From Anthoceros angustus (taxonomy: Eukaryota > Plantae > Anthocerotophyta), in contig VJWM01000209.1 in NCBI GenBank assembly GCA_010909165.1, forward strand, positions 124,001 through 188,000: a DNA stretch of 64,000 nt, in the 5' to 3' direction. This document shows positions 1-64,000 of this stretch, piece by piece. How positions within the stretch are numbered: the first letter of the stretch is position 1; each line of letters starts with the position of its first letter. Made by a program: the position numbers and the translations under genes. The notes beneath the pieces were generated by a model. It was not told the origin of the DNA and ran no database searches. It saw nothing but the letters and a program-made list of their open reading frames with translations.

Positions 1-1
1 C

Positions 2-312
2 CAGATTGCGAATCCACAATGTTGGTACATTTGGAGAATGTGTGCGACCATGGACAAGCGTCCGTTAGGGCCACATGAAGAGATTCGGCGTGGTTCGGCA
101 ATGAGTTGATCATGGGCGCGCGTACGGCTCATATGCAGCCGGCTTAGCGATTCTTGGACAAATGTGGCTGGACCGGAGGTGCCTGACAGAATTTGACAAC
201 TCAAGCGGAAGGTTGTGGATGATATCCTAGAGTTGGGAAGGTGCTCACAACAGTGAAGAGGATGGACAAGTTGCCATTTACCACCGTGAATCGAGTAGGG
301 GAAGCCGGAAGG
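2..312 (+). pseudogene. DNMT3/DRM-like C5 cytosine methyltransferase domain, central part (motifs VI-VIII), of a Gypsy retrotransposon; cut off at the window start and interrupted at 313 by element A1
   Basis: Reading across small indels gives QIANPQCWYI(L)ENV (ENV at 34-42, motif VI), then WFGNELIM..A.YGSYA.RL..WTNV (motif VIII-like, cf. DNMT3 IDAKEVSAAHRARYFWGNL), then VVDDILELGR..VKRMDKLPFTTVNRVGE. Continues at 6251. Confidence 0.75.
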
Positions 313-620
313 CGTAAAGTGGCCTCTGCCCGGGCCTCGGCCTTATTGGTTTTCGGGGGTTGAAGGTAGATTCTAGAGAATTGATCTTTTGGTCATTTTT
401 ACTCAATATAGTAAATTTCATTACAATCGAGTAAAAACCATGCCATATGGGGTAAAAAGAATCCACCTCCAATGTTACAAACAGAGCAGTAGGGTAAAAA
501 AATGACCACCAAGTGAACATCAGGTACTCTAGTGGAAGCTCTTTCTAGAAATCCCACCAAAATCGCTAATCTGGCAAAAACATTTTCTGTTAAGTAATAT
601 TCATGCGGATCCAGGATTCA
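313..620 (+). repeat. Conserved 'head' terminus of A1
   Basis: Blocks GGGCCTCGG..TTTTCGGG, AGAGAATT, CAAGTGAA, TTCTAGAAATCCCACCAAAATCGCTAA and ATTCATGCGGATCC recur in the other heads. Confidence 0.85.
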
Positions 621-1284
621 TGCACTTACAACAAAGCTTTCCAAACAACCTCCCAGTAGTCCGTTACGTCTTCCAACGTAAGGCACTTCCTGAAACGGTA
701 AGACCGAGAATCAAACTATGCACAAACACGAAAGCAAGACCGAGAATCAAACTATGCACAACGGATAACAACACGAACAATGCATTTGTAACACAAAAGC
801 AAGGTCAAAAATTTAAAAGCGTTAAGCGCACTGGCGTCTCCCAATGCATCACGTCACCACATACGGCGCTTCACGAGCGAACAAGGCGGCGTTAGACTAC
901 AAAAAGTAGGCATCGAGAGAACACCATGCACGGTGAAACAAAAGCGAGAGAAAGTCACGAGACAACACATAGTCACGAGACAACGAACATATCTTGAGCA
1001 CGAGGTAAACAAACCATGCGATCGCAAACTCGGGCGTCAATGGACTTCTTGCAACAAAACTAAGCCGAACTGAACACACTAACCGCGGCATAGAGCATGA
1101 AGCGAGCGACATATATAAAAAGCGGCAGCAAAGGACCGAGACAACCGCGACAAGCAAGCGTGGCGGAAGTCTGGCCTGAGAGGGGCCGCAAGCGCCAACA
1201 ACAATCGAGGCGAAAACAAGCGCGTCACAAAGCGGAGACCAGCCAAAAGACCACATCGGACAAAGTGCAAGCGGAAGCACGATC

Positions 1285-2035
1285 TTGGCCTTTACAAGAA
1301 CACCAGATATGTCGCAAGACACATGCGGGACACTACAAAACTAGGAGGACAAGAACACATGCAGCGCAATTACAAAATGAGAAGGAACCCAAAGCGCCGC
1401 ACAAAACAACACGGAAAAGACCGGCCTTCAAGCTCGGAACCTTGGCCTTGGCGAACCTATAACGTTCGAAATGAAAAGCGTTGAGCGAAATACAAAATGG
1501 CCTTTGGAAGGACCGAGATAGAAGCCAATACAAGCAAACGTGACAAGGAAATGCAGTGCCGCACACAAAGGCAACGCATCAACAACAATCAAAGGCGGTA
1601 GAAAACAAGCGCACAACACGAGAGCAGACAAAAGCGACATCAAACAAAGGTGCAAGCGTAGCGGATCTTAGCCTTTAACCTCCGAAACTTAGCCGTGGAA
1701 ACCAAGCAACCTTGGCCGGGAAGAGGCGGATGGCCTCTTGGATGAAAAGCGAATCGCCACGAACAACAACTACTAAACTAGACCGGACCTTGGCCTTGGA
1801 CATACCTATCCACCGCAATAAGCACGCAAACCAAGATGATCTTGGCCGGACATACCTATCCCTGCAATAAGGACACAAACCAAGATGACCTTGGCCTTCG
1901 GACGTGCAATATACGAAGAAAAACGAAGCAAACACAGGAAGACCTCGGGCTTCGGACGTTCAAAACTAAGACAAAGAACAAACCAAAAGACACAGGAACC
2001 TTGGCCCTCGGAGCGGGAAGTGGAAAAGACCTTGA
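1285..2035. repeat. Array of degenerate (A)CCTTGGCC(TT) motifs; second copy ~3205-3800
   Basis: About ten visible copies, e.g. near 1441, 1711, 1788, 1841, 1889 and 1999. The same array occurs in A2, B2 and inverted in B1. Confidence 0.75.
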
Positions 2036-4775
2036 AATGTGGAGAAAGCGCTTAAATAGCCTACCAAACCCTAGGGTTTCTCCCTCTGCGGCGCCGCCGT
2101 TCTCTCTCTACCAGGCCTCATTTCAATTTTCCGAACACGGATTTGCGGTGACCAAACCTAACTAAGTCCGCGATTGGTCAGCCGCCACCCTACCTTCCCA
2201 AACCTAGCCCGACTTTGCCAAACCTAAACTTGAACTACCAAACCGAAAACCAAACCTCCAACCGCCGGGGCGTAAGACGAACCTCCCGACGAATCGATTA
2301 CCACACCTTCCGAAAACATCGAGAACCCTAACATTCTGCTATATAAACCCGATGGCGGGGAGTTGCGGTCTTGTCGCACGTCCCTGCCCACCGCTGTCCC
2401 CCTGCCGTCAAGCATTTGGCTCCATCTGTGACGGGACCGCGACCGCGGTGAAGTCTCTTCTCGTTTACCGTCAGGCCCAGCAACTTGTTTTCAGCGGAGA
2501 GTCTGCAGCAAGGCGGTGGACGGCTGTCCGGAAAAGTGGATTCCTAAGGGCGGTGCAGCTTACTTGGAGACGGCTGCGATCTGAAGCTACAGCGCAACTG
2601 GACAACCTGTGAAGGTGACTGCTTGTCTATGTCCGTTCTTGCTCAAATTTACAGTTCTTGCACACCCTTCCTTATCCGTTTGCTCATGGCGCCGTATATT
2701 TCAGACTGTCTGCAGGAGTTTCAAGAACTCACCTTCTCTGCCAGGTATTTTACAACCCCTGACGAGGTGCAGCAGTCCTTAAACGTGCACACCCTCCTTT
2801 GTTCTTTCCTCATGTCCCGGTTTTCTTGCACGTTAGTGGAGTATCGCGAACTCGTCTGGAGAAGGCATGCAGTAACATACAACCCATGACCACTTGCAGA
2901 TATTCCGTTAAATACGGACGGTTAGGATTTTGGGCGATGCGATGGCGACAACGTCTTCTGAGACTTGAGCGATCGGTAACCAGCGATGTCACGATTCACG
3001 ATCGCCAGCGAGCTCTACGGTGCGATGGGTTACATCGTTTCATCGTGGAGCTCAAGAATTACAAGAACACCAGATATGTCGCAAGACACATGCGGGACAC
3101 TACAAAACTAGGAGGACAAGAACACATGCAGCGCAATTACAAAATGAGAAGGAACCCAAAGCGCCGCACAAAACAACACGGAAAAGACCGGCCTTCAAGC
3201 TCGGAACCTTGGCCTTGGCGAACAACCTTAACGTTCGAAATGCGTTGACGAAATACAAATGGCCTTTGGAAGGACCGAGATAGAAGCCAATACAAGCAAA
3301 CGTGACAAGGAAGTACAGCGCCGCACACAAAGGACAGCCGCAACATCAACAACAATCAAAGGCGGTAGAAAACAAGCGCACAACACGAGAGCAGACAAAA
3401 GCGACATCAAACAAAGGTGCAAACGTAAGCAAATCTTCGCCTTTAACCTCCAGAAACTTAGCCGTGGAAACCAAGCAACCTTGGCCTTCAGGAAGAGGCA
3501 GATGGCCTACTGGATGAAAAACGAATCGCCACGAACAACAACTACTAAACTAGACCGGACCTTGGCCTTGGACATACCTATCCACCGCAATAAGCACGCA
3601 AACCAAGATGATCTTGGCCGGACATACCTATCCACCGCAATAAGCACGAAACCAAGATGATCTTGGCCTTGACGTGCAATATACGAAGAAAAGCGAAGCA
3701 AACACGGAAGACCTCGGGCGGACGTTCAAAACTAAGACAAAGAACAAACCAAAGACACGGGAACCTTGGCCCTCGGAGCGGGAAGTGGAAAAGACCTTGA
3801 AATGTGGAGAAAGCGGTTAAATAGCCTACCAAACCCTAGGGTTTCTCCCTCTGCGGTGCCACCGTTCTCTCTCTACCAGGCCTCATTTCAATTTTCCGAA
3901 CCTGGATTTCCGAGCCGGTGACCAAACCTAACTAAGTCCGCGATTGGTCAGCCGCCGCCGCCCTACCTTCCCAAACCTAGCCCGACTTTGCCAAACCTAA
4001 ACTTGAACTACCAAAAACCAAACCTCCAAGCCGGGAAGAGGCGAACCTCCCGGCAGATCGAGAAAGTGCCACGCACACTTAGGTGAAACATCGAGAACCT
4101 AACATTACGCTATATAAACCCGATGGCGGGAGTTGCGGTCTTGTCGCCGTCCACACCGCCCCCTACGTCAAGCATTTGGCTCCATCTGTGTGGGACCGAG
4201 CAGTGAAGTCTCTTCTACTTCGGTGCCCAAACTTGTTTTCAGTGAGTCTGCGGCAAAGGTGGAATGGAAAAGTGGATTCTAAGGCGGTGCGGCTTACTTG
4301 GAGGCAGGCTGCGATTTGAAGCTCTGACAGTATCGGACAACCTATGAAGGTGGCTTGTCTATGTCCGTTCTAGCTCAAATTCTGATTCTTGCACCCTTCC
4401 TAATCCGTTTGCTCATGGCGTATATTTCATCTTGTCTGCAGGAGTTTCAAGAACTTCGCCTTCTCTGCCGGTATTTTACAACCCCAGCGAGGTGCAATTT
4501 AAACGTGCACACCTCCTTTGTTCTTTCCTCATGTCCCGGTTTTCTTGCATGCCGTTGGAAGGCGCTCGAACTTCTCTGGCGAGAAGGATGCAGTAACATA
4601 CAACCCATGACCACTTGCTTGATAGTTAAATACGGACGGTTAGGATTTTGGGCGATGCGATGGCGACAACGTCTTCTGAGACTTGAGCGATCGGTAAGCG
4701 GCGATGTCACGATTCCGATCCTGCCGGGCGGTTCTATTACGGTGCGATGGGTTACATCGTTTCATCGTGGAGCTC
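1294..4775 (+). repeat. ~1.77-kb tandem duplication inside A1 (1294-~3055 / 3061-~4775)
   Basis: Both units start acaagaacaccagatatgtcgcaagac and end catcgtggagctc; they differ by scattered indels. Confidence 0.9.
2050..2350. promoter_or_regulatory. Putative bidirectional promoter of A1 (duplicate at ~3815-4120)
   Basis: Minus-strand TATA-like CTATTTAA (~2052-2060), palindromic telo-box AAACCCTAGGGTTT (2066-2079), CT-rich tract, CCAAACCTA repeats, CCAAT box on the minus strand (gattgg) and plus-strand TATATAAA (2340-2347). Confidence 0.55.
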
Positions 4776-5600
4776 GGCAATTCATGATTCGGCAACATAA
4801 CTTGCCGGATGGCGGAATGATGGGGGTTCTTGTTCTAACCGACCTTCATCAAGTCCGTTATCGCTTCCATGGTTGTGGGTTTTACATTAGCGGACGCGGC
4901 CTGACAGCAACCCCTGAAATGCTCCACCCTCATCAGGCGTTGAAGTGGACCACATGCGAGAGGACTTCACTAACGTCTTGTGAACTGCCATACCTCCTTC
5001 CTTGGATTCACGGCGACACGACGGCCGCGAAGCCAAGGACACAAGTAGGGTTTATGCTTCGTCGCATGCAGACGGTTCATTATGACAATGTCGGGCATGG
5101 TGCGAAGCTCTTGAGATGATTGGTAGTAGTGGCGGTGATGAGAATGTCACCGCAATATGGACGCCCGCTCCACGCATTCTCTCTCGCCCACACCCTTGGT
5201 GTCTCGGAGGTGCAAACCGATATGTTGACTGCCAGCTTCAAAGGTTAGAACTTGCGCCTGGCATTGGTTTGCAGCAGTCTGAAAACTTGTTGGGGTGGTG
5301 TGTAGATGAACTCGTCAAGTCGTGGAAGAGTGTCCAACTGCCGTATCGAGTCTCGCGGCAGTAGTCGTTGATGAACACAATCGCCAACCGTGGGAGCATG
5401 CTTGCGTCGAGGCAAGGTGCATAGGACGAATGCTACATTGGCGTTACAAGACGAGAGGCATGACACAGGAAGTCCACCATCCGGGTACATGAAGTGCTCC
5501 AAAACGTCCGGTTTGTTTGCACACTTCAAACACCAAATTATTTGCAGAATCAAGAAAATGTGTGGTTTGTACTCCTAACATCCGACTGCTCGCTGCTTTT
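4355..5600 (+). CDS. Cargo gene of A1, unknown product (254-aa ORF 4355-5119 plus a frameshifted continuation)
   Basis: Longest ORF in A1, downstream of the TATATAAA at 4111. No family recognised; the N-terminus is only faintly F-box-like. Boundaries approximate. Confidence 0.35.
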
Positions 5601-6084
5601 AAAGCGGACGTGCAAGAACGGGCGTTGCATCTGACGTCAACAAACACGACTCCGATAAACGGCAAGGTGAGGCTAAACAGAAATTTAGTGTCAGATGTGT
5701 CTGCTCAAAGTCCAACAGTCTCAAGGTTTCATTTTGAAACGTCATGCAGTCGACACCCCGAATTTTCCGTTTTTACCAATGAAATGACATTTAACCCGGT
5801 TTCTTGATGCACAGTTTCTTACATTGTAATTGCCTGAAGAAATATTCGCGTTTGGACAAGATACTCGAAAAGATAAACTTTACGTGTACACTCCTTCAAC
5901 CTCGGTAGAATATACCTAGGAAATATGTCACAAGTTCGTAAAACTATAAAATGTTACGGTAAAGCGGTGGAAAAGCATTTCGAACACTTTTATATGCGAA
6001 AGGTAAAATTGATAGTTGTTTACTTGAAAGAGAGAAAAGGAATTTAAGCCATTTTGCATAGGGCAACATGACTCTTAAAAGTGC

Positions 6085-6250
6085 GCCTGAGACCTCGGCT
6101 ATCGCCTCGATGCCGCCGAGTGGGCGCGTCTCGGCCCCAGACTCGGCGCTCCCTTACGCCCGAGAGCGGCGTCGAGGCGCCTGACCTAAACGGTCTCGGC
6201 TACTTGGCCTCGGCGGATTCTGGTATGACGCCTCAGCGTCCGTTCCCCAT
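6085..6250 (+). repeat. Conserved GC-rich 'tail' terminus of A1
   Basis: GACCTC..CGATGCCG..CGCTCCCTTACGCC..AACGGTCTCG..GACGCC..CCC is shared with the A2 tail and, more loosely, the B2 tail. Confidence 0.75.
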
Positions 6251-6480
6251 CGTGGCCAACTCGTGAGCACACGCAATCTTATGCCTTGAACCGGGGAGGA
6301 GATGGTGTGATTACGGATTTGAAGGGAATGAGCTTGGAGCTCAATGTTGAGGAACGCGAGCAAGCGATGGGCTTTGCCAAGAAGGACACTCGGACCATGG
6401 GCATCACACATGCAAGGTGCGGGATGCTCGGACGGGCATTTGACATGCGGTCACGAGGTGGGTGGTAGCCTGCTTGGCGT
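6251..6480 (+). pseudogene. DNMT3/DRM-like methyltransferase C-terminal part (motifs IX-X)
   Basis: WPT(L)VST.QSYALNRGGDGVITDLKGMSLELNVEEREQAMGFAKKDTRTMGITHARCGMLGRAFDM resembles DNMT3 EMERVFGFP..YT......R..LLGRSW and DRM EME..LGFPKNHTR.....R..SLGNSF. Confidence 0.78.
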
Positions 6481-6599
6481 TCCAACTTGCGAGCGAAGGA
6501 AGCGAAAGCCTTCCTCCAACTCTGCAGGATAAAGAGGTTCCTAAGGCGGAGGAAGATGAGCTGCGGGAGATTGACATGGCCTGGATGAGCATCCACCAA

Positions 6600-9260
6600 G
6601 AGTGTGAAAGAGGTTCATGTATGGCACATTGCGTAAGATGTGAGCCGGAAGATAAGCGAAAATCATCAACATGCTTGAGAAAAACAAGGGTGCTTTTGCA
6701 TTCAGTTGGAAGGAGCTGGGTAGATATGAGAAGATCAAGTTCAAGGTAGTGACGACTCATGAAGAGCCCGTCTTCAGAAGGAGGCACCGCCTCAGTTCAG
6801 CAGAATGGGAGATTGTTGACAAACGCTGTCAAGAGTTGTTCGAAGCGGGGTTGATAAGAAAATCAAGCTCTCAATATGCTGCTGCGACTGTCCTACCGCT
6901 CAAGAAGGATGAGAACGGTGAATGGAAGGACAGGAGGATGTGTGGCGACTCGACCTCTAAGCGAGGTGACTCCTATGGAGCACCCCATGCCTACTCAGAG
7001 ATTTTCGATGCCATAGGTAAGGCAAAGTTCTTTACACTTGGACTTCCGCTCGGGCTTCAACCAAATTGTGATTGAAGAGCGGGACAAGTGCAAGACACTT
7101 TGGAAGGACCAGCTTTGGGAGTGGGAGACAATGCCGTTTGGGCTGAAAATGCTTCATATATTTCCAAAGAATTGCGGATCTCTAGCTGCCATTTGTGCGT
7201 TGCTACATAGATGATATCCTGGTCTTGATGAGACAATCAAGAACATATGGAGCATCTAGAGATATTGCTCTGAGGCTCAAGCTCGGGTTTGAAAGCTCAT
7301 CCTAAGAAATGCAAGTTTGCTTTCCAGATCAGTATCTGGGGCATGAGATAGTACCGGAGGCATCATGCCTCGGTGGCTAAGGTGCGGCCGTGATGCAAAT
7401 GCCTAGACCAAAGGATGTAGCTCTTAGAGCCTTCACAGGTTTGGTGAACTATTACAGGAGGTTTATGAAGGATCGGTTCCACGTGTAAACCTCTGTATGA
7501 GCTGAAGAAAGACATTGTGGAAATGGGACCAAGACCGAGTTGGCTTGGCAAGATCTTGGGACGTTGGCGGAAGCCTATCTTGGCGGGCAATTTTGATCAC
7601 CCTTTCACTCTGGCACAGCACCTGGATTGGGCGGTGTTGTCACAACATGGTGCGGATGGTGTTGAGCGAGTGATAGCTTATGCAAGCCGATCTAACAACT
7701 CACGTGAACTACTCCTCATATGAGGGAGAGTGTCTTCTGGTATGGGCGATTCGCATTTCGTGGTCTATCTGTATGGAAGGCGTTTTCAGCGGTCACAGAT
7801 CACCAGCCACTTCATTGGTGATGACCAACATGAAGTTGAGTGGTAAGCTAGGTGGCGCTGCTATCTCGAGATATGGAGATCGTGCAGGCGGGCAAGGTAC
7901 ATCACAATGCGGATGGGCTAGCAATCCTGGAAAGTGACAAGGATGTCACAGAGCTCGGCAGATGAGGGGCACGTGGTGGTGCACCCAGCTTCATGGCACT
8001 CATGGCCGGGATAGATGATCATGAAGAAGGACATGTCTTGGCGAGTCCGGGGATGTTTGGAGACATCCTCAAGCCATCTGATTCTTGAAGGAAGGCCGCT
8101 GCACAGAATGGAGCGAGCTTGGCTAAACTCAGAAGGCGCGTGGCCAGATACTCATGGGAAGATGGTGAGTTACTGTCAGAAGGAGAACTCGTGAGGAAAG
8201 TACCAGGTCCTGAGGAAAGAGTGGGCATAGTGACCAAGGTGCACGAAACCCTTGGCCACTTTGGTGTGAAGAGGACACACCACATGCTGAAAAGTACGTA
8301 TTTCTGGTCAGGGATGTATGCAGATGTCGAGAAGGTGGTGGCTAAGTGTGCTGCATGTGATGCGATCAAAGCCGTTAACACCGGGATGTGGTGTTGCACT
8401 CCCTACCGAGGGGCTATTCTTTAGATGGTCGGTTGACCTTATGCGAGCTTCCTCTCACAAAGCAAGGTAACCGACATTGCATGGTCATGATTGAGCATTT
8501 CTCTAAGTGGGTTGAAGTGGCGTTCTTACCAGAGAACTCGCATTACACCAGAGCTTTTGCGGTGTGTGCTCACCGATTTGGGAGCTGGAGGTGCTCACGG
8601 ACGAGTGTGAGTTTCGGTGAATTCGGACCTTGCTGGGCAGAGTCTCATTGATCACGGGGAGGACATCGAGGATCATCCACAGCCGATGGCTGCGGAAAAG
8701 GCTAGTGCAAGACCTTCAAGGATGCACTAAGGAAATCTTGCATTCTTGTGGAGCCCAAGTGTTGGGATGAATTGCTCCCTTACATCGTGTTGGGGTGCAG
8801 GTCGGTGTGCGCTCTTGGAAGTTTCAGTCCATACTTTTTGTTATTCGGACGCAACGCAGTTGTTGCCAAATGTGGTGAAGGACACTTACTCCATCCTTTG
8901 TGGAGCAAAGATGCAAATGTGTGCTTGGCACGAGTTCAAGCAGGCAGTATTTCAAAGAATTCTTCCCATGGCTATGGACAATTTGGTGGCCCAGATCGGG
9001 ACCAGTGAGGTATGCTTATACGCTGGGGCTCGTGGAAGCCCAAAGCCCGCAAGTTTGCATCCGAGATTACGTGTACTTGGCCAGGGCTGCAAGCACGTTA
9101 GATGTTACAGGAGGCTTATCGAGAGTTGTCGAGTTGGTGAGCAAGGTGTGGTTGAACTTGAAGGAAGAGATGGCGAAGGTGCAAGGAACACATGAAGCAT
9201 TTGGCTCCATGCCATTTGCGATCTGGATACACGAACATGCCTCGACACGGACGCCACCAG
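6600..9260 (+). mobile_element. pol: Ty3/gypsy pol (RT - RNase H - integrase), frameshifted
   Basis: RT: GLIRKSSSQYAAATVLPLKK..RRMCGD, MPFGLK (~7131), YIDD (~7204). RNase H: VIAYASRS, YSSYEGECL. Integrase: HHCC finger (HETLGHFGVKRT..YFWSGMYADVEKVVAKCAAC, 8119-8400) and core (MIEHFSKWVE, WDELLPYIVLG). RT-RH-INT order indicates Gypsy. Confidence 0.93.
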
Positions 9261-9264
9261 CATT

Positions 9265-9392
9265 GCCACTGAGGTGTGGACTGTGGCCCGAAGAATTCAT
9301 GTTGCTATGTGATGTATGCGTGGTTACCATCTGTTTTGCCTCAAACCCGGCCGGTGTTCGGAAGGAGAATGGCTATGTGAGCATGTGTGCTA
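9265..9392 (+). other. PHD finger at the integrase C-terminus
   Basis: Across frameshifts: CG....EFMLLCDVC..GYHLFCLKP.....EGEWLCEHVC, matching the C4HC3 PHD pattern. Confidence 0.75.
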
Positions 9393-9799
9393 AGTGTGAA
9401 CGTGGCTCTTCGAAGGATGCGAGGTTGTCTTAAATTCACACACGTTGGAAGGCTGATGAGTTGTGATGCAGTGAAGAAGGACACAAGATGCTTGGGGCCA
9501 AATTCACAAACGGATCTTGCACATGCTAAGACGAGTTGTTGCGAGAAGCCGATTGCTGTGCAAGGAATTGTGAAAAGAGGAATTACGGTGTACGGAGGCA
9601 AGCAAGGGTCTAATTCCTACCGGAAACGAGACGAAATTGGGCACACATAGGCTGCGAGGAGCATCTCATTTTGGAAGAGGAACCTTTGCATGCAGTGATC
9701 GGGCGGTTGAGAATTCCTCACAGTGTTTCTAAAGGTGGTTTCATTTGTTTGGAGCTGGATAGGGAGCGCCATGGTCGCCCGTTTCACGTGCATAGGAGA

Positions 9800-10935
9800 A
9801 GGCGTAACCGCCCTATCACAATTACGGAAGGTGAAGCGTCGAGAGGAGTGCCACCGTCAATCAAGCGCAAGAGACGACCGCGCAAGCATCCTTTGTCGGC
9901 GAACATGGAAAGCCGGCGGAGTTTGAGGCAAGCCGATCCCAATCAAGGGGTCGGCCCGTCTTGTGACGAGAACACCACGCTCGCCTTTTCGCGAGCGGTG
10001 GAGCAAGCGCCCCACACCGAAGGCAAGCTGGAGCGCACCTCGATCCTACTCGTGCGCATGTATGTCGGCCTCGGTCTGAAAATTCGAGGTTGCACCTAGG
10101 TCGGTAGTTCTCACCTGCAGCCATGGAGGAGGTCTCGCCTGGCGAGGTGGAGATCTTGGAATCATGCCCTCCGAGTGTGCTATGACCGCCAACTCAAGCA
10201 AGGTTTGCGAGGATGGACCCCAATTTGTGGATGACGAAGATGCGGGTAAGTGGAGCATCTTCTACTCCCTTGATGACCGGGGCAGGTATTCCACACAGAG
10301 TTATGGAGCTTCACATCTTCCTCGATGTTGAGGAGCACCATGATGTAGGGTGGAGCATTATCCCACGGAACACCGGATTTGTTTGAGCTCCAGTCGGGGT
10401 CCTGGCGTTTGCCACGGACTGGACAAGCTATCTGAGAGGTGCATGGAGGAAGTTGCAGCATCACTTCCAAATGCATCAATGGTTTGATGGGATGAGGTTG
10501 CCCGGTCGTTGGGGGGAGACACATACCCTCGTCGTTTGATTTTTCTCAAAGAGTGGTTTCGAGTTTTCCACCATCTCTGCGGACGGGCATCATGTGGTAG
10601 GGTGGCCTCGGCGTTTACATTCGACCAACAAAAGTGAGGACCCCTCATGTTGATCACGTGCTTGGACTCGAGAGGAGAAGAATGCTTTCAAGGCTCGGAG
10701 GCTTGACCGCACATCTACACTTCACAGCAAGTTACCGTTTTCAATTATCCAACCGGAGAAGCTTACGTCGGGACATGGATCTTTGGAGCGGGATGGCGTG
10801 CATCTGCACCGATTCGATGCGAGCGCTTTGTGGAAGAACGGTTGTGATCTCTCGATTCAAGCGCGGTGAGATTACGATTAAGCAGGAGGCACAAGAAGAC
10901 CCATCGGATGATGAGGATCTAGAAGATGACGCCAT
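9800..10935 (-). CDS. Probable spliced cargo gene of B1, unknown product
   Basis: MASSSRSSSSDGSSCASCLIV.. starts just outside B1's repeat array and is followed by a GTAAG donor. This is the same position as the outward-facing gene of A1/A2/B2. Extent uncertain. Confidence 0.3.
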
Positions 10936-13406
10936 TCCTCCTCCTCGGGCGGAACCACCGGGTGTTGGACAAGCTACGTTCTCGGTGGGGACGTTGGTAA
11001 GTAGTTGTTTGTTTTCTAGGCCAGATGGTCTAAACAATTTGTGGGAAACCGGTGGCTAGGCCTCCAAGTTTCCGAGTGATTGGTCGGGTGCGCCTCTTAA
11101 GGCAAACCCAGTCTCTTTTTGTAGCCTTGCCCTTGGTCCATAGGCCAAGGACAAATTAAGGCTAGGATTGTTGCTCTGGGCGAAGGCCAAGGAGATCGCA
11201 GGCGGAGCTTAGTGACCCTAGCCTTGTGGGAGGCAGGTGCAAGTATTCACGGTCCTGGCATGCAGATGTTGCTTTCCTCAAGGCCAAGGTTGATTTCAGG
11301 AGGCCGAGGTTTCGTTTTAAAGAGTTAAGGCCCTCTGTCTTCTTGAAGTTCTTGTCCATTTTAAACTTCACGTTATTTTCATTGTTTTCTCATCTATGTT
11401 TCTTTCTTTGTTGTTTTTGTATGCGGTTTTGGTGTTGTTTTGCTACGCGGTGGTGTTCGCGCTCCGGTGTATGGGATGCGTTTTTATTCATCTGTCGGTT
11501 TAAGTGTTTTTCTACCTCACCCTTCGTGGCTTTTTGTATCGCGGCTTTTTTAATCTCGCCTTCCGATGTTGTTTTTCTTTGTCTTGTGATTCCTAAATCA
11601 TAGGAATGACTACTTTGCTATGATGGTATTTGGTTTACGTTAAGATAGCTCCGTTGCTAGTTGATTTGTTCGTAGGTTGTCTTTGTTTATTTGTTTCTTT
11701 TTGATGCCGAGATGGTCTGCCGTTTTGTGAAACGACAAGCGATATCGTCTGCGTTTTGAGCCTTCATTCTATTGTTGCATCTAGTTGAAGGTTGCGTCCG
11801 CTCCATGAGTGATTCTTCGCTCTTTTTGACCTTCTTAACGGTCGCTTCGCTTGATTGTTGGAACCGACCTTTATCTCGCTCGCTTGTTGTCGTGTGGTCA
11901 TGGCTTGCACGCTTGCATCTCTCGCTTGTTTTTGTCTCGTGTCTCGGCTGACCTGTGTTCTTGTTTTGTTGCCGTGGATGTGTGTGTCGCTTTAAACATG
12001 TTTTAACCTCAGACATAAGCTTGGTTCTTGCCGATTGCGCTTGTACTTTCTCTTGACTTGTTTGCCGCTGACGCCATCGCCGATTGTGTCTCTCGTTTTT
12101 GAAATCGACCAGATCCGCTTGTCTCGAGAGTTTCGGCTCGCTGTTACTTCCAAGCTAAGTTTTGTTTAGGTCTGCTTTTATGTGCGATTCTTTCACCTTC
12201 ACGCTTGTTTTTCACCTTCTGTAAACGCTGCTATAACTTGTTCGTTTTGTCTGAAGTGACTTTTTGTCTCTCGCTTGATGCCGTCTGGTTCCATGGCTTG
12301 GTTTTGTTTTGCTTCACGCTTATTTTGTCTCCGCTAGTCTCGATCAGATTGCTTCGCCATCGCTTTTTGTTTTTCACGCCTTAATATGAGTTTGTGACTG
12401 TCAAAAGTTTTCGGCCCTCGTGATGTTCTTGCTTTCCTCGTGTGTTCTTACCTTCCTGCTTTTGATGCCATGTTTTCGGTCTATGTATGACATATTTCGA
12501 TTTTGTTTGGTACGCCAATGAACCTTTGTAATGCCTTTATGAAGATGTCGCTTTTGAAAAATGCGCCGATTAGATTCTCTTCGTAGCTTGTATTAGTTTT
12601 CATTGTCTTTTGTCTGCTTGACGTAGAAGTAATTTCAAGATTTTCTGCTCCAAGACAGTGTTGGTAAATGTGGTGTCCGAATCATATGCCAGCTTTTCAT
12701 TTGTCTTATTTTATTTATCATCCTTTGCATCACAAAGAACCGTAATGCAAAGGATGATAAATCGTTTGTCTTTTAAGCCCGCAGTTGCATTCTTGTTCTT
12801 ATTTGTTTTGTTTTGCGCATAAGCTTTGTCGGGAGGAAATTTGTCATGTAACCTTGATCCGGTATGTCAACTTTTTTAGACCGATGATCGGTTTTGATAT
12901 GTCCGCATATGCCTTCGCTTGTCAAGTTTGCTTTGCTACCACTTTGGTTATCTAATCCATCAAATTGTGTGTGTAGGCATTGCTGCTATCGTGTGAAGGG
13001 TTGGCCCGCCAACGCTCGACTGGTCTCGGTGAATCGATAACCTTCATTTGTCCATTGAATCTCCTAGATCGATGTTCGTAGTCAGCTTGTGCACCGGCCT
13101 AACATTTTTGTGTTGTTTTTTGATATTATTCGCAAAAGGGTCTAATTACAGCAAGATGTGGGTACTTTTGGGAAAGGAGTTTCTGCTCTCACTAACATAA
13201 AGTGGAGGGATCAATTTGACAATGTGTAGATTCAATGAATGTTCTGCCCATATCCCCACACCCCTTTCGCCTTAAATTGTTTTATAATCATCTTAGACCC
13301 TTCAACAGAAGTTCATTTGAAGTTCGAACACCACGAAGTGTTTTTTGTTGTGGTTTTGTTTGTTCTTTAGTGTCGTGTTCCTTGTCCACTCTAATGCTGT
13401 GGCTTG

Positions 13407-16400
13407 ATGGCACCCAAAAAGGAAACCCACCGGGCCTTCGGACCGGAAAGAAGCAAGGGTCCTCGGCCAAGTCATGGCTAAGTCAGACACTAGACTGGTC
13501 AAGTCACCGCTCCACATCGCAACTCATCCACCGCAGGATGATGGTAAAGTTGATGGTTGGTGCATGTGAAGGAACATATTTAGTTCCAAAAAGGCATTCC
13601 TAACCGCCAAGGCACTTCTCATCCAAGAAGGATGCTCGACGCAAAGTTTGTGTTTGCAGAAGAGGAGAAGGGTGGACACTCGACCGTGGCATTGGTTGAA
13701 GGTCCTCTGCGAGATTACTAACTATGTCCCATTGTCCGAGAGAGAGAGTCCACAGGGGGAGAATGATTTCTTGATAACCGACGATCCCATGGTTGTGAGG
13801 CCGCCAAAGCCTGCCTAGAGTCTAGAGATTTGTGTGGTTGAACAGATGCTTCCGGGTGCTTTCCATGCCTGTGGTTCCCACTGAGTCATCCCCGATCAAG
13901 AAGTGCTCGATATGTTTGAGAGGCTAAAGTGTGTGGTCCCAAGATGACTTTGCCATGGGTATGGAGGAAATTGATGATGAAGAAATTTTCGAGAGTGGAT
14001 TTGACCCTCCCCGAGGGAGCCGTGAATGATGCTTTGAGTGGTGGGGAGGATAGGTCAAAACGCGTAATAATCGTGTCAAGTCGCCTCGTGGCCTTTATGA
14101 AAGTGAGGGGTCGATGGATAGCTGCTGAGGATATTCCTTACAAGGATCTAAATCTTATTCGATACCCTTTTTCCATCAAGTTCGAATCAAGGACAACAGA
14201 GATTTTCTCCAGAAACGTAAGTTGTGATGTTTTCTTACTTGTTGATTTTGATAGTTCTGACTTTCCTTTCACATGACTGATTGCCGATCTTCACTCAGTG
14301 CTGATGTCTTTCTTCGTGGGTTTAACCGGATTTTAACAAGGAAGTGCATCCCAACCAAAGCCGCTTGGTTCGATGTTCCGGTGATCAACTGTTTCATGGA
14401 ATTTTCCATGGGTCCTGTACATGGCCCATGAAAATCAGCAAGGACCTTGGGATTGTGTCATGTCGAAAAGAGGTGAAGTTGATTTCGATGATGAGCTGAT
14501 CGATTCTTTCACGTAGATCATCAATGCTCATTTGGGGCTCAAAAAGGTAATATTGTTGGTTTTGGGGTGCACTTTGATTGTTCATTTATGGTCTCTTAAA
14601 CCTGAGCCCTTATGCTTATCTTGTTTTGTGTGTGCATATTTTTGCATGACCAGTTTGGAGTTCGAGGTGGTGAAGAGTTACATAACCCGCTCATTAGGGA
14701 CTTCTCATTTGCATCGATTCAAAGCGGACCTTTTGTTCAAGAGGTGTAGTCTTTTGTTTTACCGCTTGTTTGATGTTTTGATGTATCAGATTGAGCTCGC
14801 TCTTCATTTGCAGTATGAAGAACGGATTCAAAAATTACAAAGTGGATGAAGAATTACCAGAGTGAGCATTTCCCAAAAGGTCAAGATCTAAAAGGACGCC
14901 ATCGAAACCTTTAAAGTCATATTGATCACTCTCCCAAGTGGTCTCGCAACATGACAAGAATTTGTCAATTCAGTGGGTTTCTCTTCAATTCAACCATTGA
15001 TAACCCAAGATCCAATGTAAGTTTTGGTTTATTGGGCTTGAGTTTTGTGGTTTGTATTTACTAACTCGCTTGTTTTTGTTCAGCTTGGTATGCAAAACTT
15101 CGTGGTTTCAAAAGGAATGTCACAAGATTTATGAAGACCATGGTCAAGCCGGGCTTGTTGGCTATACACCAATAAGAGCTGCCGTGTAACGATGATTACA
15201 CGCTTGACGATGGCCTGTGTGCCCTCCGGCCGGGAGAAGTGTGACCGCCATAAAACGGATGCCGGATTTTCAAGGTAATATGTTGTGAAAGCTTGTGACA
15301 TTTGAGTCTTTGTATGCTCGATCCTAACGCTCTCATATGTTTTGCGTGATATGACCGCTCGTCAAGCAAAGCAGTACAAAGAGTTCTTGTTCGTGAACAC
15401 GATCTTATCGAGCTTTTAAATGAAGAACTCAATCGATGCAGATGATTTAAGGGTGTTCTTCCATCAACAGGTTGAATGTAACTCGAAATAGTATTTAGTC
15501 ACCAAGATCAAATGTTTTGTTTATTGGGCTTAAGTTTTGTGGTTTGTATTTACTAACTTGTTTTTTTGTTCAGCTTGGTATGCAAAACTCGTTTCAAAAG
15601 GAATGCTGTCAAGGTTTATGAAGACCATGGCTGAAGCAGCTGGGCTTGTTGGCTATTACACCAATAAGAGCTGCCGTGTAACGATGATTACACGTTTGAC
15701 GATGGCTCAGGTGCCTCTGATGCTGGGAGAAGTGTGACTGGCCATAAAACGGATGCTGGATTTTCAAGGTAATATGTTGTGAAAGCTTGTGACATTTGAG
15801 TCCTTTGTATGCTCCTTCCTGACGTTCTGATATGTTTTGCAGATATGACCGCTCAAGTCAAAAACAAAAGAAGAGTTCTTGTTCTCGTGAACGCGATCTT
15901 ATCGAGCTTTTAAATGAAGAACTCAATCGGATGCGGATGATTTAAGGGTGTTCTTCCGTCAATGTTGAATGTAACTCCCGAAATAGTATTTTAGTCACCA
16001 AGATCCCCTTGCAAGTGCAACACGTTAGTAATGTAAGTGTTTGAGATTTGTATCAAGTATGTAGGGACTTGTGTCAAACTCGTGTCCCGACTTGTTTTCT
16101 CGATTTGTCGTGTCTTTCCTCCGTGGCTACCCCGTTATTCATCATGAAAGCACCGAACAATGTTGGACCGAATCGAGTTTTTCCGCACCATGTGGTCCAT
16201 CGTGTCTTGAAGTTCAGTTGGTATTGTGAAGTTGCTTTGTTGTAGTCCGCCATGTTAGTTTTTTAATCATACCGGTTTTGTTTTACCGTGCACCTTCCAA
16301 AGCGCTGCTAAGGCATCCAGATGGACAAGCACAAAGTGGTGTTCTACTAAAATATGTTGACAAGGTTGATTCTTTCGTTTGTTTTGTTGTTTTCATTCAT

Positions 16401-17260
16401 TTTGGAGTTTCCGATTGTGTTCTTCTTGGCGATTGTGGATCCTTCGACTAGTGTAAGGTGCCATCGTCCCTCATTTCAACATTGATACGAGGGAAGTTGA
16501 TGCGTGGGCCTCCGTTGGAGGGCATTGTGTGAGTGAGTGAATCATCCGGGTTAACCAGACGTATGTGGTGTGGTAGCACTGATATATTGCACTGTGGACC
16601 AAATGGAAATGTAAGTGGCTTTGAGCAAGCTTGCATCTCCGAGAACGGAATTGAGAATGACAAATTGAAACAGAAATGGAGTTTCAAAAGGCAAAAGGAT
16701 TTGGAGGCACTTATAGAGAGACAGAGGAAAGCTTGAATTACGAGTCTCTAAGCAAAGAGAGAAAGCCCTTGAGATTCAGAGGCGAGAAATGGAGAGGAGA
16801 CAAGAGCATATTAAGCATCAAGAGAATCAAGCAGCAGAAAGAGCAAGAGGTTCGAGATTACAGTGGGAAAGACAACAGAGTAAGGATGTGCCTCGAGATA
16901 TTTCAATCGCTATCTCGCGAAAATCCGATCGTAAGCTTTATGCTTTTATTAATCGCTTTACTAGATTGAAAATTAATGGTTGTGTTGTTTTAGGTTGTGA
17001 CCTTGCGTGAAGATGGTCAATTTCGCCCAAGTCCTCGCCTTCATCAATTGGCTGCCAATTATGATAATGCGCATAAGTACCAATCAAGCCAAGTGGTCGT
17101 GAAAATTACATTTTCAATCAGATAATTGTACAAGAATTTCCCAAAATAAGGTGAGTATCAATGTTTTTATTTTTAGTGTTTACTAGTAGCATAATTACGG
17201 TTTGGGTGCTAATTTTGGTTTTGTTTGTAGGTTTCTTGTTGAAGCAGAGTTCACTCTAAC
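13407..17260 (+). CDS. Intron-containing Crypton/DUF3504-like tyrosine recombinase with C-terminal coiled-coil extension (frameshifted as assembled)
   Basis: Start MAPKRKP. Motifs: EDIPYKDLNLI; QFGVRGGEELHN (Arg codon 14663-14665); YEER.SKNYK; exon 15574-15768 WYAK..SKGMLSRFMKTMAEAAGLVGYYTNKSCRVTMITRL...VTGHKTDAGFS, spliced to R-Y-D-R (Tyr 15844-15846). GT-AG introns. The 3' end is approximate. Confidence 0.85.
15015..16000 (+). repeat. ~490-bp tandem duplication of the YR catalytic exons
   Basis: ttcagcttggtatgcaaaact...tatttagtcaccaagatc occurs twice; the first copy is more degraded. Confidence 0.9.
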
Positions 17261-17339
17261 GTATTTACTCTTCATTAGTTGAATTATTATGCATTCGATA
17301 TACAGAAACTCGCAAAGAAAAGGGTTCTTTGTTGGTTTT

Positions 17340-17657
17340 TGTATATCCCGGATCCGCATGAATATTATTTAATGTAAAATGTTTTTGTCGATTAGCGATT
17401 TTGGTGGGATTTCTAGAATGAGCTTCTACTAGACGCACCGTATTCACTTGGTCGCCATGTTTTCTACTCTAGTGCTCGCTTTTCCACCTTGATGGTAGAT
17501 CATATCAATTCACTTGGCATGTTTTCTACTATATTGTAATGAATTTTACTATACTGGTAAAATAATGGCCAAAAGGCCGATTCTCTCTAAAATTCACCCG
17601 CACTCCCGAAAAAAATCACAGCTGGCCGAGGCCCCTGCATTTGAGGTCACACTTTCG
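17340..17657 (-). repeat. Head terminus of B1
   Basis: Reverse complement matches 313-620 (plus strand reads ggatccgcatgaatatt, attagcgattttggtgggatttctagaa, ttcacttgg, ccgaggccc, actttcg). Confidence 0.85.
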
Positions 17658-19099
17658 GTGCTCCACCCCGCCAATGTGAGGATAGTGTGCTCAAAATTAA
17701 ATGGAAGTGCTCACACTTGACCCGGAAGCGGCATCGACACCGCTATCTCCCCAACTCTCATCTAGGCCCACGCGACGCTTGGGGCGAGCACATCGGCTAA
17801 CCACTACAGACAAAGAATGACCCAGGTCAAACACAAAAGCATAGCCTTGGCACCCAATCGTGCCGCCTCCTTCCTTCCTACCGACACATGCTGGCAAGCC
17901 CCGGACAACCACATCGCAAGCCATCAAAACCGAAAGCCCCTTCGCTGCTCGTGATGAAGTCCGGTGTAGCATAAAACTGCCTGTCGGTTGTAGATGAAGC
18001 AGCCGCTGCAGATGATGAAAGTTGGCACCTGCCCGCCGACACCTTCATTGTCCCCACGTGCTTGGTGGTGGGCCCGGACACTTAAAGATGGCACGCTGGA
18101 GGGCCAGGTCTAAAAGAGGATCCTCCGCTTGTCCCATGGAGGGCCAATTGATCGCATACATTCCGCCGACTCGTGGTCGCTAGCAGAAATCGACTCAACT
18201 GAGCCCGCCAACAAAGTTCGCCTCGAGCATCGATGGCACCCCATTCCCAAGATACCTCCCTAACAGAAGGGTGGGTCTAAGTCGATCACGAGGATGTAAA
18301 CTTGTGGCCGAGGAGGAAAGGACTAAAAACATCTTGCTAGCCGGGTAGACACTCCACCACCACGCCATCTAGAAGTCGTGCTTGCAAGCGATCGCCCACC
18401 ACGGCCGCCACGAATGACGACCTCCTTCGCCTCTCAAAGATAGCTGGGCCTTTTCCCGCACAACCCACCCACCACCGCCTCCTTCGTGCATATGTTCATG
18501 AGTTGGCTCATCCCCATCCGGCATGTGCAGGGTTGAATTGAACCGGCACATCGTGGTTCATTCAGCATGGCTCCGCCACTCCAACACCTACCGATCCTTC
18601 CACCCACACAATGGGGATCTCGACGCCCACCACACCTAATGCCTCGCTACACATAGTCCCAAGGAAGGACGGGAGCCTCGCCTCCCAAATCCATATGGCG
18701 ATCGCGCCTCCTGGTTTGTGTTTGCTGCGTTGTCTCCTCCGAGGCGGCCTCGCATCACTGGGACTCACTACCCGCCCGCTGTGGTGGGAGGCTTCCGATA
18801 ATGTCGCCGGCGTGGGTAGCTCCATCGGCCTCCCGACACCTCGCCGGGTGCGCGAGGCCATTGCGCCCAGAAGCGGGAAACCACGGCGAGGTGAAGAAGG
18901 GAGGACGGGGAGGAATACGCCCCCATGCCCCCGCCAGATTCCGGTGATGCTTTGGAAAGTCTTGAGCGCAGCGTAAGCTTTAACTCAAAGTGGAAAGGAT
19001 GTGTGGAGATGTGCTCTTTCTACCCGAAACCCCAATTAAGCATGGTGTCATTTGGACCATCGAGTGATCGGGCAAAGTAACCACCCTTTCACACTACCA

Positions 19100-19544
19100 A
19101 CAGATTTTGTGCATCACACCGCAGCGCCCATACCGTTAGCCGTGCTTAGGCGTGAAAGATGGAGTGTGTCTCCCCAATCATGTAGGTAGCCCGTGTGCAA
19201 ACGGACATTTGGGCGATTCCTGAGCCGCTTAGAAAGAAGCGTCACATCGCCGACGGTGGCCTTCCAAACCCCGCCCATGTGTTGCCATAAATCGCCACCG
19301 GCCGCACTACATTGTGTTCGCGATATGGAGGATATGGCCCCTCCGCCCCGCGATGGATGATCCACCATTGTATTGCCCATGTCCCGACCGCCGCCGTGAA
19401 TACGCCACGGTCCCGTCCGCTTTTGGGATATGTTAGCACGCTGCAGATGATGTCTTTTGACTTGCAAATGCCGGGCTCAAGAGCTTGCTTCATATGCTTC
19501 CGTGCATCGACTACACACATGCTGTGTGGTCGACGTCATTATTA
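19100..19544 (+). pseudogene. N-terminal part of CACTA transposase (element C2), interrupted by A2
   Basis: PPLYCPCPD (CPC motif of the CACTA transposase-associated N-terminal domain) and RRHYY, which continues after 25403 as LERYPDK. The C1 element has HHYYK at the equivalent place. Confidence 0.55.
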
Positions 19545-21394
19545 CGAAAAGTCGCTGCACCGTCTCCACGAATACTAGCTCGATTTTTTTCTAATAGAGG
19601 TAGATTTCTAGAAAGAGAATTGACCATTTGGTCATTTTTTTAACTCAATATAGTAAAATCTATCACAATAGAGTAGAAAACATGGCATTCAGGGTGAAAT
19701 GCATCCACCATAAATGTTGAAACCAGGGCAGCAGGGTAGAAAAAAATTGACTCCAAGTGAATACCAGGTACATCTAGATGAAAGCTCATTCTAGAAATCC
19801 CACCAAATCGCTAACCGAAACATATTCGTAAATACCATACCATTCAGAGTGAACCAGCCCATAAAAGGTAAAGGTCAAACAATGTAATAAATACACAACA
19901 AAGGCAACAATGATGATGTTGCAATGCATGTGACAGACACAATGTAGAACGAATGTATGCATCTTTGACACAAAGATGAAAACATACCACTGCTGTTTCA
20001 TCGGCTAGAATTTTTGTGTTTCTTCAGGATCTTGTTCAAGCCCCCACACTCTCCTGCTCGCCAAGACATACAAAGTAAGCAACTAAAAGCACCAAACAAA
20101 GCTAACAGCAAACTCTGAAAACGCCACAAACAAAACAATGAAACTATAGTCCTGAAATGACACACACCAAACAAAACATTGGACACAAAGAATGCAATCG
20201 CACCCAAATTACTTCCTCGCAGATATCCCACGACCGGATATCCTTCAAGCCGCCCAAACTCTTCTGCATGACAAAACATACTGGAAATAATTAACTGAAA
20301 GGAAGCTACAAAGCTGACAAAACTTTATTGCTAGTCTACAAGACAATGAATGACAGAGATTAGCAAACTTATGAACTGAGGAGAAAACAAAACCAACACA
20401 TAGGTAAGAGTAATGACACAACCAAAAGATTGCAAAGCTATACAATGGACAGACAACACGGGAAATCAATGGTGAGGCTTGAAAGCCCTAAACGGAAGAC
20501 ACAACCAAACAAACAACGATCGTCATTTACTTTCCGTAGTATTAGTTAAGTCTGGATCTTTTCAAGCTTCCGGCAGACCCCTGCATCGAAACATACGGAG
20601 GTGAGAAACTGAAAGAAAGATCAGGAAACTCACAGGAAGATGCATAACATCGAGGACAATCAAGCCAAATGTTAAACGAAACAAATAACGGAAACCTTCA
20701 CAAACTAGACAAAGAACATACATAAAACTCTATGTTCTACGATGGACGAACACAAGGTGACAACTGAAACAAAAATAGGAGATAAAGATGGAAACTTCTT
20801 TATGTATCCAGAAACGCGGTAGCAACAAAATAAGAAGACTTACGGCGACTAAAGAGGAACATCGTGAACACGGCGGCAGAACTCAACAAAACATATAGAT
20901 AGAAGACCAATTTTCCATCTAAACAATCGAAAGTCGCGACGTGGTAAATGAAACACAAAAGCGCTCATACTTCAATGTCCAACCAATAACTTCAAAACTC
21001 CCTACTAGCCTCCAGTGCAGGCCTTACAGTGCCTTTATATTGGTTTCAAGGGAAGTAATAAGAAAGACAAAGACACAGTATGCATAACAGAAAAAGACAA
21101 AGAAAGCGCATAGGAAACGACTTCACACATAGAAGTGCTTAACCTGCACCTTATTGGCAGACAATAGACCTGAACACACATAAACAACAGTTGATAAGGT
21201 CATCAACGGCTGAGAGGAAAAAAGCATGCACAAAACAAACCTGAATACCAACTCAACAGACCGCCATGAAACGCAACAACAAAACAAACTACAGCACACA
21301 AACCTGTCAAAGAGAAGAGCGCGCAGGCAGAGTAGCATGAAAAAGCGGAGAAAACCGCCGCAAAAAGACCAAGACACTCGAAACAAATGACATC

Positions 21395-21800
21395 GGCCTT
21401 TAAGTCGAAACCTTGGCCTTGAGGCAAACAACTTTGGCTTTTGAAGTAACAACCGTCACAACAAAACAGCAAATTCAAAACTACTTCAAAGCGGACTACC
21501 GGACTTGGACATCGGAAACCTTGGACTACAAAACAAAGACGCAACTAGAAGACCTTGGCCCTGAGCTACCCTAGGAAAAAGACAATACCATCCAAGAAAG
21601 AGTTTATATAGCATACAAAACCCTAACTCCTCTCCCTCCATCGGCAGCCATTCTCTCTCTGGACCTTGTTTGAATTTACGAACCTAGAATTCCAAACCAA
21701 ATTCCAAACCTACCTAAATCTATGATTGGTTGCCGCCGCCCAGCCAAACCTAAATTACACTTACCAAACCTAGCTTGACCACACCAAACCTTGAACCTCC
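21395..21800. promoter_or_regulatory. CCTTGGCC array plus putative divergent promoter of A2
   Basis: Minus-strand CTATATAAAC (~21602-21611), AAACCCTAA at 21618-21626, CT-rich tract, CCAAACCTA repeats and gattgg, in the same order as in A1. Confidence 0.55.
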
Positions 21801-21819
21801 GATGGGGCGTAAGCAGCTG

Positions 21820-24700
21820 CCGACCAATCAAAGCGATTATGAGGTCATCCGCAAGAAACTTCCGACCTAACCCGTTGCTGCAGATGCATCGCGATCTCGA
21901 TCCTTGTCGCGCATTACGATGAAACCAATCGGTGATGGCGATTGATCGGAAGGAATCGTCCTCATTGCGACTCATCGTGCGTCCCTTCGCCACTGCTGCC
22001 GCCCGCCTACATCGCCGCCTTCCCGCTCCACCGCCATCCGCGCACGGCTCGTAGTCGCGCCGCCGCTCCGCTCAACTTCCTCTCGCCCAACTCTTGGCGA
22101 GAGGAAAGGCCGAACAAAAGGCGCGAAGCGTTAGCCGGGTTGGTGGGATCACGATTCGCTAGTTGATACGGCCTTGCTCTCTCGAGGTGCGATGCGAGAA
22201 GCCCCCGACGAGGCGAGCTTGATCTGGTCTCTTGATCTTGATGCTGCACCTCAGGCACCCGATCTCTCTCCCCAAAGGGCGCGAGGAAGTTTATGTCCAC
22301 ATTGGTGCCACCTGCAGAGGTCTTCAAGCTCTCCGTCTCTCCTTGAGCCAGTGAGTCCCCGGGCCCCGGCTATGGTGTGCACCACGATGTCGTGGTCCCT
22401 CCACGATGGCGCCACCAAGAACCGGTCTCCTTCTTTCGATTCCACAGGCGAGTTGCTTGCAGCGCGGAAAAGCGGCCTCGGGACTCCGGACGATCTGCGG
22501 CGCGCGGGCTCGCCATCGACTGCTGGTTTACCTTGCGGGCTTGCGTGCGGCGGAGGAGTTAAGAAGAGTCTCGAGCAACATGGTGTCCTTGGGAAGCCGG
22601 GCAAGTCTTGATTTGATGTGATCCGGTCCCCATTGAGCGTGGCGGGGTGGGGTTGGTGAAGGGATGGCGATCCGTTCTTCCGATCACAATGGCGGGGGCC
22701 GCCAACATGGTGCAGACGGGTACACCAAAGGCGTGGAGCCGAGATCATGGGCACCTTCGGTCCTCACACCGTGTACTCGACCACCGCCAGAGGAATGCGC
22801 GTGATTCTCACGTTCGGTATGAACATGAACCGGATTCAGGAGCGTGGTGTCGATTATCGTTGGGCATGTTGGGTGTTGGTGGTTGACCGCTTCCGCGTGC
22901 CGCATAGATTCTCGCGCCTTGCCGATCGGATTCGCGGTGTTGTGGTGATTCTTGCCGCTTCCGATCACGGACGGAATCAACCCAGAGCTTGAGTTGCGCC
23001 GTCATGGACCCGCCGCAAAGTCCGGCGTGATCATGTGAGTGAGCCATTTCGTTGAATGCATTTGGCAGCACCGCTTGAATGCGGCTGGCCATGGCTCGCT
23101 TTGACAAAATGTTTGTTGTGGTCTCCGGTTTCGGGCACCAAGGCTCCATCGTTGGCTCATGATGGTATCCTACCTGCGCTGCACGTGGGTGTTGGGACGG
23201 GCCGTTTATCGGTGCCGCCTTGGCGTGACCTACCGACACAGTAATCCGTGGCGCCCAGAGTTCGAGCCTCACGTGCCGACACGGCTAACTGGCCCCGCAA
23301 CTTCCTTGCGCGGCGCCCCACAAGATCAACAACAGCCGATCGATCGTCGCATGTCCTAGATTTGTTGATGCAAGGAACTCTAGCTCGAGGAGGCGAAACG
23401 GAATTGTGCATTGAGATTGCAATGTTTTCAAATTGTTCACCGAAATGGCAGAGCGACATGTGAGTATTATGGTGGCTACCGTGGTTTTGGCGTTAGTAAT
23501 GGGGTCCTGGTGTGTTTTCGGCTGAAATGTTTCTTGCCTTGTGGACTTAAAGGTTGCGTCTTGGCTACATATGAGTTTTGCAGACACGGATCCATGAGAG
23601 GCTGCTCAATGGCATACATTGAGTATTTTTCTTGCCCTGATTCCTACCATTGATGTCCATGATCCAAGGCTCAAAGCGAGAATGCGGTAAAAAATGCTGC
23701 TCTTCATGTGTGTGGAGAGAAAGTTGAGGTGAACTACCAGGTTTGAGCTTGTGGGATAGTGCCTGGCTGCCCTTGCAATCAATTTCTTGCGCATCGTGAG
23801 ATTAGCCTGCTAGGATGTAAAGCATGTCGTCATGCTCTAATGCTATTGTCTTCTGCTGCAGATTTGTGGACCGCCCTAATTAACTGAGGAAGCCAAACCG
23901 GATGTAAAGCCAACTCCTCCTCAAAATCCGTTGCCACCATGGCTCAAATCGAGGCATGCGCAATGTCGGGCTCCTTAAGTTGCATGATGACCAAATTGTT
24001 AGCGGTGTTATCTCTTCGTCTGGACTTGTTTAACTTGTGTTCTCTTGATCATTCCCAAGTCTCGAGATAGCAACCCGACGCACCGACTTGCAAGTGCACG
24101 TGGATGTTTTTGTTTGCGCTTTGACCACAGAGGGGCTAGGGATGGGCCATCGATGAGTGAAGTTGAGCACAACACTATGTGATCTTGTGACCTCCACACG
24201 ATAAGGGTGTTAAGGAAATGATGAGTCTTTATGTCATTTGCTCATTGTATATCAAGGTTATAACGGGTTGAAGATTCTGCAAAAGTAGCTTTAGAGCTCG
24301 GCCCATGGCGCTCCAACCCACGACGATATTTCAAGTAAGCTTGCTCGCGTGGCCTGTTTGTTGTCTGCGCTTCAGGACCGCATCGGGGACTAAAGCCGCC
24401 TAAACCTTTCTATCAAAGTCATCAAGAATTGTCGAGTAGCATCAAAGAAACACGACTACAACGAACTTGTAAGGTAAAGTAGTATAGTACATCATTTTCA
24501 GTTCGAGTTCACCAACAGTTCGAGCTTAGGTTTTGCGTTCTTGTCAGCCGCCGAATATCATTGCTCGGTAATCAAATTTGATTGCCCGTTCATCCGTTTC
24601 CTTAGTGGTAATTACACGGCAAGCATCGCTTAGAACAGTGTAAGTGATTTTCACTTAATCGCATATCCAAAGAGTCAGAGCCGCATGCGATGCTGTCAAG
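21820..24700 (+). CDS. Probable spliced cargo gene(s) of A2, unknown product
   Basis: GC-rich coding-like segment 21820-23460 with fragmented ORFs, followed by intron-like segments. No recognisable domain; not visibly similar to the A1 cargo. Confidence 0.3.
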
Positions 24701-25403
24701 CTATCGATGAAGATTGCAACAAATGCTGAAATGATCGGCTTAAATGACACCAAGGAAGTGTGAAAGTAAAAGAACTAGGGATAATTATCTTTCTATCCAA
24801 AGTAATCTCAAGCAGTAAAAGATAGTTATAAGTACATCATTATATGCAGTATCATGCACTGCTATCGCAGTTCAGCCCAACCGCTGCCTCGTAGCTTACC
24901 GCCGCTTCCCTTATGTTTCTGCAGTCAAGACGTTCAATGTCTCAGCCTAATGGCCTGACTGCATCACGGCCCAACCGCTACCATCCGCCTCGCCGACTAA
25001 AGTAATTGAACAAACGCAAGCATCATTAGACAGAGTGCGATTACTTAATCCGCTATCCATGAAGAGTCAGAGCCGCATGCGATGCTAGTCAAACCGCTAT
25101 GGTCAAGATGAATCGATTTTCTGCGCGAACACCGAAAATGACTGGAAATGACACTCATGAAGTGAAAGCCAAAGAATTAGGATATGGCTCGATCCAAAGA
25201 AAGAGAAAAGATAGTTATAATGTGTGCTTACATGCGGCCTCTAAAATTGTCACGGACCTCTGCGCCTCCCTGCGATGCCGGCCAGCCCTCGGCCCGACCC
25301 GCCGCTCCCCTTACGCCAGAGCGGACTCGCGTCACGCACGGCCTAGAACGGTCTCGCCTAATGGTCTTCGGCCGTTCACGGGACGCCCTGCGTCTCCCTA
25401 ATA

Positions 25404-28400
25404 CTTGGAACGCTACCCGGACAAGGAGGCATCACTCCGCCTCCATGAAGAAGAAGCCGGTGCAAAGTGATATGGGCAGTGTCAATCGACGGCGAGGACC
25501 CGTCCTACACACTACCCAGCCCATCCCATCCCGGATTGGGTCAGCGAACAAGATGATGGGGTGTCAATGCCTGACATGCACGGTTCATGGAGTCCATCCC
25601 ATGCCCGGCGATGCTCTGCAGAGGCGGCGGTAGCCCTCTCTTCTACATTCAAGGGCTCTGCCCCAAATGACTGCAAACCCCGCCGCCTTTCTTACGCTGT
25701 GCAACGGACTTCCGTCAAGGCACGGCTCAGACATTTGCTCAGCCTAATGACGCTCGATCTGCACATTTGGCCAGCGATCCGCTTTTGCCACAGTCTGCCT
25801 CCTCACTTGAACGCGCTGGACAGAGGAGGCAGATTACCCGCACATCTCCATGAAGTTAGAAGAAGTCAGTGCAAAGGGATCCTCATGGGAGATCAAGGTT
25901 AATCGCACCTACTGGCGCAGGAACTGCCAACTGCCCCACACACTACTAGTTTTAATCCCATCCCGGACAATAACATAACAAGATGATCGGGGGTGCTGGT
26001 CAGCCGTATGCAGTACGGCTTCATGGAGTCCATCCCATGCCCGGCGATGCTCTGCAGAGGCGGCGGTAGCCCTCTCTTCTACATTCAAGGGCCGCACCAA
26101 CGGCAAACCCGTTTGTCGCAACTATTGCACTCCTCAATGCAGGACCGATTCAACATATCGGATAGCGGAATGTGACCATCTTCCACATTGTGAGCGATCC
26201 GCTTACATCCGAACACCCTCCCGCGGTCACGCGGCAAGGCGGGAAGATCTTGTGTCGATCAAAGGAAGGTGCGACTTCATGCATCAACGATCGCAGAATC
26301 TGGGTGGAACTGCGGTGATCTCAATGCGCGGGTGTGGCCGCAACAAGCCCCGGGTTGGCCGCCACATAGTGCCAATCCTTTATTACTTCCCATTGGTGGA
26401 GCGTCTCGTCGAATGTTTAGGTGCCCTACAGCGGCAGATATGTCTGGTTTGCGTAATTAGTCAAGACGGAAGCTCCGCATCGCGACACTCCGGCTTGGGC
26501 AGCAGCGCTGAAGATAATTTTGATGCAGGAGGCGGGAACATCGAGCTCGGGCATATGCACCGACGGCCCTTAACGGTCATCTCACGACGAAGTCGATTTG
26601 GCCCGTGTTGTTGGTTATCCACAACATGCCATCATGGACGGTAAATAAGAAGCAACGGCTATTATGTCTAAGGATTATTCTGTGCCCAAAACAAAAGCCG
26701 GCGGACGCTTATTTTGGCAAGCCCCTTGTAGAAGAATTAGGCGAGTGGATAGGTGTGCCATGCGAGGACTTCTCCAAACCAAGGTGTGATCCGGCCGGTT
26801 TTTCACCCCGCGGCTGGTCTATTGTTTGCCACATGTGATTATCCGGTATGGGAAACTTGCTTGGCTGTTCGGGGTCATGCCGCATGACCGTGGGGTTCAA
26901 TTACAAGCCCGATGGTCACAAATAATGGACAAGATGGTATACGCGGTGCTCGGAGATGGTGTCACGACGATCCCGTGCACATTGGCGAGATGCCTTCGAT
27001 AGCACCGTGGAGACCAGCCCCCCCGCACAATGGACGCTGTCGCAGATGGACCTGCTGCAACTGTGCACAAGAAAGGCGCAACACAAAGGCATGGGGGTCA
27101 CTCGCCTCACTCATCCTCCGAAGTTTACCATACCTCGTGCTACATAAGTTCGCTTAAGGATGTGATGCACGTGGAGGTGAACAATGCAAAGGCATTTTGG
27201 AGTGTATTTACGGAAAGAGTGACACCCTTGGGAGCCAGATGACATGGAGGATGCCAACTCCAAGCCATGGTTGTGGCCAATTTCGATGGTGATGAGACCC
27301 ACATCCCGACACCGACTATGTTATGTCGACATGTCAGGGATAGGTGCTATAAAGTAGGACTTCTCCAAACCAAGGTGTGATCTCGGTTGGTTTTTCACCC
27401 CGCGGCCGGTCTATTGCTTTGGCCACATGTGATTATCCGGCAGGGAAACTGGTTTGGCTTGGTGTGTCTGGGTCATGCCGCATGTATCAATCGTGTTCAC
27501 TACAAGCCCGATGGTCACACAACACTGATAAGATGCTATACGCTGGGTGCCTCCGGAGATGAAAGCTCAATTTCGACGCAGCAAATCCTCATTACAGCAC
27601 ATTACAGAGATGCCTTCGATAGCACTGTGGAGCACTGTGCCCCTCGTGCACCCTGCGACATGGACGCTGTTGTCGCAGAGATGGACCTCCTCGGGTTTAA
27701 CTAGTGCACAAGAAAGCATGCGCAACACAAAGGCATGGGGGTCATCACCTGCTCACTCATCCTCAAGTTTACCATACCTCGTGCGCGTTTACATAAGTTC
27801 TCGCTTAAGGATGTGATGCACGTGGAGGTGAATCACGCAGCGCATTTTGGAGGTATTTATCGGAAAGAGTGACACACCCTTTTGGGAGCCGGTAGTATGA
27901 CATGGAGGATGCCAACCCAAGCCATGGTTGTATGGCCAATTTCCCTTGCATGGTGATGAGACCCACATCCCAGACGCCGACTATGTTATGTCGCATTCTC
28001 GATTAATGAAGCTGTAAAAGACGAGATATCCGCTTTAAGCCCCCACAGTTTTGGTGCAAACATATAATCATATGCTTTGATGGCCCAAAAGGGGCAGACT
28101 GCCCTCGAAAAGCCATGAGGATTGGCACCTTTGATGCAATACTATCTTCCTATTATGCTGGGTGAGAGGCTAGAAGGCGGCCTTCATTTGGCTTTTCGTG
28201 ACGCCTGGCCGTGAGTGTACTGCTGATGTACCAAAGAGATCATAGGCGGTCCATGCTACCCGAGAAGAAGGCAAGAAGCTTATCGACATCGCGTGGAGTT
28301 GGAAAACACATGCCAACCACATTCCTCGAATTCGATGTAGCACTCATCATCCACCATTGGACCAGGTTTGAAACCTGCGGGCCGCCTCAAGCCACGATGG

Positions 28401-29270
28401 ATGTACCCCATGGAGCGCCACATGCTTCTGTCCTCAAAACCATAAAGGGTGCAACGTGTTCGTCCGAGGGGGTTACGATGCCAGTTGTGGCACATCTCTA
28501 TGGGAAGCTGGCGCACCGCCACGGAAACCCGTTCATGGTCAAGCTGCCAGCACATGGCCACTGCTATCTCAGAGGAGTACCAATGCGGCCCCATTCAACG
28601 AGGAGAGCACCATCCATAGGAACAACAATTGACCGGATCACCCACTTAACGGAAATGCTCACATTGGATCACCGCTGCTCCACCTCAAAACACCAAGGCG
28701 ACTGCAGAGCTTGACCATGCTCATGGGGGCTTGGAATGGATTTCAAGCCATCGGATGCGGTGGCCTTGCTACGGATGATGCATGGGCAGGAAGTCTGTAA
28801 CCGAGCCGACATCAATGGCACCAACCATTGGCTCCTCGCCTGCAAAGTCACATCCCATCGGCAACCCTCCGCACCGCCGTGGGCCACTATCATTTCCGAC
28901 AACTGCAGCCGATTCTCCTCCAAGCACAAAGAACTTTACAAGACAAAATTGGGGTGTATGGGTGTTTCGACATGGCAGGAGCCGCCTGTGACGCAGGAAG
29001 AGACCCCTAACATTCACCGTGATCTGGCCCAGCCTTGTAGTTGAGTGCGATGAGCATGCCACCACCAATAATCAGGCCGAATGTGCACCTGGTATGAGCA
29101 GCACTACCACAAAAGGAGTGCGTATTATGACGTAAAATTAAAGACAAGGATGTGACACGAAACTGCTTGTGTCTCTGCTTACGATGTGACCTACTCGCTT
29201 GAATTTGTGGTTTGTTCATAAGAATATCGTGTTCGATTTCGAATGACTTGCAAGTGTCTCAATGATGCGA
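25404..29270 (+). pseudogene. CACTA/En-Spm transposase (Tnp2/Transposase_21 + DUF4218 + DUF4216-like), element C2, with internal duplications
   Basis: QDRFNISDSGM; ILYYFPLVERL; WPVLLVIHNMPSW; KPLVEEL; CDYP; DVMHVEVN; KSH; CGP..RWMYPMERHM; RPEG. Confidence 0.88.
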
Positions 29271-29329
29271 ATTTTCCTGCTCGATGACCTCGCTGGGCGG
29301 ATTCCCGCCCCCGCCAACCACTCTCTCAC

Positions 29330-32022
29330 TTGTCGCAGGTCGCTACTGCTCCGCCCCTAAATCATACCGGGCAGTTCGTTCGAAGCAGTGTTCGCAACAT
29401 CCTCGCGGGTAGGGTTCCGTCGAAATGTAGCCGCACGTCCGGCTTTGGCCCGCACTCGCGACGGACGTGGGGACGCCGGGCCGTGGCACATGGGCATCCT
29501 ATCCGCACGGGAGGGGGTTTGCCACGCGGATGCCCATTGCGTCCCTTGGCGCAAAGACGCTGTTTGTCCTTCCATATTATGCTCGCCGCATTTGGATCGG
29601 CCCCATCGAGCAAGCAGCATTCAGCTGGGTGAGGCCCTCCTCGTGGTCGTTTATGTGCGTCACCTACCGAATTTGCTGTCGGGCAACCGCTGGCTGGCGC
29701 TTAATCGAATATCTATTTACATACCAGCAAGTGTCAGTGATCACTTTGGGAAACTGCAGACACACCATTATTTCGCTTTTGTTTAGGCAAAACAGGCATT
29801 ATCGACACATCGCTCCATCTTTTGAGCCAACAATGTCCTCAAATTGGTAGAATCCCATCGGAGTCACCACATGCACACATCCACAGCCACCCCACTTGAA
29901 CGTCGCCGCTCAAAAAGCTGATCATGATCTATGCTGATGCCACGCCCAAAACACCCTGAGTGACGCCTGTGACTTTCTTCTTCTTCGTGGCTCCTCATGC
30001 GCGGTGCGCTCCTTCGCTTCTCTGCTGGCGTACCAATGCCACGGCTTTCTGCAGGGGTCTGGGCCCATCCCCACTCCACTCCCAAGCTCCTCCAGCATCT
30101 CCGCAAACCGAGACGCTCGGGTGACTCTCCTGCTCTGGAGTTACGCGGAGCCTCGCTGCTTCCCCGCACAATGTCCACTCTCCGCGAAGATTTTGCGCTT
30201 GCAATCGGGTTGCATTGACATGGTCCTTGCACACCAAGCTGGGCCTCCTCCTTCTCCTCGGGTGTGTTTGCATCATGTAACACACCACGTAGAAAGCACT
30301 TAGAAGTTAGACCGTCAGGCGCACCAAGTTTTCTTCGAGCATGCTACCACAATCACTTCATCGGGAACAGGGTATTTACTTCACTCAGAGGTTCTTTCAC
30401 CTACTCCATTTCACTGCTGGTTAGCTTCCCCTTCTCGACAATAGTTGAAATGCCAGAAGCGCCATAGCCGCACGTTGCGTTTACGGGCCACATATGTAAC
30501 TACTCCCCGGTTTAGGAGTGGCTTACGTGACTCCCTCCCCATTGCATTAGCACAACCAAAGGAGTCCTCCTGACTCAGGTTTACGCGATGCACCTACCTC
30601 TGTGACGCTGCTTCGATGTCCTTCCTACGACAAATTTCGTCTCAGCCATTTTTCCAAAGTGGTCGATCGCACATGTAGAAGCCGAGTGTGGCAACAAGAA
30701 CATGACGATGCAATGTCTCACTGTGGCCGTTCCCTTGATCCGTAAGAGAGGGGGGAAAGGAGGTTCTTCACACTGCTCTTCTCGCTATGCCCAAAACACG
30801 TGCATGTCGTCCCATGCTCATGTTTGCTGCCCATTGGGATTCTCGCAACATCTTCGGCCGCTCACCGTGATGCCTCCTCGCATTTTCGGCCTAAGTCCAT
30901 TGCTCCGGCCCCTCGCCCAAATGGGTTTGTCCTAGCCGCCCCATGCTTCTCCAATCTGTTTTCCACTACCGCCATTTGTGACATCTTGGCTATTCCATTG
31001 CCCAACTCGCATCGCTGGACACCCCACTCATTTGCTCCTCCCACCACACCTCCCGGCGCATGGTAGCCTGGGGCCCGCAACCGGCCACACAGTGTGCCCT
31101 CTTCCCCGATGTTCGGCACCTGCCCTCTTCTTCACTGTGTGGTTGTAAGCACCCGCCTCGTGCCACCCGAGAACTTTGTTCTGATGACTCTCGATTGGTC
31201 ATGCACTCCTCCGCCACCACGTCCATAAGCTCGCATCAGCTACCGCATCATGCTTTGTCCAGCACTTCAAAAACACAAGTCTTGGCAAAGAACCAATTCC
31301 TGGATCCTCTTCTCCATGGACAATTTGTCCGCCCGATGACCCCTCCGTCACATGACAAGTAAGTCCGCCTTTGTCCGCCTCCACACAAGGCAATCATCTA
31401 GATCTTGTGATGCCCATGAGTCCCGATCAAACGCGCGATGACCTCTGGCAATTCCGCAAGAAGGTCCAACAACTGGCTCATACCGACGGGACACAAGTGT
31501 TCCCCACGGACCTTCGGCCGAGTCCTGCCCATCCTGCCGACTGTGAGCTTGTGTGTCGCCGCCTCTTTCCTCCTCGAAACTTCTTGCATGTCCGGGAGCA
31601 TGTCGCCCTCATTCTCGTGAGTGTGTGACATCTACCTGCCTTCCCCATCTCGCCCATGTTGCAAGCCCGTCACGTGCTTGCCGCCCCGCCATGTCTTCCC
31701 CAATCAAGCGACGAGATCGTTAGGAGTTGTTCCACTCTTGCCCGCCTGCAGATGCACGGGATGCTCCTCCCTAGATTTCACAACGCAGCGGTGGGTGCGG
31801 TCCGTAGCACGCTTGGGTTTGCTCGCCGTTAGCAAATTGGATCGCAGCGGTGATCTCAAAATGCACCAACCGAATTTGAACGAAGAGCTCGGATCAAGGT
31901 GCCGATCGTGCATTTCGCTGCGTCTTGTGTTCCGCCGGATGTCATGCTAACGCTTGAGTCTCCCCGCCTGCCCCGCTGCTTCGGTGATGGCCGTGTTCGC
32001 CATCGCCCAGCCGCGGCGAATA
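29330..32022 (-). pseudogene. 3' part of a long accessory gene downstream of the C1 transposase, with degenerate ankyrin-like repeats near 29400-29620
   Basis: Joins in frame with sequence right of 42380 after removing B2 (AQMALCI-IRRGWAM). LLDGADPNAA..NMEGQTA is ankyrin-like. Confidence 0.4.
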
Positions 32023-32649
32023 CAGTCCACGAAGTCGCGCTCTGCCCTGGGGCCTCGACGCCGATTTTTTTCGGGGCCAAAAGGGTAAAACGAAGAGAGA
32101 GAATTTTTCAATTGGTAAAATTTTTTGAATAATAAGGTGGAAATTGTAACAATAGAGTAGAAAGCATAGATCGATGGATGGAAACATTTTACCATCCAAG
32201 TCAAAACTAGAATAGGAGGGTAAAGAATGGATCAACCAAGTGAATATAGAGTAAAAAGACCCGATGAATGGAAACATTTTACCATCCAAATCAAAACTAG
32301 AACAAGGGTAAAGAATGATCACCAAGTGAATAGCAAGTGCCCGAAATACCATGGTAGATTGTAATCATGTGAGGCCTAGTAATTCCAACACAATCGCTAA
32401 CTGGCAAGAAACATCTTCATAATTACTCATTCATGGATCCGGGATATACAAAAACCAACAAAGAAATATCATCTTTGCAAAGTTTCGTATATCCGTAATT
32501 GCATGAATTCAAAATAACAGAAAAAGAGAGAAAATACCAGAATAGTTGATCCTCCTTATTCGAAATTACAAATCTACATATACAAAGTAAATTAGGCTTG
32601 TAACCAATTAGATGATTCGGAATAGAAAAGAAAAGTTCATTAGAAAAGA

Positions 32650-35600
32650 TTCCCACCTTATTTTGGAAAATTGAGTATACAATTGTAGAGATTGAAGACA
32701 TAGTTTCCAAGACCACTTGGTTTAACCGGGGCAACTTGTCCAACATTATCATAGTTTGCCGTGGTTGATGAACTGGGGCTTTGGAGAAATTCTTCATCTT
32801 CACGAAAGTTGAGAACCTAATCAAACATTACCGTCTTAGTCTACTAAAGTAAAATTAGCGATCAAAATCAAGGGAACAATTAAATCAACTATACTTTATA
32901 TGGTTTTCCATGGATGGAAGTGGGCGCTGGAGGACGTAACATTGTCAATAGTTTGCTTCACGCTTTCCCAATCGCAATCTTCGCATTTCGTGTCTTCTGC
33001 TGCTGTTTGAGTTTTTCCTGCTTGAAATAAATACTTGCCTCCTTTCGACATTTTTCTCCTTTGGATCTCCAAAGCTTTCTCTGCTTGAAACTCGGTTGTC
33101 TGACCTTGCGCCTCTTGTTCAATCAATGATTCTAAACTGCTTGCCGTGAAATTCCCTTTCTCGATTCTCCCTCGCTATTCTCCCTTTCTGCAATCTCAAG
33201 AAGACGCTCAAACCTCGCTTGAACCACCCTTCTCAACCCCATGCCGCTCTACCATATCCAAAGCTATAGGGGTGTCTCCACAATCCTTCCTGCACTTCCA
33301 AGTCTCACCACAATGACTTGGCACATGTGCCTCAATCGAGGAGGCATCACCTCCACCACACTCGTGGCACCATCAATGTTGAAATGAGGAACCAAATGCT
33401 CACAAACTAGTGGTGGGGCTAATACCGCCAAAACATAGAATCGACAAACACAATAAGAGAATGAAGGATGAAACTTAAACCACCTTTACACTTAACCTTT
33501 TCAACATGTCGATGTTGAATACACCGAAGTTGGTCCGGCTTGTCAATCAAGATCTTTAACACTACTACGGCACTTGACAGCTTCCAAAGCTTCACAATGC
33601 TGGAGCGCAAACAACAACAAACATTGTATGAAATATTGGGTGCAAACCAGAAGGAGAACCAAAATACAAGAAGATACTACCGTCAGTCGACAAAAGGGCC
33701 CCGCTTTCATGGTGGATAGCAAGGGTGGTCAGCTTGGCAAACACGCAACAAAAAGCAACAAAAAGTCAAATACCAAAGAAAAGAAGAAAAGAAACAAACC
33801 TTCGACACCAAAGCGACTCAAAATGCTTGTCAACCGAGGAGGCATCACCTCCACCACACTTAGGCACCATCAATGTTGAAGCGAGGACCAAATGCTCGTC
33901 AAACTAGTGGCGACACGGCATCTTTAGTGGTGGGGCTAATACTGCCGCAAACATAGAATCGACAAACACAATAAGAGAATGAAGGATAAAACTTAAACCA
34001 CCTTTACACTTAACCTTTTCAACATGTCGATGTTGAATACACCCGAGTTGGTCTGTTGTCAATCGAAGATCTTTAACACTACTTTCGCACTTGACAGCTT
34101 AAAAGCTTCACAATGCTGGACGCAAACAACAACAAACATTGCATGAAATATTGGGTGCAAACCAAGCAAGGAGGACAATAAATACAGCAAGATACTAACC
34201 GTCCGACAAAAGGGGCCCTGCTTTCATGGTGGATAGGGGTGGTAACAAATTGGCAACACCGGCAACAAAAAGCAACAAAAAGAATCAAATACCAATCGGA
34301 AAAGATTAAAAGAAACAAACCTTGAAACCAAAACGACTCATGGAATGCTTACGCTCACGAACTTGTAGGCAACATTGAGCACAAGCCTATGCACAACAAA
34401 TTCTTAACATCAGCATCCTTTACGTAAGTAGAATCATAATCTTCTCCGCGAAAATCACTCCCTTCATGGTAGAAAATACTTACATCTTCAGTGTTGGAAA
34501 AACTATATCCGGAGTCACATTGACAACAATGGCGGAAGCACACCGCAAGTCATCCCGCATCCGATGAGTTCTTCATTGAGCAACTCATTGTATGATCTTC
34601 TTTCACGGGAACTAGAACCGGCCGCATACTGCTTTGCTTGCCCGAGCCATACCAAAGTCCACATCTGTGAGAACACATCATGTCAATAGAAGGCATAAAC
34701 AAGTTCTGACGGCATCAACAAATAGATCCTACCTTGAAAATCCAGCATCGCTTTGTGGCTGACGCCTCGCCAAGATCTCGAGGGCACGAGCCATGGTCGG
34801 CCAGAATCAATCACGTTACGGCCTCTTGTTCGTGTAATACCCATCAAGACCAGCCGCCACGCCATTGTCTTCATATATTTTGAGAGCATTCCTTTGGATA
34901 CCCGGAGTTTTGCATACCAAGCCTACTCACGGAGAAAATTAAAGTTAGCACGTCCAATGGAACACAAACCTAGAACCCTTATCAAAAGATACTTACATTC
35001 GATCTTGGATTATCGATGGGAGAATTGAAAAGAAACCCTTGGATAGATATATTCTTGTCATTTGCAGTCCACTTTGGACAATGGTCAATGACGGCTTTAA
35101 ATGTTTGAATAACATCCACCTCATAGTTTTCACTTTTGGCGGAAGTGCTCACTCGGTAGTTGCGCATATCAACTTTGTAATTCTTGAATGGTTCCTCGTC
35201 TGCGAGGCAACACAAGGAGGGTATTACAACACAAACAAGGTATCATACAGAGTATTACCACACAACAAAGCATCAATCAAAACATGGACAAACGTACGTA
35301 CAAAACGCCTCCAATCAAGAGAATGAGAAGTCCACGACAGGTTGTGCCTCCCCGCCACGTACTCAAACGATTCATGCAAAATATGCACACCTATTCGAAA
35401 ACACTGAATCGTTAGAAGCAAACAACAAGAACACGTATTGCAAAATGCACACAAGAAGCTAGGAATCGAACAAACCTCGGGCGCCAAAAGAACATTGATG
35501 GTCACTGTGAATTGCCTCTCATCATCATCGATATCGCCACCACCTTTCTGACGATACTATACCAAGGTCTTTCTTGATTTTCATGGAAGCCAAGTGCGGC

Positions 35601-36620
35601 GACAACCATTGAACACGCGAAACATATTGATCACGGCACATCGACCAAGACGGCTTTGCTCCAACACACTTCCTTATCAAAATGCGATTGAACCCTCGAA
35701 GAAGGACATCAACTGCACCAATATCGAAATCGACATAAAATGAAAAGAAACACAACGGAATAACAGGGATGAAGACTTACGTTGAGAGAGAATCTTGAGT
35801 TGTCTTTTAAGTTCGAACTTGGTGGAAAAAGCAGTATCAATATAAGGTTCAAGTCCTTGTGAGGAATGTCCTCTATTGCACTATCAACCCCTCACACCAC
35901 TCACTTTCATGAAAGACTTAAGACCGCACCAATTATTTTGGCGTTTGGACTTGTCCTCACCACCACTCATTGCATCATTCACGGCTCCCTCAGGGAATCG
36001 AGGGGTCAAACCCTTAGGTCCCTAAAATGGGCCTCATCTTCAATTTCCATGCCCATAGCAAAATCATCCTCGTGGATCGGACCTCATTCTCTCAAACATA
36101 TCAATACACTCTGTCGGGGATAACTTCAGTCGGGGAGCTTCGGAATGGAAAACTCACGGTGAAAGGAATTCAGAGACTTATCTTGCTGCAGGGAGCCCTG
36201 ACCATTTCGAGATCAGGCATGCTTTCGCGGCCAAGGACCATGGAATCGTGTAATCGGATGGACATTCTCACCAACAAACTTAACCTCTCTCGAAAGGACA
36301 ATAGTTAGTAATCTCGACAAGGACCCTCCACCAAGGGCACAGGTGGGTGTCAACCCTTCTTCTTCCGAGCAAATTCAAGAAGACGGGCATCCTCCTTGGA
36401 TGAAAAGTGCCTTGGCGGTTTGGGAATGGACTTTTCGGCACCAAATATGTCCTCACTATGCACAAGGACATCACAACTTTACCATCATCCTGCGGAGGGT
36501 GGGTTGCGGTGAGCGATGGGTGTTTTAACACGTTGTCGAGTGTACGGCTTGGACATGACTTGGACAAAGGTGCTGCTTCTTGCCCGGTCCAGGCCGAGAG
36601 GGTTTTCTTTTAGGAGCCAT
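32650..36620 (-). CDS. Crypton/DUF3504-like tyrosine recombinase, diverged paralogue of 13407-17260
   Basis: MAPKRKP; THPPQDDGKV; IEDIPHKDL; VRGG; FKNYKVDMRNY; WYAKLP.SKGMLSKYMKTMA; GYYTNK(S)GR; HKSDAGFSR. Introns around the catalytic exon match B1. The catalytic Tyr codon reads TGT here (mutation or base error). Confidence 0.82.
33335..34340 (+). repeat. ~500-bp tandem duplication within the B2 YR gene 3' region
   Basis: gaggaggcatcacctccaccacac...gaaacaaacctt occurs twice. Confidence 0.88.
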
Positions 36621-37934
36621 CGCAACAGGAGAAGTCATCGAACAACGTTGAGATGTACAAACAACATAACAGATAACAAGCGAAAAGAAAGAACTCACAT
36701 GCGCCTTGAACCGTCGGATGAGAACTGGAAGGTCTAAAAGATTGATTATCGACGGTCTAGACAAGAGAGGATATGGCGGTGCCCCAAAACACAACTTGGG
36801 GCTAGACATTGTTAGAGTTGTTATTCCCTTCCACTTTAATTAAGGATGACACATAGAACTGCCTAAAAATACACCACATATGGGAAAAATAAAGTGAAAA
36901 CCCTTTTTCAAGTACAACAAGAGTTAGAACAAACAACCATAGATGTACAACATATACACCACACAAGTAAAACAATCAATCGCTCATTGGACAACACAGA
37001 CTCATCCATGCACACAACAACACATATTTCTAGATTAGAATGGAAAACATCCAAAGATGTTGGGAGGCAAACCCTCCGAGACGTTGCACACTTCAATACA
37101 CGCACATAAACACCGGTCTATGAGATTAAGCTCCAAGACATGCACACAATACAATGCCCAATCCAGATTCACTTTTCAATAGACACAAGTACGTATGAGC
37201 TGACAATAAAATCTAAACGGGTCTTCAACGACAAAGCTCGCAAAGAAAGGGTTATCGACACACCGCAAAAGTCAACTTAAAACGACACAACAAAACCGCA
37301 CAAACGAGAACAAAAAATCATGCGATAAGAACAAAATAACGCTACACAACGACAATCAACACTACACGAGACAAACAAAGTCATTACGAGCGAAAAGGAT
37401 CACATGACAGAAGACAAGAAATAAAGGATGGATGATAATGCAACGAAACCAAACGACAACAATACATAGGGGACACTCAACAAGCAAAATAAAGGATTGT
37501 AAAGAAGACAATAAAGATCACAAATGCATCGATGAAAAAATGAAAGCAACACTCAAGCTCTAAGTCTAAGAAAGTTACCGGTCGATAAAAGGAACCAGAG
37601 GGAGCATCGTATAAAACGGCAACCACCATTGACTGCTTCAACAACAAACACGATGTAAACAACAACAAAACAAAGAAAGAGGAACGGAGGCGATCGGCAA
37701 AGACAACGGATAGCAATTGAGCATCGAGACATCTTCTAGCAAAATAGACAAGCACGTACATTACAAAGAACAAGATCATCGATCGGGTAGACACACCGCG
37801 ATAAGGAAGACCAAAAGCGAATACAGCCAGAACATTGATGAAGACAAAACCGACAAAACAACAAGAGCGAAACAAATACAAGGAGGCGAGACACAACGAA
37901 GCGCAAATGGACGCGATTTCAAAAGGGAGCGATA

Positions 37935-38760
37935 GACCTTAACCTTTAAGCGACGAAACCTTGGCCTCGTCAAAACACTTGACCTTCGTGTCAAAACACG
38001 GCTGGACTTAGCAACAACCTCGGGCCTTAGAAGCAAAGACCTTGACCTTCGGCAAACCCGAAAACAACCTTAAACAGAAAGCAAAAAACGAACTTTGCCT
38101 TCAAGCAAACTTACAGAGACCTTGGCCTTCGAACGAACGGTAAAACCTTAGCCTTTGGAGAAGGCAAAGAACCTGGGCTTAAAATTGAACAAAGGCTTAG
38201 CTAGAACACATTGGCCTTGAAAGACACACAAAAGCTTAGCCTTCGAGAAAAAACAAACAACCTGGCCCGCAAACTAGAACTAGACGCCTTAAGCTGAGCA
38301 AAGCCTGATGCACCTTGGCCTACGAAGATAAAGATGCGTAAGGCCTTCCTTCAAACACAGACAATACCTTGGCTGCAAACTAATCCCGGACAGAGCTAAG
38401 TCATGGAGGAGAGACCGGACCACAGGCCTGGAAGAAGAAAAAGACCTTGGCCTTTGGAGAAGCCGCATATAGGCCACCAAACCCTAACCATTCTCCGCTG
38501 GGCGCCGTTTCTCTCTACCAAACCCGATTTGAATTAACCAACCTAACATTCCGAGAATCCAAACCTCACGAGGTTCGCTTCGCCGCCGCCGCCCTTTCAA
38601 CCAAACCTAGGTTCCGATTCCAAACCTAGCCTAACCGCACAAACCTAATCTCCGAGCCCCAAAAGTATGACGTAACCACACCGCCACGCACACCGTCGAA
38701 CCATCTAGAACCCAAGTTTTCGATTTAACAAAGATACACTTAGGGTTTCGCTCACTTAAC
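37935..38760. promoter_or_regulatory. CCTTGGCC array plus putative divergent promoter of B2
   Basis: More than 12 degenerate CCTTRGCCT units, then AAACCCTAA (38479-38487), gccgtttctctctacca, CAAACCTA repeats and a reverse telo-box TTAGGGTTT near 38740. Confidence 0.6.
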
Positions 38761-39729
38761 ACGCCGCCAGCGCTCTTCACCGTCGATGTCGACGACCTTG
38801 GCTGCCTTCACCGGCATCCGTTCACGACCGCCTGCTGAGTGTGTCTGCTCCTGTCCTCGGGAAGCTCACGCCATCGGCTCCACTTCCCTTCATCTAGGTA
38901 CCGCCCACCACGCCCGTGGGCTCTCTTTCAAGAGTCTGGTTCCGCCTCTTGCATGTCATCTAATTGCACTCCGATATTGGTTCTCGCTGAACTACCTCGA
39001 GTTCATTTTGCACCCACACCGGTGGCATCCACGCTTAGCTCCCCGCTTGACAATGGGGCCGAGGTTCGACGTGCTCGACGCTCCTCCGTTTAGCCCTTTT
39101 CAAAGATGTCCCGTGGCTGCTGAGCCGTCCACCGACCCTCGCTTCGCCTCATAGATCTCCTCCCGCCGCTTTTGGTTCCGATCCGACCGCCAGTTCTGTG
39201 TGCCTTGCACCAAGGGTTAGCTGGAAATGTTCTCTTGTGGGTTATGGTGCTCTTCCTTTGTTCCCACCGCCCCGATCGCAGCCGGCTTGTGTCTTTTTAC
39301 GCCACGCTACCGCCAGGACTGTGTGGGTTACTTGCTGTTGCTCTTGGTCTTGTTTTTCTCTCTCATTGTTTTACTACATGCCTTGTCTTCTACCCACATG
39401 GCTTGTCCTCGCCAGTTCCACCTTCCTTCGCGTGTCTCGACCATGCATCCGACTGCATTTAGTTTTCACTGGTTGCTTGGTATTTCGAGGTGTAAGCCGA
39501 GAGGCTCTTTGCCTGCATTTGCGTTGTCACACGCACTTACTTCTCTTTTTCGTGTGTTGGCGCGTGACGATTACTCAAGTTCTCTCGACACCTTAAAAGG
39601 ACCAGTTTGTAAATCTTGGTCACCAACACATCCCACTAGTTGGGCATCATTGGTAAATGGCATGGAGTCTTTGATGGGCTAGTGTTTTCAATGCTACATT
39701 TGTCATGCACTTAATAAACTCACGACCTC

Positions 39730-40540
39730 CTCATCTCCAGAATTCGCTGCAGCCAAAGGTCACGCAAGAAGGCGCCATCCTAGTGTAAGTACGTCCCGTC
39801 ACAATAATTCTATGGTCGTCATTTGAACGACGTGTCTCTGGAGGGTTGGGCACGTACTGGGAAACTAATGCATGATTGGGTTGACAAGCAAGAGGTAAGG
39901 GTTCGTCGAGCAAAAGAGTCTCGTTTTGAAGTCTTTTCGTAACATAACTATCCTCGCGTAAAACATGAATCTTGTGTGCGTAGTTTGAGAACATATTCGC
40001 GCTTTTGCTTCCAACAAGTTATCGGATTGGTGATGACGCAGCTTTTAACAAAATTGATGCGTGATCTTGCGACAATTGGTTTCGCGTGAAGCGCTCGAAC
40101 GATTTATAATGGCAATACCTGCTCAACCCGTTCGCTTTGCGTGCGCATAATGCGTCTTGTGATGATTTGATAGAGTCGTCCACTAGTGTGTTCGATGGCT
40201 TTTCATTTGAATCGGGATGGAATCCAAAAGCAATAACGATTTTCAAATCCAAGAAGGTACTTGATTGCCACATGTATTACACAAACAGAGAACGAATGTA
40301 TGACAGCTTGACACAAAGATGAAAACATACCACGTTTCATCGATGAATTTTCGTGTTTCTTCAGGATCTTGTTCAAGCCCCCACACCTCCCGCCGCCAAG
40401 ACATACAAGTAAGAAAAGCACCAAACAAAGCTAACAAAGAACCTGAAAACGCCACAAACAAAACAAAGAAACTAGTAAAATGACACACAATCAAACAAAC
40501 AGCTTGGACACAAAGAATGAATCGCACCTAAATTACTTCC
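39730..40540 (-). CDS. Spliced cargo gene fragment; 40285-40540 is shared with A2 19940-20220
   Basis: Exon MSWRREVWGLEQDPEETRKFIDETW and flanking intron-like sequence are closely similar to A2. Confidence 0.4.
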
Positions 40541-40546
40541 CACCCA

Positions 40547-41950
40547 TGGGGATCCAGATATGACGCTAACGCAGAGTTTGAACCACCACCACCGGAGAGA
40601 AAGATCGAGAAAAGGTATTCAGGAAAAATGATTGTTGTTAGTCCATATGTTCTCGTTGGTCGAGTCTAACAAAACCCGTGGGTTTCGGGCCTCTGAGCAC
40701 ACAATGTTCGTGATGGACAAACAAGACCTTAAGCATCTTTGCGAGATGCCCGCCAGCTTGAATAAGATAAAGAAGGTAAGCACTTTTCCCTATTTCATAA
40801 ACTTGATCTAAGTATGCTCAATCCAAAATCTAACCCTAAATTTATCTCTCGCAGATATAAAAAGAACCTCAACAATACCAATTGAACCGAAACGTACACA
40901 CTTGTGGAAAGGTTTAATGGACACCGATTTCAATGCAAACAATGTTGGAGGGATATCAAAGTTCCATCCAGCAAGACTGGAGGTAATCAAATTACATTCA
41001 TACCTTCTTTGCTTCTTCACATTTACCTTCTTATAACTTGGCATTGCACGCGGAAAACAAGTCATAAAGGACAAAGTCGATGAGATTGACAACAACATTG
41101 ACAATGCCATCTCCAATCGTGTACAAAATGTATTTTGTATTTAATTTGTTTTAATATGATTTTGGTTTAAGAAAGTAATGATTTTGGTTTTGATCGGGCA
41201 AAAGAGAAAATAGATGACTTCAAGGAGAATGGACCAACTTACGGGCCGTCACAAGAGTTCACGAGTTTGGAAAGTGGATGAGCAATTTTCAATATCCACC
41301 ACTTTTGAAGACTTTAAATCTAAGTATCCGCAATTTGGGAGCATAGTCTAAAAGAGCAAGCACAGCCCATCTTGAATGAAGATGGGTCCAACCCCAACAT
41401 TCGAGCAAAGACAGAGAGAGATCCAAGCAAGTAAGCGCAAAACTCCCTTTCTCTTCTTATTTTTTACATATAACTCTATGTAATGTAATTCGATGCATTG
41501 AATGCGAGATAGGGGCAGCAATTGAAAATAAGGAGTTGAAAACGATGACTTGTTGTCTCTCATGGAAGAACCGAGACAACGAAAAATATTCAAAAGGTAC
41601 ATCGCTTGAAAGATAATATCTCGCTTGCATTCCAAGATGAATTCTAATGAATTTATGTTTCTTCGTAACATACGATCACATTTCGCAGTGTCGAAATCTT
41701 CACAAAGACGTGTTTAACGCTTGTCGAAAAGGTATATGCAAAGAAAGATCTTCTCCGAATTGAAATGGAGGTAAATGACTAATTACTTTTACTTTTTGTT
41801 TGTAGTTATCGAAGAATCAAAACGAGTTGTTTTCACTCTTTGAGGTGAGTACTAAAGTTGACAAAACAAATATGTTTTATATATGAATTCTGACAATGGT
41901 TTAAATTGCAGAAATATTCTCGCTTGGATGAAATATTCGAAATGATAATA
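40547..41950 (+). CDS. Multi-exon cargo gene with a C2H2 (U1/matrin- or BED-like) zinc finger
   Basis: RFNGHRFQCKQCWRDIKVPSSKTG (~40910-40985), then NLALHAENKS(H)KDKV (~41035-41080). Several GT-AG introns. Confidence 0.5.
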
Positions 41951-42209
41951 CATTTATCTGGACCATACAATCAGCAGCTCAAAAGTACTATTCAAGAGAA
42001 GGCACAACCGAACCATTTTACACTCCATCTACCCAATAGAAGATGAGTAGAATTTACCAAAATCATTTGAATTACCTTACGATGTTGAGAAGGTAATGCT
42101 TTTATGCGGTAAAAGGATTCAAAAAACGAAAAAGATGTAATAAGCAGAAATGACTCAAGAGAGAGAAATGACAGGCCGGGTGGTTTAGGCACCAAGTTCA
42201 TAGACCCAC

Positions 42210-42380
42210 AGACCTCGCCGCCGCCCCTGGCCCCGCAATGAAGCTGGGCGCTGCCCGGCCCCTGCACCTCGGCCGCTTCCCGATGCTAGAATCCGGACGT
42301 TGACAAGACGGCTCTTCCAGAACGTCTCATTACCTACCGACCGTTTTGCCGTGACGCCTCCGCCATCTCGCTCCCTAATA
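42210..42380 (+). repeat. Tail terminus of B2
   Basis: GACCTC..CCGCTTCCCGATGC..AACGTCTC..GACGCC..CTCCCTAATA; the last 10 nt are identical to the A2 end. Confidence 0.7.
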
Positions 42381-45300
42381 ATGCATAAAGCCATTTGGGC
42401 AAAGTCTCGATGGAGCCAGATCGTGGACGCCACACTTCACCACCGAGCCGGGTCAAGATCGGAGCCTCCCGAGTGTTAACGGCATTGGTAGTTCCAGGGT
42501 GTGGCGCCGGGCCACGACGGGCGGCACTCAACGCCTCTTCCGGCAGTGGCCGGACCTCCACGCCTGGATGCTCCGGGACCGACGGCCCCAACGCTGGGTC
42601 AGGGTTTGAGGCCCGGGCAAGGGACGTACTTCGAACTCCATCCCCAGCTGGTCCACGCCCGCCTTTGGCGTGGCTCGCTGACAAACCGCTGCTCTTCCAT
42701 CGCCGCTTCCCGCCCCTCCTCGACCTTCCGGCTGCCGCCCACGACCTGCAGGCCCGCCTTCACAGAAGACGCCCGGCCGCCGCTGCCGGGCCACAAGCCG
42801 ACGCTCGCCGCCGCCGCTTCTCACGCCCCGGTGCCCGTGGCTAACAAATTTGCCCAAACTTCATGGCTATGGCCTTCGCCATATCCTCGCCCACGCCAGC
42901 CGTGGTTTGAAGTCGGTGATTGTGCGGCATCCATGCGAGGACCAATGCAAGCACCCCGGGATCGACATCCATGGCACTGGATGAGATCGGGCACATCGAC
43001 ACCGCTGCCCCTCGGGAGCTCTTCACCCATGTCACCAAAGACCGGAAAGCCAAGGCTACTGCTGGAACCCGCTGGGAAGGTAGTCGCACTGGGGGCATGC
43101 AGGGAATGGTAACCGCGGCTAGGTGGGACAACCTGGCCTCCTCCAACCCGACCAAGCTGAGAAATGGCTAGCCGCATGTACCGTTGATACTTATGAGCGG
43201 TGATGACAGCGCCGAACTGGAGTAGTCTTGGACAGCCTTTGCTCACCCAGCTTGATCTTGCTGCTCCAGTTAGGGGTTTCGCCCATGGGTTCACACTCGG
43301 CATCTGACGGAGAACCTCATGTGTGTACATGTTCAAAACATACAACTCACCCAAAACGGCGAAACCGCAATAACATGGAATCGCTCAGTGTGTGCACTAA
43401 TCGCGCCACGCCCGGGCCCTCACCTCCTACCTTATGTATGGCCAATTGCGAAGATCCAAAAGACATGGACTCATTCGCCTGTCCCAAACAGCCTGTGGTG
43501 GTAGCGATTGCGAGGGTCGGCCACTGAGGAGTCCTCTGCTCATCGTGCCACTCCAAGGCGAATCTAGGGATTGATGCTTGCGTAATCCATCCCGACCACC
43601 CCAATGGGCAACGCCATGAGTCTACACCTCCGAGATATAAAGCGGGCGCTTCACACTGTGACTGACCCATCACTATCCGAATCCCGCCATGGATGTCATC
43701 CAACCGGCCAACGTTGGTGTCATGCGCGATGCCCGATCAAAGCGTGAGTCTCACACGCCACCGCCATGTCCGATATGACAAAGGCATGCATTCTCGGCAT
43801 CCGCATTCACGCACACACACCATGTCCTCGCTTGAGTTGAGGTGGCATGGACTGCGTGGAAGTTTGACTAGGCCGATATCCATGTATGACCGGGTAGGGT
43901 TCATCTGGCTATTAGTCTTAGTATGAGGGAGGGAAATAGCCAATCGGCTTTTCCCCGAGGTGACTATTTTGCTAGCCGTGCGCTATGTGCTGTGTGTTAT
44001 GCATCGACCACCCAGTCCGTCACGCCTATAGGAACAAAGCGGAAAGACACGGTGGAGGTTCACCTTCACTCCCAAGCCATCGCCTGCCGTGATATCACCA
44101 AAGCCGCCGCCTCCGACATTCACTTGCCGCAAACAGCGCTTCCCTTGCGCTGCCGGTGTTCCGGGATGGAAAGCCAAGATGGGCACGCGCGACATGGCAT
44201 GACCGGGCTACCCGGCCATTCCAATGAGAGTGAGCCTGTGACTCCACCGATGCAACACTTGGAACGTCTTTTCGAGAGCCCATCTAGCGACGGTGGGTTT
44301 GGGGAGCCGCAGCATGTGGCTTGAAGGACCCGCAGGGATATGACAAGGCCCCAAGCAAATGATCAACGCCTTCCAAATAAGCCAATTTGGCAAGGATCAT
44401 GCAATTGCTCTTCGGCCGACTACGCGTTGCACATGCGCATCGACCGGGGACGTCCCACCATCGCACCCGCCCTCGGGCGCGAACGGTGGGCATTCCAACT
44501 TGTAGGGCCTCGGCCTATTCACCTTGAGAAGAAGAATTGGTTGATCCCGTTGTCAACCAATGATGCTGCCCCTCGAATGTGCGTATTTGGACAAGTGAAG
44601 ATCCCAAGCTCCTGGTATGTGGGATGTGATCCCAAAGTGGGCAAGGCATCATGGAACGCCCTTGAGAGCCCATCTAGCGACGGTGGGTTTGGGGAGGCGC
44701 ACGAAGCTTGAAGGACCCGCATTGTGGGATATGGCGCTCGGCGCAAATGATCAACGCCGCCTTCCAGTGAGCCAATTTGGCGGTGGGATCATGCAATTGC
44801 TCTTTCCCGGGGACTACGCGGTTGCACATGCGTCTGACGTCCCACCAGCAATTCGGCCCCTCGGGCGCGACGGTGGGCATTCCACAGGGGCCGTCGGCCT
44901 ATTCACCTCGGAGAAGAAGAATTGGTTGATCCCGTTGTCAACCAATGATGCTGGCCCCACGGAATGTGCGTCTGAAGGACAAGTGGAAGATCCCAAGCCT
45001 TGGTATGTGGGATGTGATCCCGAGGTTGGGGCAAGGGCATCATGGAGCAGCGCGGAGATTTCGACTTTCGTCGACATCAGGATGAGATGAAGAAGCGGAA
45101 TACCTCAAACGATTGCCACCTCGTGGAAGTGTGCACTCCATCAACCTCGTGTTCGCTTTCATTGCCGCCTCGCAAACCGATATGACATCCGAAGTTAGAG
45201 CTCGCACCTTGCTTCGACGAGCCGGCCGCAAGACGCTTAACCCGAAACAGCTTTTGAAGGAAGACATCCCGAGCGAAGTTGCGGGTGAAGTGGAGCGACC

Positions 45301-45620
45301 ACGATGGCAAATGCTTGAGCGCACTGCCGGGCCAAGATGGGATGAGGAGCATGACGTTGTGATGTGGGCTTAAAAGGGTGTGGTAGGATTGGCAGTTCCG
45401 CAGATCCAAGGTTGGTGGGAAGCTCGCCATTCTAAGAAGGAGGTTGACAGACTGTGGTGTGTGGCTTTTCCAACACAAGATCCCTTCGTGATACGTAATC
45501 ATTGCCACCATTTCATCAGATATGCCGATCATTCTAATGATTTGGCGATCTTCCATGTCATGGAAGCATGTGATTTGATTGTGAAGTGTTGTCATGACGG
45601 CAGAGGGAAAGGGCATGCTT
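42381..45620 (-). pseudogene. 5' part of the long accessory gene of CACTA element C1, unknown product (duplication at 44270-45030)
   Basis: Overlapping minus-strand ORF fragments directly downstream of the transposase; continues at 32022. Confidence 0.4.
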
Positions 45621-45849
45621 TGGTTGTTGGGGCAACTCTTGCCTTTGTGTTTACGCCACAGACTTCAGTCCGTTGGAGGTGCAAGTCCGCCGCCTTTCAA
45701 GTCGGATTTTCTCTTGGTTAGCTTTGCAGGGCCATCGATGGCACGATCGCACGCATTTGCCCGTGATATGGAGGCACTTGGTGGTTTACATTTCAATGAA
45801 GCTCGTGACATCCAAAGGATCGTGGGTTTACATGTCTTTTCCAATAGCA

Positions 45850-48800
45850 ATCCCACCGAGAAGGCACCGTGTAAATGAACCACCCCGGCCTTCTCCCATC
45901 CGGCTAACCGGACGTGGTCGGGCAAACGTGAATGGCCCGGTTTTGTGGTCACTGATCGGTACACCTTCCTTCCTTGTGTCCACGCCATGAAACCGCCATG
46001 TCTTCTTCCATAGACTTTGGGTTTGAAGATACGCCACACAAAACCACTTGATTTGGAGGACAAAGGCACAAAAGTCTCGCCGAAAGTCACATCCAGAATC
46101 TGTTCAACCTGGCCGAAAAACTGAACAGGTTGGTCTTCCATGTCAAAGGTCCCAAAACCCAATCGTCTATGTGGAGCGACGCAGGTCACCGGCTATGGTG
46201 CGGTAATGGTACCCCATTGTCTCCAACCCCTCAGAATCGCTGACCCGCTTACGCCCGCTCACCATGGCCCCAATATCGCTGTACTGCTCTGTGGATTGCT
46301 AACGCCGCCCGGACACACCCACTGAGGAAAGTGGCCCTGTTGTCCTCTCAAGATCAAACTCCATTCGAATCCCATCCAAAGTTTCCGAATGGGCGAAATG
46401 CCGCATACGCTTTTGCTCCACGGTCAGTTAGGGTTCCGGGTTGCGCTCGATGGACGCCCGCATCCCGCCCATCGATGTACGCTGAACAAATGAGCTCGAG
46501 CTGGATTCCTTGCCGCCAGTAGTCCCGCATAAAACATGCTCTCCATTGCAAGTACCCGGTGGCCATACTTCCTTCGGGCCGGGCTCATGGATTGATTGCT
46601 TCAAGACATTCATATGCCGCCGAGCAGGGTACATCCATCGAACATGCACCTGCGGCGTGGCAACTTCATCTAGCGGTGGATAAAGAGGTGCCGCATCGGA
46701 TTCCAAAACACTAAGGGTAATACCGCCCAAGGCCACCATTGTATCCACAACTGAGCATCGCAGGGATTTCGGGGCTTGATTGCCTTGACAAATCCATCGG
46801 TAGATGGAGCTCACCAGATGAAGGCTTTGTACTCGGCCTCTCAAACGGTGGCATGAGTGCAATAGGAAAATAAAATTGGAGGAGCAAGTGCCGTGACTTT
46901 TCACCGCGGATCATGGTTTCCCCACCAAAGAGGTTGCAAGGTTGGACCCAAATGCCGTTGGTGGTTTGATCCTCGTGATACCCGCTTTCACGGCCTGTAA
47001 GTCATTTTTGCTCAATGTGTATGGACGATGGGGAGGTGGGCCTCACCCGTCATCCGTAATTGTGCCACCACGCTTGAGGCCACATTCATAAGGTCAATCG
47101 GCATTGTGGGTGTCCCATTTGCCACTCCATATGTTCCAAAAGCCCGGCTTGTTAACTTCCGTGCATCACGCCTTTCACCACAACTTCTAATAGCCGCAAG
47201 TAGGGCAGCATTTTAACGAAAGCCGAAGGCCGACACCCCATGACATGTAGCCTGCCCGCCACCCGGTCGACATCCCAAGCATCCATCTGGCCAATGATGT
47301 CCCGCACGGTTCGAAGGGGCGCCGAATATCACTTGCATTGTCGAAAAACTCACGGTGGTCATGCCGCCGTCAGACGGCAGGGCACCATCTGCGTGCCCAT
47401 CGCAATGACTTTCTCCAAAGCCCGGACCATCTAGCTTCCGCCCTCAGCCCACACAACAACGATACCTCTCACTTGTGTAAAGCGCCCGAGTCCGTGGTAG
47501 TCACATGTCGGAAGCGGCAAACTGTGGATGAAAAAGCGACCCGGTCGACACGCCTTTGGAATGATCGCAAGGGACACCCACCTATTGTCGCCACCTCCTC
47601 CAACAAAGGTTGAGATACACATCCATATTCTTGACCTGCTGCCCCGGATGATTAAAGGCATAAGAATCACCGCTTTTGTCGTGAGCCAAGGAGGAAAATT
47701 GTGGATGAAAATGAGAACAGCCGATGGAGTACGAGGAAGAACGATGGCTTGGATTGAAGCCGTCAGAGATACCGAGATGGAAGATTTTGGCCTTCCGCAT
47801 CAAGGCACTTACACTATCCAAGGCCTCGCCAAAGCGGTGTGTGTCGCCATTATCCGACTTGACCATCGGTGCTCCTATGGTCCTTCCACCATACGCTCAC
47901 GCGGCCGCTGAAGAGCACGCATACATTCGGCGGAGGCGATCCGCCAGCGAAATAAAACATTGTCTTCCGCTAAATAGGTTGCCCAGCTGGCACCTCGCGA
48001 TATCCGGCTCGTCATAAACGTGGCAAGAGGTCTCTAATGCCCTCGTGCCCCAAAACAAGGAACAGCCCAACACAGCATCAATTCAGACGCTACATCGCCC
48101 GACGTGTAGCATCATCTACGGACATCCGACCTTGCCTTCGCATATCGCTGGTCTTCGCAACACCGACGAAGAAAGGAGGTCAAGATTGCGACATGGCGTA
48201 GTCGGATATCTTATACCGGTCTTGGATGTTAAGGAATGCTGTGGCAAATGGACCACCATGCATGGATTCTCCGCCCGAGATCGACCATAAGGGTTTGGCA
48301 GCCTCCTCCTCCAAATTGGATTGTCCCTCACGAAAGCAATCGCTATGAAGTCTTGCATCAACTGCAAGCGCCTCCCCGGAATCCTGCACACTCCGCCCCG
48401 CCACGGTATGTCCGGCAATGGTACTTCATCAACAAACTCGGCCGCAGACGCACAAGCCCCAACCGGAGGGGCGGAGTGGCCTGACACGAGCCCCAACCCC
48501 GCCTGCCTACCGTGGATGCACATAGGCTGGACACCTCGATCTACTCCGATTTCGACGGCGGCCTCGAGACAAGCAAACAATATTGCCCCGCCTCGTGATT
48601 TGCCAAGAGCCAAGGAGGAAAATTGTGGATGAAAATGAGAACAGCCGATGGAGTACGAGGAAGAACGATGGCTTGGATTGAAGCCCAGAGATAGAGCGAA
48701 GATTTCGGTCTTCCGCATCAAGGCACTTACACTATCCAAGGCCTCGCCAAAGTGGTGTGTCGCCATTATCCGCACTTGACCATCGGTGCTCCTATGGTCC

Positions 48801-51800
48801 TTCCACCATATCGTTCACGTGGCCGTTGAAGAGCACGCATACATTCGGCGGAGGCGATCCGCCAGCGAAATAAAACATTGTCTAAATAGGTTGCCTGGCA
48901 CCTCGCGATATCCGGGCTCGCAAACGTGGCAAGAGGTCTCTAATGCCCTCGTGCCCCAAAACAAGGAACGCCCAACACAGCATCAATTCAGACGCTACAT
49001 CGCCCGACGTGTAGCATCATCTACGGACATCCGACCTTGCCTTCGCATATCGCTTGGTCTCGGCAACACCGACGAAGAAAGGAGGTCAAGATTGCGACAT
49101 GGCAGAGTCGGATATCTTATACCGGTCTTGGATGTTAAGGAATGCTGCGCGCGATGGACTATGCATGGATTCCTCCGCCCGAGATCGACCATAAGGGTTT
49201 GGCTCCTCCTCCAAATTGGATTGTCCTCTCCGAGCACATGAAGTCTTGCATCAACTGCAAGCGCCCGCCGAATTGCACGCCCGCCATCGGTATGTCCGCA
49301 ATGGTACTTCATCAACAAACTCCGGCCGCAGACGCACAAGCCCCAACCGGGCGAGGGCTCAGACACGAGCCCCAACCCCGCCTGCTTTTACCGTGGATGC
49401 ACATAGGCCGGACACCTCGATCTACTCGATTGACGGCTACCGAGACAAGCAAACAATATTGTCCCGCCCCATTTGACGGTTTACGCCAAGAGCGCCAAGG
49501 CGATTGGCGCCACCGACATATCGCCTCACTGGCAAGCGCGCCCATGAACGGACGTGTGACGGGGTCATGACGTCCGCTGGATGGGGTGTGTGTTCCTTCG
49601 CAACTGTGGCAATTGTGCATGACCCGAGGTATTTGACTTGCTGGTAAGGAGGATCCATAGCACCTCACCCGATGCCCGCTATGGCGGAGTTGCGCAAAGG
49701 CCTTAAGTAGCAAAGAGGAGTTCACAGAGAAGGTGGTGAGAGTCCCCGCCACAACTAAGGTACGCCTGGAGACGCGGGTCCTCTCCGCCGGCCGCTGGAG
49801 GCAGCAACAACGGACGCTGGGAATGGTGTCAGGCCATCCTCTCCCACTAAAGGCACGCCCAGTGATCGTAAACATGGTTACCGCTTGGCCTCGACAATGG
49901 TCACACACTAACCCCGCTGAGTCGACAAGATCGCGAACGGGAAGGCCAACCCGGTAGATGCCGACACACAATCAATAACCCCCACCGTAACTGGAGTATT
50001 GACCTGATGGAATCCAAAGATTAGTATGAGGCCCAATGACAGAGGAAACACGAGGAATACATCCGTCATAAACACCCTGTACCAAGATGCACAATGTCAT
50101 TTGCCACCGACTTTATTACATTCTTTAATGACTAAGTGATGCGCATCATTTCCTCGCTTGTCATAAACCGGCCCCGCTTTTGTAGTAGTGGTGTGACATT
50201 GCAAAAGAACCCCGTCCATGGTTAGGGACTTCTGGGTTTTGGAAGGATAGACGCACCTGCATGTGTATGCCCGGATCACAAAACAGCTCCATACACATTT
50301 CGACATCTACAACAAGTATTTGCACACCGCGACGCCATGCCCAAAAGGGAGGCTTGATGATTTGTACGCCTATTCAGCTATGGGACACCCACAAGGTCGC
50401 CACCCTCCAACAAAGGTTGGAGATACACATCCATATTCTTTAATTGCTTCGCCCCGGATGATTAAAGGCATAAGAATCACCGCTTTTGTCGTGAGCCAAG
50501 GAGGAAAATTGTGGATGAAAATGAGAACAGCCGATGGAGTACGAGGAAGAACGATGGCTTGGATTGAAGCCCAGAGATAGAGCGAAGATTTCGGTCTTCC
50601 GCATCAAGGCACTTACACTATCCAAGGCCTCGCCAAAGTGGTGTGTCGCCATTATCCGCACTTGACCATCGGTGCTCCTATGGTCCTTCCACCATATCGT
50701 TCACGTGGCCGTTGAAGAGCACGCATACATTCGGCGGAGGCGATCCGCCAGCGAAATAAAACATTGTCTAAATAGGTTGCCTGGCACCTCGCGATATCCG
50801 GGCTCGCAAACGTGGCAAGAGGTCTCTAATGCCCTCGTGCCCCAAAACAAGGAACGCCCAACACAGCATCAATTCAGACGCTACATCGCCCGACGTGTAG
50901 CATCATCTACGGACATCCGACCTTGCCTTCGCATATCGCTTGGTCTCGGCAACACCGACGAAGAAAGGAGGTCAAGATTGCGACATGGCAGAGTCGGATA
51001 TCTTATACCGGTCTTGGATGTTAAGGAATGCTGCGCGCGATGGACTATGCATGGATTCCTCCGCCCGAGATCGACCATAAGGGTTTGGCTCCTCCTCCAA
51101 ATTGGATTGTCCTCTCCGAGCACATGAAGTCTTGCATCAACTGCAAGCGCCCGCCGAATTGCACGCCCGCCATCGGTATGTCCGCAATGGTACTTCATCA
51201 ACAAACTCCGGCCGCAGACGCACAAGCCCCAACCGGGCGAGGGCTCAGACACGAGCCCCAACCCCGCCTGCTTTTACCGTGGATGCACATAGGCCGGACA
51301 CCTCGATCTACTCGATTGACGGCTACCGAGACAAGCAAACAATATTGTCCCGCCCCATTTGACGGTTTACGCCAAGAGCGCCAAGGCGATTGCGCTATCG
51401 ACATACCGCCTCACCTCAAGCGCGCTACCATGAACGGACGTGACGGCCGCGACGTCCGCATGATGGGGTGTGTGGTTCCTTCGCAACTGTGGCAATTGGC
51501 ATGACCCGAGGTATTTGACGCTGGTGTAAGGAGGATCCATAGCACCTCACCCGATGCCCGCTATGGCGGAGTTGGGTGGCCTTTGCGAGTAAAAGAGGAG
51601 TTCACAGAAGGTGGTGAGAGTCCCCGCCACAACTAAGGTACACGCCGGAGAGACGTTGGGTCCTCCCGGCCGCCGTTGGAGGCAACAACGGACGCTGGGA
51701 ATGGTGTCGTGGCCATCCTCTCCCACTAAAGGCACGCCTGCAGTGATCGTAAACATGGTTACCGCTTGGCCTCGACAATGGTCGACACTAACCCCGCTGA

Positions 51801-54360
51801 GTCGACAAGATCGCGAACGGGAAGGCCAACTCAGACAGCATACACAATCGCGAACCCCCACCGTAACTGGAGTATTGTGATGGAATCCAAAGATTAGTAT
51901 GAGGCCCAATGGAGGAAACACGAGGAATACATCTCATAAACACCGTGTACCGCATGCACAATGTCATTTGCCACCGAATTTACATTCTTTAATGACTAAG
52001 TGATGCGCATCATTTCCTCGCTTGTCATAAACCGTCCTGCTTTTGTAGTAGTGGTGTGACATTGCAAAAGAACCCCGCCCCATGGTTAGGGACTTCTGGG
52101 TTTTGGAACGTTGACACGAGACGACTGTGCATGCCCGGATCACAAAATGTGCCCATACACATTTCGACATCTACAACAAGTATTTGCACACCGCGACGCC
52201 ATGCCCAAAAGCGGAGGCTTGATGATTTGTACGCCTATTCGTGCTAGGGACACTTCGCCTTCGAATCGATGTAATCGGAACACCGACAATTGGAATCCCT
52301 CACATTTAAGAACAGCCAATATCGGGTCCTCATATTGCCTTTGCCCAAAAGCGACCCGGTCGACACGTCAAATCGCAAGGGACACCCACAAGGTCGCCAG
52401 CCTCCAACAAAGGTTGGAGATACACATCCATATTCTTGACCTGCTTCCCGGATGATTAAAGGCATAAGAATCACCGCTTTTGTCGTGAGCCAAGGAGGAA
52501 AATTGTGGATGAAAATGAGAACAGCCGATGGAGTACGAGGAAGAACGATGGCTTGGATTGAAGCCGTCAGAGATACCGAGAGCGAAGATTTCGGCCTGCA
52601 TCAAGGCACTTACACTATCCAAGGCCTGCCAGGCGGGTGTGTTGGCCATTATCCGCACTTGACCATCGGTGCTCCTATGGTCCTTCCACCATATCAGTTC
52701 ACGTGCTGTTGAAGAGCACGCATACATTCGGCGGAGGCGATCCGCCAGTGGGAAATAAAACATTGTCTTCCGCGAAATAGGTTGCCCAGTGGCATCCTCG
52801 CGATATCTGGGCTCGCCGCAAACGTGGCAAGAGGTCTCTAATGCCCTCGTGCCCCAAAACAAGGAACAGTCTCCAACACAGGCATCAATTCGTACGCTAC
52901 ACTGCCCGACGTGTAGCATCATCTTACGGACATCCGACCTTGCCTTCGGCATACTGTTGGTCTTCGGCAACACCGACGAAGAAAGGAGGCTGAAGATTGC
53001 GGACATGGCAGAGTCGGATATCTTATACCGGTCTTGGATGTTAAGGAATGCCAGGGCAGCGGACAGTCGACTATGCATGGATTCCTCTGGCCCGGAGACT
53101 GACCATAAGGGTTTGGCAGCCTCCTCCTCCAAATTGGATTGTCCTCCGGCCGAGCCGCTATGAAGTCTTGCATCAACTGCAAGCGCTCCGCCGAACCCGA
53201 CCCGCCTCCGCCACGGTATGTCCGCAATGGTACTTCATCAACAAACTCCGGCCGCAGACGCACAAGCCCCAACCGGAGGGGCGGAGTGGCCTGACACGAG
53301 CCCCAACCCCGCCTGCCTACCGTGGATGCACATAGGCTGGACACCTCGATCTACTCGATTTACGGCGCTACCGAGACAAGCAAACAATATTGTCCCCCCT
53401 CATTTGCCTACGCCAAGAGCGCCAAGGCGATTGCGCTATCGGGACATCGCCTCACCTCAAGCAGCATGATGAACGGACGTGACGTCACATGGATGGGGTG
53501 TGTTCCTTCGCAACTGTGGCAATTGCGTATGACCCGAGGTATTTGACGGTGTAAGGAGAGGATCCATAGCACCTCACCCGATGCTGCTATGGCGGAGTTG
53601 GCGCGTCCTTGCGAGTAAAAGAGGAGTTCACAGAAGGTGGTGAGAGTCCCCGCCACAACTAAGGTACTGGAGAGACGTTGGGTCCTCCGGGTTGGAGGCA
53701 ACAACGGACGTTGGGAATGGTGTCGGGCCATCCTCTCCCACTAAAGGCACGCCCGCAGCGATCGTAAACATGGTTACCGCTTGGCCTCGACAATGGTCAG
53801 ACACTAACCCCGCTGAGTCGACACCGCGAACGGGAAGGCCAACCTGCAGACACACACAATCGCGAACCCCCACCGAATCGAGTATTGACTGGATGGAATC
53901 CAAAGATTAGTAGGAGGCCCAATGACGAGGAAACACGAGGAATACATCATAAACACCTGATGTACCAGATGCACAATGTCATTTGCCACCTAATTTACAT
54001 TCTTTAATGACGTAAGTGATGCGCATAGCTCGCTATTTCCTCGCTTGGTCATAAACCGGCCCCGCTTTTGTAGTAGTGGTGTGACATTGCAAAAGAACCC
54101 CGTCCATGGTTAGGGACTTCTGGGTTTTGGAACGTTGACACAGACACGTACTGTATGCCCGGATCACAAAATGTGCCCATACACATTTCCTCGACATCTA
54201 CAACAAGTATTTGCACACCGCGACGCCATGCCCAAAAGCGGGAGGCTTGATGATTTGTACGCCTATTCAAAGCTATGGGACACTTCGTCAATCGATGTGT
54301 AATCCGGAACACCGACAATTGGAATCCTCACATTTAAGAATGCCAATATCGGGTCCTCAT
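45850..54360 (-). mobile_element. CACTA/En-Spm transposase (element C1); 5' ~2 kb present in about four tandem copies
   Basis: ORF 52368-53132: NIQDRYKISDSAM..RIDACVGDCSLFWG..SCHVCGEPRY..MFYFPLADRLRRMY..SDGFNP. Further motifs: NFPPW; NMDVYL; CDYHGL; KSH; VHVRWMYPA..RPEGSM (DUF4218); FFGQVEQILDV (DUF4216). Confidence 0.92.
47535..54360. repeat. Tandem array of the transposase 5' segment (units ~1.1-2.0 kb)
   Basis: 48608-~49500 and 50494-~51390 are identical including frameshifts (offset 1886; identical ORFs in the track). Confidence 0.92.
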
Positions 54361-54439
54361 GTGCCCCAAAAGGCATTTAAAGGAATTGGAAGGTAAGCTA
54401 GCTCCATGGAGTGCTATCGAAACCCTATAGCTTCCCGGA

Positions 54440-57060
54440 GATCACGGGTGGCACTCCGATCCACACGTGGCCTCCTTGCCACCTGCGGCGTGAAACAAAG
54501 TGCGAGACATGCTGCTGTGGCGGGCTGTTGTCTAGCGGACCGTGCTGGGAGTAGATAATCACATATCATGTGCCGGATGCGATAAGAGTCGAGCCCAATC
54601 GCCAGGGCAAATGCTCATGTCGGCACCGCCTAATGTCTCTGGACCCCAAGGCGCCGAGAAAAGACAATCGCAACAACGCAAACGCCGGGCCCATATCATG
54701 GCGCCTCCTCCATATTCCATGACGTTGCTTCATCGATACGATAGCGAATAGTCGTGAGTTGCCACATCGGTGAGAACTTTGGAGGTCTTCCTCGAGCGGA
54801 GATGCAATGTCGGTGATTACAGCTTGTCGGCGCTTGGGTGCAGCCTCTCAGAAAAAAACCGCCTCGGCTCCCAAAGGGGAGCCTCCTCCTCCACCATCGG
54901 AAATAATGGAATGAGCGTTGATGCGCGGATATTGCAAACTAAATGCACAAGTGGTCGCAGACGCGACATGGTCAAAGCACGACAACCATACCTACCGAGG
55001 ATCGGCAGACTGTCCATATGGGGGGTGGGGGGTGAAATGACGCACGAGATGCCACCTCATAAGTCTCGTGATATGTACAATTTCTCAGAACACCCCGCAA
55101 GCGAGGCGGAGCGCTCAAAGTGGGGCCCGGCACTAAAGACGCCACCGATGGTTGGGTGACCACGATGCATCTATTCTCCGGTGGAGTAGACATGTCGATG
55201 TGGCTGGCAGCTCGATGCAGCACAAGCATGGAAATTCTCGATAACGCCGCCAAAACAAAGCAGCATACTAAACTGAATTGGTGAATTTAATATGACCAAT
55301 TTTGACCCTCCAAACCTAACAACCCCTCCCCGAATCACGGGTGGCACTCCGATCCACACGTGGCCTCCTGCCACGGCGTGAAACAAAGTGCCGCATGCGG
55401 CGGAGCTGCTGTCACAACGGACCAGCTGAAAGTAGATAATCACATATCATGTGCCGGATGCGACAAGAGTCGAGCTCCAATCACGGCCGGGCAAATGCTC
55501 ATGTCGGCACCGCCTAATGTCTCTGGACCCCAAGGCGCCGAGAAAAGACAATCGCAACAACGCAAACGCCGGGCCCATATCATGGCGCCTCCTCCATATT
55601 CCATGACGTTGCTTCATCGATACGATAGCGAATAGTCGTGAGTTGCCACATCGGTGAGAACTTTGGAGGTCTTCCTCGAGCGGAGATGCAATGTCGGTGA
55701 TTACAGCTTGTCGGCGCTTGGGTGCAGCCTCTCAGAAAAAAACCGCCTCGGCTCCCAAAGGGGAGCCTCCTCCACCATCGGAAATAATGGAATGAGCGTT
55801 GATGCGCGGATATTGCAAACTAAATGCACAAGTGGTCGTGACGCGACATGGTCAAAGCACGACAACCATACCTACCGAGGATCGGCAGACTGTCCATATG
55901 GGGGGTGGGGGGTGAAATGACGCACGAGATGCCACCTCATAAGTCTCGTGATATGTACAATTTCTCAGAACACCCCGCAAGCGAGGCGGAGCGCTCAAAG
56001 TGGGGCCCGGCACTAAAGACGCCACCGATGGTTGGGTGACCACGATGCATCTATTCTCCGGTGGAGTAGACATGTCGATGTGGCTGGCAGCTCGATGCAG
56101 CACAAGCATGGAAATTCTCGATAACGCCGCCAAAACAAAGCAGCATACTAAACTGAATTGGTGAATTTAATATGACCAATTTTGACCTCCAAACCTAACA
56201 ACCCCTCCCCGAATCCACGGGTGGCACTCCGATCCACACGTGGCCTCCTGCCACGGCGTGAAACAAAGTGCCGCATGCGGCGGAGCTGCTGTCACAACGG
56301 ACCAGCTGAAAGTAGATAATCACATATCATGTGCCGGATGCGACAAGAGTCGAGCTCCAATCACGGCCGGGCAAATGCTCATGTCGGCACCGCCTAATGT
56401 CTCTGGACCCCAAGGCGCCGAGAAAAGACAATCGCAACAACGCAAACGCCGGGCCCATATCATGGCGCCTCCTCCATATTCCATGACGTTGCTTCATCAC
56501 CGAGAAGCGGACGGGTCGTCGGGGCGTTGCCACATCCTGGAGAACTTTGGAGGTCTTCCTCGAGCGGAGATGCAATGTCGGTGATTGCAACTGGCGGCCA
56601 TGCGCCTCAAAAAAGGCCGCCTCGGCTCCCAAAGGGGAGCCTCCACCATCGGAAATAATGGAATGAGCGTTGATGCGCGGATATTGCAAACTAAATGCAC
56701 AAGTGGTCAGACGCGACATGGTCAAAGCACGACAACCATACCTACCGAGGATCGGCACTGCCCATATGGGGGGTGGGGGTGAAATGACGCACGAGATGCC
56801 ACCTCATAAGTCTCGTGATATGTACAATTTCTCAGAACAAGGCCTGCAAGTGAGGCAAGTGGAGCGTTCAAAGTGGGGCCCGGCACTAAAGACGCCACCG
56901 ATGGTTCATTGACCACGATGCATCTATTCTCCGGTGGAGTAGACATGTCGATGTGGCTGGCAGCTCGATCCGCACAAGCATGGAAATTTCGATAACGTAC
57001 AAAACAAAGGTATACTTATCAAACCGAATGGTGAATTTAATATGACCAATTTTGACCTCC
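54440..57060 (+). repeat. Three tandem ~880-bp units
   Basis: cacgggtggcactccgatccacacgtggcc starts each unit (~54442, ~55336, ~56216). Confidence 0.92.
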
Positions 57061-57064
57061 AAAC

Positions 57065-59830
57065 CCCAAGGACAAAACCAGTCATCTGCTTGTAATATGC
57101 TTGTACTTCCAAATGTCCAATCAGCGTAGGGATATATGTTTCTCAGCCAACCCTAAGCGATAGATGCATCGCACTTCTGCGCCAGTTGACTTGTTAAACC
57201 CGATTCGAAGTACGATGGAGGCCGAGTTCACCATAGCCCAAGGACACCTACAGTTTTATGATCCCAATGGGTGGTCCTTACACTTTTCTTGTGCCATCAA
57301 TCCCACCTCAAGGACACCGGAAGTAGACGTAAGGTTCAGCTTCCGTAGCCCATGGACGAACGGGCGGGTAGGAGGCTCGAAGCCAGTCTTGGTAGCTTTT
57401 CGAAGCCATAAAGGTGTCGGCCTCCTCGAGATGATGGCACAACGGGTAAAGGAGGCCACGCAATGCGTGAACGCTGGAGGTACAATCTTCTCCGAATCCT
57501 TCATCGCAGATGGCCCAGTCTGGCTGGCAGTCGGGACAACGATGATGGCATCGGTGATGTGCAAGAGTTTTGGGTGTCCGGTTCGACGCGCTTGAGGTTG
57601 CATGGATTGCGCCATGCGGACATTGAACCATCGCGGTGGCGTAGGAGCCGCCAGTGGCAAGTGCAAAGTGGATGCTGGCGGGCCTGTGATCGCTACCGGT
57701 CACCCCAAAATGAGGTGGAGCAAGAGCAAGCGCTTCCGCCGTTCAAGTTGCGTCGCACATTTAAGTAATTAGTATAGTACTAGAGGTGGCGGACCGCCAT
57801 TAAAACAACATGCACGTCATTGCAGGTACCGGTTGGTCGACAAGTGAGGCGTTAGGCAATGCCCATCGACCGCCATAGCCACCCTAGCACACTGTCGCTC
57901 GAAGGCCATATACCCACGAGTGTTTCCGCCATTCGAATTGAGAAGGAAGGGTCGACGTTTCCATGGATTCCTTGGGTTGCGAGGTTGATGAGGATGACCT
58001 CCACATGGCTATGGTGCTCAGCATGGCGGCGGAGAATGAGGTCACTCCTGGCGCAGGCATCAGAGAACCGACAGACGGGGGGGTGCTGGACATCCGGGAG
58101 GAGAGGGAGAAACGGGCAGCTGCCGCCGAGCGGAGGCGCCGGCTAAGCCAGGGCGGCACCGAGGACCACACGTGGTTGACAATTGGATGGGCACAGGGGT
58201 GGGAGCCGGGAGGACAGGCAAAGCGACCCGGTAATGAAGACCATGGTGCTTGCGAGGCGACGATGCAGCTGGATGTGCCTGATGAACCGGATGCGTGCAC
58301 GGAGCTTTGGTGGTCCGGGAGGAAGGGCAACCCCGCCTTTGGTTGGATATGTGCGTTCTCGTGGAAGCGCCGGATGGTTCGCGATGGTGCCGTGTGGCCC
58401 GATGCAAGAGGGCTGGGATTGTGGTCTGACCGAGGTGCCAATGGCTGGCCGACAGGACAAAACCAGTCATCTGCTTGTAATATGCTTGTACTTCCAAATG
58501 TCCAATCAGCGTAGGGATATATGTTTCTCAGCCAACCCTAAGCCCGGAAGATGCACTGATTTACTTCCACTTGTTAAACCCGATTCGAAGTACGATGGAG
58601 GCCGAGTTCACCATAGCCCAAGGACACCTACAGGTTTTATGATCCCAATGGGTGGTCCTTACACTTTTCTTGTGCCATCAATCCCACCTCAAGGACACTG
58701 CGGAAGTAGACGTAAGGTTCAGGCTTCCGTAGCCCATGGACGAACGGGCGGGTAGGAGCCAAATCGAGTGCGGAGTTTTCACGGTGGCGCCGCCTCTCGA
58801 ATGATGGCACAACGGGTAAAGGAGGCCACGCCCGAATGCAGAACGCGAGGTACAATCTTCTCCGAATCCTTCATCGCAGATGGCCCAGTCTGGCGCAGCG
58901 GTGGGACAACGATGATGGCATCGGTGATGTGCAAGAGTTTTGGGTGTCCGGTTCGACGCGCTTGAGGTTGCATGGATTGCGTCATGCGGACATTGAACCA
59001 TCGCGGTGTGGCGCGTAGGAGCCGCCAGTGGCAAGTGCAAAGCGGGGATGCCAGTGGCGGGCGTGCCGATCGCTGGTCACCCCAAAATGAGGTGGAGCAA
59101 GAGCAAGCGTTTCACGGGTTCAAGTTGCTGGCGTGCATTCGCTTGTAATTAGTATAGTACTAGAGGTGGCAGTGGACCGCCAATTAAAACAACATGCACG
59201 TCATTGCAGTGTACCGGTTTGGTCGACAAGTGGCAGAGGCGTTAGGCAATGCCCATCGACCGCCATAGCCACCCTAGCACATACGCTCCAAAGGCCATAC
59301 ACCCACGAGTGTTTCCGTCATTCTGTAATTGACGAAGGAAGGGTCGACGTTTCCATGGATTCCTTGGGTTGCGAGGTTGATGAGGATGACCTCCACATGG
59401 CTATGGTGCTCAGCATGGCAGCGGAGAATGAGGTCACTCCTGGCGCAGCATCGAGAAAGGCTGCAGACGGGGTGCCGGACATCCGGGAGGAGAGGGAGAA
59501 ACGGCAGCCGCCGAGCGGAGGCGCGGCTAAGCGGCACCGAGGACCACACGTGGTTGACAATTGGATGGCACAGGTGGGAGCCGGGAGGACAGGCAAACAA
59601 CCCGAAGACCATGGTGCTTGCGAGGCGACGATGCAGCTCGGATGTGCCTGATGAACCGGATGCGAGCACGGAGCTTTGGTGGTCCGGGAGGAAGGGCAAC
59701 CCCGCCTTTGGTTGGATATGTGCGTTCTCGTGGAAGCGCCGGATGGTTCGCGATGGTGCCGTGTGGCCCGATGCAAGAGGGCTGGGATTGTGGTCTGACC
59801 GAGGTGCCAATGGCCGACAAAGGCGAGCCG
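57065..59830 (+). repeat. Two tandem ~1.39-kb units
   Basis: aggacaaaaccagtcatctgc at ~57069 and ~58454. Confidence 0.9.
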
Positions 59831-62800
59831 CCAACGGGTGGATCGGGAACCGAGCACCGGATGCGGATCGGGACGTGGAAGGACGAGACTAGCCCCCAAC
59901 CGGGGTAGAAAGCGGGAGGAGGGCGACATGCCATGCCGACGCCACCGGGAGAGGGACGGTACTGCCTCTCGTGTCACGTGATGCGGAGCATTCGTGTCGT
60001 GAAGGTGGGGAAGCTGGCTTGTGCGAAGTCACGCCCGAGTTTCCAAAATTTGAAAGCGACGATGACGATTGTCCCTCGTCGAAGAGGCGCCGAGGGCCGA
60101 AAGCGGAGGCGAAGGTATGCCACTCGCATCTCCTCACATTCTCCAATCACCCGTGAAAGGGCCACCATCTTTTCTTGGTGTGATCTTGCATGACGAAGAC
60201 ACCGTGTTTGTCATTGACGGTGAACCAAGGCATCTAGGCGGGAGGCCGGAGGAGTGCCTCGTATGTCTGGCCGGGGGGCGACTAAGGTCACCGTGTTTGG
60301 GAGCTCTGTCCGCTATCGACACATAGAAGGGCGATGTTTGTGAAGAGGGTGGCTTTGATAGGTGGTTGCGCCCGGTAGTGCATCATCCATCACCACGTTC
60401 ATTGGCACTTGCTAACAAGCGCTTGTGTGTGTGCATGCGAGGCGGGTGCCACAATAAGTAACGCCGAGGTGGAGAAGGAACGCGAAGAGGGGAGAACCGC
60501 AACAAAGTGAAAGCCACCGATGAGCACCTACCATGGAAGACGAGGAGGCACTTGTTCCACAGGAAGGCTCATTCGAGGACATGTGGGAGGCGTTTTGGCG
60601 AGGTGGGCATGCTCTCCCGGGACCCAGCCACGGCATGTTGGCCCTCCAAAGACATCCTCCAAACCGTGACATTGGGCGATTTGTTACGGGCAACCATGAA
60701 CCACCACGGGCGGGAGGCATTCTTTGGAAGAGGCAACGAAGGTGTCATTGGAGATTGGGCCCGGTGGAAGGCCCGATGGAGTGACGGATGCCGCGCTTTG
60801 GAGGGTTGAGCATGTGGTTAAAGAAGCGCCCACAAGCGTGTGAAGGAGGCTGCACGCCGGATGACTCTTCCGAAATCTTTGGTCGTCCACCCGAGGGAGT
60901 TGCAATCGTGAGTGGATGACTGTCTGAAGGGGACTTCCCATCTATATCTAGCGAGACTACATCAAGAAGAAGTTCTCGGACATTTCTGGCGACGCAATTA
61001 CTATTATGCAGCCGGGTGAAGGAGGCCGATCGGGGATGCGAGAGAGGGCAACTATCCTAGACGGCCCGGGAGTGTGTGGGAGGCATGGACCAAAGCGGTG
61101 GAGTTCGAGTCCAAGAGCACCGACAGGGGAATGGCCGCCATGCCAAAGATGATGCAAACTGAAAGCTCGTCAAGAAGTCACGCCCGAGTTTCCAAAATTT
61201 GAAAGCGACGATGACGATTGTCCCTCGTCGAAGAGGCGCCGAGGGAAAGCGGAGAGCTGAAGGTATGCCACCGCATCTCCCTCACATTCTCCAATCACCG
61301 CGAGGCGCTCGCTCCATCTTTTCTTGGTGTGATCTTGCATGACGAAGACACCGTGTTTGTCATTGTGAACAAGGCATCTAGGGTGGAGGCCGACACCGAT
61401 GTGTGCCTGTATGTTCGGGCAAGGGGCGACTAAGGTCCCGGAGCCCCCGTCCGCCATCGACACATAGAAGGCGATGTTTGTGAAGAGGGTGGCTTTGATA
61501 GGTGGTTGCGCCGAGTGCATCATCCATCACCACGTTCATTGGCACTTGCTAACAAGCGCTTGTGTGTGTGCATGCGTGAAGCGGGTGCCACAATAAGTAA
61601 CGCCGAGGTGGAGAAGGAACGCGAAGAGGGGAGAACCGCAACAAAGTGAAAGCCACTGAGCACCTACCATGGAAGACGAGGAGGCACTTGTTCCATGTGA
61701 AGGCTCATTCGAGGACATGTGGGAGGCGTTTTGGCGAGGTGGGCATGCTCTCCCGGACTGAGCCAGCATGTTGGCCCTCCAAAGACATCCTCCAAACCGT
61801 GACATTGGGCGATTTGTTACGGGCAACCATGAACCACCACGGCGGAGGCATGGAAGAGGCAACGAAGGTGTCATTGGAGATTGGGCCCGGTGGAAGGCCT
61901 GGCGATGGAGTGACGGATGCCGCTTTGGAGGGTTGAGCATGTGGTTAAAGAAGCGCCCACAAGCGTGTGAAGGAGCCGGTGCGTGATGACTCTTCCGAAA
62001 TGGTCCGCCACCCGAGGGAGTTGCACCTGAGCTGGTGGACGCCTATGAGGGACTTCCCATCTATATCTAACCGAGACTACATCAAGAAGAAGTTCTCGAC
62101 ATTTCTGACGCAGAATTACTATTGTCCGAGCCGGGTGAAGGAGGCCGACGGATGCGAGAGAGGGCAACTATCCTAGACACGCGCCCGGGTGTGGGAGGCA
62201 TGGACCAAAGCGGTGGAGTTCGAGTCCAAGAGCTGCAGTATGGGGAATGGCCCACCGCCAACAAAGATGATGCAACCGATGCTCAAGAAGTACGGGGCGG
62301 GTTGTAATCCTTTTAGGCGGTGGTGCACAGATTTCAACAAGGCATTTCGGAGAAGTGGAAGCGCATCCCGACAAAGGCAGCGAGAGTGGGGTCTCATACG
62401 CGGCATTGAGAACATGGAATCATACATCGACACGGGAGGTTTAGTGCTCGATTACGAACTGGTTTTGCGAGGATGTGTGGAAATGTGAATGTTGCTTCTC
62501 TCATGCATGGAAATCGGGCATGTGGGTTTGAGTGCAAAGGGAGCTGGTGCGGCGCATAGAGGACATGAAGAGGACAATTCTCGGCAACACGCTGGCGGGC
62601 ACGAACCATGGGATGGGGTCCTGCTCACCACTTGGATGATGTGGAGGCCTTGGCAAACGTGGAGATGGTGCCATCAACCCGAGCAACAGAGCAACCGGCG
62701 AGGATGTGTGGAAATGTGAATGTTGCTTCTCATGCATGGAAATCGGGGCATGTGGGTTGAGCAAAGGGAGTCAGCGCGACAGAGGACATGAAGAGGACAA

Positions 62801-63100
62801 TTCTCCCAAGAACACTGGCGGGCACGAACCATGGGATGGGGTCCTGCTCACCACTTCCGGATGATGTGGAGGCCTTGGCAAACGTGGAGATGGTGCCATC
62901 AACCTGTGCAACAGAGCAACCGGCGAGGGATGTGGAGCCGCACCGAATAACTCTCGAAGCGCTACAAGTCCCTGTAATGCTTTGTGTTACCCATTTGCAA
63001 ATGTGTTACCCATTTGCTAACGTGTGGATGTGTGCCACGCAGACTTTGGCGGAGGAGCGTCTAAACCCGCAAAGTAGTCTTATGTCATAGACACACTGTG
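57100..63100 (+). pseudogene. Large accessory gene divergent from the C1 transposase, containing UIM- and VIM-like motifs; fragmented and duplicated
   Basis: ORF 57963-58514: EVDEDDLHMAMVLSMAAE and EEREKRAAAAERRR. Further coding-like fragments run to ~62490 (WEAWTKAVEFE..WCTDFNKAFRR..WGLIRGIENMESY). Confidence 0.4.
60025..62280 (+). repeat. Two tandem ~1.15-kb units, plus a ~230-bp duplication at 62468-62930
   Basis: gaagtcacgcccgagtttccaaaatttg at ~60025 and ~61174. Confidence 0.9.
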
Positions 63101-64000
63101 AAGCGGAAACACAGGTACCGGGTTTGCTATTCGGAGTCCGGGGTGTCTCCTGTTTTGAGGCTTGCAAAGAGCCTGTTGTGGTGTCTGGGTTTTTCAGCTG
63201 CAAGGTGTGCCCCGTTTCATGGTTTGGCAGCGTTTTCGAATGGATGGACTAAGCCTGGAAGGGATGTCTTTTTTCTGCTGACCAGGGAGTCCGGAAGAAG
63301 GGAGGAACAGCACGGAGGATGGAACAGCCGTCAAAGCGGGCGGAGGGGAAGGCGGCGGAGGGGAACGGGCGGAAGCATGCTCCAGATGTCGTCACGACTC
63401 GTTATGTTTTGGGTTAGGTGATTCTCTTGAATTTGGGTCTAAACGGGCATTTATCTCGGACTTATTTTAAGGTGAGATAACCCCATTTAACAATGCACGG
63501 ATCTTGCTTGGCCCGAGTTCCATGGGCCAACAGGACCTAATTAGAAGGTACGCTTTGTTGCTGGCTAAGATAAACCCGTATTAACTCTTGTGGATCGTAC
63601 AACCCTAATTGTAGCGAGGGTGCACGGCTTTATGCCACCGCTTAGGGCTGCATATTTTGAAATTTGAAATTTGAAATTTCCTATTGCAAGCTTGCTTGAT
63701 CCTGGCATTTCATACCGAAAGCGCGGAAATGTCCGCCGTCTTGCCCAATGAAGTGCCTCCACATCCATCGCGCTATTGGCCATGCTCCTAGGTATTTTGA
63801 ACCGTCGTTCGTGCAAAACGCCAATTACACATCACCGTAAACTAATTGGGATAAGGGTTGAACTTGCCCATGATTGGGCAATCCATTGTTGTCTGAATTT
63901 TTGATAGCAATGGACGCTATTGGCTAGGAGGCACCGAACGTAGGTACGCCAACCCACGCCATCGCGCTGACCGGACGGGCGCCAACCATGCATGGACGGA

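Follow-up and report, generated by a model that had tools for sequence, protein, structure and literature searches.

Four copies of a single family of tyrosine-recombinase (YR) DNA transposons of the Crypton type, all of them old and decayed, probably lie in the window analysed here, a stretch of 64,000 nucleotides; two would be formerly autonomous (B1 and B2) and two non-autonomous (A1 and A2). The units measured 6-10 kb, and all four copies lay within 42 kb of this window, which is dense in transposable elements. Block order and orientation were the same in A1, A2, and B2, and the orientation was reversed in B1, which stood head-to-head with A2 at a distance of 1.9 kb. In B1 and B2, the layout would run from the head through a YR gene reading headward, a pyrimidine-rich leader of ~1-2 kb, a cluster of CCTTGGCC motifs, a TATA-like/AAACCCTA block with CCAAACCTA repeats, and a right arm to a GC-rich tail. 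A1 and A2 would be non-autonomous derivatives that kept the head, the internal motif block, and the tail but lost the YR gene, with a remaining interior that is non-homologous. The interiors of A1 and A2 did not align at all, although their ends were 67-79% identical. A preliminary description of this DNA had proposed one plan for all four elements; the head, the CCTTGGCC array, and the YR gene were upheld, whereas the promoter-like block of B1, the tail of B1, and a right-hand "gene 2" were not, and the tail is firm in A1 and A2 only. Since the copies were 55-79% identical, their exact termini cannot be fixed.

A head of ~300 bp was present in four copies: in A1 (~300-636, plus strand), in B1 (17672-17327, inverted, minus strand), in A2 (~19560-19846, plus strand), and in B2 (~32008-32463, plus strand). 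Pairwise identity was 55-75% over ~295 common columns, but beyond the outer edge of the head the copies were just 29-44% identical, and the GC content dropped sharply at every one of these edges. A head-specific pattern matched exactly four places in the window versus 0 in shuffled sequences, and a metagenome scan with a head-specific pattern gave no matches. The shared head was thus borne out, with a common outer boundary, unrelated flanks, and no further copy in the window. In A1, the outer ~40 nt were GC-rich with GGCCTCTGC/GGCCTCGGC at 321-341, and the rest was AT-rich with repeated GTAGAAAA-type sub-motifs. The outer edge of the A2 head had diverged, and the B2 head contained an extra internal sub-repeat of ~90 bp (32172-32246 / 32262-32332).

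The CCTTGGCC motif matched the window 20 times versus 2.8 expected, and the matches were clustered in all four elements with a motif orientation that followed the element orientation in each copy, which confirmed the proposed array. The TATA-like/AAACCCTA block with CCAAACCTA repeats was found twice in A1 and once each in A2 and B2; the promoter block described for all elements therefore holds for these three and is absent from B1. The first internal block of A1 (1440-2328, plus strand) comprised five CCTTGGCC motifs (1440-2006), the TATA-like box with AAACCCTA (2055-2073), and three CCAAACCTA repeats (2152-2226), and the second (3207-4114, plus strand) comprised four CCTTGGCC motifs, the TATA-like box with AAACCCTA at 3820-3838, and three CCAAACCTA repeats. 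This doubling of motif array and promoter-like block stems from a 1.77-kb tandem duplication on the plus strand within 1292-4782 (1292-3060 / 3059-4782, 87% identity). The block of A2 (21385-21829, plus strand) contained two CCTTGGCC motifs, the TATA-like box with AAACCCTA at 21607-21625, and three CCAAACCTA repeats, and that of B2 (37959-38727, plus strand) contained four CCTTGGCC motifs (37959-38452), the TATA-like box with AAACCCTA at 38468-38486, and two CCAAACCTA repeats. B1 showed a cluster of three CCTTGGCC motifs on the minus strand (11143-11450). Similarity and the AT-rich composition of B1 ended near 11140, which indicates that this copy is truncated there, after the CCTTGGCC cluster; of two B1 ends offered earlier, the one at 11060 fits this boundary and the one at 9757 does not.

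The YR gene was the only recognizable gene of the units. B1 13156-17535 and B2 36879-32243 were collinear with 61-69% identity, including the introns, which still aligned at 61-66%, and multiple GT...AG introns were conserved between the two copies. The claim that the first gene of B1 and B2 is an intron-containing YR was confirmed: it is a many-intron gene of ~3.7-4 kb that reads headward, with the head beginning ~170-200 bp beyond its stop codon. In A1 and A2, the corresponding slot held other sequence, as described before, and the YR gene was absent. The presence of introns in the YR gene favors a DNA element over a retroelement.

Both YR copies are pseudogenes: each carries frameshifts and is broken up by internal duplication of 0.5 kb. 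The B1 pseudogene (13405-17154, plus strand), which has many introns and reads toward the head, contained a Box I Arg region (GVRGGEEL, 14615-14728) matching its relatives, a Lys hairpin (FKNYK) near 14830, a catalytic exon present twice (15083-15275, frameshifted, and 15573-15734), a C-terminal exon near 17080-17154, and an internal tandem duplication at 15005-15509 / 15502-16005. The B2 pseudogene (32658-36620, minus strand), which also reads toward the head, had its ATG at 36620 and its stop at 32658-32660, with frameshifts in the catalytic exon near 34820-34920 and a 0.5-kb internal tandem duplication at 33332-33828 / 33830-34350. The catalytic set R-K-H-R-H/W-Y was recovered as the Box I Arg, the Lys of the FKNYK hairpin, K-S-C-R in place of H-x-x-R, and a second His, followed by a splice site; Lys thus occupies the position of the first catalytic His (NKS-x-R). 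The YR was searched exon by exon, and Pfam gave no YR match for ten window exon pieces because the exons are too short. Neither of two window ORFs was on record by exact look-up, and a metagenome scan for the YR gave no matches. The idea that one YR mobilizes the different modules is unsupported, as there is no functional recombinase here.

The nearest proteins to the YR in a profile search formed an unnamed family of nine members, none from NCBI/UniRef; two came from one sequencing run, and one of these adjoins a zf-RVT gene. The family is rarely recorded and apparently plant-associated. The B1 catalytic exon at 15573-15734 was 46-54% identical to the P0006-P0011 family, with the motifs NKS-x-R-V-T and TGHK...Y; the K/R/H/Y residues were invariant in the relatives, and the Lys of NKS-x-R was invariant in six aligned relatives. 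One family member, P0010, passed the Pfam Phage_integrase cut-off (30.4 bits against 27.1). The Box I region of one relative gave a weak Pfam match to DUF3504, and the N- and C-terminal domains of the family aligned, in order, with the DUF3504 (Crypton-derived) protein P0005, which is among the nearest kin outside the family together with other short fragments carrying YTNHS-x-R motifs. No Pfam match to DUF3435 was obtained in P0007, P0009, P0010, P0011, or the N-terminal ORFs of L011/L012; a weak match occurred only in the short outside fragment P0002. At the C-terminus, the relatives are extended by a long region that includes an EEEMRFW motif and a coiled coil and that ends in conserved sequence. 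A PDB sequence search gave coiled-coil matches to this extension and none to the YR, and the AlphaFold model of the family (pLDDT 36.5) was too poor for fold comparison. The top match of the 54-aa catalytic exon, P0001, was rejected as a relative because it is a repeat protein that aligned spuriously, in seven separate stretches; the genuine matches were P0002-P0006.

The GC-rich tail was clear in A1 and A2, whose tails matched over 115 bp at 73% identity (z=14). The A1 pre-tail and tail spanned 5816-6250 (plus strand), with the pre-tail at 5816-5889 matching B2 41888-41963 and the tail at 6091-6250 matching the A2 tail at 25255-25406 (plus strand). In B2 (41888-42392, plus strand), the pairwise tail test was marginal (z=3.3 and 1.0), and the putative tail at ~42240-42392 is weakly supported; it is collinear, however, and preceded by the pre-tail at 41888-41963, which matches that of A1 over 76 bp (71%, E about 1e-5). 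The tail proposed for all units is thus established for A1 and A2, marginal in B2, and lacking in B1. The head and tail are unrelated, and the units have no terminal inverted repeats (TIRs) or LTRs, as previously noted: head-versus-tail local alignments were no better than shuffles, and inverted repeats of at least 80 nt numbered 0 in the window.

Short (4-6 bp) direct repeats at both termini, or a terminal motif that matches the target, are the usual hallmark of Cryptons. A2 had a 15/16-nt direct repeat at its two boundaries (19561-19576 versus 25391-25405; p=0.006, uncorrected over 12 tests). Similarity between head start and tail end was significant for A2 only, and the pooled score was not significant. 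A GRCCTCKGC-like motif occurred nine times versus 1.7 expected and was located at head edges and in tails. A repeat at 25793-26110 was considered as an empty A2 target and rejected, since the full alignment showed that the last ~80 nt of the tail had also been copied, which makes it a local tandem duplication.

The extent of the units to the right can be read differently. The similarity among A1, A2, and B2 stopped at roughly the same point after the CCAAACCTA repeats (2328/4114, 21829, and 38727), and the DNA rightward was unrelated in each copy and partly background-like in GC. These observations, together with the pairwise non-significance of the B2 tail and a partial tail without a head at 25705-25805, would suit shorter elements that end with the TATA-like/CCAAACCTA block (~2 kb in the A type, ~6.7 kb in the B type), the presumed cargo being flanking DNA and the A1/A2 tail an unrelated small repeat. 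We consider this unlikely. The tails of A1 and A2 share one orientation and a similar total distance from their heads (5.9 and 5.8 kb), the A1 pre-tail is collinear with that of B2, and in all three right arms an AT-rich stretch gives way to a GC-rich tail at the end. Local tandem duplication accounts for the headless partial tail, since the flank was copied along with it: at 25705-26110, the final ~80 nt of the A2 tail are re-duplicated together with the adjoining flank.

Local tandem duplications of 0.4-2 kb filled the window, including the insides of A1, B1, and B2 and the sequence beside A2, and part of the copy number could therefore stem from local duplication. A stronger version of this idea, which we regard as distinctly improbable, is that one ancestral YR locus, whether host gene or transposon relic, underwent local copying and inversion, that the shared blocks are its 3' UTR and promoter, and that A1 and A2 lost the coding part. 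The clustering of all four copies within 42 kb is consistent with it; so is the position of the head just past the YR stop, where a 3' UTR or terminator could lie, and the relative P0010 resembles a host gene in that 15 metagenome contigs all have it at a single locus. Independent duplications, however, would not give four common outer head boundaries with unrelated DNA beyond them and three common tail ends (that of B2 marginal). Neutral decay is also unlike the observed mosaic of conserved blocks, in which the B1/B2 introns align, the A1/A2 interiors do not, and the ends nevertheless do.

The right-hand segments were bracketed in A1, A2, and B2 by CCAAACCTA repeats on one side and by the pre-tail/tail on the other, and, in agreement with the preliminary description, they differed in all four copies: they were non-homologous, and tblastx found nothing in common between the right arms. 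Protein evidence was lacking both for the A1 segment (4115-5815), which was not homologous to the other elements, and for the A2 segment (21830-25254), which contained a 1.5-kb GC-rich stretch (21900-23400, 57-62% GC). The B2 segment (38728-41887) contained a 300-bp piece (40244-40540) 81% identical to A2 19899-20216, closer to A2 than any other A2-B2 match, which makes this segment composite. Rather than cargo genes, the differing segments most likely represent non-coding DNA that was replaced, rearranged, or nested.

The earlier proposal, in which Starship-like or cassette-like carriers have an internal promoter that drives different captured genes while one YR moves the differently loaded modules, appears very improbable. 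The flanking of the variable segments in A1, A2, and B2 by conserved blocks, promoter-like on the left and pre-tail/tail on the right, is in its favor, and the TATA-like box, AAACCCTA, and a CT-rich stretch can be read as a rightward promoter, although the box is near-palindromic. The longest right-arm ORF (254 aa, A1 4355-5116) exceeds chance for its stretch alone, with a probability estimated at ~0.02 over the 2-kb arm and ~0.2 over the entire window. On the other side, ten right-arm ORFs had no Pfam domain, and a 5.8-billion-protein index, searched among candidates of 140-445 aa, gave no homologue of the 254-aa ORF; shorter, longer, or intron-split kin may exist. Most of the longer A2 ORFs were on the wrong strand, the B2 arm holds a fragment of the family itself, and both the plant-like YR family with no DUF3435 match and the total size of the units argue against Starship-like carriers. 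The "gene 2" was not confirmed, and the cargo-carrying character is unsupported. An integron-like, cassette-swapping eukaryotic platform, whose YR would exchange the bracketed segment and also move the whole unit, with the YR gene transcribed away from an internal promoter block that points into the variable segment, is more improbable still.

No reverse transcriptase, RNase H, methyltransferase, Rep/helicase, or DDE gene was found in the elements, and the YR gene, its leader, and the motif blocks left no part of the B1/B2 units unexplained. That the ends belong to a Helitron, DDE element, or retroelement that captured a YR gene, which the preliminary description had named as a way for its proposal to fail, is the least credible reading: the asymmetric ends, GC-rich in the 3' region, bear a superficial resemblance to those of Helitrons, and A1 and B1 are separated by DNA with a Ty3/gypsy pol fragment, but no Rep/Hel, DDE, or RT ORF occurs in the B units, there are no TIRs, no significant or conserved terminal hairpin was found (fold z-scores of tails and heads, -1.6 to +0.3), and the gypsy fragment (Integrase_H2C2, 6300-9500), the only pol sequence, is outside the units and unrelated to them. 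Insertion of A1 cleanly into a gypsy element was also considered and rejected, as the 300 bp left of A1 had no gypsy-like reading frame. Elsewhere in the window, a putative CACTA-like ORF at 52368-53132, which may resemble CACTA/Tnp2-type transposases, had no Pfam match.

For the Crypton-type family, we propose that an intact YR made elsewhere in the genome would bind the conserved end and internal motifs and excise the unit in circular form, with its tail joined to its head. The circle would re-insert by site-specific recombination at a short core, for which the GRCCTCKGC-like motif is a candidate. These roles are proposed by analogy with the Goodwin model, which was confirmed for CryptonF-1_cRei. 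The window copies themselves are dead, and the cargo idea, the source of most of the original excitement, is unsupported. The nine-member family, in which the catalytic residues are kept apart from a Lys for the first His and which possesses a C-terminal domain of its own, may include intact copies, active or domesticated.

Starships are giant cargo elements of fungi, tens to hundreds of kb in size, with a DUF3435 "captain" YR and multiple intact accessory genes. The window family resembles them in its YR basis, asymmetric ends, and variable interiors, but it has a plant-like YR without a DUF3435 match, units of 6-10 kb, no identifiable cargo gene, and a YR gene that reads outward to the element end. 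DIRS/Ngaro elements also encode a YR; the units here differ in having many introns and no RT, RNase H, or methyltransferase, and they show neither inverted terminal repeats with an internal complementary region (ITR+ICR) nor split direct repeats.

There is ample documentation of Cryptons from fungi, animals, stramenopiles, and the green alga Chlamydomonas. No description of a YR DNA transposon (Crypton) from land plants or other streptophytes was found in the literature searched, and one paper states that streptophytes have no known complete elements of a related class of YR retroposons (PMC3537659). The statement that no equivalent has been described was nevertheless too strong, since CryptonF-1_cRei is active in the green alga Chlamydomonas reinhardtii, where it inserts by recombination of a short terminal motif with a near-identical target and causes inversions between inverted copies (PMC9977147). 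It shares with the present family the character of a YR DNA transposon in the green lineage, but its lineage has a GCR1_C-type C-terminal domain and its active copies are nearly identical, whereas the window copies are dead. Indirect signs of the green-plant host proposed earlier are the zf-RVT neighbor of one relative, U-rich introns, and an AAACCCTA motif beside a TATA-like box. If the host is a streptophyte, the window and the nine-member family would document a plant lineage of Crypton-like elements, which can drive inversions and translocations, as in Chlamydomonas.

The autonomous/non-autonomous relationship proposed for the modules is retained, in that the gene-less A1 and A2 carry the head, the motif block, and, less clearly, the tail; it is not new, as Cryptons are already known to show it. 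Both CryptonI-1N1_RPro and the CryptonA-1N families of medaka (CryptonA-1N1/1N2_OL) share only their ends with an autonomous element; published non-autonomous Cryptons are abundant, with ends 98% identical and a few hundred bp common at each end (PMC3212892). The link of A1 and A2 with B1 and B2 would be of the same kind, with a common head and a tail marginally shared with B2, but here the ends are 55-79% identical, four copies were seen, and a third, internal block is also conserved. Among known systems, the window family comes closest to Cryptons (Goodwin et al., 2003; Kojima & Jurka, 2011, PMC3212892), and above all to the DUF3504-related CryptonA lineage. As in Cryptons, the sole gene is an intron-containing YR with an N-terminal DNA-binding-type domain followed by the catalytic domain, and the elements are a few kb long, with asymmetric ends and no TIRs or LTRs. 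The present family differs in the Lys that replaces the first catalytic His, in the long C-terminal extension of its relatives, and in a conserved internal block made of two motif arrays around a TATA-like box.

Self-comparison of the window located the head of about 300 bp, which the preliminary description had claimed as recurrent, at four places, one in each of the element copies A1 (~300-636, +), B1 (17672-17327, -), A2 (~19560-19846, +), and B2 (~32008-32463, +). In a four-way alignment, the heads were 55-75% identical across ~295 common columns, and the DNA beyond the outer head edge reached only 29-44% identity. At each of these edges, the GC content dropped from 0.52-0.58 to 0.34-0.40. 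A degenerate pattern derived from the heads matched exactly the four head sites in the window, compared to 0 matches in shuffles. A GTAGAAAA-type sub-motif was iterated 2-4 times within the head at a spacing of roughly 20-92 nt, and the B2 head featured an additional sub-repeat of ~90 bp. B1 and A2 were arranged head-to-head, in inverted orientation, with 1.9 kb of GC-rich DNA between them (17672-19560).

In their interiors, B1 (13156-17535, +) and B2 (36879-32243, -) were collinear with 61-69% identity, introns included. Using tblastx and three-frame reading, a chain of conserved short exons with GT...AG boundaries, directed toward the head, was observed in both copies. In B1, the coding sequence of this tyrosine recombinase (YR) gene extended over about 13405-17154 (+), in B2 over about 36620-32658 (-), and the stop codon was separated from the start of the head by about 170-200 bp. 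The exons were queried singly, by reference, and the results refer to individual exons, not to a spliced protein; the exon pieces, which are short, gave no YR match in Pfam. Both YR genes are dead, because B1 carries a frameshift near 15140 and a catalytic exon doubled by a 0.5-kb tandem duplication, and B2 carries frameshifts near 34820-34920 plus a separate 0.5-kb duplication.

When the 54-aa catalytic exon (15573-15734) was searched against 1.84 billion representatives, it matched protein P0006, which has the same unusual motif Y-T-N-K-S-x-R-V-T followed by T-G-H-K ... R-Y. Further matches were protein P0005, which contains a DUF3504 domain (E=5e-15), and a number of short proteins showing YTNHS-x-R motifs; the first-listed match, P0001, was discarded as a spurious repeat protein. 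Across 5.8 billion clusters, follow-up searches assembled no more than nine family members, all of them without a name. The member P0010 scored above the Pfam Phage_integrase cut-off (30.4 bits versus 27.1), three further members fell slightly under it, and the Box I region of one relative weakly matched DUF3504. The N- and C-terminal domains of the family both aligned to P0005, in order, and K-S-G-R, G-H, and R-Y were invariant in all six aligned members. When the proteins of the relatives and their upstream ORFs were aligned back onto the window with tblastn, the catalytic exon was recovered at 46-54% identity, and the 'DVI.TFK...GFLF.SPI' exon that precedes it was mapped, as was the arginine region of Box I (14615-14728). 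Judged by the catalytic-exon, Box I, Pfam, and P0005 matches, the gene described earlier as an intron-containing YR is indeed one, of the Crypton/DUF3504 style and with Lys where the first His would stand. Type IB topoisomerases have Lys at the equivalent position, and since they use it there, the substitution need not abolish catalysis.

The YR family (P0006-P0011) also has a conserved C-terminal extension that is not in Pfam. This extension comprises an EEEMRFW motif, a predicted coiled coil, which was the sole confidently modelled part of the family and the sole source of PDB matches, and a conserved extreme C-terminus (..APVFG.T.YNYQNFD..), which can still be read in the window at 32661-32730 (-) and 17080-17118 (+). 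P0007 and P0011 came from one sequencing run, and the P0007 contig also carries a zf-RVT gene. P0010 occupies a single locus in 15 metagenome contigs from many samples (including L001-L010, JGI), with identical neighbours, among them ADH_N/ADH_zinc_N exons about 5 kb downstream of the YR gene; a low-copy element and a domesticated gene are both conceivable. These settings of the relatives hint at a plant only indirectly. Scans of metagenomes for the YR and for a head-specific pattern gave no match, and exact look-ups of two window ORFs returned no record. Public protein collections contain almost no members of the family.

The motif CCTTGGCC had 20 matches in the window against 2.8 expected and formed clusters in A1 (two), B1, A2, and B2, always in the orientation of the element; the second A1 cluster stems from a 1.77-kb tandem duplication. 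Directly after the cluster, a block of ~330 bp common to A1 (twice), A2, and B2 contained a TATA-like box followed by AAACCCTA (four matches, none expected), a CT-rich stretch, and 2-3 repeats of CCAAACCTA, a motif with 13 matches (0.29 expected), 11 of them inside these blocks. The block resembles a plant-style promoter, with a direction that the sequence does not reveal because the box is near-palindromic. The part of each element between the YR start (the head in the A copies) and the CCTTGGCC cluster was strongly strand-asymmetric (640-1400, 11450-13400, 19850-21380, and 36880-37850), being purine/A-rich on the element's plus strand with an AT skew up to 0.35; long stop-free Cys/Phe/Leu-rich 'ORFs' on the pyrimidine-rich strand were rejected as compositional artefacts, not genes.

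At the other end, the tails of A1 (6091-6250) and A2 (25255-25406) matched each other with 73% identity over 115 bp (z=14 against shuffles). The putative B2 tail was marginal (z=3.3 versus A1 and 1.0 versus A2); it was collinear, had short strings in common with the other tails in a three-way alignment, and followed a 76-bp stretch that aligned with the A1 pre-tail (E about 1e-5). All three right arms (A1, A2, and B2) finished with an AT-rich stretch and then the GC-rich tail. B1 is truncated near 11140, because all its similarity to the other elements and its AT-rich composition stop there, which also speaks against the alternative end at 9757. Of the GC-rich tails in the preliminary description, where that of B1 was already uncertain, those of A1 and A2 are confirmed, that of B2 is marginal, and B1 has none. 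Head and tail were unrelated, as claimed, and neither long inverted repeats in the window nor significant hairpins at the element ends were found. The GC-rich motif GRCCTCKGC was enriched (9 matches versus 1.7 expected), with occurrences at the outer edges of the A1 and B1 heads and within the A1 and A2 tails. In A2, a 15/16-nt direct repeat lay exactly at both boundaries (19561-19576 and 25391-25405; p=0.006, uncorrected, 12 comparisons), and the direct-repeat signal over all head/tail pairs was not significant; the A2 repeat could be a recombination core, a target duplication, or chance. What looked like an 'empty site' beside A2 is a local tandem duplication taking in part of the tail.

In the segments that separate the internal block from the pre-tail, nothing was common to A1, A2, and B2 at the DNA or translated level, in agreement with the earlier statement that the right-hand interiors differ. 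Divergence alone does not account for this, and the segments are truly non-homologous, because the A1/A2 ends are 67-79% identical and the B1/B2 introns still align. The B2 arm is composite, since its piece 40244-40540 matched the A2 interior at 19899-20216 (~300 bp, 81% identity, same orientation) more closely than any other A2-B2 match (heads 55-67%), which implies a third A2-like copy or inter-element recombination. Shorter elements whose right arms are merely flanks are an unlikely reading, to be weighed between these unrelated interiors and the ending common to the three arms.

The window was TE-dense. A 5'-truncated Ty3/gypsy-type pol fragment (6300-9500, +) lies between A1 and B1 and abuts the A1 tail; it includes an Integrase_H2C2 domain (8119-8421, E=7e-17) and an RT-like ORF (6671-7075) recognised by eye and without a Pfam match, and it had no detectable LTRs. 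No tRNA or Rfam families were found in the window, and nothing pointed to a human contig. Local tandem duplications (0.2-2 kb units, 69-94% identity) were present all over the window, in and out of the YR elements (1292-4782, 15005-16005, 24619-25220, 25322-26110, 26747-27993, 33332-34350, 44260-45046, 47532-54360, 54433-57065, 57069-59814, 60025-62291, and 62467-62934), and the 44-63 kb region consisted mostly of tandemly duplicated 0.4-2 kb units. Short-range tandem duplication thus seems to be unusually frequent in this part of the genome. A 254-aa ORF (52368-53132, -) within the ~1.9-2 kb tandem units at 47.5-54.4 kb had no Pfam match; its Cys-rich motif and DG..P stretch make it a candidate CACTA/Tnp2-type transposase. 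Local segmental duplication as the source of the four copies has this setting on its side and the abrupt loss of identity at the outer head edges against it, and we regard it as improbable.

Ten right-arm ORFs gave no Pfam family, and the longest (254 aa, 4355-5116) had no homologue among 140-445-aa candidates in a word-indexed collection of 5.8 billion proteins, a result that applies to unsplit relatives of this length range. Most long ORFs of the A2 arm lay on the minus strand within a 57-62% GC stretch, where long ORFs are to be expected by chance. There is thus no evidence for the 'gene 2' or cargo genes of the preliminary description, and its Starship-like model, in which one YR moves differently loaded modules, is highly improbable even with interiors that do differ. 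A YR captured within another transposon class has a very slim chance.

We consider it reasonably probable that the elements belong to an old Crypton-type YR DNA transposon family. B1 and B2 would be decayed autonomous copies, and A1 and A2 non-autonomous derivatives that would have kept the cis-acting ends and the internal motif block. Such a relation is already known from animal Cryptons, in which autonomous and non-autonomous elements have only the ends in common and lack terminal repeats (PMC3212892). Chlamydomonas provides documented cases of Crypton activity, motif-matched target insertion, and Crypton-mediated inversions (PMC9977147), the inversions in a head-to-head inverted configuration like that of B1 and A2. 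The family does not stand for a new category, but it is set apart from described Cryptons by its Lys-for-His active site, its own C-terminal extension, its conserved internal double motif array, and probably its host lineage.
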